The notes: generated from the letters alone by a model not told the origin. A stretch of 64,000 nt of DNA from a virus (IMGVR_UViG_3300028887_000068:160001-224000); one strand, 5' to 3'. Counted from the first letter of the stretch, positions 1-64,000 are shown. Program-made: numbers and translations.

Positions 1-1
1 T

Positions 2-415
2 ACAGACAGAGCCAACAAGTATCTTGGAGAAAATCCCGACTGGGATAGTTTCTACAAAGCTTGTGGTAGCGATGCACCGATCAAACCAGTTATCGAACTG
101 GTTGAAACGTTGTCATTCGGCTACAAGGTTGTGTTCTGTTCTGGAAGAAGAGAAAGCTGTCGTACGGACACGGAGGCATGGATAGACAAATATGTCCTTC
201 TGTATGGCAATAACACCAAGCCATTTACGTTCTTGTTCCGCAAGGATGGCGACACGAGACATGATGTCATCGTGAAACCTGAAATGCTTGACAAGTATCT
301 CTCTGAACACCCTGACGAAGAAGTGTTCTGTACCATTGAAGACCGTAATTCAATGGTACAAAAGTGGAGAGAGCTGGGTTATCTCTGTATCCAGCCCGCT
401 GATGGCAACTTCTAA
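2..415 (+). CDS. HAD-family polynucleotide 3'-phosphatase (T4 PseT C-terminal domain-like), 5'-truncated by window edge
   Basis: Frame open from window start (TDRANKYL..DWDSFYKAC..D.PI.PV); motifs FCSGR.E..R..TE.W, FRKDGD.R.D..VK.E, IEDR..V..WR.LG..C.Q.A.GNF typical of phage PNK phosphatase domains. Confidence 0.8.
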   Translation, partial: TDRANKYLGENPDWDSFYKACGSDAPIKPVIELVETLSFGYKVVFCSGRRESCRTDTEAWIDKYVLLYGNNTKPFTFLFRKDGDTRHDVIVKPEMLDKYLSEHPDEEVFCTIEDRNSMVQKWRELGYLCIQPADGNF

Positions 416-421
416 AATTTT

Positions 422-455
422 AGGTCTACCTTCGGGTAGGCCTTTTTCTTTTTTT
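422..455 (+). terminator. intrinsic terminator
   Basis: aggtctacc-ttcg-ggtaggcct hairpin followed by a long T-tract. Confidence 0.85.
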
Positions 456-460
456 GTATA

Positions 461-470
461 GCATATAAAC
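461..470 (+). promoter_or_regulatory. putative early promoter (GCATATAAAC variant of GTATATAAA)
   Basis: Between terminator and RBS of ORF 501; resembles motif at 3087, 22681, 37311, 54959. Confidence 0.45.
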
Positions 471-500
471 CTATAGTGCAACTATCATAAAGGAAACAAT

Positions 501-836
501 ATGCCTAAACACAAAATTATTTGCGAGTTTTGTTTCAGTGACTATGCCCCCATAGACACTAAAATCATCGTCATGAAATTCATGAAACATTTTATGAAGA
601 AGAGAGCAGACGTGGACTTCAAAGGTAAGATAGAACCAGACAAGAAAGAAGGAGTACTAGTCTGTTGTACCAAAGAGAGAATCAAGGGATCCGCAGACTG
701 GAGATCTAGAAATTTTACCTTTGGTGATCTTCAGGAGTTCATTGTTGGTCTCGTCACGAATGATATAGCAACCACACGTGAGATCATTGAAGCATCAACG
801 GAAGTCTGTACCTATACGGAAATAAGAGGCGAATAG
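501..836 (+). CDS. hypothetical protein
   Basis: AAGGAA RBS, ATG, 111 aa ORF. Confidence 0.75.
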   Translation: MPKHKIICEFCFSDYAPIDTKIIVMKFMKHFMKKRADVDFKGKIEPDKKEGVLVCCTKERIKGSADWRSRNFTFGDLQEFIVGLVTNDIATTREIIEASTEVCTYTEIRGE

Positions 837-857
837 ACCATACTCAGGGAGATAAAA

Positions 858-1892
858 ATGGAAATGTCAACATTAGAGCTAGCGCATCTCTTTCACCTTG
901 CACCCATCGGTATTAATTGCAGAATGGGCGATCCTTTCCAACCGACGCAGTGGGAAGGAACCATGCGCAGACTGTTGGAGCTCAACGCTTGCGGTCACGC
1001 TGGCCCGGTGATTCTGGTAACGAAATCAATGATCTATGATGAACAGATCACTTGGCTGAGCCGTTTCACTTCGAATCTTAACCTATTCGTGTTCTTCTCC
1101 ATCACCGGACTCTGGGAGAGGTATAAGCTTGAAGAGAACCTTGACAACTTTAAGAACTTTGCTTCCAAGATCGTCAAGGTTAAACCTATCATGTTTATGC
1201 GTCCTATCATTCCGGGGGTGAACACTAAGAACGGGATTCTTGAACCGATCATTGAGACTGCTAGCCAGTATTCTGCAAAGAAGATTATCTTCTTCCGTAG
1301 CTACAAGCCCAGAGAAGGTAACGAAATGTTTACTACACCGTACCTTGATAAGCTCCAAAATCTCTGTGACAAGTATGGAGCCATCAATGGCGGTGATAGT
1401 AAATGGCTTGCAGAAACATTCAACATCCCGTCACTGAAGAGACTGGAACCTATGGGCGATGATGAAGCTAACAGCTTCATTGAAGCTATGAGATACACCG
1501 ATGTCTTCCGTGCAACTAACGGCGAGATTACTACTATTGCAGAGAATACTCGTTATCTTACACAAGGCGATGCTAACTTCTTCAAGATGTTCACTCGTCT
1601 CAATGTAGAAAATGACGCGATTTTCCGTAAAGTAGCTTACATGACAAGACCTCTGCTCGGCTTCGTTCAAGCTAATGTCGAAAGTAGCTGGCTTGGATGG
1701 GGCGAGAATAAACATTGCGACATCGGTTGTACATACTGTATTGCCAACAACAGCTATGATACAATGATACAAGAATACGGGTATAACTTTGATCTCATTG
1801 TTGATCGTAAGATCAGATATGATCTCATAAGGAATGCCCTCATCAAAGAAAAGAAACCATATCAGGAGACTATAGAATGCAACCAAAATTAA
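858..1892 (+). CDS. radical SAM-like protein (SPL/Rv2578c-like barrel) with C-terminal CxxxCxxC
   Basis: GDPFQP, ILVTKS, FSITGL, MRPIIPGVN motifs; CDIGCTYC at aa 287-294; GGGAG RBS. Confidence 0.7.
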   Translation: MEMSTLELAHLFHLAPIGINCRMGDPFQPTQWEGTMRRLLELNACGHAGPVILVTKSMIYDEQITWLSRFTSNLNLFVFFSITGLWERYKLEENLDNFKNFASKIVKVKPIMFMRPIIPGVNTKNGILEPIIETASQYSAKKIIFFRSYKPREGNEMFTTPYLDKLQNLCDKYGAINGGDSKWLAETFNIPSLKRLEPMGDDEANSFIEAMRYTDVFRATNGEITTIAENTRYLTQGDANFFKMFTRLNVENDAIFRKVAYMTRPLLGFVQANVESSWLGWGENKHCDIGCTYCIANNSYDTMIQEYGYNFDLIVDRKIRYDLIRNALIKEKKPYQETIECNQN

Positions 1893-2257
1893 TGATCATT
1901 TATAACTTCAGCGATGTTGCGTTTCCACTCTGCGGATTCATTGATGAAGACAGACGGAAAATGCTCATCGACATCTTCACCAGACAAAAGACATACGTTA
2001 ATGATAACACGATTAGTTATGAAATCTCTGAGAATTATTTCTGCGAAATGAGCACTAAGGAAGTTCTCGATGCTCTTAACAGACCGTTCGATATCGATGT
2101 CAGTAATATTCCTGCCGAGATCTTGCCATTCGATCCTGCCACTGCTATAGCAGAAAGTGAAGGATGGGTAATCAAGGTTGATGGTCAGGATGACTATAGA
2201 CAAACAACCGTGGAAGAATACAAAGAAATAACAGGGAATGATGATTACTATGTTTAA
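1877..2257 (+). CDS. hypothetical acidic protein
   Basis: AGGAG RBS, overlaps radical SAM stop (coupled). Confidence 0.7.
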   Translation: MQPKLMIIYNFSDVAFPLCGFIDEDRRKMLIDIFTRQKTYVNDNTISYEISENYFCEMSTKEVLDALNRPFDIDVSNIPAEILPFDPATAIAESEGWVIKVDGQDDYRQTTVEEYKEITGNDDYYV

Positions 2258-2546
2258 AACAGTATTTGTAATGTACATTAGTCTTAGTACTGGCGGTATT
2301 AACACAGACCTTCAATTCAAGGATGCTGCCTCTTGCGAAAATGCGAGACACCAGATTGCAGTAACAAGTAGACCACACTTCTCTACGTTTACTTCGTGTG
2401 TTAAGATGGATATCCCGCTTAAGAAGACAAAGTGCAAAATCATTAACAAGACAGACTATTACAACAGCGAAAGCAATCGTTCCTATAGAGCAGTACCGAT
2501 GAACGGATACCCGTATCCTGTTGAAATGATCTGCGAAGAACAATAA
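2250..2546 (+). CDS. hypothetical Cys-containing protein with hydrophobic N-terminus
   Basis: ORF overlapping upstream stop; start 2238 or 2250. Confidence 0.6.
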   Translation: MFKTVFVMYISLSTGGINTDLQFKDAASCENARHQIAVTSRPHFSTFTSCVKMDIPLKKTKCKIINKTDYYNSESNRSYRAVPMNGYPYPVEMICEEQ

Positions 2547-2561
2547 CCGAGGAGACATACA

Positions 2562-2951
2562 ATGACTGAAGAAAAAGACAAAATCGAAGAGATGGGTTCG
2601 GCTGTTAGAACAATTACACGAAGAAGAGTCGAATTTCTTGATGCTCTCAAGAAATATAATTTCTCTATTCGTGGACTCGAACAGCGTATCCTCTCAGTAG
2701 ATGATAGCATAGAGTTTATAGCTACAGGTATCCTTAATAGTATGGCGTCTGTAAGGATTACCAGAACATATAAGGCCAATGAAGTAACACAGCTTATCGA
2801 ATATAAGATCGAAGAAGCTGCCCGTGGTACCTTCGCAGAACAGAAGTGTCTGGATAACCACCTTGACGCGATTTTCGCTCACATTGGGAAATTCAATGCT
2901 CTGTCTATTTATGATCGTAGGCACGACAAGGTAAGACCTAAGAAAGATTAA
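2562..2951 (+). CDS. hypothetical protein
   Basis: GAGGAG RBS, followed by terminator. Confidence 0.7.
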   Translation: MTEEKDKIEEMGSAVRTITRRRVEFLDALKKYNFSIRGLEQRILSVDDSIEFIATGILNSMASVRITRTYKANEVTQLIEYKIEEAARGTFAEQKCLDNHLDAIFAHIGKFNALSIYDRRHDKVRPKKD

Positions 2952-2956
2952 ACAAT

Positions 2957-2985
2957 GGCTAGGGTAAAACCTAGCCTTTTCTTTC
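2957..2985 (+). terminator. intrinsic terminator
   Basis: ggctagg-gtaaaa-cctagcc + TTTTCTTT. Confidence 0.75.
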
Positions 2986-3053
2986 TGGATTAAAACTTTA
3001 TGAGTCTTTAAGAGGAAAAATGCCCAAATGTAGCATAAGAGAATGATGTTAAC

Positions 3054-3083
3054 AACCCAGAGGAAACTCCGGGTTTCTTTTTT
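3054..3083 (+). terminator. intrinsic terminator
   Basis: imperfect aaccc..gag-gaaa-ctc..gggtt hairpin + T-tract. Confidence 0.6.
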
Positions 3084-3086
3084 ATA

Positions 3087-3096
3087 GTATATAAAA
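3087..3096 (+). promoter_or_regulatory. putative early promoter GTATATAAAA
   Basis: After terminator, followed by A-rich leader and AAGGAG of ORF 3133. Confidence 0.55.
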
Positions 3097-3132
3097 AAGA
3101 GAAAAATAAAAACCTAAAAACAAGGAGAGAAA

Positions 3133-3432
3133 ATGAAAAACGCTGAAGAGATTAGGAGAGAAGTCGAAGCAGATAATCTAGACAAAAGAGTTAAGAAAGT
3201 CTGTGATAACATTGAAGAACTGATTTCTGAAACAATGAAGTACTCTTGCTTTAAGAGTATCAAGGTTTCTATAGAACAGGACACCGTCAATGATACTACC
3301 GTTTCTCATGTTATTGACAAACTTCGAGAAGCGGGTTATAGAATCATGGGCGAAGGTACTATCTGGTCTGCCAATACTAAGAAGCAGGCAAACTCGTACA
3401 CTATCTCATGGGACTATGGGATAAAGCATTAA
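3133..3432 (+). CDS. hypothetical early protein
   Basis: AAGGAG RBS, 99 aa. Confidence 0.75.
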   Translation: MKNAEEIRREVEADNLDKRVKKVCDNIEELISETMKYSCFKSIKVSIEQDTVNDTTVSHVIDKLREAGYRIMGEGTIWSANTKKQANSYTISWDYGIKH

Positions 3433-3454
3433 CCTCAACATCAAGGATACACAA

Positions 3455-3859
3455 ATGGAAAAAACCAAAATGAAAGAAGTAAAAGTTACAGCTGACAAGC
3501 AACTGACACCCGAACAGCTTGAACAGGTATTTAAGCAGGGTACCCACATTTTTAAGACTGTCGAAGCCACGATTCAGACAGCTCTTAATGAACACAAGGC
3601 GGAAGTTAATACATTGGCCGACGCTCTCAAGTTTGCTTGGGAGATCATTAAGGAACTCCCGGCTATCTTGGATGATAATCTTCCGTTTTACAAGGCTTTC
3701 ATCAAGCCGCTTAAGCTTGGCAAGGACAGAGAAGGCATGGTCTACTCCTACGTAGGCAATGTCTTCGTTACACCTATCGTCATGGCTACGGTAGACATGT
3801 GGTACAAAGAACTGGAAGCGGAACGTAAAGCACCTAAGACTAAGGAGATTGCTTCCTAA
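3455..3859 (+). CDS. hypothetical protein
   Basis: AAGGA RBS, 134 aa. Confidence 0.75.
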   Translation: MEKTKMKEVKVTADKQLTPEQLEQVFKQGTHIFKTVEATIQTALNEHKAEVNTLADALKFAWEIIKELPAILDDNLPFYKAFIKPLKLGKDREGMVYSYVGNVFVTPIVMATVDMWYKELEAERKAPKTKEIAS

Positions 3860-4032
3860 TGTTGGACAGCAAAGCCATAAGAGAACACAAGAAGATGCGA
3901 CATATCTTTAACTCTTTGAGTAGAAAATTCATTCAAAGCAAGGATTATAGACGCGCGCATCATTCTAAGAAATGGTATAAGGCTTATATTAAAGAAATGA
4001 GCAACGAATTACTGGAGAACCTAGATGGATAA
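3859..4032 (+). CDS. small basic hypothetical protein (57 aa, MLDSKAIREHKK...), absent from ORF track
   Basis: AAGGAG RBS, TAATG stop/start overlap, fills the gap exactly. Confidence 0.65.
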   Translation: MLDSKAIREHKKMRHIFNSLSRKFIQSKDYRRAHHSKKWYKAYIKEMSNELLENLDG

Positions 4033-4312
4033 GCAAAGACACGAGAACAGAAGCCATAAACAGAGACGCTATGTTCTCAATAACATTCTTCGAAGAGAAA
4101 TCAGGAGCAAAAGCTTGCGCAAGTTCTGGAGAAAACATAAGTGGATAGACATCTATCTGCTTTCGTTCCTAGACAAGCACTACTGCTTTGCGGTTACACC
4201 ACACAATCAGTGGGAACAAGCTTATATGTTCTTCCTTGGTATTGCTTCCGAGAGATATGACCTTGAAGGTTATCTTCTTAAGAAACAGGAGAAGGAAGAA
4301 TGGCACTCCTAG
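4025..4312 (+). CDS. hypothetical basic protein
   Basis: GGAG RBS, operon position. Confidence 0.65.
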   Translation: MDKQRHENRSHKQRRYVLNNILRREIRSKSLRKFWRKHKWIDIYLLSFLDKHYCFAVTPHNQWEQAYMFFLGIASERYDLEGYLLKKQEKEEWHS

Positions 4313-4755
4313 CAGATTCCTGTATGAATGCCTACCAACGAAAACATGCGAAGAGACTTGGTGAAATAGAGAAAGACGTCACCGAGATAATCGATAGCCT
4401 TACTTCAAAGCTTCCACAACAGATCATGAAGACCCTTGAAGACTATTGTGATGTCTTCATTAATGATGGAACCATGAAGCTTGTTGTTAAGCTGGTTCCA
4501 GAAGACGAATCAGTGTATCGGTTGACGGCTCCCGTTTCTCGTGGTGACCAGGTTTACAATATTCTGCATCTAATAATTAAAAGCAAGGCATTAAAACAAG
4601 TTATAAATTTCTACGAAAAACAACAAGTGAGCGTGAAATTAAAGAAAGCAATTTTAAGCCTTCTAGAGTCACTTGGCGACAAAGTAGAACTTGGCACGGA
4701 CTGTACTAACCTAGAATTCTCGTACATTGTAAAACTACGAGATCCAGTGAGGTAG
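4300..4755 (+). CDS. hypothetical protein
   Basis: AAGGA RBS, followed by terminator. Confidence 0.7.
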   Translation: MALLADSCMNAYQRKHAKRLGEIEKDVTEIIDSLTSKLPQQIMKTLEDYCDVFINDGTMKLVVKLVPEDESVYRLTAPVSRGDQVYNILHLIIKSKALKQVINFYEKQQVSVKLKKAILSLLESLGDKVELGTDCTNLEFSYIVKLRDPVR

Positions 4756-4770
4756 CATCCTATAAATTAT

Positions 4771-4801
4771 TAAGCCCACTAACACTGGGCTTTTATTTTT
4801 T
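4771..4801 (+). terminator. intrinsic terminator
   Basis: aagccca..tgggctt hairpin + T-tract. Confidence 0.7.
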
Positions 4802-4831
4802 GCTCTGAGAGACACATTAACCAATCTAAAG

Positions 4832-4844
4832 AACTAGAAAATGG
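4832..4844 (+). promoter_or_regulatory. AACT-class phage promoter (AACTagaaAATGG) upstream of recombinase
   Basis: Matches recurring motif; between terminator and gene. Confidence 0.55.
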
Positions 4845-4930
4845 CCGAAGTACTGCGTCATCGACGTATTGCGGACAGCTACAGTTCACTTACTCAACAA
4901 TCAACAAACATCTAACTAACAGAGGTTACT

Positions 4931-6187
4931 ATGTCTCTTATGTCCAAATTCCGTGAAAAGACTATGGGTGCTCAGCGCAAGGGTGAGTATTTCAAGGATC
5001 ATGCCATCCCGACTGGCTTCACGCTCATCGACCTTGCTAACGGTTGTATCGATCAGGAAAATAACTGCTTTGAAGCAGGTCTTCGTACTGGTCGTATCTT
5101 CTCCGTTTGCGGGTTCTCCGGTTCTGGTAAGTCTACGCTTATTGCGCAGCTCACATTCCCGATGGCGAAGCAATTCGAGAATGCTGACGTCTTCTGGTTC
5201 GACGCTGAAAAGGCTGCTAACGGTAAGTCCCGCTTCATTCAGCTTTACTGCGGTCATGACAAAAATCCGGAATTGCTCCAAAAGTTCTACGAACAGGTTC
5301 GCATAGAAAGTGAAAACACTTATCTTGACAACCTTGCTGAGTTCATCAAGGAAACGCACGATTTCAAAATGCAGCATCTTGAAGAACTCACCGAAGAAAT
5401 TGTGGGCTACGACGGCAAGAAACATCAGGTTCTTGCTCCGACAATTATTGCGGTTGACTCGTTGGCTGCTACATTCTCCAAGTCTTCTTCTTCCAAGGCT
5501 GAGGATGACGGCGAATTGTCGAATAAGACAGCTGGCGCACAGCAAGCCATTGAAAACAATGACTTCATGCACAAGTCTCTGAACATGCTCTATTCTGCGA
5601 ATATCATGATCGGGCTTGTATCTCACTTGAACACAAAACCCACTATGGGTACACCTGAAGTTTCTAAGATCCCGTTCCTCCCGCCTAACGAAAATATCAA
5701 GGGTGGTTCCGGCCCGGTGTTCGATGCCGACTTCAGTGCCAAAATCTTTAAAGGAACAATTCTCCATGCGGAAAAGGACTATGGCTTCGACGGTTTCGTC
5801 AACTATATCCAGATTTTGAAATCGCGCTCTAATGTGGCTGGTCGCAAGTACCCGTTGGTATTTGACAGTACACACGGTGGTGTCTATGATAATCTCTTGT
5901 CTAACGTACAGTTCTTGTATGAAACAGGCGATATTAAAGCTGCTGGCCCGTACAGCGTGTTGAACTCTCTGCCTAGCGTCAAGTTCACTAAGAAGACGGT
6001 TCGTGAAGTGGTTGCACAACACCCGGAACTCGGTGATGCTATTGAAGCAAAGGTTATTGAGATCATGACTGGCAAGATGTACCATTGCCCGATTGTCACA
6101 ACGGATTCTACTGTCTCTGTTGAAGAAGCACAGAAGATCCAAGCGGAAATGGGCACAAAGGTTACGAACGCTGCTGAAGCTAAGTAA
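4931..6187 (+). CDS. uvsX: RecA/UvsX-like recombinase
   Basis: IPTGF..IDLA.G, Walker A GFSGSGKST, FDAEKA, IIAVDSLAA, IKGG motifs. Confidence 0.85.
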   Translation: MSLMSKFREKTMGAQRKGEYFKDHAIPTGFTLIDLANGCIDQENNCFEAGLRTGRIFSVCGFSGSGKSTLIAQLTFPMAKQFENADVFWFDAEKAANGKSRFIQLYCGHDKNPELLQKFYEQVRIESENTYLDNLAEFIKETHDFKMQHLEELTEEIVGYDGKKHQVLAPTIIAVDSLAATFSKSSSSKAEDDGELSNKTAGAQQAIENNDFMHKSLNMLYSANIMIGLVSHLNTKPTMGTPEVSKIPFLPPNENIKGGSGPVFDADFSAKIFKGTILHAEKDYGFDGFVNYIQILKSRSNVAGRKYPLVFDSTHGGVYDNLLSNVQFLYETGDIKAAGPYSVLNSLPSVKFTKKTVREVVAQHPELGDAIEAKVIEIMTGKMYHCPIVTTDSTVSVEEAQKIQAEMGTKVTNAAEAK

Positions 6188-6193
6188 ATTAAA

Positions 6194-6226
6194 TAGAGTA
6201 TCCCCTTGAGGGATACTCTATATTTT
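6194..6226. terminator. bidirectional terminator
   Basis: tagagtatccc-cttga-gggatactcta between convergent genes. Confidence 0.8.
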
Positions 6227-6785
6227 AAGAGCGTGTAATGCACAAGGCAATGGCGGTCTTAGAAGACACAGAAAACTTATCTGTATCAAGATTCAACTTA
6301 GTGGCTAGTCTTGAAATGAAAGACAGCTCCCGACCATAGATACGCTTGTACAGAGTCTTTGATTCTACAAGCTTACAAAGATAGTCAAATACTTTCCATA
6401 AACTTTTTTCATCTGGTTCTCTACTGATTATAAGGTCTTTTGATCGGTTAAGTTTTTCGCTAAGATACTGTTCCAAGTTCTCAGCTTTCTTGATGTACAA
6501 TTCTCTGCTTATAGCTCTAGCGAGGAGCTTGTGATCCATATCGCGGATATCTTCAAAGAAGAAACCTTCTTGACCAAGGATGTTAGCCGTAGCCATAAGG
6601 CTCTTCTCTTCGAGACCCTGCTTGATGGTATGAACGCGTTCGTTGATCTTCTTTAGTATCGTTTCATTATCAGAAGATACAGCGAGGCGTTCACCATAAT
6701 CAAACCACTTCGAGAGAGCTTTAGCAAAGATTGCGCCAGCTTTTTCTGTGTCTCCGTACGCATATACTTTTTCAGGTGTATACAT
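6225..6785 (-). CDS. hypothetical protein (last gene of late operon)
   Basis: AGGAG RBS, 186 aa. Confidence 0.75.
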   Translation of the reverse strand: MYTPEKVYAYGDTEKAGAIFAKALSKWFDYGERLAVSSDNETILKKINERVHTIKQGLEEKSLMATANILGQEGFFFEDIRDMDHKLLARAISRELYIKKAENLEQYLSEKLNRSKDLIISREPDEKSLWKVFDYLCKLVESKTLYKRIYGRELSFISRLATKLNLDTDKFSVSSKTAIALCITRS

Positions 6786-6802
6786 AGGAGACTCCTAGGG
6801 GA

Positions 6803-7441
6803 TTACTTCTTGCCGTTAGCGAGAGCGTTGTAGCGGGATTTAGCCATCTTCAACACTTGCTCCATACCGGGGAGAAGCTGTTTAGTTTTGTTACGGATAC
6901 GGTCAAGATTGTCATAGCGGTCGCTAACTACGAGTCCGCCGCCAATGAGACCGATGAGACCGAAACCGACACCCATAAAGGCGAGCCACTGGAAGGAGAG
7001 CAACCATCTGAAGAAAGCTTCAAACGTGAGTCTGCCTTCGACAAAGTCCTTCATCTTACGAATATCATTTTCGATCTGGTCGATGAGAGCATTGACTTCA
7101 AGAGAAGTCGAAGCTGTCTTGATCTCATCACGGTAGTAGTCGATCATCTTAGTACGGTCGGAGTTGAGGTACTTGTCGATGAAACCATTAACACGGGCAT
7201 CTGCACCTTCCTTAGCAGGGAGCATGCTCATGATGGTATCATAACGATCTTGAACTTCCATGAGAGTTTCGGCAGCAGTCTTAGCATCGAGTTCATCGAG
7301 CAAGATCTCTTCATCGTTGTTAAAGTTAGCTGCAAGGAACTTGCGTTTCTTTTCGAAAGCGTCAGCAACAACGCCTTCGTTAGCGGTGATGAAAGCAGCA
7401 AAGTCTGCCTTAGAAGCACAAACGGGATTGAGTTTCTGCAT
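6803..7441 (-). CDS. helical protein with hydrophobic membrane segment, paralog of 7453-8145; probable virion protein
   Basis: AAGGAG RBS; WLAFMGVGFGLIGLIGGGLVV segment; clear alignment to neighbour. Confidence 0.75.
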   Translation of the reverse strand: MQKLNPVCASKADFAAFITANEGVVADAFEKKRKFLAANFNNDEEILLDELDAKTAAETLMEVQDRYDTIMSMLPAKEGADARVNGFIDKYLNSDRTKMIDYYRDEIKTASTSLEVNALIDQIENDIRKMKDFVEGRLTFEAFFRWLLSFQWLAFMGVGFGLIGLIGGGLVVSDRYDNLDRIRNKTKQLLPGMEQVLKMAKSRYNALANGKK

Positions 7442-7452
7442 ACTTGTTCTCC

Positions 7453-8145
7453 TTATTCATCATCGTCGTCGTCATTGTCAGCACTGGAATCACCGCGATA
7501 GTTTGCGGAGTTCTTCACCTTGCCATACATCATGTCTTTCTGTTTCTTCTTAGCCTTACGGAAAACATCGTACATGACGGGCATGAGACGCTGAGTCTTT
7601 TGACGGATCTTTTCAACTTTGTGGTACTGGGTAGCGATAAGCACGATCGCAGCCGGAGCGCACATAACCGAGATACCGATGGCAATCCAGAGGGCTTTCC
7701 AAGACACCATGAAGCGAACGAAGGAAGCGAAAGTCATTTCGCCATCAACGAAGTCTTCCATGTGTTCAATATCATCAGCGATGTCATCAACGAGCTTGTC
7801 GATGCGGTCTTGCGTAGTAGCAAGTTCAACCTGCTGTGCGTACCATGCAACCATCTTAGAACGGTCACTGTACAAGTACTTATCAATGATGCCGTTAGCC
7901 TTGGCATCAACAGCCTCTTGAGCCGGAACAGCACTCCAGAGTTTGTCCATTTGAGCTTGGACTTCTTCGAGAGCCTGAACAGCAGCTGTAGAGTCGATAG
8001 AGTCGAGAGTTACAGAGAGACCCTTATTCTCGGAAGCAAGAGCCGTTGCGCTTTTAATAATATCTGCAATCTTGCCTTCGCCAGTTTGCAGATACATCTT
8101 GAAATCATCAACGGTAGCTCCAAGGGGCTTCAAAATTCTGCTCAT
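7453..8145 (-). CDS. helical protein with hydrophobic membrane segment, paralog of 6803-7441
   Basis: AAGGAG RBS before ATG 8145; ALWIAIGISVMCAPAAIVLIA; acidic tail. Confidence 0.75.
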   Translation of the reverse strand: MSRILKPLGATVDDFKMYLQTGEGKIADIIKSATALASENKGLSVTLDSIDSTAAVQALEEVQAQMDKLWSAVPAQEAVDAKANGIIDKYLYSDRSKMVAWYAQQVELATTQDRIDKLVDDIADDIEHMEDFVDGEMTFASFVRFMVSWKALWIAIGISVMCAPAAIVLIATQYHKVEKIRQKTQRLMPVMYDVFRKAKKKQKDMMYGKVKNSANYRGDSSADNDDDDDE

Positions 8146-8164
8146 TAGAGATATCTCCTTAATG

Positions 8165-8542
8165 TTAACATTCGCAGGAGGATTGCTCACCCGGGCCACG
8201 AGTAATATCTTTGAAAACTTTACAGCACGTTCCGTCCTTGTTGACGAAATAAATCAGACCAGCGATATCCGTAGAATCATGGAATGTTCCTGCGGTAACT
8301 GGGATCTTTGTTCGATCGAAATGTTTGGGAAATGAAAGAGCCTTACAGCCCTTTCGCCGAAGAAGAAATGCACCAAAGCAGTTCAGTTCTCGCTCAGTCA
8401 GACGAATCACACCTCTATATGGAAAGCTCCCTACGATTTGTCTTTTTCGTCTTTCCCAGTATCTAGTCTCAATATCCGCAATGGATCCAGACTGTGCTGT
8501 AGAAGTGCTAGCACTCAAAGAATTCTTGCATCCACAAGCCAT
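8165..8542 (-). CDS. Cys-rich hypothetical late protein (MACGCK...SSCEC)
   Basis: GAGG RBS and AACT-N4-AATGA promoter directly upstream of ATG 8542. Confidence 0.7.
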   Translation of the reverse strand: MACGCKNSLSASTSTAQSGSIADIETRYWERRKRQIVGSFPYRGVIRLTERELNCFGAFLLRRKGCKALSFPKHFDRTKIPVTAGTFHDSTDIAGLIYFVNKDGTCCKVFKDITRGPGEQSSCEC

Positions 8543-8556
8543 AGCAAACCTCTTGT

Positions 8557-8590
8557 TCATTATAGAGTTATCCATCGAACTTATGATTGC
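8557..8590. promoter_or_regulatory. divergent AACT-class promoter pair
   Basis: AACTctatAATGA (-, 8557-8569) and AACTtatgATTGC (+, 8578-8590), 8 bp apart. Confidence 0.75.
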
Positions 8591-8627
8591 GGAGAAAGCA
8601 AAGTTGCAAATTCGCAAAGGAGACAAC

Positions 8628-8885
8628 ATGTTTATGCGATTGTTAGATCTAGTGAGAGAGACTAGAGCAGCACTAGTGCAGAAGAGAGTTTACGCCCGTA
8701 TGGAGAGACATGGGTTGTCTGCAACCGTTCTCGTGTGGGAACTTGATGGAGACAAGAGACTGAAGTTTGTAGGCGAGTCCACAGTGGACGCTGAAACAGT
8801 CTGTACAAAGAAAGAAATTGAAGAAAAAGCAAAGTTGATACTCGAAGAAAAGCATATTCATGAATACAAGCTTGAGGTGTTCTAA
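8628..8885 (+). CDS. hypothetical protein coupled to DNA polymerase
   Basis: AAGGAG RBS before ATG 8628; TAATG overlap with polymerase. Confidence 0.7.
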   Translation: MFMRLLDLVRETRAALVQKRVYARMERHGLSATVLVWELDGDKRLKFVGESTVDAETVCTKKEIEEKAKLILEEKHIHEYKLEVF

Positions 8886-10822
8886 TGACATTTAAGGAAT
8901 CTTACATCCAAACAGTTTGCAAGCTGTACAACACTCTGACGAACAGAGTGGCTCCACCAGAGTTTATCAAGGAAGTGGAAGCTCTGTATGATACAGCCAT
9001 TGTGAACACCAAGAGCCAGAATGAGCTTATCATTCACAACCCTGAAAAGCACACTGTGCAGGAAATCCAGACCGAAGAAGTGCTGGATATGGTGTACTCC
9101 GGTGATTATACCATGAGCGCTTACGGCGTATTGGTTGACTCCTATGCTCGTAATCCGTCTCCATTATCTGACTTCCTTATCTTCTTACAGGAAATGCGTA
9201 AGAAAGAAAAGAAGCTCAAGTTCGAGCATATTAACGACGTTGACAAGTTCATCATGCTTATCCATGACAAGATGCAGCTCTTGTTCAAGCTCGTTGGTAA
9301 CTCGGAGTACGGCGGTGCAGGTGAACGCAACTACATTCTCGGATCTCCGAATACCGGGCCGGGTACTACTTACAATGGTTTTGCTATCATTACATCTACG
9401 ATTTACTTCGTAGAATCCCTTATGGAAGGCAACTTTTGGTTCTTCTCTACTGACGACGCTCTCCGTTATATCGAGGAAGTCCGTCTTCACACTGAAAAGT
9501 ACCCTGAAACCATTGCTTCTTATGTCGATGAAATGATCGACAATTGGGAGATTGTCTATGACGAACTCTGCAAGCACATTGCAGAAGACGCAGATTTCTC
9601 CCACTTGACTCTCAAGGCAGCATTACAGAATCTCGATTCCGAAATGCTTACCAGAATCTTCTATACGAACAACATCTACAGATTTCTTGAACAGAAGGCT
9701 CAGATGGCTGTGCTGTCTAACACTTTCTCTACGTCATTCCGCGATCCTAACACACCGCCGGATGACATCAAGGAACAGATGACGACGATCAATGACAGAA
9801 TCCGCCAGTATGTGGCTCATCCATATATTCACTGGAACCGTGCCGAGATTGTGAAGAACCTCAAGAGAAAGAGTATTCTCGTAACTGACACTGACTCGGT
9901 ATTTTGCCTTCTTTATAATTTCATATTATTCTATGAGGATAAGTTCTACAAATCTGTCGAACAGGATGATGAAGCACGTATCTCTATAGCAATGATTGCC
10001 AACAATATTCTTGGGCAGCAATTACAGGCTATATTGGATGCTGTGACGGGAGGCCTGTCGGTGGATAAGAGATTGATGCCAAGAATCAACATGAAGAGTG
10101 AATTCCTCATGAAGAGATTGGCACTTACTCGCAACAAGAAGAACTATTCATCGATTACTCTTGTGCAAGAAGGAAAGGTGCTTACACCACCTGCTTTTGA
10201 TGTCAAGGGATTACCGATTAAGAAAAGCTCGACAAACAGAATTGCGAGAAATTATTTCTCTGACCTACTCGAGAACCAAATACTCAAACCGAAGGAAGTC
10301 AGTCCGAGGGAAGTACTTCAGGGTTACATGCGTTTTGAAAGAGAAGTGTATACTTCTTTGAAGGAACGCCGTGACACTGTGTATCTGACTCCTGGTAAGT
10401 ACACTTCGTGGGGTGCGTACAAGGATCCTACCAAGAATTCTACAGTACGTGCTGTAACGATGTGGAACACGCTCAATCCGAATGACAAGATACAAGACTA
10501 CTCGAGAGTGAATCTCATCCCGATAAGGGAAGTGAAGAACTCGGAAGGATTCGCATATCTTAAGGAAATAGATGAGCATCTTTACGAAAACGCCATCAGG
10601 ATATTTGAAGAGAATGCTCAGATGTTCCGGTCTTCTGGTGTGAAGGCGATTGCACTTCCTAAGAAGAAAAAATCGATCCCGGAATACCTCCTACCGTTGA
10701 TCGATACGGACAAAATAGTGGAGGCGAACTTGAAAAGTGCTTATACTATCATGGAAAGCATCGGCTTCGTGCTGTTGCCTAATGGTAACTCTAAACACTT
10801 CTCCTCGTTCGTAGACTTATAA
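8885..10822 (+). CDS. family B DNA polymerase, catalytic C-terminal subunit of a split jumbo-phage polymerase
   Basis: Motif B QLLFKLVGNSEYG, motif C TDTDS, KKNY, DVKGL; no exonuclease or motif A recognisable. Confidence 0.85.
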   Translation: MTFKESYIQTVCKLYNTLTNRVAPPEFIKEVEALYDTAIVNTKSQNELIIHNPEKHTVQEIQTEEVLDMVYSGDYTMSAYGVLVDSYARNPSPLSDFLIFLQEMRKKEKKLKFEHINDVDKFIMLIHDKMQLLFKLVGNSEYGGAGERNYILGSPNTGPGTTYNGFAIITSTIYFVESLMEGNFWFFSTDDALRYIEEVRLHTEKYPETIASYVDEMIDNWEIVYDELCKHIAEDADFSHLTLKAALQNLDSEMLTRIFYTNNIYRFLEQKAQMAVLSNTFSTSFRDPNTPPDDIKEQMTTINDRIRQYVAHPYIHWNRAEIVKNLKRKSILVTDTDSVFCLLYNFILFYEDKFYKSVEQDDEARISIAMIANNILGQQLQAILDAVTGGLSVDKRLMPRINMKSEFLMKRLALTRNKKNYSSITLVQEGKVLTPPAFDVKGLPIKKSSTNRIARNYFSDLLENQILKPKEVSPREVLQGYMRFEREVYTSLKERRDTVYLTPGKYTSWGAYKDPTKNSTVRAVTMWNTLNPNDKIQDYSRVNLIPIREVKNSEGFAYLKEIDEHLYENAIRIFEENAQMFRSSGVKAIALPKKKKSIPEYLLPLIDTDKIVEANLKSAYTIMESIGFVLLPNGNSKHFSSFVDL

Positions 10823-10840
10823 AGAAGGAAAAACACAACA

Positions 10841-11599
10841 ATGGCATACAATAACAAGCCCAACAACAATTTCGGCAAAAGCAACAACAATGGCAATAAC
10901 GCAGGACGCGAAAAGGAATACTTCCGTTCTGCTGCTCTCTTCTGCCATGACTCCAATCTTACAATCGGGGTTATGACAAGCATGTACGGTGAAATGTCCG
11001 CATTCCTCCGTCTTGCTCGCCGTCTTCCGGATGCTCCGGCGGAAGCGAAGAAGGGTGATAAGATCTACGACCATAACAATGAAGTCTTCATTGCATTGGG
11101 CGTGAATCAGGCTATTCGTCTTCAGGCCGAAATCAACTATCTCGAAGCGTCTGAAAAGTCGCAGAGAGCAGTGTTCATGCTTGGTATTTGGAAGTTGGAA
11201 TTCATCAAGGGCGAATACCTTGAACATCCGATCAAGAATGCTATCTTCATGAGCATTGAAAACACGGATACAAAGCAGCGCGATGCGTTCGTGTTCGAAA
11301 ACAAACCGATTTCTTTGGACAACATCGAAGGACAGCAGGAAGGATTCATTTTCATCCAAGATTTTGAAATCTTCAAGCAGTGGCTTCAGGCCGTCATCCC
11401 GGAAATGTTCAAGCCTCATAAGATGTCGTTTGCTCGTATGGGCCAGCCCACTGGACAGGGTGCTAGAACGTCTGCAGCCGGAAATCATTTCAAGCAGCGT
11501 CCGTCCAACTCTAACCAAACTTCTCAGGAGACACAGCAGGAAGCTTCTAACCCGCAGGACTACGTTCCGCAGGGCGAAGATCAAGACTTGCCGTTCTAA
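10841..11599 (+). CDS. putative single-stranded DNA-binding protein
   Basis: Directly after polymerase; Q/S/N-rich disordered tail ending EDQDLPF, an SSB-type acidic tip. Confidence 0.6.
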   Translation: MAYNNKPNNNFGKSNNNGNNAGREKEYFRSAALFCHDSNLTIGVMTSMYGEMSAFLRLARRLPDAPAEAKKGDKIYDHNNEVFIALGVNQAIRLQAEINYLEASEKSQRAVFMLGIWKLEFIKGEYLEHPIKNAIFMSIENTDTKQRDAFVFENKPISLDNIEGQQEGFIFIQDFEIFKQWLQAVIPEMFKPHKMSFARMGQPTGQGARTSAAGNHFKQRPSNSNQTSQETQQEASNPQDYVPQGEDQDLPF

Positions 11600-11613
11600 G
11601 TTTGATTAAAAGA

Positions 11614-11650
11614 TCCCCTTGGAGTAATCCAAGGGGGTTTTTATTTTTTT
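11614..11650. terminator. bidirectional terminator
   Basis: ccccttgga-gtaa-tccaagggg + T-tract. Confidence 0.85.
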
Positions 11651-13130
11651 AGTATGTGAGCGTGTACAGAGCTTGTACTGGCTCAGAACCGATCTTTCTG
11701 GATACGCCACCAGTAAGGTCAGTTATATTTTTTGGTGAGTAGATGTACTTCTCGATCTCGGCATTAGCTTCCTTCGTGAAGAGCATCTTGATAACGACGG
11801 TATCGCCATCGAAGTCAGCATCCATAGCCTTAAGGACAGCCGGATGAAGCTGTGCTGTATCATTCCATTTCACCGGGGTCACAGAAAAATCCGGATAGAA
11901 CGGATCATCACCGATCTTCGTAGTGGCCTCGGTTGTGATAATCACCGGACGATGGCAAGATACGTTACGGTAGTCTTCAAGCGGATAACGAGTGACCAGC
12001 ACATGCTTGTCCTTGATTGCTTCCTTAGTGATATAATAAAGGATGTCGGTATTGTTGATAGGTCTACCGAGCTCACCGAAGAAGCCGAAGTCCTTGAAGT
12101 CTAGCGGTTTGCCATCGCTCTTGAGGATGAAGAACGGCTCTGTACGGAACTCTCTGGTACGGGCGTAGTTGGCTATAAAACGCTCTGCGTAGTCCGTGGA
12201 GAGCGACTCAAAGGCAACCTGAGTGTACTTCCCGTGGCTCTCTTCGACCAGATAGTAGTCCTCTCCAAGCTCGTTGAAGAGCGCCTTGAACTCGTAGGAA
12301 ACGAACGGAAGAGCAAGAGCAGCCATCTGGTATAGAGGAATACCGACTTCTTCGAACTTGATCATCGTATCTTTGTATGTCGGAGCTGCTGCAATGTGTT
12401 CAGCTGAGATAACAGCACGAGTAGTGTAGTCGATGTTCTTACCAAGCATTGTAGCATGGATGAGGCCATTCTTCTTAGCGATCTTGCCGATGAAGTAATC
12501 CATGATCTGAACGAGCTGTTCTTGGATCTTGCCTTCAAGAGCATAGGTAGTGAAGAATCCGCCTTCATTCTTGAGTGACTGGCATTTAGAGATCAAACCA
12601 ACATACATATCACCAATCTCATCGATGGAGATACGAGAGAGTTCCTTGGTGAAGTTTATGTCATAATAGAAAGCCGGAACAGTAATCCACTTAGTACAGA
12701 AGATTTCATTGCGCTTATAGAGCTTCAGGAGCTCAATACGGTTAGAACGAGAACGGTTGTTACGGTCATCGAACTTGATCTTATCCCAGTTCGAATAGAG
12801 CCATTCAATTCCGGTGCCACCTTTTTCGTCTTCAAGGAGTTCACCCCTTGAAGATACGGAAAAGTTTTTGGCTCCAGTAACAATAGCAGAAGCTTGAGAA
12901 CAAATTCGGCTGAATTCTTTATACGCCAATGGGTGCATAAAGTGTCTTCCGAGATCGATGTAGGCGTACTGAAGCTTACGTCTCTTGGAACCCGGTCTGC
13001 CATAGATCTTATAAGAGAAGATACCGTCATCCGTCGGTGTCTTATCGGCATTGATGTATACCGGATTAGACACTTCGGGAAGCTTATTCTTCTCGATGAT
13101 GGCATCGATATCTGCTATTTCAATCTTCAT
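11649..13130 (-). CDS. RNA polymerase beta' N-terminal/catalytic subunit (probably virion RNAP)
   Basis: DGIFS.KIYG, AYIDL..HP, MLGKNIDYTTRAVIS, RYP, catalytic HP...MDADFDGD. Confidence 0.9.
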   Translation of the reverse strand: MKIEIADIDAIIEKNKLPEVSNPVYINADKTPTDDGIFSYKIYGRPGSKRRKLQYAYIDLGRHFMHPLAYKEFSRICSQASAIVTGAKNFSVSSRGELLEDEKGGTGIEWLYSNWDKIKFDDRNNRSRSNRIELLKLYKRNEIFCTKWITVPAFYYDINFTKELSRISIDEIGDMYVGLISKCQSLKNEGGFFTTYALEGKIQEQLVQIMDYFIGKIAKKNGLIHATMLGKNIDYTTRAVISAEHIAAAPTYKDTMIKFEEVGIPLYQMAALALPFVSYEFKALFNELGEDYYLVEESHGKYTQVAFESLSTDYAERFIANYARTREFRTEPFFILKSDGKPLDFKDFGFFGELGRPINNTDILYYITKEAIKDKHVLVTRYPLEDYRNVSCHRPVIITTEATTKIGDDPFYPDFSVTPVKWNDTAQLHPAVLKAMDADFDGDTVVIKMLFTKEANAEIEKYIYSPKNITDLTGGVSRKIGSEPVQALYTLTY

Positions 13131-13143
13131 AATTACCTCTTTT

Positions 13144-13156
13144 CTATTGAAGAGTT
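13144..13156 (-). promoter_or_regulatory. AACT-class promoter (AACTcttcAATAG)
   Basis: Immediately upstream of RBS of RNAP beta' N gene. Confidence 0.65.
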
Positions 13157-13815
13157 CACCACTTTGGGAGGAAGCTCTTTATAGTAAGCTTGGAATCCTG
13201 AAGATTCTGTGCATATCCTTCCATGATAGCTTTGTTGTAGCCAAACTCAGGGAAGGCAATGTACTTGGACTGATTCTTAAAGCGTTCAGCCACGTCAAGC
13301 AAGCACATTGGATTGTCGTCAACAAATGTATCGAAGTCTGGGAAGTTCTTCTCGATGTAAGCACCCTTGGACTCCTTGAGAGGGAGTTCAACATACTCGT
13401 AATCGAGCATACCAAAATTCTTTTTTACCCACTTCTCCTTGGACTGGTTGCAGAGACCGTCAATGACATGGGTAAGGAAGATGAGCTTATTACCAACACC
13501 TCCGGAGATAAGCGAAGCACCGAAGCTAGACAACGGAAGATCATCATAGAACTGACCGTTCTCCGTATAAGACTTGTAGAAGAGGTCTGCTACAGTATCG
13601 CTGATACCGAGGAACTTGATAAGATCGTAGAATGGTCTGGAAAAGACTTCGGAGAAGAAGAGATTGTGGTCATAGGTGCTTTCAAGAGCGATGTTGAGTC
13701 TCTCAGTACGCTTCATGATAGCAGGGTGTTGCATAGCCGACAGAATCCACTTCGGGGCCATATACACAATTGTATCGTCAATGTCGATGATTTGGATCTT
13801 GGGTTTCTTTATCAT
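13156..13815 (-). CDS. HAD-family 5'(3')-deoxyribonucleotidase-like protein
   Basis: IDIDDT motif I, FLT, K..W, FVDDNP, GYNK. Confidence 0.75.
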   Translation of the reverse strand: MIKKPKIQIIDIDDTIVYMAPKWILSAMQHPAIMKRTERLNIALESTYDHNLFFSEVFSRPFYDLIKFLGISDTVADLFYKSYTENGQFYDDLPLSSFGASLISGGVGNKLIFLTHVIDGLCNQSKEKWVKKNFGMLDYEYVELPLKESKGAYIEKNFPDFDTFVDDNPMCLLDVAERFKNQSKYIAFPEFGYNKAIMEGYAQNLQDSKLTIKSFLPKW

Positions 13816-13827
13816 GGTCTACTCCTT

Positions 13828-13840
13828 TCAATTTTTAGTT
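13828..13840 (-). promoter_or_regulatory. AACT-class promoter (AACTaaaaATTGA)
   Basis: Adjacent to AAGGAG RBS. Confidence 0.65.
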
Positions 13841-13855
13841 CAGAATATTCCACAA

Positions 13856-13893
13856 TAAAAATGATCTCTCCACGAATGGAGAGATCAAAAAAA
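13856..13893 (-). terminator. intrinsic terminator
   Basis: tgatctctcca-cgaa-tggagagatca flanked by A-tracts. Confidence 0.8.
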
Positions 13894-14412
13894 TTAACCT
13901 TGAGACGCAAGAATCTGCTTGATCAACCACGGCTTACCATAGCGGAGCGGACGCTTCACATCAGGAGCAATGGCTTTAAGGTAGTCGTCGAGTTCTTCAA
14001 CCGTCTTAGATTCCAGAGTGGCTTTGTCAAGCTTTTCCGGAGTCGTCACGGTATCAACGACAGCTTCAGCAGGAGCTTCAGGTTCTTTGACAGGTTCAGT
14101 ATTGGCTACAGGTTCTGGTGTAGCTTCAACTTGCACTGGTGTTACTGGTGTTTCTGCGGGTTTAGCAGTTTCAGTGGCAATCTTTTCAGCAGCGATGACG
14201 GATTCCTCTACCTTCGTAGCAGGTTTCCTTTCAACCTTCTGAGAGACGTTCTGTACAACAACCTTTGGCTTAACCTTGACACCAGTGATTACCACCGGAT
14301 AACCCAAGGCACAGACGGTCTTGTACAACTGGTCACTGATCTGTTTATTGGTGAATGGCCCTTTACCAATACCCGGAATCACTCCAGTGTAATTTGTAGA
14401 TACAACTTTCAT
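13894..14412 (-). CDS. protein with P/E/A/T-rich linker and C-terminal Rho-N/HeH-like helical module
   Basis: LESKTVEEL..YL.......K..LIKQIL pattern at C-terminus. Confidence 0.55.
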   Translation of the reverse strand: MKVVSTNYTGVIPGIGKGPFTNKQISDQLYKTVCALGYPVVITGVKVKPKVVVQNVSQKVERKPATKVEESVIAAEKIATETAKPAETPVTPVQVEATPEPVANTEPVKEPEAPAEAVVDTVTTPEKLDKATLESKTVEELDDYLKAIAPDVKRPLRYGKPWLIKQILASQG

Positions 14413-14437
14413 AAGATACTCCTTTGGTTATACTGAA

Positions 14438-15145
14438 TTAGTCATCGAGGAAGCCGAAGAGGGCAGATTCGTACTTGAGGTCGTCATCAGCACCGTCGCC
14501 GTCACCGAGACCCACGACTTCTTCGTCGCTGTCCTTGCCTTTCTTCTTGTTTTCATCATCGTCGTCACCCGTTTCATCCGGATTCTTGGCATCATCTTCC
14601 GGATCGGCAGCAGCCGGAGCAGCAGCGATTTCATCATTGAAGACATCGTAGAATTCTTCAGAGGATGCAAAGGCTTCGTCTACTTCATCAAACTTGAAGC
14701 ATTCATCGCCGTCCTTGACATTCTTGGAAGCGTTGTCAGACTTGTCGTCCTTATCGTCATCCTTCTTGTCATCATCTTTCTTATCATCCTTGTCGTCGTC
14801 GCCCTTCTTGTCTTCGTCATCGTCTTTCTTATCATCCTTGTCGTCGTCATCTTTCTTCTTGTCGTCCTTATCCCCGTCACCCTTGTCGAGATCAGAGATA
14901 TCGGCCTTAGCACCGTTCTTGGCATCGTCTTCGATGTCATCGTCAGCGTCTGCGAGGAAAGCCTGTTCGTCGAAGTTGAAGTTTTCGAAAGCGAGAGACT
15001 GGCAAGACTTGCCACATTCTTCAGCGTTTTCCGGATCCTTTTCTTTATCCTTGTCCTTATTTTCTTCTTCATTGAAGAGGTGCATAAGGTCGAGGTCGTT
15101 GTGTTCTTCAGAAGCGAAGATATCGTCAATACTGTTGACTGCCAT
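14438..15145 (-). CDS. highly acidic low-complexity late protein (possible prohead core/scaffold)
   Basis: D/K repeat tract; AAGGAG RBS; perfect late motif upstream. Confidence 0.7.
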   Translation of the reverse strand: MAVNSIDDIFASEEHNDLDLMHLFNEEENKDKDKEKDPENAEECGKSCQSLAFENFNFDEQAFLADADDDIEDDAKNGAKADISDLDKGDGDKDDKKKDDDDKDDKKDDDEDKKGDDDKDDKKDDDKKDDDKDDKSDNASKNVKDGDECFKFDEVDEAFASSEEFYDVFNDEIAAAPAAADPEDDAKNPDETGDDDDENKKKGKDSDEEVVGLGDGDGADDDLKYESALFGFLDD

Positions 15146-15171
15146 AATAATCTCCTTGTAAGATTTTTACT

Positions 15172-15184
15172 TCATTGAGAAGTT
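15172..15184 (-). promoter_or_regulatory. AACT-class promoter (AACTtctcAATGA)
   Basis: Consensus match downstream of terminator 15201-15240. Confidence 0.75.
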
Positions 15185-15200
15185 AGGATGAATCTAGAAT

Positions 15201-15247
15201 AAGTTGAAATTTCCCCGTGCAATTTGGAGAAATTTCAACTTTTATTT
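15201..15247. terminator. terminator hairpin
   Basis: aagttgaaattt.cc...gg.gaaatttcaactt inverted repeat. Confidence 0.7.
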
Positions 15248-16500
15248 TAACTCTTATAGTCGAATGTATCGAGAATATTTTCACGCAGATTCTTCAGGAT
15301 GAAGATAGCTGCCGGGAGATAGTAGTAGTCCGTAATCAGACCACACGGGTTGATTCTCTCCAATAGCGGAACAATCTGGTCGATATCTCTCTTCTCATTG
15401 AACCAGAACTTGATAAGCTCGCCGTATCCGGATGCGTCAAGGACATCAAACTTGATGGTATCCGTCTGGTCTCTAAGATACTCCCAAAGATTACCGAATA
15501 CACGCTGATACCCGAACATACAAGGATTGACAGTCTCAGAAGCACAATACTTGGCTCCACGGACAAAGACATCCCTCAAGTGCCTGCCCGGTACTTCTTC
15601 ACGGTAAGGTACAATCATGTAGATACCGAGATATGGCCCCATGTGCCAGAAGTTATGATGCTCTAATGCCCACCAAAGACTGTGCGTATAGAACCTGTAC
15701 AGTTCATCGTAGTCTCTTACATCAATCTTCAGAGGAACACGGTCTCTACGGAAGCTGAAGTTACGATAGAAGACATTTTCCTTAGATGCAAAGTAGTGGA
15801 GAGCTTCATCCCAGAGGAGATAAGTTCCTTCCATCACAGGGAACATGTAGCAATCAGTGCGCTGATCGTAGAACATTTCCACTTCGTCCACAAGGAAGTC
15901 AAGCTTAGCTTCAATAGCAGCACAGATGTCTGCTTTAGAATCTTCCACAATGGCTGTCTTGTTTACAGAATGGGAAGATGCAATCACACGGAAGACACGA
16001 GCAACCTGCTTGTCAATATCACCAGTACCGGAGTATACCTGATACAAGTAATAAGTGATCTCATAGAAGGATTGACCCTTGATGTTGGATCTCTTCACAT
16101 GGTTCACACGGAAGATAGCCTTCTTATGACCATACCAAGGAATAGTGAAACAGTCGTCTTCTCTCGGCATTAGAGAACCCGGAGATACAATGGCAGTACC
16201 TTCCACCTGTGCTTCTGTACCCGCTTCGTCAGAGTCCTCTGGGTCTACATCAAGGTTACTTGCTTTGTGAAGCGGAAGATCCTTAATAAGATTGAAGACC
16301 ACCGGAGAATCATCACCGACAATCTCTTGAACCGTGCCGAGGTTCACATCATGAGTACTTTCGGCATGGCTCTTACTGTAGTAATTCACTAATAGCGGGA
16401 GGTCATTAAAGTATACCTTATAGGTATCAAGAGACGCTTTAAGATGAGCTCTTTGGGTCTCGACAAAGTTCTTGTCATTCGCAACTATTCTTGCCATCAC
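15247..16500 (-). CDS. neck/head-closure protein, T4 gp14-like N-domain with C-terminal extension
   Basis: IVGDDSP..FN and PREDDCF.IP...IFRVNHV resemble gp14 FGED..F and PKEGDLIYFP...LFEI. Confidence 0.55.
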   Translation of the reverse strand: MMARIVANDKNFVETQRAHLKASLDTYKVYFNDLPLLVNYYSKSHAESTHDVNLGTVQEIVGDDSPVVFNLIKDLPLHKASNLDVDPEDSDEAGTEAQVEGTAIVSPGSLMPREDDCFTIPWYGHKKAIFRVNHVKRSNIKGQSFYEITYYLYQVYSGTGDIDKQVARVFRVIASSHSVNKTAIVEDSKADICAAIEAKLDFLVDEVEMFYDQRTDCYMFPVMEGTYLLWDEALHYFASKENVFYRNFSFRRDRVPLKIDVRDYDELYRFYTHSLWWALEHHNFWHMGPYLGIYMIVPYREEVPGRHLRDVFVRGAKYCASETVNPCMFGYQRVFGNLWEYLRDQTDTIKFDVLDASGYGELIKFWFNEKRDIDQIVPLLERINPCGLITDYYYLPAAIFILKNLRENILDTFDYKS

Positions 16501-16946
16501 TTACCTCCGGCTTTCTTTACTGGTTTGGCGTTCTTGTTGATAATCTTGAAAGCTTGTCCATAGATAGACTTTGTCTTGTACTTTTCATCAATCACAAAGT
16601 CATAGTCAACCTTGCCTCTGTCTTTCTTGGGAGTGTTAATCATCGCATAACAAGCTTCCATTTTCCACTTTACGCTGTTCACAGCATCATAGGCAGGAGT
16701 AAACATGTGGTCATGTCTGTTTTTGTATGCCGTAAGAAGCTTAGCATACTGGTCTTTCAGCCACTTGTCGTCATCCTTATGTTCCTTAAGAGACTTGAAG
16801 AACATCTTGCAACCAAGCCATGTACTGAAATTCCAAAATCCATAGTACAATCCTATCACTACCCCTGAGAGGACGTCAGTACCAATCATCGTTGTGGAAT
16901 TGTAACTGAAGTCTAAGTCTTCGGGTTTCAACAACTTTTCCGCCAT
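16497..16946 (-). CDS. hypothetical late protein with hydrophobic segment
   Basis: GAGG RBS; promoter at 16955-16967. Confidence 0.7.
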   Translation of the reverse strand: MAEKLLKPEDLDFSYNSTTMIGTDVLSGVVIGLYYGFWNFSTWLGCKMFFKSLKEHKDDDKWLKDQYAKLLTAYKNRHDHMFTPAYDAVNSVKWKMEACYAMINTPKKDRGKVDYDFVIDEKYKTKSIYGQAFKIINKNAKPVKKAGGK

Positions 16947-16954
16947 ATATTACC

Positions 16955-16967
16955 TCATTCATGAGTT
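16955..16967 (-). promoter_or_regulatory. AACT-class promoter (AACTcatgAATGA)
   Basis: Consensus match overlapping RBS, after terminator. Confidence 0.75.
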
Positions 16968-16972
16968 TTTAC

Positions 16973-17008
16973 AAAAAAAGAAGTGCGTATCGAGCGATAC
17001 GCACTTTT
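16973..17008 (-). terminator. intrinsic terminator
   Basis: aagtgcgtatcg-ag-cgatacgcactt with A-tract. Confidence 0.8.
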
Positions 17009-17010
17009 CA

Positions 17011-18597
17011 TTAAGCTTCTTCCGGATTGACTCGTTTGAAGCGATTTCCTCTTGCACCTGCCGGAGCAGATTCTTCGAGTCTATCGCCCCATGTAGTACG
17101 GACACCCATAGATTCGCTCTTACCGAAGTTGCAGACCAGACGAGCTGTGTCTCCTTCGAACGGAATAGCGACCATAGAGAACGGACATTTCTTTGCTTTG
17201 TAACGCTGTTTCAGACGACAGATCATCATATAATGAACACCTTCCGGGTCTTTCAGGTTTCCAAGCATGTAAGTACCGTCAGCATTTTCGTATGCTGCAA
17301 TACTATTGCCCATGTCTGCGCCACTGAACTTACCTTCAAAGGATTGTCCCTTCTGTGCAAGTTCCGAAGCCTTACGGACTGCTTCTCTCTGGATCTGAGA
17401 AGCGTCGATAACAGGGATCTTGTATCTCTTAGCCAAGATCTTGAAATCATTTACTGCGGAACCAAGATCAAACGTCGGGTCATCAATATGATTGATAGCT
17501 CTGATACGCTTAAGATAGTCATGAACGACACAGACGACTTGGTATCCACGCATGGCGAGCTTTTCGATTTCGCTCTCGATATCTGCCACGCTGATAGACA
17601 TATTGTCTTTGTACTTTCTCTTGAACGGAATTCTCCAACCGTTCTGTACATACAGATCGTACAATTCTTCCGGAGTTCTATCAATGTAATCCTTTTCGGA
17701 GGATATGGCTTCCGGCAAGCCAACGGAGTACTGTCTTTCCAAGCTTTCTTCGAGAGAGTTTTCTTGGGTGACATAAAGGACAATGGGCTTCATGCCTTCC
17801 TTCAGCGTGCTAGGATCATATCTGTTCATCGAGCAAGCCCAGTACAAGACATTCTCCAACATGAGACTCTTACCAGTACCCGGTGCTCCCAAGAACACAT
17901 ATACGCGTCCTGCTCTGAACCCACCGCCCAGAAGCATATTGAGTTCTCTGCATCCTGTACGGACTACAGACTTCGGACTCTTTGCTTCATCAATAGATCT
18001 TTGTTGTCCTCTGATAAACGATTCTTCGCCGAAGATCATTTCATCAGAATCGTCTCTTTCAATTTCCGCCCTGTTCATTGAACTGATAAGCGGAAGCACA
18101 ATGTCTCTAAATTTCTTTGGAAGTGCTCTAGCGTTATGAGCATCGAGATTCTGTAATTCTTCGACGAGAGATACGAGAGGATTCACACTTCCGTACAACA
18201 CCTGAGACTCCGACAAGTCTGAGAATGATTGTACAATGTATTCGGCTGTATCTTCGTTAAGAATCAGCCCAGTGGAAGTAATTTCTGTTTTCAAGGTTTC
18301 CAGAATCTCATCTGCGTTCGGGCAGGTTCCCACTACGGTATCCCTAAGAATTTTCCCGTCTATGGTACGATCTTCTACAACCTTGTTAAAGATGCCGAGA
18401 GCTATCTTGATAAGCCCATTACGATACGAGTCTTCACCGTGTTCCATAGCAATGTTGGAACGGATAAGAATATCACGGATACTCTGGGCATCCCAGACCG
18501 TGAGCTTCGTGGTGAAGAGTAATAGCTGAATGGAACGTTCAAGTAATTCATTGCTGATAGGCAAGATGATTGTCGGTGCTCTTCTGCGTCCTGGCAT
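17011..18597 (-). CDS. dnaB: replicative DnaB-like (SF4) helicase
   Basis: TG..ELN.LLGGGF..GR, Walker A GAPGTGKS, YVTQEN, VHDYL, ASQIQRE, LKQR. Confidence 0.9.
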   Translation of the reverse strand: MPGRRRAPTIILPISNELLERSIQLLLFTTKLTVWDAQSIRDILIRSNIAMEHGEDSYRNGLIKIALGIFNKVVEDRTIDGKILRDTVVGTCPNADEILETLKTEITSTGLILNEDTAEYIVQSFSDLSESQVLYGSVNPLVSLVEELQNLDAHNARALPKKFRDIVLPLISSMNRAEIERDDSDEMIFGEESFIRGQQRSIDEAKSPKSVVRTGCRELNMLLGGGFRAGRVYVFLGAPGTGKSLMLENVLYWACSMNRYDPSTLKEGMKPIVLYVTQENSLEESLERQYSVGLPEAISSEKDYIDRTPEELYDLYVQNGWRIPFKRKYKDNMSISVADIESEIEKLAMRGYQVVCVVHDYLKRIRAINHIDDPTFDLGSAVNDFKILAKRYKIPVIDASQIQREAVRKASELAQKGQSFEGKFSGADMGNSIAAYENADGTYMLGNLKDPEGVHYMMICRLKQRYKAKKCPFSMVAIPFEGDTARLVCNFGKSESMGVRTTWGDRLEESAPAGARGNRFKRVNPEEA

Positions 18598-19799
18598 TAG
18601 TTTTCTCCGGATATGATAAGACGTATTTTGTCAAGCTCAACTTTCGTGAGGAACTTCGTTTCAAGGAACTTCTGTATCTTCTCACTGTAGTCGAGAGAAG
18701 GATCTGCAAGGAACGCAAGCTCGTTTTGTTCCTCTTCGGTCTCTTCCATTTCTTGAGTTTCGTCGGTCTTAACTTTGTCTACGGCTCGTTTGATTTGGAA
18801 GTTAAGATTGCGAGCGTCTGTGGCAAAATCAGACACAACTTTTTTAATTTCGGGATGCTCGCTAGCAAGCTTTTCTGACATGACAAATCGATAAGAAACC
18901 GCCGGATCGGTTGCTGTAGCAGCTAACGTCTTGACGAATACCTCAATATTTCCAGCAGAGCCGTTATAAAGATCATCTACAGAGAATGACTTATATACAG
19001 GTGCGTCAAGGTTCTCTTCGAATTCATGGTCGAATGTCCCGTTCTTGGGATTGTAAGTATAGATCATGAAACCTTTAGACTTCGGTTCACCTTGAGAAGT
19101 TCTAGAGAAGCTTCCATGATAGAATACTTTTTCCTTGTAGTCGCAAGCTACATGGATATGACCACCAGTGACAGGGCCTTTGCATACTCGAATCAAGTCT
19201 TCGCTCTTAAACACTGGTGCAGATTCCATCGGCATTTCGCTCTCGTAAACCTGAGAAGCAAACGACTGAAAGTCCATTGTGCCGTGGAAGAAGATAAAGT
19301 CATAAGCCTTGTCTGGAGCTTCATAGATGTATTCTTTGTAGAATTCTCTCATGTCCTTCGGATACTCTTCCGGAATGTAGAGAACCTTAAAGCCTTCGTA
19401 AAGCTCTTCGACAGTGCATGTCGTAATAGTCTTAAAGCACTTGTAACCGCTGAGGAAGAGACCAAGGGTTTCAACCTGTCCACGGTCATGAGACAATGTT
19501 CCCTGAAGGAGTCTTACAGGAATGTTATTGCGTTCACAGATGTTGAGCGTTCTGGAAAAGCATCCTGCTAAAAGTCTCATCGTACTGGAAGACATCTTGA
19601 TTTCCTTATGGAAGAGGTCTCCAGATATGACCACAAGGTCAATCGCGTCTGTGTTTGATTCAATCAGCTTATTGAAGTAATCGTCGTATTCCTTGGCAAG
19701 ATGCTCATCATCCTTAGCTCCGAAATGGAAGTCTCCCGCATCAATAGCTACGAAAAGTCCATCGCCCTTGGGCTTGTAAAAGCTCTTTATGGTATTCAT
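18597..19799 (-). CDS. sbcD: SbcD/Mre11-like nuclease
   Basis: GDFH, SGDLF, GTLSHD, FFHG, GHIH, GSFSR metallophosphoesterase motifs. Confidence 0.9.
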   Translation of the reverse strand: MNTIKSFYKPKGDGLFVAIDAGDFHFGAKDDEHLAKEYDDYFNKLIESNTDAIDLVVISGDLFHKEIKMSSSTMRLLAGCFSRTLNICERNNIPVRLLQGTLSHDRGQVETLGLFLSGYKCFKTITTCTVEELYEGFKVLYIPEEYPKDMREFYKEYIYEAPDKAYDFIFFHGTMDFQSFASQVYESEMPMESAPVFKSEDLIRVCKGPVTGGHIHVACDYKEKVFYHGSFSRTSQGEPKSKGFMIYTYNPKNGTFDHEFEENLDAPVYKSFSVDDLYNGSAGNIEVFVKTLAATATDPAVSYRFVMSEKLASEHPEIKKVVSDFATDARNLNFQIKRAVDKVKTDETQEMEETEEEQNELAFLADPSLDYSEKIQKFLETKFLTKVELDKIRLIISGEN

Positions 19800-19815
19800 T
19801 GTATACTCCTTTGCA

Positions 19816-19850
19816 GCAATGATAAGTTACGGGCATAAACTTATCAATGA
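19816..19850. promoter_or_regulatory. divergent AACT-class promoter pair
   Basis: AACTtatcATTGC (-, 19816-19828) and AACTtatcAATGA (+, 19838-19850), 9 bp apart, near-perfect inverted repeat. Confidence 0.8.
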
Positions 19851-19872
19851 ATAACACCATTTTGAGGATTCT

Positions 19873-20802
19873 ATGAAACGTCTTTCTGAATTGTCTATTA
19901 TTACTGAGGAAAGTAAGGCGGCTACGGCTAAGAAGATTACTCTCCTCAATCCGAAGCTTGATACTGCTCCCAAAGCCTTTATCACCGAAATGGTTCAGCA
20001 AATGCAAGCCAGAGAGAAGCGTCCTCTTCGTGCCAGACTCATCAGCGAAATTGAAAACGGAACCGTTGTTCCTGTCTTCTCTCCTGCTGCTTATGGCACT
20101 GGTCTTCCGTTCCTCCCGGTCTGGGTTGCTAGAAATGGTTCCGAAGCCGTTGGTGTTGCCAACTTAACCAATCGTTTCAAGGTCGATAAGAAAGGCGAAA
20201 TCGCTTCCAACCCGAGACAGTTTTACAATCTCTGTGCTGCTGCCTTGATCTTTAAGGAAATCACCCTCAACCCTGAAGCCTTCACCCGTAATGTAAAGCT
20301 AGTCACTGCTCTTAGCCGTATCTATTCCAAGATTATGACCAAGGTGACTGACAAGCTCTACGGGATTAGCTACAATGAACTTGTGCTTGACCAGATCCGT
20401 TACCTCTATGCGAAATTCTTTTTGATTTCTTCCATCGGTAAAGCTGGTGAAGCTGCTTCGCTCATTGCTCTTAAGTCTGTCAAGAATTCTTCTAGACAGG
20501 CGGTCATGGACATCGACAGATTGGTTCCGACAGCAGACTACGAGAACTTTGATAAGTTCACCGACCGTCTTGCTATCACATTCAACAACCTGAGCAAGAT
20601 TTCCATGCGTTCTGTCATTGCAGAAATCGTGAAGTCTTATGGTTCAACTTCGTTCCTCATTCCAGAATTTGCGCCTATGTTGATCATCAACGTAATGCTT
20701 GCAATCTGGGATAGCGGAATCAACGTCTCCTTCGCTTACAATTCTGTACTCGAAAAAGACGGTGAAGATGTCCTGACTGAAATTCAGAACATCATTAAAT
20801 AA
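19873..20802 (+). CDS. hypothetical late protein, probably virion-associated
   Basis: GAGG RBS, own consensus promoter and terminator, biased codon usage. Confidence 0.75.
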   Translation: MKRLSELSIITEESKAATAKKITLLNPKLDTAPKAFITEMVQQMQAREKRPLRARLISEIENGTVVPVFSPAAYGTGLPFLPVWVARNGSEAVGVANLTNRFKVDKKGEIASNPRQFYNLCAAALIFKEITLNPEAFTRNVKLVTALSRIYSKIMTKVTDKLYGISYNELVLDQIRYLYAKFFLISSIGKAGEAASLIALKSVKNSSRQAVMDIDRLVPTADYENFDKFTDRLAITFNNLSKISMRSVIAEIVKSYGSTSFLIPEFAPMLIINVMLAIWDSGINVSFAYNSVLEKDGEDVLTEIQNIIK

Positions 20803-20836
20803 AAATAGAGAGAGATCTTGCGATCTCTCTATTTTT
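20801..20836. terminator. bidirectional terminator
   Basis: agagagatc-ttgc-gatctctct between convergent genes. Confidence 0.8.
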
Positions 20837-22643
20837 ACTGCTCTCCAACGAAGAAGTCATCATAGACACCTTCAACGACTCTCTCATACGTGTCGATTTC
20901 TTGAAGCTTCTTACGAAGATTCTCGAACGACAGGATCGTAGAAAGATTCTTGGTGTTGATGCCCTCGCTCAATCTGAGAACAGTAATCGGGCCAGTATCT
21001 GGCAACGAGAAGTCTGGTTTGTTTCCATTGATATCTCTCAACAGTGCCGACAAGATCGTTTCTGCATGAACAGATACAATCGGAATCTCACCATCAACGA
21101 TATACTTGAGGAACGCATTTGCGATAGCCACATAGTTGTTACCGATTCCGTTATGGCTGTCGGTCTGAATCAAGCTAATGAGATTCATCAATGCTTCGTT
21201 AAGCTCAACACTCTGACGACGCAACGTAAACAGTTCTTCGCTGTCTTCGATGTTGATGTTATACTCATGCTTGTATACTTCGAGTTCCTCTTTCACTCGT
21301 CCTGTCGGATACAGTGGTACAGGAAGATCGAATGTTTCCTGTGATTTCTTGTTCTTCACAGTCAGTCTGTTGACCACCAAGTTTCCTTCATCGTCTTCAC
21401 CAAGGTCTTCTCTTGCGATAGAGAACTTGCGAAGATCCTTTCCGGAAAGCAGCACATTCTTAGATTCTTCAAACAGTTCCGTGAATCCAGCTGGCCACTC
21501 GATGGGCTTAGTCTTTGCCATGAGAAGATGCTTTGCAGACAGAAGTCTCTGTGTCAAGCATGATGTAAGCAACAACACACCCACAGACCCAACACGGTAG
21601 TGTTCTTCGTTTGCCATATCGAACAAGTCGCCATAGCATCTTCTACAGATACCTGTCTTGCATGAACAAGTGATCGGGCTATAAATCTTAATCTTGCCTT
21701 TCATTCGTTCAAACTGTTCGGCACTTCCGTCAATCTTCTCTCCTGATTCCGTATATCTTCCTATCAGGCGAGTAAATGTCTTCATGTTCGGAACATCCAC
21801 TTCCAACGGATGCTTCGTGTCACAGCACTCTTCATCTGACAATACAATGTCAGATGTGAGCAACAGCAACTTTCTTGCAAGGTATCCTGAGCGTCTCACT
21901 TGATGGTGAGAGATAACCAGTGCCTTTCTTGCACCAGTTGCAGATACCCAAAAGTCTTCAATACTTCTAAGTCCACGGATAAAGCTCGTGTTCACTGGGT
22001 GTTCGCAGATATTGTCATCGAGGTCTGGCTTCAGACCTACACACGCCACCATCTGAGTCAGCTGTTTCTTGTTAACAGCTTCTCCTCGGATCAATTCTCT
22101 ATACGGAGAATCTGGGGCGGAGAATACTCTACCGACTTCTTCAGTCAGCTTGGACATATCTTCTGACATTTCATCCAAGGTCTTGTGCTCATCGAGTTTG
22201 AAGTCGATGAGTTTCTTGGCTTCAGGATTACTCTTATACATCTTTGCAAGACTGTATAAGTCAACGGTAATACCGTGGATCTCATTTGTCTTTGTGGACA
22301 GAATGAGAAGATCCTGAATCACCTCAAAGATTTTCTCTTTCAGATTGTCTACTCCGGCTTCTCTTGCCATGTTCGCTAAGCGTCTGATATACGCATCAAC
22401 GTCCTTGGCACTATCACCGTCAAACAAATCGCTCTCATCGAACTCCATGTCCAAACCCTTGGACACAGCTCTCAATGCCGTAAGAGAGATGATGGCTCGA
22501 CCGACTGTCGTATCCTTGGTCAAAATCTTGATCGGAGTAGACTTTCGTTCTGCAATCGTTCCCTCTCCGTTAAAGAGGAATTCCCTGAGACCAGTGTAGC
22601 TCTTTTCAATGCTTTCACTTGTCAGCGAAGTAATGCTATTCAT
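20835..22643 (-). CDS. RNA polymerase beta' C-terminal subunit (probably non-virion RNAP)
   Basis: QLTQM...VGLK, SFIRGL, GARKAL bridge helix, SGYLARKL, Zn site SPITC..ICRRCYG, TQRLLSAKH trigger loop, LSFE. Confidence 0.9.
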   Translation of the reverse strand: MNSITSLTSESIEKSYTGLREFLFNGEGTIAERKSTPIKILTKDTTVGRAIISLTALRAVSKGLDMEFDESDLFDGDSAKDVDAYIRRLANMAREAGVDNLKEKIFEVIQDLLILSTKTNEIHGITVDLYSLAKMYKSNPEAKKLIDFKLDEHKTLDEMSEDMSKLTEEVGRVFSAPDSPYRELIRGEAVNKKQLTQMVACVGLKPDLDDNICEHPVNTSFIRGLRSIEDFWVSATGARKALVISHHQVRRSGYLARKLLLLTSDIVLSDEECCDTKHPLEVDVPNMKTFTRLIGRYTESGEKIDGSAEQFERMKGKIKIYSPITCSCKTGICRRCYGDLFDMANEEHYRVGSVGVLLLTSCLTQRLLSAKHLLMAKTKPIEWPAGFTELFEESKNVLLSGKDLRKFSIAREDLGEDDEGNLVVNRLTVKNKKSQETFDLPVPLYPTGRVKEELEVYKHEYNINIEDSEELFTLRRQSVELNEALMNLISLIQTDSHNGIGNNYVAIANAFLKYIVDGEIPIVSVHAETILSALLRDINGNKPDFSLPDTGPITVLRLSEGINTKNLSTILSFENLRKKLQEIDTYERVVEGVYDDFFVGEQ

Positions 22644-22679
22644 TAGCTCTCCTTGTGGATAATTTATAGTTACTTCAAT

Positions 22680-22691
22680 TTCTTTATATAC
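22680..22691 (-). promoter_or_regulatory. putative early promoter GTATATAAAGAA
   Basis: Identical 12-mer at 37310-37321; after terminator 22701-22724. Confidence 0.6.
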
Positions 22692-22724
22692 AAAAGAAAA
22701 GACTCTAAGGAAGTCCTTAGAGTC
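22691..22724 (-). terminator. intrinsic terminator
   Basis: gactctaagga-ag-tccttagagtc with A-tract. Confidence 0.75.
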
Positions 22725-22730
22725 CTTGTA

Positions 22731-25514
22731 TTACTTTTCGTAATTAAAGATGATTGTCTTGTTAGCCATGAGAGTTTCGTTGTTAGTCTCGATACCGTGA
22801 TTCTTCAATAGGATGAGGTTACATGGTTCTTGCATGAATTCTCGGTTATGGCTAATGACGAAGCACTGTTCCACCTTGAGATCGGCAATCTGTCTTCTCA
22901 GCATCTTGACAAACCCAGTACGGTTCTGTTCATCAAGCACACCGTCTACTTCATCAAGGTATACGATGTTGTAGGAGTTGTTGATAGCCTTATTCAAGAT
23001 AGCCAGAGACAGAGCTTGCTTGACAAACGACTGTTCAGCACCGCTTCCGAGCTTGCAGTCATCCAAGACGGTTCCATTGCTCTTCACGATAGGGATAGAG
23101 AAATCCTTTTCTGTGATAACAAAGTCGCCGATGAGCAGCTCACCGTTAAAGGCAATCTGGAGCAGGTGGTTAGCCTTCTCACGGATCTCTTCAAGGTAAG
23201 TGTCAATGAGGTATAACGGAATACCCTTGGTCTGGTCGCAAGCAGCCTTAACAGCTTCAACGGCATTGTACTCGTCCTGAATCTTGGCAATGCTAGCTTC
23301 GAGTTCATCACGCTTCTGCCTTTCGTACTTGTAGTTGTTAAGCTCGGTCTCCATAGCCTCTTTTTCCTTACGAGCATCAGTGATCTTTGTCGTAAGTTCC
23401 AAGAGAGCTTGACGGCTCTTAGCAATATCAGCAAGATATTGAACCATCTTTTCAACCTTAGCCTTGTTCTCTTCGATTTCCTTTCGTTTCTCTTCAAGAA
23501 CAACAAAGGCTTTCTTCAGGTTCTTCAGATGTTCGATACGATCGCTGATAGAAGTAACTTCCTCGTTAGCAGCTCTGAAGCCTTCTTCTTCGGTACTGTA
23601 GCTAGACTGAAGCTCTTCGACCTTAGACGATGCCTTGGAGAGAGTTTCTCTGGCTGCACCAATGGCTTCGGCTTCACTGCTTACAGCCTTGAGCTGAAGC
23701 TTAGCATTAGCCAATGAAGAACGAGTATTTTCAAGTTCAAGTCTGGCATTAACGTAATTCTCGATATCGGAGACATCAAACAAGTCAAACAGCTCGTCTT
23801 CAGTACCCTTCAAGTACTTCAGATAAGTCATCGTGTCGTTCAGCATCTGGATCTTAGAAATCAACCTGAGAGACAGCTTCTTCGAGAGTTCTTTCTTGAA
23901 GTTCTCGTAAATATCGCCACAGGAAGACAAGAAGCTAATCTTGTTGGTAAGATACATGGCTTCATTGTTCAATGAGTCACGGTCAATGGAAGCGAATTCT
24001 TCCTGTTCCTTCCTAAGAGCTGCAAGACGGATGATGGAACCCTTAGCTTCAACAGCTGCTGCAATGAACGGACAAGAGTCATTCTTACAAGAAGCCGGAC
24101 GCTTGTTCAGCACTTCTTCAAGCTTAGCCTGAGCTTCAAGGAACTTGATGTCACTAGCGATAGTGATAATCTTGTTACGCTTTTCTTCAAGCTTTTTTAG
24201 CTCGGTTGTAGCCTCGAACAAGAGCTTGTTCACAACAGAGTGATCTGTCAAATCAACATCAGACAGGTCGTAAGACTTCAGCTGATCACGAATGCCAGAA
24301 AGCAGAGTGTTAGCTTCGATGGATTCTCTCTTGAGAATTGCCAGTTCAGCTGCTCCGTAAGTGGTAAACTTCTTGTACTTGATATCCACATACTTAGACT
24401 TCATTTCTTCTGTGCATTGCTGAAGCTTTGTTTCGCCATCAGCGATCATTTCATTAAGACGATCCACTGTTCCCTGAGAGTCTTCAAGAGACTTCAGCTT
24501 AGCCTCTGCTCTTTCCTTTGCTTCGATGGCTTCATTAAGACCAGTCTTAGCGTTATTCATCATAACAGAATGAGTAGTCTTAGCTTCTCTCGCTTTATCA
24601 AGGTCAGGCTGAATATGCTCTATCTCTTCATCAGCACTTGTCAGAGAGAAGCCTTCCGGAATCTCAGCTTTCTGAATATCATAGATGCTTTCGAGTTCCT
24701 TGATCTTCTCATCGACCGGATTCTTACCTGTTCTTGCGAATACACGGAGTTCAGGGATAGACTTATCAGTCTCTGTCAGGATCCCATCAATGATACCCTT
24801 TTCCTTTCCGTAATCCTTGTTAAGATCTTCAAGGATGGTATCCTTATCCTTGATAGCGATCTCAAGATTATCGATAGCGACTTGGCACTTCTCCTTGGAA
24901 GAGAGCTTGAGGAGTTCATCCTTGAATGTAGCCATCTGTCTACGGAGAGCCGTAAACTGTTCTGCTGCTTTCTTGTGGAAATTCAAGTATGGGTCAATAG
25001 CCGGAAGGAACTGTCCGATGAACTTCTTACGATCGCTCTTAGAAAGGTCAACGAAGTTAGCAATCCCACCAATACGACCGACGACGAAATAGTCTTCGGT
25101 TACGCCAAGATTGTCTTGAACACAGTCTCCGTATGACTTAATCTTACCAGACGAGTTCAGATTCTGCCATCTGCCGTTTTCAAGCTTGTAGAAGAAACAC
25201 TTAGACTCATGTCTCTGTTCTTCATCGTTCCATACGTAGTTGATAACGGACTTGAAGACATTGTTCTCATCTTTCCTGAAGATGAGTTCCTTCATACCGT
25301 TTTCTTTTTCAATAATGATACGCTTACGGTTATCAAGAGAAGAAGGGAACGGATGCAGAACAGAAATGAGTGTAGTCTTTCCAGAGAAGTTCTTACCGAA
25401 GAGCATTGTAATAGGCTCATCGAGAGACTTCGTAAAATCGATTTCCAAAGTCCTGAGACCCATGCCTGTATAGAACCCAGCAAAGTTCTCAAACTTAGCT
25501 TTCAATATAATCAT
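22731..25514 (-). CDS. sbcC: SbcC/Rad50-like ABC ATPase
   Basis: Walker A GKNFSGKTT, long coiled coil with central CKNDSCPF hook, SGAEQ signature, YLDEVDG, ISH. Confidence 0.9.
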   Translation of the reverse strand: MIILKAKFENFAGFYTGMGLRTLEIDFTKSLDEPITMLFGKNFSGKTTLISVLHPFPSSLDNRKRIIIEKENGMKELIFRKDENNVFKSVINYVWNDEEQRHESKCFFYKLENGRWQNLNSSGKIKSYGDCVQDNLGVTEDYFVVGRIGGIANFVDLSKSDRKKFIGQFLPAIDPYLNFHKKAAEQFTALRRQMATFKDELLKLSSKEKCQVAIDNLEIAIKDKDTILEDLNKDYGKEKGIIDGILTETDKSIPELRVFARTGKNPVDEKIKELESIYDIQKAEIPEGFSLTSADEEIEHIQPDLDKAREAKTTHSVMMNNAKTGLNEAIEAKERAEAKLKSLEDSQGTVDRLNEMIADGETKLQQCTEEMKSKYVDIKYKKFTTYGAAELAILKRESIEANTLLSGIRDQLKSYDLSDVDLTDHSVVNKLLFEATTELKKLEEKRNKIITIASDIKFLEAQAKLEEVLNKRPASCKNDSCPFIAAAVEAKGSIIRLAALRKEQEEFASIDRDSLNNEAMYLTNKISFLSSCGDIYENFKKELSKKLSLRLISKIQMLNDTMTYLKYLKGTEDELFDLFDVSDIENYVNARLELENTRSSLANAKLQLKAVSSEAEAIGAARETLSKASSKVEELQSSYSTEEEGFRAANEEVTSISDRIEHLKNLKKAFVVLEEKRKEIEENKAKVEKMVQYLADIAKSRQALLELTTKITDARKEKEAMETELNNYKYERQKRDELEASIAKIQDEYNAVEAVKAACDQTKGIPLYLIDTYLEEIREKANHLLQIAFNGELLIGDFVITEKDFSIPIVKSNGTVLDDCKLGSGAEQSFVKQALSLAILNKAINNSYNIVYLDEVDGVLDEQNRTGFVKMLRRQIADLKVEQCFVISHNREFMQEPCNLILLKNHGIETNNETLMANKTIIFNYEK

Positions 25515-26116
25515 GAGAGAAACACCTCACGGTAGTTAATGTTGAAGTGGTCACGAGAGAGTTTAAGTGTTTCGTAGACCGAAGAGTAATCCGTAGGCTC
25601 GCCGTTAAACTTGAACCACAACGGGTTGATCAGTTCTTCCTTCTGGAGAAGAGTCTTAAGACCGTTAGGAAATCTTTTCAAGAAGTACATGTTCATTTCA
25701 ATGAACACCTTAGAGCGTTCGAGAACATTCATAGACGGAAATACATTGTTTTCTCGCTTCACTGTTCTCCAAGTCTCTTCCTTGATAGCTCCTGCCGTCC
25801 TTGTAAGGAACGTACCAAGAGCGTAGTCCTTAGCTTCCATGAACGGAGTTACCCAGTAGATCTTTTCATTAATGGCGTCAAGCCAGTTGAACCTGTCGTA
25901 GTTATCCGTTTTCATGTCGTTCGGGAAGCTGTCAAGAAAAGCGTCCATAGTCATGACACCCTTCGTCTTATCAAACTGTCCAAGAGCTTCAAGCGGCGAT
26001 ACTACGGGGATAGGCTTGACCTTTGCAAGCATATGGATCATTTCTTCTAGCAAGTCCATTCTGTTAATAAATGGCACGAAGAAAGACATGTCTACTACAA
26101 TATTAAACATAGTCAT
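25511..26116 (-). CDS. hypothetical protein
   Basis: AAGGAG RBS, ATGA overlap with sbcC. Confidence 0.75.
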   Translation of the reverse strand: MTMFNIVVDMSFFVPFINRMDLLEEMIHMLAKVKPIPVVSPLEALGQFDKTKGVMTMDAFLDSFPNDMKTDNYDRFNWLDAINEKIYWVTPFMEAKDYALGTFLTRTAGAIKEETWRTVKRENNVFPSMNVLERSKVFIEMNMYFLKRFPNGLKTLLQKEELINPLWFKFNGEPTDYSSVYETLKLSRDHFNINYREVFLS

Positions 26117-26130
26117 GGTTCTCCTTTGGT

Positions 26131-26173
26131 TCGATATAAAGTTCGGGGTATGGATTCTTGAACTTTATAATGA
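26131..26173. promoter_or_regulatory. divergent AACT-class promoter pair
   Basis: AACTttatATCGA (-, variant) and AACTttatAATGA (+, 26161-26173), 17 bp apart. Confidence 0.7.
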
Positions 26174-26188
26174 ACATATAAGGAGTCA

Positions 26189-27085
26189 ATGATGAATACT
26201 CTGTCTCTCAAGCTCAAAGAACTTCATTACATCACTATGCTTAACATTTCTGCCAACGAGGATCCTAACCTCAACGTCCCGACTATCCTCATCGGTAACG
26301 GTACGTCTGATGTGAAGAAGGAAATTCATGACAGATATATGGACAAGCTCCGTGACATCGTGAGGAAGTCTGAATCTGAGTACAAGGGACTCAGTGATGG
26401 CTATGCTACGATGTTCGATCAGTTCATTAAGTCCTACAAGGAAAAGCTTGCTGGCAACATCAAGATGTCCAAAGAGCACAATAAGGAACTGGACGGATAT
26501 ACGCCTACTTCTAGCTTCAACATCAGTGTCAAACCTTATGTGCTTGACTTGAAGACTAAGACCGATGCTCACAAGATGGCAATCACAGAATTGCTTCAGA
26601 AGTACTTCATTCCGAAACTTGCTGTTATCACTAACAAAGTCGATACTTCTAGATTTGAGGGCCAGTGGAAGGATATTCTCCTGACTTCTGTAACTAGAAC
26701 AGGAAAGGCTCCTGACGATGAGTTCAAGACTGTAGAGGTTCCGCCCAAGGTTATCTCTGAATACCTTGAAGGATTTGGAATCAACAACTTGACAATGCTT
26801 CAGGATCAGCATACTGAAATCGATAACTTTGTAAAGCGTCTCAGAGAAAACATTGAAGGAGCTATCAATAAGCTCAAAATCGATGTCGATAACTTTGACG
26901 TTCATAAGGCAAAGGCCGAAAGTACTGAAATCGAAGGTAGAGCTAGGAAAGTGGCCAAGTTGCTTTACTTATTCAAGGATCTGAAAGATTCAATGGCATT
27001 GTCCAATAGTATCACTATGGACAGACTTGCCACTGGAGAACAGATAGTTAAAGCTGTCCTCAACCTGAAAGATCCTCAAGAATAA
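26189..27085 (+). CDS. hypothetical helical late protein
   Basis: AAGGAG RBS, own promoter and terminator. Confidence 0.75.
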   Translation: MMNTLSLKLKELHYITMLNISANEDPNLNVPTILIGNGTSDVKKEIHDRYMDKLRDIVRKSESEYKGLSDGYATMFDQFIKSYKEKLAGNIKMSKEHNKELDGYTPTSSFNISVKPYVLDLKTKTDAHKMAITELLQKYFIPKLAVITNKVDTSRFEGQWKDILLTSVTRTGKAPDDEFKTVEVPPKVISEYLEGFGINNLTMLQDQHTEIDNFVKRLRENIEGAINKLKIDVDNFDVHKAKAESTEIEGRARKVAKLLYLFKDLKDSMALSNSITMDRLATGEQIVKAVLNLKDPQE

Positions 27086-27089
27086 ATTT

Positions 27090-27126
27090 ATACCTCCATC
27101 GTGGGATGGAGGTATTTTTATTTTTT
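27090..27126 (+). terminator. intrinsic terminator
   Basis: atacctccatc-gtgg-gatggaggtat + T-tract. Confidence 0.85.
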
Positions 27127-27176
27127 ATAGGTTATTATAAAGAAAAAAATAAAAACGTGAAAAATGTCTCCTAAGT

Positions 27177-27189
27177 CATATATTAAAGA
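27177..27189 (+). promoter_or_regulatory. putative early promoter (CATATATTAAAGA)
   Basis: AT-rich intergenic region, TATATTAAA core, A-rich leader. Confidence 0.5.
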
Positions 27190-27226
27190 ATGTAGTTAAA
27201 AACCATTAAACCAGGAGACAATAAAA

Positions 27227-28345
27227 ATGGCTGAAAATGAAAACTATGAAAAGATCGAAGTTGCTCTTAAGGAAACTCTTGAAAGAGCCAACGGAGACGC
27301 TCGCAGGGTCAACATGCGAGTATTCTGCGAGAATCAGGGGTTCGATTATAAAGAAGCTGCGAGTGTCATTCGCACCTCTTCAGAACTCCCGATCAAGTGG
27401 GTTGACAGGGAACAACTTCTTTCGACTTTCCCGAAGCCGGAAGAGGAAGAGAAGCTCCCGGCTAAGTGCTATGCTGACGCAGCAGATATGAGCAAGAGGA
27501 AGCGCAAGAAGATTCGCGCAATGTTTTGGAGCAATCCGAAACTGACCGTTCAGGAATTCTTGGCTCATCAACCAGAAGGATGTCAGGTTACGGAGAAAGC
27601 TCTCCGCGAAATCTTAGGGGAACTTTGGGAAGAAAGATACGAATATAAGAAACCCAGAAAGGACTGGGACTCCTATGTTGAAATCTTGAGATCCCTTCCG
27701 GAGAGCAAGTCCGTTGCATCATTCTGTCGAGAACAGGGTCTCAAGCAGGATCAGTTCAAGAAGAACTGTCCTCCGGATCTGTACGAGGCTCATAGCCCAG
27801 TTCGCATTAATTGGGAGCTTCATATTGAGGCTCTCAAGAGCGGCGACATCTCTTATCAAGAGTACTGTAAACGGAACAATATCAGGGTTCAAAGTTTCTG
27901 CTATCATTGTGACGCCGAAACTCTTGAGAGATTCGACGAAGCGAAAATGCGGGACAGAGAACGTGCTGCAAAGTACGATCCCGAAAAGACTGTTCGCGAG
28001 AACGCTCAAATCTTGGGTGTTACCGAACAGTACATGTCCTTGTGGATTAAGGACAAACTCCAGGTCATTGATCCGGAAAAGTATGGTCGTATTCACGAAG
28101 TCCGCAAAGAGAACCGCTTGACGGATGAAGAGAAAAAGATCCTCGCTCTCGAAGCGATGGTCGAAACACTCCGCAAGAAGAATCTCGAAAAGGAAAGCGA
28201 GAACGCTTTGCTCAGATCAAAGATCTCGTCGCTGGAAACTTCCAATGCCGCTCTTCGTGGTGGTAAGGAAGCCCTCAATAGGGAACTCCTTGATCTTAAG
28301 CACAGGATCAAGGAAAACCTCATGGGTGTTATCAGCTCCCTTTAA
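27227..28345 (+). CDS. multi-HTH DNA-binding protein with C-terminal coiled coil
   Basis: Repeated S/TxxxFCxxxG-type units and heptad C-terminus. Confidence 0.65.
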   Translation: MAENENYEKIEVALKETLERANGDARRVNMRVFCENQGFDYKEAASVIRTSSELPIKWVDREQLLSTFPKPEEEEKLPAKCYADAADMSKRKRKKIRAMFWSNPKLTVQEFLAHQPEGCQVTEKALREILGELWEERYEYKKPRKDWDSYVEILRSLPESKSVASFCREQGLKQDQFKKNCPPDLYEAHSPVRINWELHIEALKSGDISYQEYCKRNNIRVQSFCYHCDAETLERFDEAKMRDRERAAKYDPEKTVRENAQILGVTEQYMSLWIKDKLQVIDPEKYGRIHEVRKENRLTDEEKKILALEAMVETLRKKNLEKESENALLRSKISSLETSNAALRGGKEALNRELLDLKHRIKENLMGVISSL

Positions 28346-28350
28346 ATAAT

Positions 28351-28384
28351 AAAAGAATCGGTCTGTACAACCGATTCTTTTTTT
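28351..28384. terminator. bidirectional terminator
   Basis: aaagaatcggt-ctgtaca-accgattcttt. Confidence 0.8.
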
Positions 28385-28385
28385 G

Positions 28386-29198
28386 TTATTCTCTGCTGGC
28401 ATAGAAAGCCTTTTTATTCTGCGATATACGCAGAGCTTTCTTTTCTTGTACAGCCTCATCCGAAAGGAGGTAATCCCCGTTGGCGAAAATATCTATACCG
28501 TAATTCTTAAATTCTTCATAGATACGATTATAGACACGGCGCTCGTCATTAGATAGATCAGATCTTGAGTGCTTGCCAAGACTAATAAGGTAATCGCGAC
28601 ATGGCTTCACTGCAGACTTCGCATTGCTTTGCCTGTCTTTTCTAAAATTGTCAATGAAAGCGGTGTCCTTGTACCTTCCATCAGAAAAGATATCTATACC
28701 ATACTTTCGATTGAAGTATTCTATGCGTTTATACGCTAATTTTTCTTCTTTTGTTAGTTCTGGTATCATCTTACCAAGCGACAAAAGAAATTTTGCTGCT
28801 GGCTTGTCTTTCTTTTTGTTGTTATCGGAAACTCTTTGAATACGTGTTCCATAGGTAACATTATACTGGCGATCGCACCATTCCAAATTGTCGTATCTAT
28901 TGTTTTCTTGGTTTTCATCTTTATGGTTCACCTCAAGAAAGTGAGTCGGATCCGGATTATGAACGAAAGCTTCGGCTACAAGGCGATGAACATAAAAAGT
29001 AACATTATGTCTCGATATACGCATATAACCTGATCCAGTCTTTCCTATGTGAGCATCAATAAAGTCGTCTTCGCTAAAATCAGCTGAAAGAGCTCTGCTG
29101 TTAGCAGGAACCTTGATTTTTCCATCAGGAAAAACTAGAAATGTAAACATTTTTCCATTTTTCTTTTCCTGTAATCTTACTGGTTTGAGTTTTTCCAT
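28386..29198 (-). mobile_element. free-standing HNH homing endonuclease
   Basis: VHRLVAEAF..NP...VNHKDEN..NN..DNLEWC...YN (HNH_3 type); more AT-rich than neighbours. Confidence 0.85.
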
Positions 29199-29202
29199 AA
29201 AA

Positions 29203-29230
29203 ATCTCCTTAATGCGAACATTAAGGAGAT
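29203..29230 (-). promoter_or_regulatory. 12-bp hairpin (UUCG loop) acting as terminator and occluding the HNH RBS
   Basis: atctccttaatg-ttcg-cattaaggagat-tttt-ATG on minus strand. Confidence 0.75.
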
Positions 29231-29250
29231 AAATCTTTTGCGAAAATTAG

Positions 29251-29973
29251 CTAAAAAGACGTGAAGATTTTCCTGCGATTTGCCGATAGATGCATGTTCT
29301 GACGGAACTTTTCGAGAAGTTCTCTTCGTTCATTAACGGCATCTTCGTAAGTACCAGTATACAGTTCAATCTCAGACTGCGTAGTATTCACATTCGTAAA
29401 TACATGGCGGAATCCAAGAATGTCCATACGGATATCGCAAGCCGCAAGCTGGAGGATATACTCACGGAGACCCGGATGGAATTCCGTAAAGTCAGAGTGA
29501 GCGACCTTAAGCTTTAAAGCCATTCTGTTGTCATTCATTCCTTCTGGCGGGTTAGGAGCAATGTTTATCTTGTTAGGAGGCAGGAAGTGTACTGTGTACG
29601 GGATAGCCGTGAAATTGGCAATCTCATCCTGCAAGAAACTCAAGACAAACTCAAACGGACAAACACGGTAAAAGCGATCGTAGAATGTAGTTGAGCTTCC
29701 GATACCATTGAGAGATGTCAGAAGTTCAGCACCAAGAAGCTGCGTAGGAGTTTCAACATAGTACATCCCCGGCTGTCCGTCAACCATGTCGTTCTTCATA
29801 TCCACGATGTAGTGGATTATCTTCGGGAAGTATACAGAAAGCGTCGGTAAGGTTTCATCTTTAAGAATTTCAGCGATAGCATCATCGTCGAGTTCGAGAT
29901 TTCTCATTCCCGCACCGACACGAGCCTTTACACGCTGAATAATCTTGGAAGTACTAAGCCACAAATTATCCAT
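29251..29973 (-). CDS. neck protein, T4 gp13-like
   Basis: IIQRVKARVGA..RNLELDDDAI..I and ILQLA....R....G.......A..ERRELLEK resemble gp13 termini. Confidence 0.6.
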   Translation of the reverse strand: MDNLWLSTSKIIQRVKARVGAGMRNLELDDDAIAEILKDETLPTLSVYFPKIIHYIVDMKNDMVDGQPGMYYVETPTQLLGAELLTSLNGIGSSTTFYDRFYRVCPFEFVLSFLQDEIANFTAIPYTVHFLPPNKINIAPNPPEGMNDNRMALKLKVAHSDFTEFHPGLREYILQLAACDIRMDILGFRHVFTNVNTTQSEIELYTGTYEDAVNERRELLEKFRQNMHLSANRRKIFTSF

Positions 29974-29984
29974 AGCAGAATCCT

Positions 29985-30383
29985 CTATTTAGTTTTATTC
30001 TCGATTAACGTCTTTACGCTGATAACAATTTCCGTTAGCCGATCAACTTTCTCGGCTATCTTTTCAACTGTTTCAACTCTCTGTACCATGACAGCCTGTC
30101 CTTGTTCAAGTGCCTTAGTAGAAGACTTGAGAGTTTCTATGCTCCGATAGTCATTGTCTAACTTAGTCTTAATGGTTCCCATGTCCTTAGTCTTATCTTT
30201 TAGCTCGGAGATTTCCTTATCGGAATTCTCTTTTGCTGTTTCTAGAGCTTTGATACGGGCTTCCATAGATTCGCCTTGCGTGGTATTTGTTTTGCTTTTC
30301 ACATAGGCCGTACATGCAGCTATGAGACCAGCAAGACCTGTTAGAACACCTATGATAGCAAAAGTTAATCTCGGATCTTCCAT
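29985..30383 (-). CDS. membrane-anchored coiled-coil protein (possible lysis accessory)
   Basis: N-terminal TM FAIIGVLTGLAGLIAA then heptads. Confidence 0.6.
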   Translation of the reverse strand: MEDPRLTFAIIGVLTGLAGLIAACTAYVKSKTNTTQGESMEARIKALETAKENSDKEISELKDKTKDMGTIKTKLDNDYRSIETLKSSTKALEQGQAVMVQRVETVEKIAEKVDRLTEIVISVKTLIENKTK

Positions 30384-30386
30384 TAA

Positions 30387-31151
30387 CTAACCCCCGAATA
30401 CGTCATCCAAAACAGAGAAAGTCTTGGATCTCAAGTCACAGATAGAAATCATCCCATTTCCACCCTTAAGGTTCACAACACCCTTGTTGATAGATGCTGT
30501 CTGCACCTTACCGTCAAGCATGTCCTCAATAGCGAACAGAGAGTTGATACCTTCAGATCCGAGCACTTCCTTCACCTGTTCATCAGTAACAGCGATATCA
30601 TCGAGCTTGATGAACGGATTTGGAGATTCAGTGGCAGATACCATTCGTGCAGCAGCATGAGACGGTACTGGAACCCAGTCATAGGTAGTGATCTTCAGGT
30701 TAACAACACGGAAGTGGTCTTGTTCTTGTTTAAGCTTGTGAAGTCCTCTCATGGAGAACGACAGCACCTTCTGCTTATCCACTTCTTTCTTCATCCAAGA
30801 GCCATTCTGGTTGACAGTCGTAGTAATGTCGCCATAGAACTTGTTGGCTTTCTTGTCGAGTTTCATGATAGCATGAGACACTTTAGTATAGTCCGTATAA
30901 AGCTGTCTTTTGATACTCGTATCGAACGGGTGTCCTGCTTCACCATACCAAGTGCCGCACTGGAGAGCTTCTTGGAGAAGCGGATCATTCAATGCTGCGT
31001 CAATCAAACCAGTTGGATAAATCTTGCGGTTACGGTTCAGGATATCACCATCTTGCAAAATAGCACGAAAAGTCACGTCATCGTCAGTTTCTTTGATGAT
31101 CGAAGGATTCGATCTTGCTTCAAAGTTGTTGGCTAAAAACACCGAAGGCAT
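30387..31151 (-). CDS. prohead protease (T4 gp21-like)
   Basis: NRNRKIYP, GEAGHP, VSH, SFSMRG, TYDWV.VPS..AR; AAGGAG RBS before ATG 31151. Confidence 0.9.
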   Translation of the reverse strand: MPSVFLANNFEARSNPSIIKETDDDVTFRAILQDGDILNRNRKIYPTGLIDAALNDPLLQEALQCGTWYGEAGHPFDTSIKRQLYTDYTKVSHAIMKLDKKANKFYGDITTTVNQNGSWMKKEVDKQKVLSFSMRGLHKLKQEQDHFRVVNLKITTYDWVPVPSHAAARMVSATESPNPFIKLDDIAVTDEQVKEVLGSEGINSLFAIEDMLDGKVQTASINKGVVNLKGGNGMISICDLRSKTFSVLDDVFGG

Positions 31152-31170
31152 AAGCTCTCCTTTTGATTTT

Positions 31171-31183
31171 TCAATATGAAGTT
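31171..31183 (-). promoter_or_regulatory. AACT-class promoter (AACTtcatATTGA)
   Basis: Between hairpin 31200-31228 and protease RBS. Confidence 0.7.
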
Positions 31184-31199
31184 GCCATAAGATAAAGAA

Positions 31200-31228
31200 A
31201 TAGAAATAGGTCAAAGACCTATTTCTAT
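31200..31228 (-). terminator. terminator hairpin
   Basis: atagaaataggtc-aaa-gacctatttctat. Confidence 0.7.
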
Positions 31229-31307
31229 GAAATGTTACTTATGCTTTCCGTAGATGAAAATCATCGAGAGCACCGATAATGGAACCATAAGTATAGCTTT
31301 CAACGTC

Positions 31308-31829
31308 TTATGAAGCTTTTTCCTCATTGGCAACCTCACTTGTACTAGGGAGGTCAAGGGGCTTGTCGCCTTCATCGTTCGGGATAAACTGCTTGTTCTT
31401 TTCGTAGAATTCTTCCGAAGAGACCGCACAGTGTTCGAAGTATTCCGGGAAGGTTTCATTCAACAGTTTAGTTTCTTCGCCGTTGCAGATCCACTTCTTA
31501 CCGATAATGAACTGCTTGTTCGTTTTGTCTCCCTTGATGATTTCGAAAGCACACCAGTGGATAGTGATACCGTTATCAGAGATAACAGCAACAATACACT
31601 TGTCACCACCAGCCAATACGGAGATATCGCACTCCTTCTGTTCCTTGATATTGGCTTCAGAGATTTCGTTGCAGTCGCAGTCAACGATACGGCTGATTCT
31701 CAAACCATGAAGTTCGAGAGCATGACCCTTCTGGTCGAAACCCTTGTGAATATCCTGTTGCTTGGAGAATTCGACAAGGTAGAGTTTCTTAGAGTCAAGA
31801 TAGGGTTTGATGTTCATTCCTTCGGGCAT
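31308..31829 (-). CDS. hypothetical protein
   Basis: AAGGAG RBS; AACT-N5-AATGA variant at 31849-31862. Confidence 0.75.
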   Translation of the reverse strand: MPEGMNIKPYLDSKKLYLVEFSKQQDIHKGFDQKGHALELHGLRISRIVDCDCNEISEANIKEQKECDISVLAGGDKCIVAVISDNGITIHWCAFEIIKGDKTNKQFIIGKKWICNGEETKLLNETFPEYFEHCAVSSEEFYEKNKQFIPNDEGDKPLDLPSTSEVANEEKAS

Positions 31830-31923
31830 GTTTACTCCTTAATTGATTTCATTTTTATAGTTCATACAATTCTTTGAAAGAGCAAAAAATAAAACCGGGT
31901 TATCTTTCGATACCCGGTATTCT

Positions 31924-32472
31924 TTAGTCTAGATGTTTTGGAGCAGGAATCTCACCTTCGAATTCGAAGTCAATCGGGACAATCTGTCTCTTGCCTTCAA
32001 ATGTTTCGATGATCTTACAACGCTCAAATTTATGAACAACATCCTTCGTTGCATTATACAGCTCCTGTAAAGCCATAGCCCAGATAGCAAAACTTCCATT
32101 AGGCTTATTCATCCTGTAGACGTCTCGCTCAAGTTCGTCGGGTTCTTGATGCCAGCATACTAAGCTCTTCATCTTTCCACGGACTTCATCCGTTATAGAT
32201 CTGAACATAATGTAAGCATGGTTGAATTCCGGGCCGTGGCCTGAACAACAGTACTGTGTTTCTACCCCTTCAATGCTGTTCAAACACAGAATGGGCAAGA
32301 GAATAGCATCATCAATATTATGGTATCCTTCCATAAACAGCTTTGCGCGGTCATAGACATCAGGCCACTGTACGATGTATTTCTTCTCTCTGAAGTTAAC
32401 AAAGGCTTGGGATGTAGAGGTGCTGTTAGCACCATTACACACCAAGTCAAACGCTAATTCGTCTGGCGTCAT
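31924..32472 (-). CDS. phage protein with TxxCCSGH motif
   Basis: ID..I....L.LN...G.ETQYCCSGH......AYI.F; ATGA overlap with RNAP beta C. Confidence 0.65.
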   Translation of the reverse strand: MTPDELAFDLVCNGANSTSTSQAFVNFREKKYIVQWPDVYDRAKLFMEGYHNIDDAILLPILCLNSIEGVETQYCCSGHGPEFNHAYIMFRSITDEVRGKMKSLVCWHQEPDELERDVYRMNKPNGSFAIWAMALQELYNATKDVVHKFERCKIIETFEGKRQIVPIDFEFEGEIPAPKHLD

Positions 32473-34361
32473 TTCTTGATCCTTAATCCGAGTCCGCTGA
32501 GATAACCGTTAAGCATACTCTTCGGAACATTGTTGCCTTTCCTTTCGAGAATGATCTCTTCGCCTTCTTTCTTTTTGATGAGAGCTTGTGCAAGCGCTAA
32601 TCTATCTTCAGAAGACTGAGAAGAGAACGACAACAAGTCAGAAATGTCTTTGAGGTTTCCAGAGAACATCAGGTTGGAGGTTTCTTGTTCACCAAGTCTA
32701 ATCGGGGTCTTGCTAAGAATATCAGTACTCTTCGCACTCTTACTCTTGTTCGGCACACCCTTGGAACTAAGTAAGCCGACACATCTTGCAGACTGCTTGC
32801 CAGACGGTTCTTGTTTCAGACGCATAAAGTACGCCTTGGCAAACGTCAACGGACGGTCGATACCCTTGAACTTGGTCTGTTGAATTCCGAGTTCTTCAAC
32901 CAGGTCAGCGTATTCTTCGAAGCTGATGTTATCAAAGAATGGCGGCATGTGAATCGGGAAGCCCTTGTCGTACATCTCATTGATGAACGTCGTCAGAGCT
33001 GTTTCATCCAACGACTCGATGTACTTATCAAAGGACTCCTTCTGGTCATAGTTCAGAGCAAGATAACATTCACGAATACCTTCGATCTTCCCATCGAGTT
33101 TATCGTTCATGTGTCTCTTTCTGAAGTTGTCCGCTATTTCGTTGATTGCAAGTTCAAACAACGCACCGGGGTTCAATCGACCGATGATACCGAGAGGCGA
33201 CATACAAACTTCTGCATGGTCTCCATCAATGGTTTCCGGCATCTGGTCATCGGGCAGGATCTTAGAAATCACGCCCTTAGAGCCATAGCGATTTGTAATC
33301 TTACAACCTTCTTCAAGCGGTCTCTGATGACAGACTTTCACGTTCAGATACAAGAAGTCAAATTCATTCTTAGCTATCCACGGCTTCTTTTCGCTATGCG
33401 GGCCGTTCACCGACTCCGTATACCTAGCTATCGCATACGATGCATCCGGTGTAAGCAAACCCGTTTGCTTATAGGGCCATAAAGTTTCAATGATTTCCAA
33501 CCAGTATCTTTCCTGATTTTCCAAGATATCTCTAATCTGCTTCGACCACGGTTCGTTCAGAACTTCGGACGCAACGTTAGAGTATACCGTAATGTCTTCC
33601 ACATATCCTACTCCACTGAAGACTGCGTCTGATGCGATAATCTTCTGTGCTGTAGCATCTGTAAATCTTGCAAACGAAGAACGCTTTTCGTATCTACGTC
33701 TTGCACAAATGATACCATTACTAATCTCTTGGAAGATATCCGGGAGACACTTGTAGTCATTGCTGTCGCCGTAAAGATTAAGTAACACGTCGTTCGAGTT
33801 GATAAGAACGCCGTATTCCATGATCTCAGTGAAAGCCATCTTTTGCGCAGCTGTTTCCGATACCAAAATGGCGTCTTCGATGGTTCCATCCTTATGGTTA
33901 TAGAAGATCGTTTTCAGATTCTTTCCATAAGCCAAGTTTAAGTGGTCGTCATATGCCGAAGCCGAGCTAATCACTTCCCCTGCTTCAATTTCCATTCCTT
34001 CCGTAATGTTCTCGAAATCGGGAACACGGTTAAGATAACCGAAGTGCTCGGTGAGTCTCTTCGAGCTTGTGATTTCTTTAAAGTCAATCTTTTTCGTCTC
34101 TTGATCTTCTAGTATCAAGGCATAAGTAGAGTCGTTCTTTTTGATAGCCTTGACTACCTTCTGCTTATGGTCATATCGAAGAATGGACGAAGAAACTTCT
34201 CCGACCTGATTCTCGAAATTCGTAAAGAGCAGAGGCGGTTCCGGATCATCCAATACAAGAGCCTGATTTAGATGGTTGCAGACCATGTTAAGTCTTGGGC
34301 CATCGATCTTGTTCGCATTGGGAACCAGCAGTTCACTTTCGAGAAAGCTGTGATCTGCCAT
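32469..34361 (-). CDS. RNA polymerase beta C-terminal subunit (probably non-virion RNAP)
   Basis: D..R..M...H..QA, GKNL, EDAILVSE, GCKITNRYGSKGVISKILPDDQMP, PLG..GRLN.G, YFMRLK, RLGEQE. Confidence 0.9.
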   Translation of the reverse strand: MADHSFLESELLVPNANKIDGPRLNMVCNHLNQALVLDDPEPPLLFTNFENQVGEVSSSILRYDHKQKVVKAIKKNDSTYALILEDQETKKIDFKEITSSKRLTEHFGYLNRVPDFENITEGMEIEAGEVISSASAYDDHLNLAYGKNLKTIFYNHKDGTIEDAILVSETAAQKMAFTEIMEYGVLINSNDVLLNLYGDSNDYKCLPDIFQEISNGIICARRRYEKRSSFARFTDATAQKIIASDAVFSGVGYVEDITVYSNVASEVLNEPWSKQIRDILENQERYWLEIIETLWPYKQTGLLTPDASYAIARYTESVNGPHSEKKPWIAKNEFDFLYLNVKVCHQRPLEEGCKITNRYGSKGVISKILPDDQMPETIDGDHAEVCMSPLGIIGRLNPGALFELAINEIADNFRKRHMNDKLDGKIEGIRECYLALNYDQKESFDKYIESLDETALTTFINEMYDKGFPIHMPPFFDNISFEEYADLVEELGIQQTKFKGIDRPLTFAKAYFMRLKQEPSGKQSARCVGLLSSKGVPNKSKSAKSTDILSKTPIRLGEQETSNLMFSGNLKDISDLLSFSSQSSEDRLALAQALIKKKEGEEIILERKGNNVPKSMLNGYLSGLGLRIKK

Positions 34362-34377
34362 TTTTCTCCTTGAGGTT

Positions 34378-34428
34378 AAAGATAGGAGAATCCCAAGCGT
34401 TTCCTGAGATTCTCCTTATCTAATATAC
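34378..34428 (-). promoter_or_regulatory. early-type motif GTATATTAGA followed by a leader hairpin
   Basis: Motif 34419-34428, then aggagaatc...gattctcct stem upstream of the beta C RBS. Confidence 0.5.
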
Positions 34429-35321
34429 TATTTTATGGCATTGCTGACAAACGTGCCATCAACATATTCGCCCTTAGTGAGCTTACAGTAGATCTTGTGA
34501 AGGGCTTCTTCGGAGATTTCTTGTCTTTCTCCAGAAGGCCATTCCAGAATAGTCGTGTAGATCTTTGCTACAAGATTAGTGCCAAGCGACTTGCGAGGGT
34601 CGCTCATACTGAATTGCTCAATAGGGAAAGGCCTTGCTACAATCCACATGCACCTGCCGGACGGTTCATCGAGCTCGACGGCGTTAACTAAGTGGTTGAC
34701 ATTGACGTAGATAGCGTTGCATCTTCCGTTATACGTCTTGACCTTTATCTTACTTCCGAAGTTAAGACACTTAATCTGGTTATCTTCAAAGTAAGTGTAT
34801 TCCTTAATCGTTTCCTTGATGTCGTAATCCTTCGGATTCCTGTCTTTGTAACGGACAGTAACCGAGCTAACGAAACTGCCTTCAGTGTTAAGCACGGAGA
34901 TAGGCCATGTTCCTTCATGGATCTCGACTTCTCTGTAATTCTCGAGTCTACGAGAGCAGAGAGTTCTCTTGTTAAGCGTCTCTACTTTACGCTCTTTGTC
35001 ATAGTTGTAGAGGAATTCCTTTTTCATAATGAATTCCGGGCTGACAAGCACAGAGAAATTCATCTTGCCACAGTCATCAAAGAAGTCGCAAGTATAGACA
35101 TCATTTCTCGGAAGCAGAGCTTTGAAGCCGTGAACACGAACAAAGCTAGACTGCTTGTAGATTTCCGGAAATGACTTAAATATTGTTGTCTTGTCCTTGT
35201 CAGAAATGTCGTCAAGAGCAAGCATCAAACTATACGGGCCGAAGTGTCTTCCCGTAATTCTGAAGGATGTGAAGAAGCTACTTCCGTCCGTAAGGAAAGT
35301 GCGTTTGGTGAAAATACCCAT
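34428..35321 (-). CDS. hypothetical protein
   Basis: GAGG RBS, 297 aa. Confidence 0.7.
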   Translation of the reverse strand: MGIFTKRTFLTDGSSFFTSFRITGRHFGPYSLMLALDDISDKDKTTIFKSFPEIYKQSSFVRVHGFKALLPRNDVYTCDFFDDCGKMNFSVLVSPEFIMKKEFLYNYDKERKVETLNKRTLCSRRLENYREVEIHEGTWPISVLNTEGSFVSSVTVRYKDRNPKDYDIKETIKEYTYFEDNQIKCLNFGSKIKVKTYNGRCNAIYVNVNHLVNAVELDEPSGRCMWIVARPFPIEQFSMSDPRKSLGTNLVAKIYTTILEWPSGERQEISEEALHKIYCKLTKGEYVDGTFVSNAIK

Positions 35322-35322
35322 C

Positions 35323-35595
35323 TTATGCCTCTGTCAGATAGCAGAATGTTACTTCAAGATCCTTCCGTGCTTTTTCAATTTCTTCTTCGTTTCCTTTTCC
35401 GATAGTTGCGAGCAGAGTGGCACCTCTGTCATACGCTTTGAACAGAGCGACACACTTGTCGTAGATTTCTGTATTGGACTCGCTATAGTCCTTGACTTTC
35501 GGGTTACGGCTCTTCAGAATTTCTTCCGGAATCACTCTGTTGATTTCTTCTTTAGAATAGCCGTTGATTGAGGTTAAGGCTTCTACCAATGTCAT
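35323..35595 (-). CDS. hypothetical protein
   Basis: Operon position, 90 aa. Confidence 0.65.
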   Translation of the reverse strand: MTLVEALTSINGYSKEEINRVIPEEILKSRNPKVKDYSESNTEIYDKCVALFKAYDRGATLLATIGKGNEEEIEKARKDLEVTFCYLTEA

Positions 35596-35603
35596 AAGCG
35601 TAC

Positions 35604-36599
35604 CTATGCGTTTGCTACAACATACTCGTTAAAGCTAAGCATCTCTCCATATAGAGACTGTGCAGCATCCTTGAAGTTCTTCAAAGCTACTGGCTCATCC
35701 CCTCTGGAGTTGATGATGAATCTTGTAACTACGAACGGATAGAAGCATGAGAAGTCTACTATCGCCATCGTAGCTAAAGCTTGCGGGAATGTCGTAAGTG
35801 AATTAAGGATTTCTTCTTTGAATCCTCTCACCGTTCTGGTGTCAGAAGAGAGGATGTAATTCTCTTTGTAGTCTTCTAGAAAGAGTGTCTTGATGGTCTT
35901 TTCTGTTCCCGGTATCACAAGCGTATCGAAGAATTTCGTGCTATTGAAGAATGTGAAAAAGTTCTCGGCGGGACTATACACACTCAAGAAAGTAGCGGTG
36001 ATAACAAGGATACGGTGCAGAAGAGAAGCATCATAGACATAGCCATCACGGATGGCGTTTCTTGCCGTAAGACCGAGAATTGTGGTTCTGTCAAAATGCT
36101 TAATGAGTTCCGTTCTAGCTAGTCTCGGATCCGGAATCAACAGAGGAATACCCTTAGACTTCGTGCGAAATTCTCCGAAAGATGTCGGGAAGAATTCACT
36201 ATCGAAATTATCTAGAGCCTTGTCTGAAGCGGAATCAGAGAACATGGCTAGATACGAATTGCGAAAGACATTCATAGCCATAGAGAGGGAGCTGCCAACA
36301 TACTCAGACTCGATGTACTTGCTGATAGCCTTATACCTTGCTGCCTTTTCGCTTGGCGATATAGACGCAGCAAAGACCTCATCGGAATCACTCTTATCGA
36401 GTTCTTCGAACGGTTTGAATGTAACATTCTCCCAGCTGAAGAATCTCTCGAACAATGTCTTGCGTCTATGGATAGACTCAAGGCCATCTATGATATCCCT
36501 GACATCATTTGCGCAGCTGCTATTCTCGTTAAGATAGTTAGATACAGCCTCGTAGATAGTGTCGATGATGTTAAAAGCGTTTCGTATATTATTTGCCAT
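35604..36599 (-). CDS. hypothetical late protein
   Basis: GAGG RBS before ATG 36599; promoter 36614-36626. Confidence 0.75.
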   Translation of the reverse strand: MANNIRNAFNIIDTIYEAVSNYLNENSSCANDVRDIIDGLESIHRRKTLFERFFSWENVTFKPFEELDKSDSDEVFAASISPSEKAARYKAISKYIESEYVGSSLSMAMNVFRNSYLAMFSDSASDKALDNFDSEFFPTSFGEFRTKSKGIPLLIPDPRLARTELIKHFDRTTILGLTARNAIRDGYVYDASLLHRILVITATFLSVYSPAENFFTFFNSTKFFDTLVIPGTEKTIKTLFLEDYKENYILSSDTRTVRGFKEEILNSLTTFPQALATMAIVDFSCFYPFVVTRFIINSRGDEPVALKNFKDAAQSLYGEMLSFNEYVVANA

Positions 36600-36613
36600 A
36601 TGTCCTCGCATGT

Positions 36614-36626
36614 TCATTGTAAAGTT
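36614..36626 (-). promoter_or_regulatory. AACT-class promoter (AACTttacAATGA)
   Basis: Consensus match. Confidence 0.75.
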
Positions 36627-37289
36627 CTACCTCAAAATCTTCATATACCTAATGAGGATTTTGTATTTCTCATGTTCGGTAAAGAGGATCGGGTAGATAA
36701 AATTGTCGTCGCTAGCTTCAATAGAGACATAACAGCCCTCTCTTACATTGGGCTTTGGAACAATCTTAGAGTCAATGTAAAGCACAGGGCCGAGAGTATC
36801 TTCTTCGCCCGGTCTGTAGAGATTCCCAGTTTCGAAGTTGTACTTGAGAACATCGAACTTGTCCGGTAAGTCAAGTACAGCCCATTCAAGCTGTTCTACC
36901 AAGGCGAAAGGATTGTCTTTTCGTTTATTCCCCCATGAGTGTTCCTTAAGAGCAACCCTTGTAGATGGGTCGTCCATAGTCGGAATCTTTGTGATAATCA
37001 CCTCTCCGTTATCTCGTCTGATGTCGGTGATAACATTCGGTTTCTTCAATTCCTTCAGAGTTGCCATCGGAACAGAGAAAAACCAGTCAGCCCCAACTTC
37101 AGGAGCAAGCAGAGAATGGTCATTGTTAGCCACAAAGATCTCTGTAATCCCACGTTCCTTGGAGAAGATGCAAGAGGCATAATCACCCTCGAAGGTGACT
37201 GTCTCAGGCTTCTCTCCGAAGGAGTTGGTGAGTTTGTAAATAGTCTCAAAGACCTTTTTGGCGGATTTTGACACAGATTGTATAGCCAT
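36627..37289 (-). CDS. hypothetical early protein
   Basis: AAGGAG RBS; early motif at 37310-37321. Confidence 0.75.
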   Translation of the reverse strand: MAIQSVSKSAKKVFETIYKLTNSFGEKPETVTFEGDYASCIFSKERGITEIFVANNDHSLLAPEVGADWFFSVPMATLKELKKPNVITDIRRDNGEVIITKIPTMDDPSTRVALKEHSWGNKRKDNPFALVEQLEWAVLDLPDKFDVLKYNFETGNLYRPGEEDTLGPVLYIDSKIVPKPNVREGCYVSIEASDDNFIYPILFTEHEKYKILIRYMKILR

Positions 37290-37309
37290 AAATCTCCTTG
37301 TGTGACTAT

Positions 37310-37321
37310 TTCTTTATATAC
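37310..37321 (-). promoter_or_regulatory. putative early promoter GTATATAAAGAA
   Basis: Identical to 22680-22691. Confidence 0.6.
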
Positions 37322-37323
37322 TG

Positions 37324-38775
37324 CTAATCCCTTATTACTTCTTTCGCAAGAGTTTCTACAATTATCTTGCGTCTACGGTTGAAGTTGCTCTTCGTCTTGG
37401 GGAAAGAGATATCAAAGATATCGTAGACAAAGTACGGAGTCGGATGGTCTACTCTTCCACGGATACGACCAAGTACCTGTGTAAGCTGAATGTCGCTGGT
37501 AATTGGAACAGTGAGAATGAGATTATCGATGGCGCTATCAGTAGCACTGTCCATAGACTTCTCCGTGGATAGGATAATCTTCTTCTTGAGCTCTAAGATA
37601 CGAGTCTTGGTAGAAATCATAGAAGTAAAGTTACCAATCGGAATCTCAGGATAGTCCGTAGTGAGACCATCATAGAGCCACTGAACGAGATCGAGAGTAC
37701 CAACTAAGATAGCGATCTGTCCATCCGGGTTTACCTTAAGAATCTCATCAATAGCGGTTTTGATCTTTTCATAGAGCGCTAACTGTGCCTCTTCGCACTC
37801 CATGAGATACCCGCAGTATACACTCATTCTAACACCGACAACATTGTTGAACTGCTTAGCCCAACCGCTACAGGAAGGTGTCGTGAATGGTCTCGGACAG
37901 TAGGTGATAATCTTCTTATCAGCAACATAGACGTTACTGCGGAATGTATCCATCTCTGGTACGATATACTTGAAGATCTTGTTTTCCTTATAGTCAACAC
38001 GACCGAGAGTTGCAGTAAGGTATAGTGTATACGGCACACAAGATAGCATGTTGATATAGAACACGCTGAGGAGTTCCTTATGGGCTTCGTCAACAATGTT
38101 CATACCGATTCCAAGATCAGCGTACATGTTTCTGATGATTTCTTCGCCGTCGGCGCGTCTTGCAAGTACTTCGAATGTACGATGAACACAGATAAAAATC
38201 TTGTACTTATCTTTGTTTTTGATAGCCTTCGGGATACTATCGGCACCTTGAATTACACAGATTTCGTCACGCTGAATATCAGTGAATTCTAGAATGTCTT
38301 TAATCCACGGTGTTTCAATCATCGTTACTTTGTGAACAAAGATACACGCCTTCACGCTAAGTCTAGATGCAGCACACAAAGCGAGGAATGTCTTTCCGGA
38401 TCCTGTCGGAAGGTCAAGCACACGAATTCTTGTTTTAAATCTGTTCAGGGAGTCGAACATGTAGTCCAGTGCTTCTCGCTGAAGGTCATCTTTAGGTGTG
38501 TACTTCATGTTGATGCGAACAGCCGGAGCTTTGATAAACGCATTATCATTATCCTGATTGTCTACTTGAAGACTGTTATTGTAAACAAGAAACTTCCTTG
38601 GGATGAATCTTGGGAGAATAAGATCTCCGTTAGATCTTTCCAAGATAGCTGTCCAGAGAATCTTGGGCCACTTACAGTAGCTATCGTAGACAGCCAAGAC
38701 AGACTTTAAGAATTTCTTGGTTTTCTCCGATACGTCAGAGATAATGAGTCTGAAAGGTTCTATTGTTAGTTTCAT
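37324..38775 (-). CDS. uvsW: SF2 helicase, UvsW-like
   Basis: Q motif, LPTGSGKT, VDEAH, LTAT, QVLGRIR; AAGGAG RBS before ATG 38775. Confidence 0.8.
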   Translation of the reverse strand: MKLTIEPFRLIISDVSEKTKKFLKSVLAVYDSYCKWPKILWTAILERSNGDLILPRFIPRKFLVYNNSLQVDNQDNDNAFIKAPAVRINMKYTPKDDLQREALDYMFDSLNRFKTRIRVLDLPTGSGKTFLALCAASRLSVKACIFVHKVTMIETPWIKDILEFTDIQRDEICVIQGADSIPKAIKNKDKYKIFICVHRTFEVLARRADGEEIIRNMYADLGIGMNIVDEAHKELLSVFYINMLSCVPYTLYLTATLGRVDYKENKIFKYIVPEMDTFRSNVYVADKKIITYCPRPFTTPSCSGWAKQFNNVVGVRMSVYCGYLMECEEAQLALYEKIKTAIDEILKVNPDGQIAILVGTLDLVQWLYDGLTTDYPEIPIGNFTSMISTKTRILELKKKIILSTEKSMDSATDSAIDNLILTVPITSDIQLTQVLGRIRGRVDHPTPYFVYDIFDISFPKTKSNFNRRRKIIVETLAKEVIRD

Positions 38776-38786
38776 ATACGCTCCTT

Positions 38787-38799
38787 GCAATGTTTAGTT
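38787..38799 (-). promoter_or_regulatory. AACT-class promoter (AACTaaacATTGC)
   Basis: Directly abuts RBS. Confidence 0.7.
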
Positions 38800-38890
38800 A
38801 GGAATAAGCCTCTATGACTGTTTTTCTGTTTGTTTTTTTATTTTTAATAAAAGAGAAAAAAAAACAAATCTCCGCGAGGGAGATTTATTC

Positions 38891-39127
38891 TTAAATGGGT
38901 TTTAATAACAACATCTTATCAGCGACAGAGTTGAAGTTAGGCTTAGAGATGACTTCATCATCCATCTGCAGCTCGATGATGTCTTTATAGTATACTTGCA
39001 TCGGAGTGCCATTAGTGGTCTTGAACGTAAAGTAGTCCTGCATTGCGATGAAGGAATCGGCAGCAACAGAGTAGACGTTCGGAAGAGTAGAATAGCCTTT
39101 AGTCTTTAAACGAAGTTCGCAGATCAT
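38891..39127 (-). CDS. small beta-rich hypothetical protein
   Basis: GGAGG RBS, ATGA overlap. Confidence 0.7.
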   Translation of the reverse strand: MICELRLKTKGYSTLPNVYSVAADSFIAMQDYFTFKTTNGTPMQVYYKDIIELQMDDEVISKPNFNSVADKMLLLKPI

Positions 39128-39618
39128 CTTACCTCCAGATTCTTTAAGACTCTTTCCATCTTTTCATAATCGTATTCATCAATGTCGAGTATCTCACCAT
39201 CGATAGACATTTCAAGGATCTCGTCATAACGGAACATGTTGCTAGCAAATCTGAAGTCACGGATGGTAAGATTCTCCGGATTAGCAGTAAACATCACAGA
39301 AGAGAATGTCTGACAGCACTCTTGACAACTACGGAAGAAACGAATGGTACAACTGTGTCCTATCTTATTCGGGATCTGTCCTTTGTAAGACGGATACGAG
39401 CATGAATCAAGGAGAGCTTCTACATTCTTCGGGAAAGGTCTATCAAGAACATTGTTATCTATCCTTAGATAAATGATATCACGAACACGAGTGGATATCT
39501 TTACTTTCCCAGAATGTTCGATCTCTAGTACGTCGCCGAACAAAATGACGTCACCTAGACCAGTGAACTCGCTCTTCACGCCGTATAAGTTGTATTTTAT
39601 TTGGATAGAGTGCAGCAT
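39124..39618 (-). CDS. hypothetical protein with two similar beta-rich domains
   Basis: AAGGAG RBS; internal repeat DII.LRIDN.VL / DEILEMSIDGEIL. Confidence 0.7.
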   Translation of the reverse strand: MLHSIQIKYNLYGVKSEFTGLGDVILFGDVLEIEHSGKVKISTRVRDIIYLRIDNNVLDRPFPKNVEALLDSCSYPSYKGQIPNKIGHSCTIRFFRSCQECCQTFSSVMFTANPENLTIRDFRFASNMFRYDEILEMSIDGEILDIDEYDYEKMERVLKNLEVR

Positions 39619-39630
39619 AATCTCTCCTTT

Positions 39631-39669
39631 TCATTAGGAAGTTACCCTATGGTGTCAACTAGTTAATGA
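39631..39669. promoter_or_regulatory. divergent AACT-class promoter pair
   Basis: AACTtcctAATGA (-) and AACTagttAATGA (+), 13 bp apart. Confidence 0.8.
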
Positions 39670-39699
39670 TGTTTGCATACTTCAAAAGGAGATCTCATT

Positions 39700-40119
39700 A
39701 TGCAGATTCAACTTACTTGGAAAGAACACGGCAATAACTTTGCTGGTGTTTATGAATTCTCTTCTATGGAAGCACAGCATGACTTCCTCGTTCTTCGTAC
39801 TAGTGCTGGTACTGTTACGGTTCCGTACAAGTGCATGACAGGTGCCATTGTTGGTACTAATGACGCTATGACTATCTTCAATCAGGAAGCTTTTGCCGAC
39901 GAGATTACTGATTTGCTGACAGAAGACAAGAAGTTCCCTGAACTTCCGTCTACTCAGATCGAAGACCTCGAACCGACATATCCGGATACGGACACTAAAC
40001 CGGACAAGACTCCGGCTGAGGCACAGGAAACGAATGGAACGCAGACTCAGGGTGGCTCTGATCCGGCACCGAGCGGTGAAGGTGGTCAAGGAGCTGGCGG
40101 TTCTGATCCGAATACCTAA
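39700..40119 (+). CDS. hypothetical protein, small beta domain plus disordered acidic tail
   Basis: AAGGAG RBS before ATG 39700. Confidence 0.75.
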   Translation: MQIQLTWKEHGNNFAGVYEFSSMEAQHDFLVLRTSAGTVTVPYKCMTGAIVGTNDAMTIFNQEAFADEITDLLTEDKKFPELPSTQIEDLEPTYPDTDTKPDKTPAEAQETNGTQTQGGSDPAPSGEGGQGAGGSDPNT

Positions 40120-40144
40120 GGCCAAAATTCTTTTGCCATTAAAG

Positions 40145-40183
40145 AAATATTCTCTATACCTAAGTGGTATAGAGAATATTTTT
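40145..40183. terminator. bidirectional terminator
   Basis: aaatattctctatacc-taagt-ggtatagagaatattt. Confidence 0.8.
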
Positions 40184-41858
40184 AATACGCTTCGGTAGGA
40201 ACTGTGAAGTCTGTAGTCCACTTGCAAGCCTTGCAGACTGCAAGCTGAGCCCAAAGGCCACATATTCCATTGCCTTCGCCTGATTCAAAGCTGGTTATGA
40301 GAATTTTTGACGGCATTAGTCCTATCCACTCGTCTAATGTCTTAGTAACAGAGTTTTCGTTCGTTATGGTTGTGCTTAAAGCTAGAGTAGCGTATAATTT
40401 TCCATCGACGAATACATATAGATTACTCGTATCTACAGTTACAGCAAAATGATGCCAAGATGCGATCCAAGTTGTAAAATATGGGCCGCCTTGTGCAGAA
40501 TCAGGATTTATTCCATCTGGTTCAAAACCTAATAATTTATGGTCATCTGTATATTCATCAGTTAGATATAAGCCAATATGGGTATCATTAGGATCTTCTG
40601 AGTCAAGGAACCTTGATATCTTTAAAGCTAAATGTAGTTCATTAGGATCTTCAGGTCTATATTTAGCAGCCCCGATATAGAAAATAAAATTATGATTAAA
40701 TTCATAAGGTTCACGACATGCAAAGAATGTTTCTACAGTAAATGGGGTAGATATATTGCCAGAATCAAATGAGAACGCTAAATCAGTATGCCACCCGTAA
40801 TCGCAGGTTACTGTAGCAACTGGTGTACCAGAACTAATACCATATTTGCTGCAATCTATTGGGCTTCTATTATCCACTAAGGTAGCTCCAGCAGTAGTAT
40901 CGTCAAACATAGATAAATTGGAATCCCATTGGTATAAGTCATCATACCAATCATTAGGAACGGTCGTTACCCATTGACCATTATCAGGCGTACCTATACT
41001 ATGTCCACTTATAAAATTCTGAAGAAGCACATATTCAACACCTTCACTTGGCGGGTCAATGAATTTGTCTATCCGCCAACATTGTCCAACTACACACAGC
41101 TGATAGCATTCGCCCGGTAATACAGTTAATGTATTTCCAGTAACCGGACAGTGTAAAGTTTCGACACCAGCATGCTCGGTAGCATTAATCGTCCAAGTTA
41201 CATTTATTTTTAGCGTTTCGATTGATGCACCTGGATCAATATGGATGTCGATAACAAAGTTAGGGAAGTCGTGAGTGCTGCTTGTTGTTACATTAAAGGT
41301 GATATTATTACAGGAGTCAACAGTAACGTTCCTATAAGAATTATTATCGATTTCGATTGTGGCATCGTCAGGCTTATTGTTAAACCATTTTAACGGCGTG
41401 ACATACTTCCAGTCATATCCGTTTTCGGTCTTGGTCAATACTTGGCCAGCTTCTCCTCCGGTTGGAAGATCTGAACCGCCACCAACTGGTTTTCCGCCAA
41501 TCTCGGTGACTTTATCTTCTTCGATAGTCAAAGTTAAGGAGTTACCATTTTCATCCTTCTTAGCTCTTTCCGCTAAAAGACTCTTGCCGTTGATTCCTGA
41601 AACGAAAGTTACTGAATTAGAATCGCCGATAGCCTCATTACTAGAGTCAAGGATATCATCACCGTTAGAATCTTGGATACTACTGCTGACTGTAGTTTCA
41701 GTAATACTAACAGAAGAGCCACCGCCAACTGGTTTTCCGCCAATCTCGGTGACTTTATCTTCTTCGATAGTCAAAGTTAAGGAGTTACCATTTTCATCCT
41801 TCTTAGCTCTTTCAGCCAGCAAACCTGCGTTGCCGAAGCCATTAATAAATTCGCTCAT
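40182..41858 (-). CDS. receptor-binding/tail fibre protein with C-terminal LamG (ConA-like) domain
   Basis: GGEAGQVLTKT...YDW fibre motif; FTVETF, WHHFAVT...YVFVDGK, W..DFTVPTEAY. Confidence 0.7.
   Translation of the reverse strand: MSEFINGFGNAGLLAERAKKDENGNSLTLTIEEDKVTEIGGKPVGGGSSVSITETTVSSSIQDSNGDDILDSSNEAIGDSNSVTFVSGINGKSLLAERAKKDENGNSLTLTIEEDKVTEIGGKPVGGGSDLPTGGEAGQVLTKTENGYDWKYVTPLKWFNNKPDDATIEIDNNSYRNVTVDSCNNITFNVTTSSTHDFPNFVIDIHIDPGASIETLKINVTWTINATEHAGVETLHCPVTGNTLTVLPGECYQLCVVGQCWRIDKFIDPPSEGVEYVLLQNFISGHSIGTPDNGQWVTTVPNDWYDDLYQWDSNLSMFDDTTAGATLVDNRSPIDCSKYGISSGTPVATVTCDYGWHTDLAFSFDSGNISTPFTVETFFACREPYEFNHNFIFYIGAAKYRPEDPNELHLALKISRFLDSEDPNDTHIGLYLTDEYTDDHKLLGFEPDGINPDSAQGGPYFTTWIASWHHFAVTVDTSNLYVFVDGKLYATLALSTTITNENSVTKTLDEWIGLMPSKILITSFESGEGNGICGLWAQLAVCKACKWTTDFTVPTEAY
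41482..41813. repeat. 89-bp perfect direct repeat, two copies 243 bp apart
   Basis: 41482-41570 identical to 41725-41813; encodes ERAKKDENGNSLTLTIEEDKVTEIGGKPVG. Confidence 0.9.
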
Positions 41859-41883
41859 ATAGAAAATCTCCTATAGATATTAG

Positions 41884-41896
41884 ACAATTAGGAGTT
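41884..41896 (-). promoter_or_regulatory. AACT-class promoter (AACTcctaATTGT)
   Basis: Between terminator and RBS; near-identical to 42578-42590. Confidence 0.65.
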
Positions 41897-41942
41897 TGTG
41901 CTATAAAAAAGTACTAACCATTACTGGTTAGCACCTTAAAAT

Positions 41943-42551
41943 TTAGTCATAATACGAATCCATAGGGATAAGAATAGCTTGCTTTCCAAAAATTCTAAAA
42001 GCAAACAAATTTTTAATGCTTGTAGTTGAAATACTACTAGGAGGATTAGACTTTAGCTGAGCAAAATTGTTGATATAATTTTTGATGTACTCTTTGATAT
42101 TGAATAAGGGTAAATCTTCCCTATCTGGCATTTCGGCATATATAGCTAAAGAATCTTGTAGTTTATATTCTCCGACTGTCTGAATCACAATATCATAGTA
42201 ATCATTAGCTTCAATGGCAGGAAGTTTTACAAATATCCCACATAGATCGTATCCTTCTGAAGAAGGAGCTGTTAATTGGCTAATGTCTATAAAGTACATA
42301 GTATTGTTTTGAACTTCTAGGTCAATATGATCGCCGTATATGTCTGCGTTCGTTAGAGTTTTATTAACGACTGTGTACTTTCCGCTTCCTCCGCTGCTTC
42401 CGCCAAATTCACTAAACGGAATATTGATATCAGTCGTAGCACCATCAGCAGTGGTCTTGCCCTGAGCTAAGATAGTAGCTGTTTCTTTAAACTTGGCTTT
42501 TTGTTCGGCTGTAAGTTCGCTAAGTTTTTTGTATGAGCTGGCTTGGGCCAT
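41943..42551 (-). CDS. tail fibre-associated hypothetical protein
   Basis: GAGG RBS, GGSSGGSG linker, AT-rich. Confidence 0.65.
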   Translation of the reverse strand: MAQASSYKKLSELTAEQKAKFKETATILAQGKTTADGATTDINIPFSEFGGSSGGSGKYTVVNKTLTNADIYGDHIDLEVQNNTMYFIDISQLTAPSSEGYDLCGIFVKLPAIEANDYYDIVIQTVGEYKLQDSLAIYAEMPDREDLPLFNIKEYIKNYINNFAQLKSNPPSSISTTSIKNLFAFRIFGKQAILIPMDSYYD

Positions 42552-42577
42552 ATAAACCTCTCATGTTATAATGTTTA

Positions 42578-42590
42578 ACAATTTGGAGTT
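42578..42590 (-). promoter_or_regulatory. AACT-class promoter (AACTccaaATTGT)
   Basis: Downstream of terminator 42601-42627. Confidence 0.65.
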
Positions 42591-42633
42591 TAAGTATAAA
42601 AAGGACTAGCCTATGAAGCTAGTCCTTATAAAT

Positions 42634-45600
42634 TTAAGACACAATTGTAGTATTCATGGTAATCCAAGCATAAGTCGGTGTACCGTTAGTCATTGTACAA
42701 GTCAAGATATAACTACCATTACCTGACGGAGCTGGAGGGAGAGTCATCCGTGGCTTATCATCAGCTACAACTTGCCAAAGTGTATTTGCGCCAGTATAAG
42801 ACTGTGTTACAGAAGCTGTACCTTCATGCATCACATGCGCAATAAACTTGAAGTTCGTATGCTTTGCAGGGTCATTATCTGCTTGGCCAGTCGTACCATC
42901 ATTGAAGTAAGCATACCAAGCCGTGTTATCCTTTTCAACTACGCCAATATTAGAAATGAGGTTAAAGTTGATAGGAGTAGCATAAGAAGAGTCATAGATA
43001 TTGTATCCACTAATCTTGCCATGTTTAGTGATTCTACCGATATCAAGAGTAGCATTGATTTCTCTCATCTTGTATGTCTCGTCAGAATACAGACCCTTAG
43101 TAGAGAATCTAAGCTCAGTATCGAGAATACCAGTATTCACAGTAACGTTGCTGTTAACGAACTCGATTGCAGAATTGTCTACAAAGGTATCCGGAACTTC
43201 AATGCTAAACTGAGGATAGCATGGCTTTATTTCAGGAGACGAGATAAATGAAGGTTCATCATATACATTTCCGAGTACAGACGAACTGATAGCGCTCCTA
43301 CGTTTATACCCATAGTCTACTGAGAATAGGTGTGTTTCAACAATTATCTCTGAAGACGCAATAAAGCTACAATGGAAGAACGGGAGTCTATCAGCCGGGT
43401 TAGTGCCATTACCAATAGTCAGAGTATCTGCTATGATAGATAATCCGTTAGGGCCAATCGGATCAGACAAAGCAGCAGCACCTGAATCGTATGTCTTAAG
43501 GTATACTCTCGGTGCATTAGCATTAATACCTACGCAACCATAGAAACCACGCTGTGCGTTAAGTGTAAAATCAGCTTGATTTGTTGCATTAAGTCTTATG
43601 CTAGCTCCTGTCATTTTGAACTTAGAAAGATCAGCAATAATTTCGTCAGAATTAATTTCAATAGCAAATCGTTCAGTCGTAGTTGACGTAGATATATACG
43701 GAGATTTTGCTGCATCAGTATTGAACTGAACAAAGTATTTTGATTCCAAGACAATATCACAGGCAGCAAACCTACTGTTTTCATAGTACAAATATCCTTC
43801 AGTTTTCAGTCTGAAGGTGTTTGCACAAACACCGTAGACTTCCATGCGTTGACCGCACTGAGCAGAGAATACGCTATACCATGCCGTTTTAGTATAGTCT
43901 ACTATGTCATATTTGAAATCTCCAGTGACGTTACGAACGAACAAGAGTGTACCGCTATTATTGATACCACTGCTCATTTCGCTAGTATCGGGATACAGTT
44001 TCAGACTTCTGAAGTCATAGAATGAATAGACATTCTGATTTGAGCCCTTCGGAAGATTTGCGACTGTAACATCTAAGTTAAGGTTGCCCTGAATAGCAAG
44101 AATACCAGAAGTATTCTGTTGACCAGTAGCCTCCCAAATTTTCTTGGCATCAAGTGTAATATTAGAACCACCGTTTCCCAAGATATGAATAAGAATCGGA
44201 TAGTTGCTATGTTCCACCTTGCTGATAGCTCTGTACAAACCTTTCGGAGTGCAAACAGGAGTCTTTTCTGAGAGACCGTCATTAAGATCGATAGATGTTA
44301 CAGAGCTATACGGATGAATGTAGAATTCTCTAATCAGCTTATGGTCAAACGTTGCTGTAATCTTGCCAGTAGGCTTAATGTTGCCATTAGTATCCAGCGG
44401 AGGCTGATAATCAACAGAGGAGCCGATAGAAGAATTACAGAATCCTAAGATAATAAAGTTATCCCACGGATAGAGACGGAGTTCGCCATTGAGGAAGATA
44501 CCGCCAATACGACCTGCAATATTACCAGTAAAGTTAACACTGCCGCCATTCGTATAGAAAGCGATAGGCTTATAATAGACACCGTAATAGTTGCTTCCAT
44601 AGTTAAATACGCCGACGTCGATTAGCGCATACTGACCAGCTTTTTGATTACCATAAGGGCAAAGATGAAGCATGGTAGTATAGTTGTTCATCACATAGAC
44701 TGAATCAGCGTTGATAATAGCACTATACTTTGTATCAGTGTTTATATCTTTAGTTTCCCATCCAAGACCTGCGATTTTGTCATTGACGGAGGAGTTGCCA
44801 CCAACAATGATATAACCACCACCGCTACCTGTATACAAGGATACGCAGTCAATCTTAAGGAACATAGCCGAGATATATGCACCAGTTGAAATACAGACAT
44901 CACCATCAGAAGAAGAGTCATCTACACCAGTAGTCTTGATATAAATGGCATATGCCAGAACTTCATTGCCGCCATTTGCAACTTCAAACTTTCTGGCTCT
45001 AACATCCAAGAAGTCAAAATAGCTAATGCTGCTTCCATATGTCTTGGTACCAATCTTCTTGACGGATGAATTAAACTTAAGGTTTTCGCAAGTAATATGA
45101 ACTGATCTGTTTGAAGCAGCATTTGCTGGGAGGATGTTATTAATTTCAACATTTCCTTCAGACTTGATGATAACTTTCTTTCCGATAATATCAGGAAGAT
45201 TTGTCGTGCCAGATCCGCTGTATGTATTAATTAGGACTATTTTACCATTGATAGGCGGAACTGTTTCCCTAGAATTGGAGAATGTAATACGTTCCGCAGA
45301 AATTTTGATTCTTTCAGCACCAAGGATATATTCATTTGATGCGTCATTATTATAGAAATAGATTTCGCCAGCTTCAGAAGTGATGTTGATATTGGCATAA
45401 TTACCATCACCATAGTTTGTAATGGCAATTTGGTTCTGTATTTCAATATTACGGGTACTATGAATATTAACATCGCTATAAGAATCTATTTTAGGAAGAT
45501 ACCCAGATTCGCAAGTAAGATTAAATCTTCCGCAAGTAATAGCACTAGCCCTATGGGTCTGAAGCTTCCAGCAACTAACAAGACATTCACCAGTAACATT

Positions 45601-46719
45601 AATGGTATGATTGCCATTGTTATAAGAGAAGTAAACTTCGGTACCAGCAGTATAGCCGCCAGTTCCAGTGAGATCAGTATAACCAATAGTGTCAGAAGTT
45701 ACAGCTAAACGATAGCATGTAATATCTGCATCACGGAGGTCTATGACTACACCTCTTACAGTATGGAACTTAACTTCAGAATTTTCTCTGTTACATTGAA
45801 TATTAGCGTTCTTAGCGTAAATATTAGCAAACGCTTTAATATTCACGAACTTAGAAGAAATATTCGTAGTATAGCCTTCATTGATAGTAATATAATTACC
45901 ACTTTCAACGCTAAAGCTATTACCAGATACATCAAGATTCTTGATTAGAATATGGCTATAAGACTGAATCTTAATATTGCCATTGAGCTTGACTAGGTTA
46001 ATGCTTGCAGTAGCATCGCTAAAGTTAAGGTCAAGATAGCCTTCACAGAAAAGCGTAAAGTCCATAGCAAGAACTTTGTTGCTAGATCCATCAAGGCTTA
46101 AAATTCCTAAAGCATTTGCGCCATTAAGAGTATAATCACCGCCAGCAAGTGCATAAATAGTAGCACCCTTGTTGTCTTTAAGAATACTCAAAGCCTTAGC
46201 AAACGTGGCAACTGGCTTCGCAGATGATAAACCATTATTAGAATCATTACCGTAATTTCTGTCAAGATAGATAATCGGTGTCTGACCTTGAGGAGCAGGT
46301 GACATCCATGCGGGTACACCATTAACTACTGTTAAGACATCACCCGGGTTTCTTCCTGTTGTGCTCGGAACCGGAACTATAGCTCGTATCTTTTGCAACA
46401 AGACTGAGCTCAGAGACGGGTCGGCAAGCCACTTGCTTGCATCCCAAGCTCCGGCAGGAATATCCTCTTTAGCGCAATAGAACCTTCCCTCACGATAGAC
46501 GAAGTCGTCTTTGATATAAGAAACGTCGTCTCTAAAGCCAAAGGCGATATCAAGAGAGGCGGCTACATCAGAGGCAGGAACGCTTTTGGATTCCTGCCCG
46601 AGACTAAGCACACCCAGATATCTGTCATCGCCACTAGACGACTTAGTAGTTCTGGCTTCTCTAAGACTAATCGTCTGTAATTCATTGGCGAAACATGAGT
46701 CAAATTCAGTATTCGGCAT
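42634..46719 (-). CDS. large tailspike/tail fibre protein, probably two tandem beta-helix modules
   Basis: IYLD...GNDSNNGLS..KP..T...A cap and second NDGLS.KTP..T cap; I/N/S-rich beta composition. Confidence 0.65.
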   Translation of the reverse strand: MPNTEFDSCFANELQTISLREARTTKSSSGDDRYLGVLSLGQESKSVPASDVAASLDIAFGFRDDVSYIKDDFVYREGRFYCAKEDIPAGAWDASKWLADPSLSSVLLQKIRAIVPVPSTTGRNPGDVLTVVNGVPAWMSPAPQGQTPIIYLDRNYGNDSNNGLSSAKPVATFAKALSILKDNKGATIYALAGGDYTLNGANALGILSLDGSSNKVLAMDFTLFCEGYLDLNFSDATASINLVKLNGNIKIQSYSHILIKNLDVSGNSFSVESGNYITINEGYTTNISSKFVNIKAFANIYAKNANIQCNRENSEVKFHTVRGVVIDLRDADITCYRLAVTSDTIGYTDLTGTGGYTAGTEVYFSYNNGNHTINVTGECLVSCWKLQTHRASAITCGRFNLTCESGYLPKIDSYSDVNIHSTRNIEIQNQIAITNYGDGNYANINITSEAGEIYFYNNDASNEYILGAERIKISAERITFSNSRETVPPINGKIVLINTYSGSGTTNLPDIIGKKVIIKSEGNVEINNILPANAASNRSVHITCENLKFNSSVKKIGTKTYGSSISYFDFLDVRARKFEVANGGNEVLAYAIYIKTTGVDDSSSDGDVCISTGAYISAMFLKIDCVSLYTGSGGGYIIVGGNSSVNDKIAGLGWETKDINTDTKYSAIINADSVYVMNNYTTMLHLCPYGNQKAGQYALIDVGVFNYGSNYYGVYYKPIAFYTNGGSVNFTGNIAGRIGGIFLNGELRLYPWDNFIILGFCNSSIGSSVDYQPPLDTNGNIKPTGKITATFDHKLIREFYIHPYSSVTSIDLNDGLSEKTPVCTPKGLYRAISKVEHSNYPILIHILGNGGSNITLDAKKIWEATGQQNTSGILAIQGNLNLDVTVANLPKGSNQNVYSFYDFRSLKLYPDTSEMSSGINNSGTLLFVRNVTGDFKYDIVDYTKTAWYSVFSAQCGQRMEVYGVCANTFRLKTEGYLYYENSRFAACDIVLESKYFVQFNTDAAKSPYISTSTTTERFAIEINSDEIIADLSKFKMTGASIRLNATNQADFTLNAQRGFYGCVGINANAPRVYLKTYDSGAAALSDPIGPNGLSIIADTLTIGNGTNPADRLPFFHCSFIASSEIIVETHLFSVDYGYKRRSAISSSVLGNVYDEPSFISSPEIKPCYPQFSIEVPDTFVDNSAIEFVNSNVTVNTGILDTELRFSTKGLYSDETYKMREINATLDIGRITKHGKISGYNIYDSSYATPINFNLISNIGVVEKDNTAWYAYFNDGTTGQADNDPAKHTNFKFIAHVMHEGTASVTQSYTGANTLWQVVADDKPRMTLPPAPSGNGSYILTCTMTNGTPTYAWITMNTTIVS

Positions 46720-46727
46720 AGAATCTC

Positions 46728-49673
46728 CTATTCAATAATTCTATTTTCGGTTTTTAGGGCAAGAAGCACTGGGCCATTACCCGTTCGTAACACAGTTCCA
46801 GAAGGATTAACCTTGAGAAAATAGATTACGCTTACTGGCGGTTTTATAAATCCTTCCCCACTTCTCAATGGGAATCTTTCATTAATCGCCCTGCGGCTAA
46901 TAAAGCTAGCTTCCTTATAGAGAATGTAATCGAAGTCATATTCGCCAGGTTGTATATCACTAGCCGTGACGATATGAGCAAATACTTCTTCACGGAAATG
47001 AAGAATAGACTCTAAACCAGCTTCTCCAGTATCGTCATCGTCCCCATCAGGAATATCAAGATTCCTCAGAACTTCCGGTTTGTCCAATGGTGAGTTAGTG
47101 AAAGATTCAAGGATGGCATCTGTGCTACCAGTTACTCCATCCTTGAACAAACTCGTGCTAGCCATCTCATTCATTGAGAAATGTGGAGAGTCCTTCAGAG
47201 TAAGACTGCCAAAGACAGCCATTCCGCTATCATCCAAAACAGAGCCGTCTAAGAGGATTCCCTGCTGTTCGGTCTCGTAGAAGAGACCGTCCATCAGGGT
47301 CATCTTATCTTCGCTGCCTTCATTGATCTCCACTTCGAGAGTGTTGTCAGCAGAGGATCTAATCTGAAGAGTGATACTCTTAATGAAAGCAATCAGGGAC
47401 GAAGCGAATGCTGCAATAGCAAGGCTATCGAGAGAAGTGAAGCTGATATCATTCAGTTCATATCTACGGAAGATGGCATCGATCTCAGAAGCGAGACTGG
47501 AAGAAATCATTTCGATTTCCGGCAGAGGATCATCGCTTTCATTAATGATACGCATGATTCTGGCAGTAAACTCGGGCTGATTTTCCTTCAAGTACTTCTC
47601 ATAGGTGTCTTCGCCAGCATAGTTCTCATTGGAGATATTGTCTTCGGACGCAATGAGGGCTTCCTTAATATGAAGAGCGTTCTTCATTTCAAAGTAGTTA
47701 TTAAGACCGTATGTCTTCAGTCTATTATAGAATACTTCGGAGGCTCCGTCTCCTACACCATACTTGAGCAGGGTGTGCTCAGTATCACCAGAAGAGATTA
47801 CACGAATGATATCTTTCTCTAATCTATCAATCGTGTTCGCACTGAACGTTGGAACATTACCGAACTTCTGCGAGAGGATACTGTAATCGATGGCATAATT
47901 ACCATGCGGAGTCTTCTTCACAAAGTCCGGGCTATAGTATTCAAGACCTTGTTCGATGTTCTCAACGGCATACTTCATGTCATCAAGGAATTCAGAGATA
48001 GATTTAAATTCTCTGATGAGATCCGGGATAGAGCTAATACGAGCGAAAAGTTCATCGCGATTCGGGAATTCTTCAGCACCGTATCCAGAAGAGTCTTCTA
48101 CGGCACAGACCACAGAAGCAGCCTTGCTAATGGGATCTTCGCTTGTAGGATCCGGTTGAATGATGTTCGTAACCTTCCTGGAAGCAAAGTCATAGAGCTT
48201 TAACGGATCGAGAGACGGGTTGTTAGGGTCATCATTCGTCAAGATGCTGTTAAGCATGATGATGAAATGCTTAAACTCGCGGTTATTGGAGTATGGGTCT
48301 GTAGAGTAACAGTTACCAACAGCGATGTTCTCCGGATTGAGCTTAGTGATAAGCAGTGCTCTGGTATAGACAAATGCTATCATGAGATCAAACAGAGAGA
48401 CATTTCCTCTCATTGCAGAAGATTCCACATTGAGACGAGCTGTATTAACATGATGAAGCATTGCGAAGAAGAGAGCAAGCTTCTCTGCCGAGCTCACAAG
48501 GTTATCATTCTTGTATGTGACAGAGATATACTTGGTCTCAAGAACACTAACATCCCTATTAGCCTTGAGCTGTGCTTCCCCTCGGTCATCTTCGTTAGGG
48601 AACCAGAATCTATCTTCAGATACGAAGTCACTGTAAGCAACTGGAGAAAGTTCGTCTTTGTGAGCTTTAATATACGCAATGCTGTCCTTAACACTGTAAG
48701 GAATCTTGTAGAACTTCAGGCTGACAGAATCCGGATTCGGTTCATCGATAGTATCTTCAGAGAAGAACTTGCTCTTGTATTCGCTATCGGCGATTTCCTT
48801 AACAAGCACGTACTTGTATATCTTGATACTTTCAGACTTGAAGATATCGTCAACTACAATGTCAAAAGCTGCATCAGTAGCTTTTGCGTTGATAAGTTTG
48901 TAGAGAGCCTTAGCCACATCTTCCTTGAAAGAAGACGGGATGATACTATCATTAAAGAAACCGAAACTGTAGAAGAGGTTTCTAAGATCCTTGGCAGTGT
49001 AGTTCTTGTAGATGGTAAGATCCGCAAGTTTCTCATCGAGGTATCTGGTAATAGTCATCACGATGAGAAGGAAGTTAACGAGCTCACGATAAGTGTTCGT
49101 ATACTCGAAAGCCTTATTGAACAATCTCTCCATGAAGAGATTGCGGCATTCATCGTAGATCTTATTGAACCTGAAGAGGTCAATATTGGAAGTAACTGCG
49201 CCAGTGTTGTAAGCGATGATGGACATATCCTGAGCTCTACGAGCATCATACGGATCGCATCCATAGGTATAGAACAACATTCTGTAATACGAGTTAGCTT
49301 CGTACACATTGCCCCTATACGGAGCAGTGAGATTGCCATAGTTGGTGTTGAAGGCAGCTTCAGAAACTTCTTTCAATCTCCTATCATTGTTACCAATGTA
49401 CAGGGAGTTTCTGCGATAGCAATCAATGAAGTAAGCAGTGTTATCCGGAATTGCGTTATATTCGCGCAATTCGCTTGTGGTAAAACACGGAACACCGTTT
49501 TCAATAGGAAGAGTACCTTCGATAGCGGAAATGTAGTTGTTCGCATAGGTAACAGACTTGACACTTTCATGCTGGTCTGCTGAAGTCTGGTCTTTGAGAA
49601 TCAGCGTAGAGGCGAAAGTAATCAGTTCCTTTAGGATCTTCGCATCTTGTTTCTGCTTTTCTGCCAAATACAT
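46728..49673 (-). CDS. large virion structural protein, probable baseplate wedge
   Basis: AAGGAG RBS before ATG 49673; L..LF.SFG...L.KLI.AKAT resembles wedge/tail P2_I motif; next to spike gene. Confidence 0.6.
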   Translation of the reverse strand: MYLAEKQKQDAKILKELITFASTLILKDQTSADQHESVKSVTYANNYISAIEGTLPIENGVPCFTTSELREYNAIPDNTAYFIDCYRRNSLYIGNNDRRLKEVSEAAFNTNYGNLTAPYRGNVYEANSYYRMLFYTYGCDPYDARRAQDMSIIAYNTGAVTSNIDLFRFNKIYDECRNLFMERLFNKAFEYTNTYRELVNFLLIVMTITRYLDEKLADLTIYKNYTAKDLRNLFYSFGFFNDSIIPSSFKEDVAKALYKLINAKATDAAFDIVVDDIFKSESIKIYKYVLVKEIADSEYKSKFFSEDTIDEPNPDSVSLKFYKIPYSVKDSIAYIKAHKDELSPVAYSDFVSEDRFWFPNEDDRGEAQLKANRDVSVLETKYISVTYKNDNLVSSAEKLALFFAMLHHVNTARLNVESSAMRGNVSLFDLMIAFVYTRALLITKLNPENIAVGNCYSTDPYSNNREFKHFIIMLNSILTNDDPNNPSLDPLKLYDFASRKVTNIIQPDPTSEDPISKAASVVCAVEDSSGYGAEEFPNRDELFARISSIPDLIREFKSISEFLDDMKYAVENIEQGLEYYSPDFVKKTPHGNYAIDYSILSQKFGNVPTFSANTIDRLEKDIIRVISSGDTEHTLLKYGVGDGASEVFYNRLKTYGLNNYFEMKNALHIKEALIASEDNISNENYAGEDTYEKYLKENQPEFTARIMRIINESDDPLPEIEMISSSLASEIDAIFRRYELNDISFTSLDSLAIAAFASSLIAFIKSITLQIRSSADNTLEVEINEGSEDKMTLMDGLFYETEQQGILLDGSVLDDSGMAVFGSLTLKDSPHFSMNEMASTSLFKDGVTGSTDAILESFTNSPLDKPEVLRNLDIPDGDDDDTGEAGLESILHFREEVFAHIVTASDIQPGEYDFDYILYKEASFISRRAINERFPLRSGEGFIKPPVSVIYFLKVNPSGTVLRTGNGPVLLALKTENRIIE

Positions 49674-49692
49674 TAGATGACTCCTTATAAAT

Positions 49693-49705
49693 TCATTATG
49701 AAGTT
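49693..49705 (-). promoter_or_regulatory. AACT-class promoter (AACTtcatAATGA)
   Basis: Consensus match; supports start at 49673 rather than 49805. Confidence 0.75.
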
Positions 49706-49749
49706 CCGCCATAAAAAGGTGCATAGGCTTTTGACCTATGCACAATTTC

Positions 49750-50583
49750 TTAGAAACCCTTGAGATCTTTGATTCCGGCAGGAATACCACCGTGTACGAA
49801 TCCACCTAGCGGACAGTTGGTAATGATATTGGGAGCCCACTTCTGAGAATCATTAGACTTTAGGCTGATGACCTTAGAATCTAGGTACGTCTCGTCGGCT
49901 GTCACATTTACCTTTGAAGCCTGAACATTGACTTCATTGGCAATGATTTGGATCTTGTCATTATCGAGAGAGATAACAGCAGCATCTTCGGCTGTATTGA
50001 TGACAATCTTCTTCTCCTTAGCGTCAACAAGCACACCACTCTTGTCGCTCATCTGGAGGAAGAACTGCTGGTCGTCATTCTCGAATCCGATGGTATCGCC
50101 ATTGATAGTCTCATGGATAAGATCTACGCCAGTGTCACCTTCAATGGTAGAATTCTTCAGAGTACTGCTTCCTTCAACAGCGGGGCCGAAAGGAAGATAG
50201 TACGGGTATCTGATGTCCTCATTGAGGAATATGACAAACACCACAGCACCGATAGGCGGAACGATAAAGCTACCAGTCTCTGCTCTCTTGTTGGCCTCTT
50301 CATCGTGATACTCGAATCGATTGGAAGCACGGTTACACCAAATGAAGTTCGTAGCTTTAAGACCTTGGCTAGTACCGCTGATATTGTCATTAGAGTCCTT
50401 GTTGTCATTTTTCACAACAGTCTCACGGTTTTCCACTATCTTAGTATAGCTACCCGCAAATGGCATCAATCTCTTAATAGCAACACCTACACGACCCTGC
50501 TTCTTAGGGTCATCATTCGTGACTACGGTGCCTTCAAAGAATCCAGAAAAATCAAGAGGACTTCTCATTTTGTTATTGAACAT
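49750..50583 (-). CDS. baseplate central spike (gp5/VgrG OB-fold, no lysozyme)
   Basis: G.VV.NDDP.K.GRV.V, GSFIVPPIGA.V.V.F...D..YP, beta repeats, C-terminal CP....HG. Confidence 0.85.
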   Translation of the reverse strand: MFNNKMRSPLDFSGFFEGTVVTNDDPKKQGRVGVAIKRLMPFAGSYTKIVENRETVVKNDNKDSNDNISGTSQGLKATNFIWCNRASNRFEYHDEEANKRAETGSFIVPPIGAVVFVIFLNEDIRYPYYLPFGPAVEGSSTLKNSTIEGDTGVDLIHETINGDTIGFENDDQQFFLQMSDKSGVLVDAKEKKIVINTAEDAAVISLDNDKIQIIANEVNVQASKVNVTADETYLDSKVISLKSNDSQKWAPNIITNCPLGGFVHGGIPAGIKDLKGF

Positions 50584-50595
50584 AAGCTCTCCTTT

Positions 50596-50608
50596 CTATT
50601 GTGAAGTT
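50596..50608 (-). promoter_or_regulatory. AACT-class promoter (AACTtcacAATAG)
   Basis: Between terminator 50622-50648 and RBS. Confidence 0.65.
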
Positions 50609-50654
50609 TCGAGAATATAAAAACCCGTATCTTGCGATACGGGTCTTTATTACT

Positions 50655-53600
50655 TTAGCGTTCAACAATGAAGGAGAACACGAAGCGTTCCATGATGTCA
50701 ACGAACGCCACAGCCACATCAATACGGCAGATTTTCTGCTGGACATCGTAGTCCGTAGAGGAGATCGTCGGAGTGATGTACTTGAATGCACCCTGAAGGA
50801 TGTATTCAGCAGCACAAGAATTCAGTTCGCTCATGAGCTGAGCCTGAACAGTGCCGATAGCGTCCTCGCTGCGGTAGTTACGGCTAATCTTGAGGAAGTC
50901 TCTCTTGACAGCCAAGATAGCACGAACAGCATGGATAAGCGTCAACGGAGTATTCTTCGTCTGAGAAGTCAGTTCGGTTGCGAAGAAGACACCTTGAGCG
51001 TCACGTTCAATGTAGTTGACCTGATGCTTGTAGAGTTCGCTCATTTCATAGGTCGTCGGCATGTAGGAAATGCTACGGAAGCCAGCGATCGTTCCACGGC
51101 GAGCGCCCACAAAGTTCTTGGTCTTACCATTTGCCACATCGTTAGACGGGATCTTGGAAGACAAGAAGAACGTCGGAGTAACCTTGATGACCTTACCAGA
51201 CCAGATATCATTCACAACCAGATGCTGGGTGAAGATAGAGGCATAGAAGGTATCGTAGTTCTGTTCATTCTGTCTCTTATCGATAGCCTGAGTAGCGTTG
51301 GCAATAGACAAGCCTTGGTCGAGCAACACAATGCAGTCCTGACGGGTGACAGATGCAAGATCCACCATTGCCTTACGGACAGTTTCATCGTAGTTAGCGT
51401 CGAACATCAAATCGAACTCACAGAGGTTCACGTTGGTGATGAACGGATCAGTCGTACCATTGTAGGCACGGACAAGAGCCTGAGCCAAAGTGCTCGTGTA
51501 AGCAGGTTGACCTTCATCGTCTTCATATTCGAAGCCCCAACCATTACCATACGAACCACCACCGAGATACAGCGAGGTAGCCGGGGTGAGGGTATTGTAG
51601 AACCAGAAGGAGACAAACGGTTCAGTATACATCAACAGATCAGAGTTATCTCTGGAGTAACGAGTCTGGTCGAGCGTGCAACCATCCACGTCAGCACCGA
51701 TAGCACTCATGAGGGAAGTGAACGCATACTGTGCAAGTTCAGTCGTTTCGTACTTTTCACCGAACGTTCTGGTGTTGAATTCATCGAGATCGATACGGTT
51801 GAAGATGTACTTAATCACAGTGTCAACATCGACGTAGATTTCGTTATCATCTTCGTCAGTAACAACCTTGTTGTTAGCATCCTTCACTGCAAGCTTCGTT
51901 TCAATGAAGTTCTGGAGGTTGTCGTAGTTGACCACGCAAGTCAAGTAAGAAGAGTAGGTGTTCACCACGTCTTCAATAAAGAGGCTTTCCTTAGTAGCAG
52001 CCACAGCATCCGGATCGAAGGATACAGAGAACTGTTCACGAACAATTTCTTCACCCTTGGATTTTTCAATCACGGAGAGCTTGAACATACTCCAATCAGG
52101 ATAAGTACCATCAAAGTTGTCATCGTAGGTCAGAGACACTGCGAGGTTGTTGTACCACTTACCAGAACCCTTCGGCAAGAAGCGGCAGAATTCAACAAAG
52201 TTAGCAGAGTTCAAAGTAGCCTGGTCTGCTTCCGTGATTTCGTCGCGGATTGCACCAACTACATAACCTTCCTTGGCATCTTCAATCTTATCCCAGATGT
52301 CGCTGTTCTTGACCTTGATACCGTCTTCGATACGGTATGCTTCATAGTCAGCAGCAGCTTCCGGAGAGAAGTCAGAGAATGTCGTAGCCACGAGACCGAT
52401 CGTGTCATAAAGACGTTCGAGATAGTCGAAGTTGCCTTCGAAAGCACTACCATCGAATTCAACGATCTTGCGAACATAAGCAATCTTTTCACCCGGAATC
52501 TGAGATGCCGTGATGGAGGTCTTGCCTTCGTCAACATCGTCGTATGCACGAAGAGTCAGGTTTTCAAGAGAGTCAGAAACAAACGTGAGAGCAGCAGTAC
52601 CATTGAAGCCAGCCACGGACATGTTACCAGAGAGAACTGGAACAAGACCTGCGAACGTGAATTCAAAAGCAGTTCCATAGACGGTGTCGAGCGTAGCCGT
52701 ACCAGTCGTAGCACCGTTGGCGAGCTTTTCCATCACCTTGGATACCGGGATGTCAGAAACGACAATGTTCTGCAATCTGCCATTTTCTTCGGCAGTGAGG
52801 TAAGCCGCGATGACGTTCGGGACTTCAGTTGCGTCGATATCCGTTCTGAGCTTAATGGACGTAGTCGTCACATTGTCATTAGTCGTGGTCACCGTTGTAA
52901 ACAGTTTACCATAGGACGTACCACGGATGGTGTTGAATTCATCGGCGGTGATAGCCTTAGTAGTATCAACGGTTACAGAAAGCTTACCTTCAGAAGCGGA
53001 AAGCGTATAGAGCGACGGAGTGGCGTTGAAGTAGTTGACATATTCAAGGTCATTGACAGCCAGCTTTCTTGCAGTACCGCCATCTACAGCAACTTTCCAG
53101 TTAGTTTCAGTGGAAACATCAGCACTGAAAGCAACCCTCGTTCTCACGATGCTTGCATACTTGGTTTCCATTGCCTTGACCGGATAGGACTTATCGGTCG
53201 TCGGAACCATAGCTTCGCTGCTATCGCTCGGCTTGATACGGTTGAAACGATATGCTTCCGGAATAGTCACGGCTTCAGAGAACACCGGAGAACCATCCAC
53301 GATTCTCTTCACGTAGAAGAGGGAAACATTCTTCGTTGCGCCAGTTGTTTCTGCTGCATTAACGAGAGCTGTAGCGGTTACTTCATTACCAAGCTTGTAG
53401 TTGAGGGCATGGAGAGAGTTCCATTCGTCCACTTCAACCTTAGTGAATGCAGTGTTGTCGTTGATGAGATCCGAGGATACCGGAATATACTGACCGACAG
53501 TTGCTTCCTTGTAAACTTCGTAAGAGAAATCCCAAGATGCTTCATCAGCAGTACCAATCACGAGAGACAGACGGGTCGTAAGCTTTGCAGTGCCGTTCGT

Positions 53601-54827
53601 AGCGGAAGCGACAATTTCATCGCCACCGAAGAAAGTCGTAATATCGACATTTCTGAATACTGCGCGAGCATTGCCAGCAGCGGTTCTGTTATCCTGCAAC
53701 CAGAGAGACGTGTGCTTTTCGTCCTTCTTGATTTTAGAACCGAACCCCGGCTTCTTTCCGGTTTCTTCGATTTCGCTTCCTTCAAGTTCAGCCTTGAACT
53801 GGTCTGCGGTAGTAGAACCAACGCGACCAAAGAGAGCTACAAGAGCGCCGTCAAGTGTCGTTGCGATGTCGGTGGTAGCAGCTGCTGCATAAATGCGAAC
53901 CGTACCAGAGAAGATAAGAACATGAGAAGCCTTGTCGGCATCTGCGACATCCGGGTCAACAGCTGCAAGAGCCTGTTCATAGGTTTCATATACCTTGATG
54001 GAGGTAGCAGAACCAGCAGTTTCAGTTTCAATAGCCGTACCAACTTCGTCAGTAATGCAGAAATGGTCAGCAAGAATCGTTGCCACAAAGCTCGTAGCAG
54101 ACGTCGGATCAGCAAAAGTTACACCGCCAACTTCACCAACGAAGTAACCATTAGCATTGGAGACAAGCTTAATATCTTGGCTGAAGATACCAGAAAATTC
54201 GACATACGGATTGGAGTATGTAACGACATTCTTCTTAGCCACGGCAGTGATGGTCTTAGTCGTATCAGTGTTCTTGGCCTTGTAGAGTTCGATTTCATCG
54301 AGCGTCTGAAGACGGAGAGCAGTGTTGATAGTACCATTTTCTTCCACGTAGAACAACGGGAGGATAGCGAAATTGCCGGAACGACCGTCAACAGCAACCT
54401 TCTGCTTGTCGTCAGTCTGAGCAAGATTCCAGAGCTTAATCTGGTCAGTCGTCATTTCGAGACGACGATACTTTTCCTGATCGTTGGTGAAAGCCTGTTC
54501 CTTACGGAAACCAATGCCAAGAGAAAGGGCAGCAAATCTTTCATCATCCGGGACTACACGGATCACCCAAGCGCCGCCACCAGCATTGATATAATTGAGA
54601 GCGTTCAGAGCCGATTGACCGTACTTAGCGTAGGACGGTTCACCGAAGTTGAAGATCCATTCACTCTGAGTAGTGATGTAAGTAGCTTCATTCGGCATAC
54701 CCTTTTCGGCTTCCAAGGCAATGAACATGTTTGTCAAGCCGCTAGACGATACAGTCAGGACGGCATTATCGATAATACGAGCACTCGAGTGCGGGTGCAT
54801 GTATTTCGGCAGAGAATCAGCAGCCAT
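50655..54827 (-). CDS. contractile tail sheath protein, unusually large (1390 aa)
   Basis: HP...IIDN, FGEP.Y.KYGQ....A.NY...GG.AWVIRV, G.GKWYNNL, L.GGS.G, RQDC...D, ELY..QVNYI. Confidence 0.9.
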   Translation of the reverse strand: MAADSLPKYMHPHSSARIIDNAVLTVSSSGLTNMFIALEAEKGMPNEATYITTQSEWIFNFGEPSYAKYGQSALNALNYINAGGGAWVIRVVPDDERFAALSLGIGFRKEQAFTNDQEKYRRLEMTTDQIKLWNLAQTDDKQKVAVDGRSGNFAILPLFYVEENGTINTALRLQTLDEIELYKAKNTDTTKTITAVAKKNVVTYSNPYVEFSGIFSQDIKLVSNANGYFVGEVGGVTFADPTSATSFVATILADHFCITDEVGTAIETETAGSATSIKVYETYEQALAAVDPDVADADKASHVLIFSGTVRIYAAAATTDIATTLDGALVALFGRVGSTTADQFKAELEGSEIEETGKKPGFGSKIKKDEKHTSLWLQDNRTAAGNARAVFRNVDITTFFGGDEIVASATNGTAKLTTRLSLVIGTADEASWDFSYEVYKEATVGQYIPVSSDLINDNTAFTKVEVDEWNSLHALNYKLGNEVTATALVNAAETTGATKNVSLFYVKRIVDGSPVFSEAVTIPEAYRFNRIKPSDSSEAMVPTTDKSYPVKAMETKYASIVRTRVAFSADVSTETNWKVAVDGGTARKLAVNDLEYVNYFNATPSLYTLSASEGKLSVTVDTTKAITADEFNTIRGTSYGKLFTTVTTTNDNVTTTSIKLRTDIDATEVPNVIAAYLTAEENGRLQNIVVSDIPVSKVMEKLANGATTGTATLDTVYGTAFEFTFAGLVPVLSGNMSVAGFNGTAALTFVSDSLENLTLRAYDDVDEGKTSITASQIPGEKIAYVRKIVEFDGSAFEGNFDYLERLYDTIGLVATTFSDFSPEAAADYEAYRIEDGIKVKNSDIWDKIEDAKEGYVVGAIRDEITEADQATLNSANFVEFCRFLPKGSGKWYNNLAVSLTYDDNFDGTYPDWSMFKLSVIEKSKGEEIVREQFSVSFDPDAVAATKESLFIEDVVNTYSSYLTCVVNYDNLQNFIETKLAVKDANNKVVTDEDDNEIYVDVDTVIKYIFNRIDLDEFNTRTFGEKYETTELAQYAFTSLMSAIGADVDGCTLDQTRYSRDNSDLLMYTEPFVSFWFYNTLTPATSLYLGGGSYGNGWGFEYEDDEGQPAYTSTLAQALVRAYNGTTDPFITNVNLCEFDLMFDANYDETVRKAMVDLASVTRQDCIVLLDQGLSIANATQAIDKRQNEQNYDTFYASIFTQHLVVNDIWSGKVIKVTPTFFLSSKIPSNDVANGKTKNFVGARRGTIAGFRSISYMPTTYEMSELYKHQVNYIERDAQGVFFATELTSQTKNTPLTLIHAVRAILAVKRDFLKISRNYRSEDAIGTVQAQLMSELNSCAAEYILQGAFKYITPTISSTDYDVQQKICRIDVAVAFVDIMERFVFSFIVER

Positions 54828-54888
54828 AATTGGACTCCTTGTATTTGCTAAAGTTAATATTCATAAGACATTTATGAAATATCGATGC

Positions 54889-54901
54889 TCATTTTAGAGT
54901 T
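54889..54901 (-). promoter_or_regulatory. AACT-class promoter (AACTctaaAATGA) of sheath gene
   Basis: Consensus match. Confidence 0.75.
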
Positions 54902-54958
54902 TCTGGAAGGATGATAAAATTGATAGTTTCTTCCTGAGTAAAATTCAGACTGCTGAGA

Positions 54959-54970
54959 GTATATTAAACT
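54959..54970 (+). promoter_or_regulatory. putative early promoter GTATATTAAAC
   Basis: Directly before GAGG RBS of small membrane ORF. Confidence 0.55.
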
Positions 54971-54983
54971 ATGAGGTAAGATT

Positions 54984-55103
54984 ATGTTTATACTACCAGT
55001 CTTATTCATCATGCTTCTTTACGGCATCTTTACGATGCGTAAGAAGATGCTTGTAGCATTTATCGTGGGGGTGCTATATGGCATTATATCCAGTTCCCAC
55101 TAG
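54984..55103 (+). CDS. 39-aa membrane peptide (MFILPVLFIMLLYGIFTMRKKMLVAFIVGVLYGIISSSH), absent from ORF track
   Basis: GAGG RBS, two hydrophobic stretches around RKK. Confidence 0.6.
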   Translation: MFILPVLFIMLLYGIFTMRKKMLVAFIVGVLYGIISSSH

Positions 55104-55122
55104 CAGCTACAGGAGGCTGAAT

Positions 55123-55269
55123 ATGGCACAGGTAATCATTGGGGGAATGATCCTCCTTATCTTATTGTTTGTTATGTTGATAGCAACATTCCTCATCCCC
55201 ATTATCCTTATGGGCGGTGGAATCATGTTCTTGTTATACCAGATAGCCTTGCACATGGGCTGCTTCTAG
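55123..55269 (+). CDS. 48-aa membrane peptide
   Basis: AGGAGG RBS before ATG 55123, almost entirely hydrophobic. Confidence 0.7.
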   Translation: MAQVIIGGMILLILLFVMLIATFLIPIILMGGGIMFLLYQIALHMGCF

Positions 55270-55275
55270 TATGAC

Positions 55276-55318
55276 AAAAAAAAAATAAGTGGTCTATACA
55301 ACCACTTATTTTTTTTTT
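55276..55318. terminator. bidirectional terminator
   Basis: A-tract, taagtggt...accactta, T-tract. Confidence 0.85.
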
Positions 55319-56048
55319 AACAGTGAATGACTTTCTCGAACGGAGAGTCAATACCCTTGATGCCCTTCTTTCCGGCTACACAACCCACAGACACAGCTGA
55401 GGTAACATCTTCGAATGCAATACCGGAGAATGTTGAGGTAACTCTCGGTAATTCCTGAATTCGGATGTTCGTATAGTCAGAATCAGAGCCAGTTCTACCA
55501 GCGATCTTACGATACGGAGTATAGATGTCTTTAGAGCTTCGACACATTTCCCCGATCATAGCTTCAGTAACCGACATAGGCACACCCAAGGCAGTGCCAT
55601 TGAGAGATGACACTTCTTTCAGGAAGTTTGCGATATCGGAGTACTTCAGGTTATCAGGGAGCTTACCGCCAAGCAGGAAGTTCAGGAAGAGTTCAGAGTT
55701 CTTTCCGTTCTGCACATTGAGAGCTTCTTGGAACATGACAGAATTACCTTTGATGGTAAATGCCATGTACTCATCCTCTTCGTGAGTACCCTTGAATTTT
55801 TTCTTCTCTTTTCTAGATTCAGCAAAGGGAATAGTAAGCTTCAAAGGGCAATCAAGCTGCCAGAGTTCCGGCTTGGATGTAGGTGTCTTGTAAATCTCAA
55901 TGAAAATGAATCCTATGGTCTTAACCAGTTCGCCTTCGACAACAGAGATTCTCTCATTATCGAAGAAGTACAGAGGGACGTACACCACAGCTTGCGGAGC
56001 TGTAAGATAGTAGTCATTCTCAACACGTTTCAGAAATGGTAATGCCAT
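55317..56048 (-). CDS. RNA polymerase beta' extreme C-terminal fragment (probably virion RNAP)
   Basis: SVTEAMIGEMCR..TSTFSGIAFEDVTSAV....VAGK......E.VI aligns with bacterial beta' KHIEVIVRQM..SFISAASFQETTRVL..AVAGK..LKENVI and with the C-terminus of 20835-22643. Confidence 0.65.
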   Translation of the reverse strand: MALPFLKRVENDYYLTAPQAVVYVPLYFFDNERISVVEGELVKTIGFIFIEIYKTPTSKPELWQLDCPLKLTIPFAESRKEKKKFKGTHEEDEYMAFTIKGNSVMFQEALNVQNGKNSELFLNFLLGGKLPDNLKYSDIANFLKEVSSLNGTALGVPMSVTEAMIGEMCRSSKDIYTPYRKIAGRTGSDSDYTNIRIQELPRVTSTFSGIAFEDVTSAVSVGCVAGKKGIKGIDSPFEKVIHC

Positions 56049-56063
56049 AGGATATCCTCACTT

Positions 56064-56076
56064 TCATATTGGAGTT
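56064..56076 (-). promoter_or_regulatory. AACT-class promoter variant (AACTccaaTATGA)
   Basis: Occupies the short intergenic gap before RBS. Confidence 0.6.
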
Positions 56077-56951
56077 TACTTAGATTCGCTGACATACTGG
56101 CCGAGGAGCTTATCAAAGTCTTCGACAGCATGGGCGAATTCTTCAACGATGCTCATATCAAGACGTTCGAAGACATCTTTCGGCAGGGATCTAGAAGCCA
56201 TAGCAGCCACGGAAATGGTACTGAGAGTCTTTGCCAAACCCTTGACGAACTGTCTGGAGTCATAACCGCCGAGTTTGTGGCAGTAATTGGCTACAGCGAT
56301 GGCGAAGCAACGATAGAGAGATTCCATCGGAGTCTTCACACAGAAGCGAAGAGCAAGGAGAAGATTCTTGAATGCTGGCTTACCAAGAATTTCGTCAACG
56401 TACTTGACAGAGGCTTCGAATTTGTCCTTATCATTCCATACGTTGACGATAGCAGACGGACGGACATTTTCTTCTTCGAAGAAGCCCATCGTCACTTTCT
56501 TCAGCGTAATGCTTTCTTGGAACTGGATATGGTTACGGTGAAGCTTCTGGAATTCGATCTTAAGCTTGTTCTTAAGGGAACTCTTACGCTTCGAGCCCTT
56601 GTATTCCTTCATCTTTTCGTTGATGAACTTATCGAGACCAACGGCATACGGTTGTGCAAGGAAGGCACGGGAGACCTTATGGGCAAGATTGAAACCCTTG
56701 AGAGTTTCGCCAACGAGAGCCACAGCAGCAGCTTCACGCATGGCAGCAGCTTCTTCCTTTTCATCCTTTCCGCTAGCAGATTCCATGATCTCCTGAGCTT
56801 TGTCAAGAGCGATGGTTTCATCTTCGCTCATCTGAGAACGGAGTTCAGCGTTGTCCTTAGCAATTTCTTCGGTTTTCTGTTCAAACGAGTTGATAGCTTC
56901 AAGAGCCTGTTCAGCTTGTTCTTCAATTTTCGGTTCCTGAGTTTCGCTCAT
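56076..56951 (-). CDS. hypothetical helical protein with acidic N-terminus
   Basis: AGGAG RBS, biased codon usage. Confidence 0.75.
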   Translation of the reverse strand: MSETQEPKIEEQAEQALEAINSFEQKTEEIAKDNAELRSQMSEDETIALDKAQEIMESASGKDEKEEAAAMREAAAVALVGETLKGFNLAHKVSRAFLAQPYAVGLDKFINEKMKEYKGSKRKSSLKNKLKIEFQKLHRNHIQFQESITLKKVTMGFFEEENVRPSAIVNVWNDKDKFEASVKYVDEILGKPAFKNLLLALRFCVKTPMESLYRCFAIAVANYCHKLGGYDSRQFVKGLAKTLSTISVAAMASRSLPKDVFERLDMSIVEEFAHAVEDFDKLLGQYVSESK

Positions 56952-56959
56952 GGTTACTC

Positions 56960-57778
56960 CTATTGATTTTTGATAGCGATCTCGCTCAACTGTTGGTATA
57001 CAGAGAGCGTAATTAAATGCTTTGCTTCAATGTTAGATTGATCATTCACAGATTTGATAAGGGAATCAAATGCTGTCGGAAGCACAACCAGTTCCAACTT
57101 ATCAAGAAGAATAGCGTTCTGCCATTCGTCTTCATTGTCGGCACAGTAGACTTCGAGTTCCTTGTAGAAGTCCGTAGAAGCGGTGGTTCCTTCAATCACG
57201 TCATTGACGACATCTTCAAGACAGTCAAGCAACACGAGAAGACCTGTATCTGTAGCCCCAGTATACTTCTTCTGTGCGCCGATATTCTTTCTCGAAGACT
57301 TCGATTTATATGTATTTATGAATTCCTTCTTGTGTTTGAGAATGGATTTCACGATGTAGTTAGCCAGACCTTCCTTGCGGTTAATAACAAGGAACGAGTA
57401 GAAAGCTTGAACTAGATCGGCGAAGTCAGCTCCACTTCCTTCAGTGCTACCGAAGGCATTGCTAGCTGCATCGATCCCAAAGAATTCCTTAAACTTGGTG
57501 AGAAGCCTGATGCGGATGTCATAAAGGTATTCCGTAAGGAAGTTAGCCTTATCGGTGCATCCTTGTTCTCTGGCTCTTTCCCTGAGAGCCATCACAGTGT
57601 TAGTAACGGCTGTAAGGGCATCCTCCTGAGTTTCGGTAGGAATCTTCTTCAGATCGTCCATCTGCTGAAATAGTCTCTCTTCAAGAGCCAACACATTGTC
57701 GTCCATTCGGAACTCTGAATTCCCTGTTCCGAACTCAAGATCTTCTGTATCGGTCATTAAATCGTTGTACTTGCCCAT
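56960..57778 (-). CDS. hypothetical protein downstream of terminase
   Basis: AAGGA RBS and promoter 57800-57812 inside terminase 3' end. Confidence 0.75.
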   Translation of the reverse strand: MGKYNDLMTDTEDLEFGTGNSEFRMDDNVLALEERLFQQMDDLKKIPTETQEDALTAVTNTVMALRERAREQGCTDKANFLTEYLYDIRIRLLTKFKEFFGIDAASNAFGSTEGSGADFADLVQAFYSFLVINRKEGLANYIVKSILKHKKEFINTYKSKSSRKNIGAQKKYTGATDTGLLVLLDCLEDVVNDVIEGTTASTDFYKELEVYCADNEDEWQNAILLDKLELVVLPTAFDSLIKSVNDQSNIEAKHLITLSVYQQLSEIAIKNQ

Positions 57779-59723
57779 AGAACGTATCCTTCATGGTTTT
57801 CATTGAAAAGTTCGGCTCATTCCCGAAATTGAGAGAAAAGATCTTCCTCATTTTCAGGTCGTCGTGAACCACGTTTTCTTCAGAGCTAATGATATGTTCA
57901 GTGATTGTCGTCATCTTCTCTTCCGGTACTGCAACACTCTTGCGTTCCCTGAGAGACGATGCACAGACTCTTCGCTTAAACATCTTAAAGCTATCGAACG
58001 ATGCGGCATATCTGCCGATGAGCATGGACATAAGGAAGTCGTCATGAGCGCCGTTAGAATGTTCAACCTTTCCGTTGCTCTTGCGTTCCAGTGTCTTAAG
58101 CTCTTCATAGGTGAATCTAGACCGGATTGTATGCGGTTCTTCTTCAACATACATGAACAGATTAGCAATCATGATATCACGAGATCCGGAAGTAGTGTCA
58201 ATACCGTAGACCTTCTGTACCTTGTTACCCTGTCCTGGGATCGGGTTATTGATAGTACGATAGAAGACTTTATTGGCAGTGACAGAACTCTCGAGCAATG
58301 TCGTAATCACGTCTAGACCATAGCTGTTTCTTTCAACCACTAAGAGCGAGTTATAGAACAGGTTACGGACTACTTCAATCAGAATTCTAGCAAACGGGAT
58401 TGGGTTAATCCTATTCGAAGAGAAGTAACCCTTCTCGTGGAAATCATCAATATCAAGCATATGAATGACAGAGAAGTCAGTGCCGACACCACCGCCAACG
58501 TCAACAGAGAGGATGACAGGATCATGGAAGTCCACTGGTTCAAGCATAGTGAACTTGTGGTTTCCTTGGTCTCCGATTCTAAGATAGGTCTCTTGTTCCT
58601 TACGGACAACAAAGTTGCTAACCCTTTCAAGACAGTCTTCGGTGAACGGAGACTTATCGGAAGAGAGCGTCCATTCAAGGTCAACTTCACGCTTAATCTT
58701 CTGTCTATCGTACTGAAGATCACGGCACTGCTGTTCGTACCACTTTTCATCACGACCGAGTTCTCTCCATGTGAATTCAATGTGGACGAAGTTATTGGTA
58801 GATCTTTCGTAGACATAATCCCTAAGCTTGTCAGCCGGAACGTCATACATTTCTTCAGTAAAGTCACAAGCAGCTTCAATAAGGTTATGCTTAGCCCATC
58901 CGCCTTCATCAGTATCGATAGAGTTCGGCGTAGTGGTAAACATCTTGAAATGAGGCACACCATTCTTCTCAGCTTCGATAGCAGCCTGAGATACAGCCGG
59001 AGCAGCAGCTGCATAGATGATGTTATTATATTTGGCGAACGCAATTTCATCGAAGAACCAGCACGGCATCGTAAGACCACGACCAAGCTTGTCTGCTTCT
59101 TCAGGGGATGTAGCAGCTGGCATAGCCGTGATTATATTCTTCAATAGCTTGTTACGAGAGAAAGTCGTAGAAGATTCTTGGTCTTCTCTGGACTGCTTCG
59201 GTTCAATCATCCATGCCGGAATCAATTCAACGATGTTCTTGAATCTCTTAAGGTTCACTTGTGCATCGCCATATTTCTTGTTCATGAACGTTGACTGCGT
59301 GTTTTTTGTTCCGAAGAAAAATAGCCAAGAAAATAAAGACACAGCACCGATGGTCTTACCGTGTTGACGAGGCATCAATGTGATCGTGTCTATGTTATGA
59401 AGGCTCATGTAAGTCAGAGCAAGGTTTCCGCGATGGAGATTATAGGGGATAGAGCCACCCGGAACAGGAATTCGTACTACCTCTCTAAAATAGTACCAAG
59501 GATTTATCTTGCACTCCGTAATTATTCGAGCCTTTATCTCTGTAGAAAGTCCTTCAGCTCTAGGATCAACAAATCTTAATCCTTCATCATACAATGCTAA
59601 GAAAAACTTGTTGTTCTTGATTCCTTTTTCCTTCAGGTATTGGTGCATCTGAAGGAAGCTGGTATTTTTAGTTAGCTGGTAGGATACTTTCCGTTGAGTG
59701 AGATCGGAAAGTTGTGCTGCCAT
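57735..59723 (-). CDS. terL: terminase large subunit
   Basis: Walker A MPRQHGKT, Walker B WFFDEIAF, TTTP, RNase H-fold VDVGGGVGTDFS, VERNSYG, HDDFLM. Confidence 0.92.
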   Translation of the reverse strand: MAAQLSDLTQRKVSYQLTKNTSFLQMHQYLKEKGIKNNKFFLALYDEGLRFVDPRAEGLSTEIKARIITECKINPWYYFREVVRIPVPGGSIPYNLHRGNLALTYMSLHNIDTITLMPRQHGKTIGAVSLFSWLFFFGTKNTQSTFMNKKYGDAQVNLKRFKNIVELIPAWMIEPKQSREDQESSTTFSRNKLLKNIITAMPAATSPEEADKLGRGLTMPCWFFDEIAFAKYNNIIYAAAAPAVSQAAIEAEKNGVPHFKMFTTTPNSIDTDEGGWAKHNLIEAACDFTEEMYDVPADKLRDYVYERSTNNFVHIEFTWRELGRDEKWYEQQCRDLQYDRQKIKREVDLEWTLSSDKSPFTEDCLERVSNFVVRKEQETYLRIGDQGNHKFTMLEPVDFHDPVILSVDVGGGVGTDFSVIHMLDIDDFHEKGYFSSNRINPIPFARILIEVVRNLFYNSLLVVERNSYGLDVITTLLESSVTANKVFYRTINNPIPGQGNKVQKVYGIDTTSGSRDIMIANLFMYVEEEPHTIRSRFTYEELKTLERKSNGKVEHSNGAHDDFLMSMLIGRYAASFDSFKMFKRRVCASSLRERKSVAVPEEKMTTITEHIISSEENVVHDDLKMRKIFSLNFGNEPNFSMKTMKDTFYGQVQRFNDRYRRS
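57800..57812 (-). promoter_or_regulatory. AACT-class promoter (AACTtttcAATGA), intragenic
   Basis: Consensus match 22 bp upstream of ATG 57778. Confidence 0.7.
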
Positions 59724-59738
59724 AGATACTCCTATAGT

Positions 59739-59771
59739 TCAATAGGTAGTTAGGGCAGAACTCAATAATGA
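59739..59771. promoter_or_regulatory. divergent AACT-class promoter pair
   Basis: AACTacctATTGA (-) and AACTcaatAATGA (+), 7 bp apart. Confidence 0.8.
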
Positions 59772-59783
59772 AAAGGAGTATTT

Positions 59784-60515
59784 ATGAGTACAGGCAAAAG
59801 AAAGAAGGTCGAAGACCTCGTGTACAGCGTGATGGATGCCCTAGACAAGACTGGTGAAAACACTGACAAGTATCGCAAGATGTTCAACAAGATGAGCGAT
59901 ACTCAGTTCAATACTTGGATGAGCAAGTTCTTGTCGGATCCTACAGCCAACTTTAGACTTGAAGTTCTCCCTCATAAGAACGAACCGGAATTCGACCAGA
60001 TAGAGAAAGCCCTGAAGATTCTCAATATTCCGCTAGAAGAATATGTCTATTTTCGTGACCAGAAGGATACTAACGGTAATCCGGTCAGAACAGCTACCCG
60101 TGTTCCGGTGTTCTATCTTTCCATCAAGCGATTGGAGCAGGTCGTTACCCATAAGTCTGGTGTTACTCTCGACATTGATAAGAGAAACCAGCTTACTGGT
60201 ACTGTGACTTCTGACTCCAAGGTCGCTAGAAACTCTGACGTGGAATCCTACGCTCTGTTGCTTCAGCAGAATGAAGACTCTATGAAGGAATTGAATGGTG
60301 CTCGAAGCGACAACATGGGTGCTAAGAGAGTTCTCTATTCTAAGATTCAGGCTGACGGATTCGTTAATCTGAAAGATGTCGAAGAAGGTTCTTCTGCATT
60401 TGAAAAGGTTGCCCTCAATACCTTCGATGCTTATATGCTTGGAGCTGGTGTCAAGACCGATACCATTACGGATTCCAATCTGCTCCCAGTGTCTCTTATC
60501 CCAGACATTGACTAA
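59784..60515 (+). CDS. RNA polymerase beta extreme C-terminal fragment (probably virion RNAP, phiKZ gp149-like)
   Basis: PVFYL.IKRL.Q...HK, R..LTG.V, R.SDVE..AL, EL..ARSD, F..Y..G.G correspond to the beta C-terminal clamp/switch region. Confidence 0.75.
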   Translation: MSTGKRKKVEDLVYSVMDALDKTGENTDKYRKMFNKMSDTQFNTWMSKFLSDPTANFRLEVLPHKNEPEFDQIEKALKILNIPLEEYVYFRDQKDTNGNPVRTATRVPVFYLSIKRLEQVVTHKSGVTLDIDKRNQLTGTVTSDSKVARNSDVESYALLLQQNEDSMKELNGARSDNMGAKRVLYSKIQADGFVNLKDVEEGSSAFEKVALNTFDAYMLGAGVKTDTITDSNLLPVSLIPDID

Positions 60516-60516
60516 C

Positions 60517-60549
60517 AAAAAATTCAGTATACTTGCGTATACTGAATTT
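60517..60549. terminator. bidirectional terminator
   Basis: aattcagtatac-ttgc-gtatactgaatt. Confidence 0.85.
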
Positions 60550-60553
60550 AATT

Positions 60554-63349
60554 TTACGATACGAACTGGATGAAGATATCGTTCTCTTTCTTGAGGGAAC
60601 GGCTTTCATTCAATACACCAAGGTTCACAGTCGGGAAAGACGGAACGAAGCCAGTGTTGCTCTGTTCACTATCCAACAGTGTCTTGTAATCAGGATCCGG
60701 CACGATGTACTTGACATGGTCGATCCCATTGATAGACTTGATGTTGATTGAATCACAGTCCGTAATCTGATTCTCCAATTCCTTGAGAAGATTGCTAAGA
60801 GAGATTCTCTCGGTGATGAGGACATTATTGTACACGAGATTGAACAACTGCTCAGTCCAATCTCTGACAATAGTGGAGATCTTCTTTTCCACTTCCTCAT
60901 CGTAACCGTTCTGACGGTCAACAACGATCTCGTAATACAGGTTCGGTTTGTAGAACTTCTGTACTTCCGTGGCTGAATCTTCTGAAGTCTTGAGCAGTTG
61001 TGCTCCCCAGAAGTTCGTACGCCCGTAGGTATTGAAGAATTTAATGTTGAGTCTGGTGTTGTTATGCAATCTCTTAGCAGCATTACGGATTGCTTCGATA
61101 ACACTCTTAAAGAGAGTCATAAAGCTATCGTAGACAGAGTTAGAGAAGAGCATACGACCACCGACAACCGGAAGCATATAGAGACATCTTGCACTGTCTT
61201 GTACGGTTGTTCCGATGGTAACAACATCGTTAAGGTTTTCGAAGAACTTGAAACCGCCATTGATAGTGCTAATAGACTTCAGACGGTACTCATTGAGACC
61301 ACGAGGGGCTTCAGAGCTGCTATTGATAGCACTAAGTTCCTTGTATTCGTTCTTATTGTCGTCGATGAGGTTGTTCTCATCTATCGGCTCCATGCAGTAG
61401 ATGAAAGCTTCGGCATTGCTAAGGAAAGAAACATTCTCCAATGCAGACCACTTGCCATTGGAATCGTAAGTAGCATAGAACTGGTTTAGACCCTTGCTCT
61501 TTACGCTCATAGTGTACTTTTCGTCGCTTTGAATACTGCCAATCTCAACAGTCGGGATAGCACATTCGAAACATCCTTCATCTTCGTTTCTCTGCATTTC
61601 AATGGCTACAAGCTTGTCGTTGGAGTCCTTGACCATAAGGAAATATCTGTTACGGGCAAGTTCACCTTCGGTCACATAAGCGTAGACATTAATAAGCTCA
61701 CCGAGCGCAGGATTCCTCTTAGCCTTAACATAGTTCACGATCGGTGTATCGACAGATTCTGAAGTGAGTGTCTTGATATAGACAGAGTAAGTCTCATCAA
61801 CATTTTCGTCAAACACATAAGTATGAACCGTATCTCCGCCGTTGTCTACATAATAAGAAAATGGTGAGAAATAGATGAACTCATTGCGATCAAGCAAACA
61901 TTCCTTAATGTCTTGTATTGGGTTCGTTTCATCAATGACTTTTCCCACAGTAAGGAAGTGTTCTTCATCCACCGGAGTAGAGCTGTGCCTGTCTTCATAG
62001 CGAATAGGCATGTATGGAAGAATCTTTACTAAGGTTGTTCCATCTTGAGAAGGCGGGATCTTTACATACGGGATAGTATTAGTTTCATACGTACAAGTAT
62101 CATCGGACATCATACAGAAGGCATTGAATTCACGGGTGATGATATCATCACGTTCTTTGAATACGATAACCTTCGTCTTTTCATTTCCGACGGAGGTACT
62201 AGCAAAATACTCGTTAAGGTCATTCTCAGATCCGAGAAGCTTTGCTCTAGTTCTATTGGTATAAATGTCCTTCTTGTGGGTCATCAGAGAATCTTCGTCA
62301 GATCCACCTGCCGGAGAAGAGAACACCCAAGAAGAAAACTCAGAAGCATAGTCAACCTTGTCTATACTGATAGCAGGAGTACCCTTAAAAGTGAAGTTAC
62401 CTGCTTCGCCGTCGGTAGTAGCAACAATGAATCTAAGGTTCGTTCCATTATTCGGAATGTAAGATCTGTCGCCACGACCAAAGTAAAACAATACGGTATC
62501 GCTGTCAAGTCTCTTCAGGAAGACACTCGGATCTTCACCTGCGCTCTTCAGAGCCGATGTAATGATCTTCAGTTCACTCCATTCGAAGCTATCATTGACA
62601 CGCTGAAAGGCTGTAGCACCGACATACTTCCTTCCAAAATCAATCATGTATTTACTGATACTGGAGTTCGAGGTATCGGTATACACGTCCTCATGGTATT
62701 CATAGATGACGTTAAAGACTACAATGGAAAAAGAAATCATCGTAGCTTTTCTGGTGTCATCATAGTATTCCTTAATCGGAACATAGAAGTTGCTCTTGAA
62801 GTCGTAGACCGTATCGAACAGCGGTGTTTCGCTTGTGATAGTCATACTTCCATTAGTGATAGGAACGCTCTTATAGAGACCACGAACACCATTGGCATTA
62901 CGGCTGAAGATAAGAGAATACGGAAGTCTGAATTCCGTTTCGTCTAACTTAACAAGGAAGTCTTCTCTGTCAATGGTAAGCCAACCGTTCTCATTAGCAT
63001 CAATGAGGCTGAGAAGCTTAGCCTTTTCAATTTCCATGATGATGGTACAAGAAGCCGGACGAGAAGCCTTGAGTTCAACGCCTTCAGATTCAGCCGTGTT
63101 ATAAATGGTAGACGGCATCATGGCGGTATTAAGGAAGAATTCGTTGAAGAGCATGTTTCTGTGGAACTGTGCGCTCTTAGACGAATGGGCGGCTATCTCA
63201 GTGAGATAGCCGAACATACCAAGCTTATTGGTTTCGTTAGTACCCGGAACCTGTGTGAAACACTTCTCGGCAAGCTTCATGAAAGCTTCCATAAATCCAT
63301 ACTGGTCATTACTTATTGTATTGAGGGCAGCATCAACTTCATTTGCCAT
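60554..63349 (-). CDS. baseplate wedge protein (T4 gp6/baseplate J-like)
   Basis: NE.FLNTA..PS.I...A, FG.G...IP, TTDGEAGN, AGGSDEDS motifs. Confidence 0.75.
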   Translation of the reverse strand: MANEVDAALNTISNDQYGFMEAFMKLAEKCFTQVPGTNETNKLGMFGYLTEIAAHSSKSAQFHRNMLFNEFFLNTAMMPSTIYNTAESEGVELKASRPASCTIIMEIEKAKLLSLIDANENGWLTIDREDFLVKLDETEFRLPYSLIFSRNANGVRGLYKSVPITNGSMTITSETPLFDTVYDFKSNFYVPIKEYYDDTRKATMISFSIVVFNVIYEYHEDVYTDTSNSSISKYMIDFGRKYVGATAFQRVNDSFEWSELKIITSALKSAGEDPSVFLKRLDSDTVLFYFGRGDRSYIPNNGTNLRFIVATTDGEAGNFTFKGTPAISIDKVDYASEFSSWVFSSPAGGSDEDSLMTHKKDIYTNRTRAKLLGSENDLNEYFASTSVGNEKTKVIVFKERDDIITREFNAFCMMSDDTCTYETNTIPYVKIPPSQDGTTLVKILPYMPIRYEDRHSSTPVDEEHFLTVGKVIDETNPIQDIKECLLDRNEFIYFSPFSYYVDNGGDTVHTYVFDENVDETYSVYIKTLTSESVDTPIVNYVKAKRNPALGELINVYAYVTEGELARNRYFLMVKDSNDKLVAIEMQRNEDEGCFECAIPTVEIGSIQSDEKYTMSVKSKGLNQFYATYDSNGKWSALENVSFLSNAEAFIYCMEPIDENNLIDDNKNEYKELSAINSSSEAPRGLNEYRLKSISTINGGFKFFENLNDVVTIGTTVQDSARCLYMLPVVGGRMLFSNSVYDSFMTLFKSVIEAIRNAAKRLHNNTRLNIKFFNTYGRTNFWGAQLLKTSEDSATEVQKFYKPNLYYEIVVDRQNGYDEEVEKKISTIVRDWTEQLFNLVYNNVLITERISLSNLLKELENQITDCDSINIKSINGIDHVKYIVPDPDYKTLLDSEQSNTGFVPSFPTVNLGVLNESRSLKKENDIFIQFVS

Positions 63350-63371
63350 ATCAGCCTCTTGAATGATTTTT

Positions 63372-63384
63372 TCATTAGAAAGTT
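63372..63384 (-). promoter_or_regulatory. AACT-class promoter (AACTttctAATGA)
   Basis: Consensus match after terminator 63404-63421. Confidence 0.75.
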
Positions 63385-63436
63385 CCCATAGGCAAAAAAT
63401 AAAAGCTCCCTTTCGGGAGCTGGAAAATGGTCTAGC

Positions 63437-64000
63437 TTATGCCGACAACAGGATGCAGTAGTCTTTAAGCTCTTCATCCATGTCTTTATAAGCCTGGCTG
63501 TAGTCATGACACATAGTATCAATTTCCATTCTGGGAATAAGTCTTCCTTTAGAGTCATGCTTGAGCACAACCGCAGGAAGGTTGCGATACTTGTAAGCCG
63601 GAAGTTCCGGAGCCATTTCACAAGGCCAGACGATATACGGCGTTTCTGTGGAGTCGATAGTGCGTACATACTTCACGAACTTTTCCGGTTCTCTGATGAG
63701 ATCACGGAATTTCACGATCGTACCAGAACCTACACTGAGCTGAACATGGGTGTATCCATCCTTGTCAACCCAAACCATCTTGGACTTGTTATAGCCTGCC
63801 ATACGCCAGATAACCGGAATATCGCGAGTATAGAACAAGCTAAGATAAGTGTTAGAGTTACTCTTACGGAACGCATCAGCACTAGTAAACAACGGTTCAT
63901 AGTCTTTCGCATTTTCAAGATTCCTGAACAAGTCTTCTGCATTGACATCAACAATAGAAACTCGATCTCTCCAGTATCCCGCAATGTCAGTGCTTTCACC
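63437..64000 (-). CDS. hypothetical protein, 5'-truncated by window edge
   Basis: Frame open to position 64000. Confidence 0.65.
   Translation of the reverse strand, partial: GESTDIAGYWRDRVSIVDVNAEDLFRNLENAKDYEPLFTSADAFRKSNSNTYLSLFYTRDIPVIWRMAGYNKSKMVWVDKDGYTHVQLSVGSGTIVKFRDLIREPEKFVKYVRTIDSTETPYIVWPCEMAPELPAYKYRNLPAVVLKHDSKGRLIPRMEIDTMCHDYSQAYKDMDEELKDYCILLSA

Follow-up and report, generated by a model that had tools for sequence, protein, structure and literature searches.

An AACT-N4-A(A/T)TG motif as the probable non-virion RNA polymerase promoter of an uncultivated AR9-related jumbo phage

A gene-directed intergenic motif

The motif AACT-N4-A(A/T)TG, found before many genes of an uncultivated jumbo phage, very probably serves as promoter for a non-virion multisubunit RNA polymerase (nvRNAP) that the phage itself encodes. 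It is most likely a naturally occurring variant, with altered specificity, of the AR9 late promoter already described (AACA-N6-TA). The window analysed is a 64,000-nt stretch, bases 160001-224000 of a 242-kb IMG/VR genome that is distant kin of AR9/PBS1. In the AR9/phiKZ literature cited, template-strand reading of a promoter has been demonstrated for no multisubunit RNAP other than the AR9 nvRNAP, and what is known of the mechanism comes entirely from that enzyme and its promoter. The positions understood least are two, -8 and the start-site element, and both vary naturally in this phage and its IMG/VR relatives.

Weight-matrix analysis (cut-off of at least 10 bits, applied to the window and the whole genome) placed 82 of 99 genome-wide matches in intergenic DNA, which makes up 8.6% of the genome. 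The same is true of 30 of the 32 exact 13-mers and of 60 of the 67 occurrences of AACT-N4-AWTG. A previous reading of the window, made without knowledge of its origin (the sequence-only reading), had listed 13 exact copies of AACT-N4-AATGA, all of which were recovered at the positions and on the strands it gave; a 14th (31456-31468, -), missing from its list, is intragenic. These 14 copies compare with 1.23 expected and a maximum of 5 in 100 shuffles, and the observation is confirmed. Its figure of about 27 copies is also reproduced, by 24 intergenic matrix sites of at least 10 bits together with the sites at 57801, 41885 and 31850:

4832..4843 (+), AACTAGAAAATG: UvsX-like recombinase gene 4931-6187 downstream; 10.6 bits, intergenic, co-oriented; among the weakest listed, long leader
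8558..8569 (-), AACTCTATAATG: gene 8165-8542 (-); 17.7 bits, exact match, back-to-back with the next
8578..8589 (+), AACTTATGATTG: genes 8628-8885 and DNA polymerase B 8885-10822 (+) (divDNApol/DNA_pol_B); 13.4 bits
13145..13156 (-), AACTCTTCAATA, +1 A variant: virion-RNAP beta'N-like gene 11649-13130 (-) (37% to AR9 vRNAP beta'N; Rpb1_2 domain); 11.7 bits
13829..13840 (-), AACTAAAAATTG: Dtm-like nucleotidase gene 13156-13815 (-) (blastp 9e-8 to AR9 5'(3')-deoxyribonucleotidase); 18.9 bits
15173..15184 (-), AACTTCTCAATG: gene 14438-15145 (-); 17.4 bits, exact match
16956..16967 (-), AACTCATGAATG: genes 16497-16946 and virion-protein homologue 15247-16497 (-); 15.0 bits; shortest leader class, SD beginning at +2
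19817..19828 (-), AACTTATCATTG: SbcD 18597-19799 and DnaB 17011-18597 (-), by orthologues; 10.5 bits
19838..19849 (+), AACTTATCAATG: virion structural homologue 19873-20802 (+) (AR9 gp280 virion protein); 16.1 bits
26132..26143 (-), AACTTTATATCG, variant: genes 25511-26116 and SbcC 22731-25514 (-); 14.3 bits
26161..26172 (+), AACTTTATAATG: gene 26192-27085 (+); 19.1 bits
31172..31183 (-), AACTTCATATTG: head maturation protease homologue 30387-31151 (-) (AR9 protease); 16.5 bits
31850..31862 (-), AACTATAAAAATG, 5-nt-spacer variant: gene 31308-31829 (-); intergenic, 20 nt from start
36615..36626 (-), AACTTTACAATG: gene 35604-36599 (-); 18.7 bits
38788..38799 (-), AACTAAACATTG: SF2 helicase 37324-38775 (-) (AR9 helicase); 15.4 bits
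39632..39643 (-), AACTTCCTAATG: gene 39124-39618 (-); 17.3 bits
39657..39668 (+), AACTAGTTAATG: gene 39700-40119 (+); 10.4 bits
41885..41896 (-), AACTCCTAATTG, weak site: gene 40182-41858 (-); 7.9 bits, intergenic, co-oriented
42579..42590 (-), AACTCCAAATTG: gene 41943-42551 (-); 11.1 bits
49694..49705 (-), AACTTCATAATG: virion structural homologue 46728-49673 (-) (AR9 gp259); 17.8 bits
50597..50608 (-), AACTTCACAATA, +1 A variant: gene 49750-50583 (-); 12.0 bits
54890..54901 (-), AACTCTAAAATG: tail sheath 50655-54827 (-) (AR9 tail sheath); 15.3 bits
56065..56076 (-), AACTCCAATATG: virion structural homologue 55317-56048 (-); 13.8 bits
57801..57812 (-), AACTTTTCAATG: ORF 56960-57778 (-) begins 22 nt downstream, the site itself lying inside the terminase gene at its 3' end; 19.5 bits
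59740..59751 (-), AACTACCTATTG: terminase large subunit 57735-59723 (-) (AR9 terminase); 15.2 bits
59759..59770 (+), AACTCAATAATG: gene 59784-60515 (+), homologue of AR9 virion-RNAP-associated gp077 (51% identity); 20.1 bits
63373..63384 (-), AACTTTCTAATG: gene 60554-63349 (-); 18.3 bits

Genes were called heuristically and at least one window locus was misassigned (57017-57415); ORF 56960-57778 (-) was omitted by the caller because of its 44-nt overlap with the terminase gene.

Among the 82 intergenic sites, positions -11 to -9 are A (82/82), A (81/82) and C (82/82), a pattern that also appears with loose anchoring, and are followed by T at -8 (80/82), A at -3 (73/82), A or T at -2, T at -1 (79/82) and G (76/82) or A (6/82) at +1, with A-rich +2 and +3. 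The spacing is strict: 72 of the 139 occurrences with an N6 spacer are intergenic, N4, N7 and N8 are at background, and N5 ranges from background to weakly enriched. Nothing is conserved upstream of -12, and information content peaks at 0.18 bit between -61 and -14, in agreement with the earlier statement that a conserved -35 is lacking; a sigma-70 promoter (-35 TTGACA and -10 TATAAT about 17 bp apart) was rejected on this evidence.

When all 4,096 words of the form 4-mer-N6-2-mer were ranked per genome without prior choice of a motif, with AR9 (where AACA-N6-TA is defined experimentally) as positive control, AACT-N6-TG came first in this genome (z=31). AACA-N6-TR occurs here at background level. 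The top word was AACA-N6-TA in AR9, BpSp and phiR1-37, the last a phage for which the AR9/phiKZ promoter papers cited report no late consensus. Since so simple a scan recovers the late-type promoter words of all four phages, regulon maps of uncultivated jumbo phages should be obtainable from sequence alone.

Placement relative to genes

In tandem intergenic regions, 52 matches are co-oriented with the genes and none is opposed (p=4e-16), divergent regions hold 30 matches, and all 26 convergent regions hold none. Start codons follow the putative +1 at a median distance of about 20 nt (14 to 78 nt from the 10th to the 90th percentile), and a terminator-like hairpin with a T-tract lies at most 60 nt upstream of 31 of the 82 sites (38%), compared with 11% of random intergenic positions. 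The sequence-only reading, which described the motif as always oriented toward the gene, shortly upstream of its start and often just after a terminator, was thus correct on each point.

Strict co-orientation, and the location of most sites 9-30 nt before a start codon, would be equally expected if the motif worked in RNA, as a processing site, 5'-leader or translation element. Such a role is nevertheless very unlikely. Over a third of the sites directly follow terminator-like hairpins, and the 30 in divergent regions, with their back-to-back pairs, have no upstream transcript to carry them. Between the motif and the SD and start codon lie anywhere from 9 to about 100 nt, and the xTG of the motif does not serve as a start codon (just 15 of 76 can be read into the downstream gene in frame and without a stop). 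The geometry matches that of a DNA promoter proven by experiment for the homologous enzyme (PMC5312081).

Non-virion RNA polymerase genes and a second motif

Extending the search for a gp226/gp68-like subunit to the rest of the genome, as the sequence-only reading had proposed, revealed one within a complete AR9-type nvRNAP. All five AR9 nvRNAP chains (PDB 7S00/7S01) have orthologues, with E-values of 6e-65 (betaN), 6e-113 (betaC), 2e-44 (beta'N), 2e-62 (beta'C) and 1.4e-12 (gp226), and a fold search with the gp226-like specificity subunit gave 7S01_A as top match (1.6e-11). Two of the genes are in the window, each preceded by a promoter-like sequence of a different type and neither by a late-type site:

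32469..34361 (-), nvRNAP betaC gene, part of the proposed motif-reading enzyme: PDB 7S00_C, E=6e-113; Rpb2_6
34410..34433 (-), putative early-type promoter (..TAGTATATTA-N6-G) upstream of nvRNAP betaC: early matrix 14.1 bits
20835..22643 (-), nvRNAP beta'C gene: PDB 7S00_D, E=2e-62
22673..22696 (-), putative early-type promoter (..TGTATATAA..) upstream of nvRNAP beta'C: early matrix 10.2 bits

This second motif, tG-TATATWA-N6-G, resembles the AR9 early promoter and occurs at all five nvRNAP genes, exclusively so at three; the beta'N and gp226-like genes also have AACT sites. Of 20 virion, virion-RNAP and packaging genes, 18 are in AACT-only units (partition versus nvRNAP genes, Fisher p=4e-4). 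Because these two nvRNAP genes have AACT sites and most replication genes appear to be AACT-driven, the class is better termed 'middle plus late' than strictly late.

The assignment of enzymes to promoters is made here by analogy, and both motif classes are strongly gene-associated, as they would also be if the virion RNAP read AACT-N6-TG and the nvRNAP read TATATWA-N6-G. This exchange is highly improbable, however, as the nvRNAP genes need to be expressed before any nvRNAP exists and it is they that carry TATATWA-N6-G, while AACT is found at virion-RNAP and structural genes, and each motif resembles the AR9 motif of its proposed class in sequence and spacing (PMC5312081).

With AACT-N4-A(A/T)TG as the nvRNAP promoter, the injected virion RNAP would transcribe early genes, including all five for nvRNAP subunits, from tG-TATAT(T/A)A-N6-G. 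The resulting nvRNAP holoenzyme, composed of split beta and beta' subunits and the gp226-like specificity subunit, would then act at the motif 5'-A(-11)ACT(-8)-N4-A(-3)W(-2)T(-1)G(+1)-3' (non-template strand), reading the template complement 3'-(U/T)(U/T)GA-5' at -11 to -8, the AR9 counterpart of which is 3'-UUGU-5'. Initiation would need no -35 element and would occur at the G six bases downstream, so that transcripts of replication, virion-RNAP, packaging and structural genes would begin with a leader of about 20 nt. The earlier proposal of a related phage RNAP with altered specificity gains support from the cognate enzyme, the AR9 geometry and the marking of late genes.

Conservation in related phages

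In a relative (G001) with a median protein identity of 67%, the site is kept at 50 of 57 orthologous genes; for genes without a site in the present phage, G001 has one at only 3 of 57 orthologues, and flanks are about 40-55% identical. Two further uncultivated relatives from IMG/VR, G002 (UViG_3300028832_000002) and G003 (UViG_3300028833_000057), are like this phage in having AAC-N5-ATTG-type words that are nearly all intergenic (37/38 and 26/29) and G at +1, but differ in a mixed A/T at -8 and in a gp226 position 206 that is still valine. Both seem to occupy a position intermediate between AR9 and the present phage.

The motif covaries with phage lineage, which speaks against a promoter of the host RNA polymerase acting with a host or phage-encoded sigma-like factor. 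AR9-like phages are annotated as encoding small HTH or sigma-like proteins, yet there is neither a -35 nor a sigma-70-like -10 hexamer, and gene expression in AR9 and phiKZ is reported to be independent of host RNAP (PMC7598289), so there is very little likelihood of such a promoter. A regulator binding site, or a replication or packaging signal unrelated to initiation, might equally be a short conserved intergenic word, with nothing specific in its favor, and is extremely improbable given about 80 gene-directed copies at a fixed short distance from starts, none in convergent regions, and an asymmetric motif with strict bipartite spacing identical to that of a known promoter.

The specificity subunit and uracil dependence

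The AR9 enzyme requires deoxyuridine at template positions -11 and -10, and V206 of gp226 excludes thymine, enforcing uracil at -10 (PMC9209446). Among the homologues compared, only those of this phage and G001 lack the uracil-selecting valine and have leucine instead, seven others having valine, and betaN K375 aligns with a threonine beside a one-residue gap. The -10 pocket is therefore not identical to that of AR9; in the predicted model the 2.1bis segment is of low confidence. ThyA, ThyX and dUTPase were not found in the genome, which has a Dcd-family deaminase, the Dtm-like nucleotidase and the overall gene profile of a dU-phage. By homology with AR9 the DNA may contain uracil; for the present promoter, the label 'uracil-reading' in the sequence-only reading should be taken as provisional. 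It is possible, if rather doubtful, that Leu206 and the altered betaN residue have retuned the -10 pocket, such that the nvRNAP needs no deoxyuridine or reads a differently modified pyrimidine, with the exclusive template A(-8) read by a new contact. Such an enzyme would be an AR9-type template-strand-reading polymerase working on thymine DNA, and the base at -8, which is A in AR9, A or T in G002/G003 and T in this phage, would trace how the promoter specificity of a multisubunit RNAP evolved step by step.

Comparison with the promoters of AR9 and phiKZ

The AR9/PBS1 late promoter, 5'-A(-11)ACA-N6-T-A/G(+1), is recognised in its template strand by the gp226-containing nvRNAP holoenzyme (PMC5312081, PMC5449584, PMC9209446); the template strand alone is enough for recognition, and transcription starts at the purine after T. 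AACA-N6-TA/G is the non-template notation, the enzyme reading the complement 3'-UUGU-5' on the template (PMC9209446), so the sequence-only reading was mistaken in giving it as the template-strand sequence. The present motif has in common with this promoter AAC at -11 to -9, the strict 6-nt spacer, T(-1), a purine at +1, an A bias at -3, the lack of a -35 element, a position before late/virion genes and an encoded, fully orthologous five-subunit enzyme, although AR9 proteins are only 23-37% identical to those of this phage.

In AR9, the promoter pocket is filled by template 3'-UUG-5' (gp226/betaN), while -8, which contacts the beta' lid, is read least stringently, and the structural basis of the start-site element 'remains to be determined' (PMC9209446). 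The counterpart of 3'-UUG-5' does not vary in this phage, AAC being present at 81-82 of the 82 sites. At -8, the T of this phage replaces an A found in 79 of 99 AR9 sites, and at +1 the purine is kept with its preference reversed (A in 81 of 99 in AR9). The earlier description, same geometry with one base changed, therefore holds for the geometry and fails for the single change, given the shift at +1 and the A-rich +2/+3, which is also unlike AR9. A further difference is that the information content of the motif suffices here to find promoters from sequence alone. The AR9 early (virion RNAP) promoter, ...TATATTAT-N6-G (PMC5312081), is the model for the second motif and its different gene class, not a counterpart of the AACT motif; tG-TATATWA-N6-G and AAATATATATTAT-N6-G share an AT-rich block and the N6-G spacing.

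The phiKZ late promoter, 5'-T(-3)ATG(+1), requires all four bases and is used by the phiKZ nvRNAP with gp68 (PMC7598289). It shares with the present motif a conserved xxTG ending at the G start site (the start here being placed by analogy), and its specificity subunit is structurally related to the gp226-like subunit (8QUE_B, E=1e-5). A TATG promoter of the phiKZ type was rejected because -3 is A in 73 of 82 sites, not T, and -2 is A or T, and the present motif further differs in having an obligatory AACT element upstream, which phiKZ lacks.

Distribution of the late-type motif

The motif AACT-N4-A(A/T)TG (equivalent to AACT-N6-TG, and numbered A(-11)ACT(-8), T(-1) and G(+1) on the non-template strand), hereafter called late-type, is very probably the promoter of an AR9-type non-virion RNA polymerase (nvRNAP) of this phage, with specificity altered at -8 and +1. 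It was first noticed in a sequence-only reading, and that observation is confirmed in every respect: all thirteen exact AACT-N4-AATGA sites it listed were recovered in place, as was its count of about 27 copies (27 in the window, including one weak site and one with a 5-nt spacer). The exact form occurs 14 times in the window, against 1.23 expected by chance. Gene calling by a simple method based on codon usage and RBS gave 265 genes (91.7% coding). Genome-wide, 30/32 exact 13-mers and 60/67 AACT-N4-AWTG sites are intergenic, a fraction that makes up 8.6% of the genome; 53 of these 67 face a start codon at most 100 nt away. Refining a weight matrix on the motif sites gave 99 matches at 10 bits or more, 82 of them intergenic and 75 co-oriented and no more than 120 nt from a start. 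Orientation can be judged in tandem intergenic regions, and there 52 matches point with the genes and 0 against (p=4e-16); the 26 convergent regions hold none and divergent regions hold 30. The enrichment over background upstream of genes, and the orientation toward them, hold as claimed. Of the spacings between AACT and TG, only 6 nt shows enrichment; N4, N5, N7 and N8 are at background, barring a few N5 sites.

Action of the motif as an RNA-level element is unlikely, since many sites follow terminators or are paired back to back with a divergent site, and their spacing from the Shine-Dalgarno (SD) sequence is variable. A hairpin with a T-tract occurs no more than 60 nt upstream of 31/82 sites versus 11% of random intergenic positions, in keeping with the earlier remark that copies often stand just after a terminator. 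The ATG/TTG of the motif was considered as a start codon and rejected. A host-sigma promoter is not supported, as there is no -35/-10 architecture: information never exceeds 0.18 bit at any position from -61 to -14, so that the reported lack of a -35 element is upheld.

Five back-to-back divergent pairs of late-type promoters are found in the window, with 12-mers only 7-17 bp apart, so that two initiation complexes would overlap.

Divergent late-type promoter pairs (window coordinates)
8558/8578
19817/19838
26132/26161
39632/39657
59740/59759

Word scan and AR9 control

All 4,096 words of the form 4-mer-N6-2-mer were scored for enrichment in co-oriented upstream zones, and AR9, rebuilt from the phage collection, was put through the identical pipeline as a positive control. 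The control recovered the AR9 late consensus AACA-N6-TA (84/274 intergenic, 65 co-oriented near starts). The top word in the present phage is AACT-N6-TG (64/139, z=31), and AACA-N6-TA is the top word in AR9 (z=19), BpSp (z=20) and phiR1-37 (z=21); AACT words are at background in AR9, as are AACA-N6-TA/TG words in the present genome. No clear AACA-type word was seen for Staphylococcus phage S6. Looser anchoring on AAC-N7-TR alone gave the base counts at other positions.

Base counts under the AAC-N7-TR anchor
Present phage: -8 T 75/94; +1 G 73/94; -3 A 68/94
AR9: -8 A 79/99; +1 A 81/99

In phiR1-37, 56 of the 189 occurrences of the top word lie in upstream zones, and G is found at +2 in 63/92 sites (AACA-N6-TAG); no late consensus was found for this phage according to PMC4848604, PMC5312081 and PMC7598289.

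RNA polymerase genes

The genome encodes an orthologue of each of the five AR9 nvRNAP chains, including, as the sequence-only reading had proposed looking for, a gp226/gp68-like subunit outside the window.

nvRNAP genes, with best PDB chains (genome coordinates refer to the whole record)
Window 32469-34361, betaC, 7S00_C, E 6e-113
Genome 68737-70224, betaN, 7S00_c, E 6e-65
Window 20835-22643, beta'C, 7S00_D, E 2e-62
Genome 143503-144882, beta'N, 7S00_d, E 2e-44
Genome 76781-78217, gp226 homologue, 7S01_A, E 1.4e-12

The gp226 homologue was assigned by blastp and phmmer matches to AR9 proteins, plus fold; its predicted model (mean pLDDT 73) is closest among solved structures to AR9 gp226 (E=1.6e-11, TM about 0.5), then phiKZ gp68. 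The genome also carries a paralogous set of genes, which match the AR9 virion RNAP (vRNAP).

vRNAP genes
Window 11649-13130
Window 59784-60515
Genome 51962-56542
Genome 117477-118706

Four other candidates were rejected. By AR9 annotation, window 37324-38775 is an SF2 helicase rather than beta'C, and genome 149427-151043 is homing-endonuclease-like rather than beta'N; as gp226, genome 60157-61539 has no PDB match and genome 73287-75038(-) is a GroEL-like chaperonin (PDB GroEL matches down to 2.6e-27). The chaperonin gene lies near the gp226 homologue and primase, as in AR9.

Early-type motif and gene classes

When upstream regions were scanned for enrichment, a further motif emerged, tG-TATAT(T/A)A-N6-G, which has about 61 intergenic matches genome-wide. 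It shares its block-plus-N6-G geometry with the AR9 early promoters (AAATATATATTAT-N6-G), which are read by the virion RNAP (PMC5312081).

Early-type sites, examples in the window
3082-3105, + strand
37303-37326, - strand
54954-54977, + strand

With gene classes taken from the AR9 annotation of orthologues, transcription units headed only by AACT sites hold 18/20 virion, virion-RNAP and packaging genes, and the early-type motif precedes 5/5 nvRNAP subunit genes, three exclusively and two alongside an AACT site (Fisher p=4e-4). Judged from their upstream motifs, most replication genes are driven from AACT sites, so the AACT class covers middle and late functions; virion and replication genes cannot be told apart by whether the site is of the AATG or the ATTG form. 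Following AR9 logic, the injected enzyme would make the second enzyme, which would then transcribe the rest. An exchange of the two promoter classes between vRNAP and nvRNAP is contradicted by the need to express nvRNAP genes first and by sequence, in which each class resembles the corresponding AR9 promoters.

At several early-type promoters (genome 42127, 102616, 224763, 4598 and 122824, all outside the window), the leader downstream contains a conserved element, approximately (G)ACCTTAACCATAA(A)GGA, which continues into the Shine-Dalgarno sequence.

The phage, its relatives and motif conservation

The window spans bases 160001-224000 of an IMG/VR virus record, a single contig of 242,489 bp (43% GC, CheckV completeness 94%). 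A megablast search with 7 kb of its sequence matched nothing among GenBank phages, indicating no close sequenced isolate in that collection. A beta-like RNAP subunit shares 36% identity with Bacillus phages AR9, PBS1 and Internexus, 35% with Yersinia phage phiR1-37 and 31% with Staphylococcus phage S6, and only 57/265 predicted proteins have an AR9 blastp match, which makes the phage a deep branch of the AR9 group. An IMG/VR search with the gp226 homologue found a close uncultivated relative, G001 (UViG_3300031992_000008; gp226 84% identical), and two more distant ones, G002 (UViG_3300028832_000002) and G003 (gp226 about 30% identical).

The top word in G001 is again AACT-N6-TG (z=25.5). G001 orthologues of 57 site-bearing genes carry a site in 50 cases (median 67% aa identity), against only 3 for 57 genes without one, and the motif flanks are only 40-55% identical between the two phages. 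In G002 and G003, the word AAC(A/T)-N4-ATTG is intergenic at 37/38 and 26/29 sites, with mixed A/T at -8. The lineages thus appear, from their promoter sequences, to form a series.

Bases at -8 and +1 by lineage
AR9, BpSp, phiR1-37: -8 A; +1 A
G002, G003: -8 A or T; +1 G
Present phage, G001: -8 T; +1 G

The nvRNAP betaC orthologue of G002 is split into two pieces, 66745-67815 and 69122-69922, separated by about 1.3 kb that includes a stop, and may carry an intron or a homing-endonuclease insertion. Such insertions are common in AR9 RNAP genes.

Some real genes in the window have very long stop-free antisense 'shadow' ORFs (up to 1,416 aa) on the other strand; homology and coding scores favor the strands named as genes.

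Shadow ORFs (window coordinates)
50601-54851, + strand, opposite 50655-54827(-), tail sheath
4916-6142, - strand, opposite 4931-6187(+), UvsX
56130-56966, + strand, opposite 56076-56951(-)

The 3' end of the terminase gene shares 44 nt with a 272-aa ORF at window 56960-57778(-), whose own strong late-type promoter (57801-57812) lies within the terminase gene; in place of this ORF, the gene caller had mistakenly chosen a weak one on the + strand (57017-57415).

Possible uracil in the template

The AR9/PBS1/Internexus/phiR1-37/S6 group has uracil-containing DNA, known or presumed, according to the cited papers. Genes for ThyA, ThyX and dUTPase are absent from the present genome, and likewise from AR9, BpSp, phiR1-37 and S6. 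It encodes a dCMP-deaminase-family protein (genome 97212-97748(-)) and a homologue of the AR9 5'(3')-deoxyribonucleotidase (Dtm-like, window 13156-13815(-)), the latter assigned by blastp and phmmer matches to AR9 proteins; Pfam gave nothing for it or for the gp226 homologue. These two proteins would correspond to the Dcd and Dtm activities that support dU-DNA synthesis in PBS1 (PMC12697855), the AR9 nucleotidase being, we infer, the PBS1 Dtm orthologue. Judged by homology, a putative deaminase and Dtm-like nucleotidase without ThyA, ThyX or dUTPase is the gene profile of dU-DNA phages.

Comparison with the AR9 promoter and enzyme

The AR9 late consensus, from 94 mapped start sites, is 5'-A(-11)ACA-N6-T-A/G(+1) on the non-template strand (PMC5312081), and the holoenzyme reads the complementary template 3'-UUGU-N6-AU/C-5', requiring deoxyuridine at -11 and -10 and G at -9, with almost no U/T preference at -8 (PMC7598289, PMC9209446). 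The sequence-only reading was correct in its geometric comparison and mixed the strands in placing AACA on the template, AACA being non-template notation (PMC5312081). In the present phage, the template trinucleotide complementary to AAC, which fills the pocket in AR9, does not vary.

In gp226, the AR9 specificity subunit, V206 of the 2.1bis helix clashes with the thymine methyl at -10, and a V206G mutant tolerates T there; at -8, the contact is with the beta' lid, and the paper leaves the start-site element structurally unexplained (PMC9209446). Position 206 is Leu in the present phage and G001 only, and Val in seven other homologues (AR9, BpSp, phiR1-37, S6, G002, G003 and locus L076). No claim is made that V206L underlies the -8 switch, since AR9 residue 206 contacts the -10 base, not -8, and T at -8 is already tolerated in G002 and G003, which retain Val. 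The betaN subunit conserves R363 but has Thr, next to a 1-residue gap, aligned with K375. By analogy with AR9, transcription would start at the motif G, and the enzyme may depend on uracil. Compared with the AR9 late promoter, the present motif has T rather than A at -8, and G at +1 where AR9 has mostly A; with the AR9 A at -8 missing from the motif and V206 from the enzyme, the system is a variant and not a plain member of the AR9 type.
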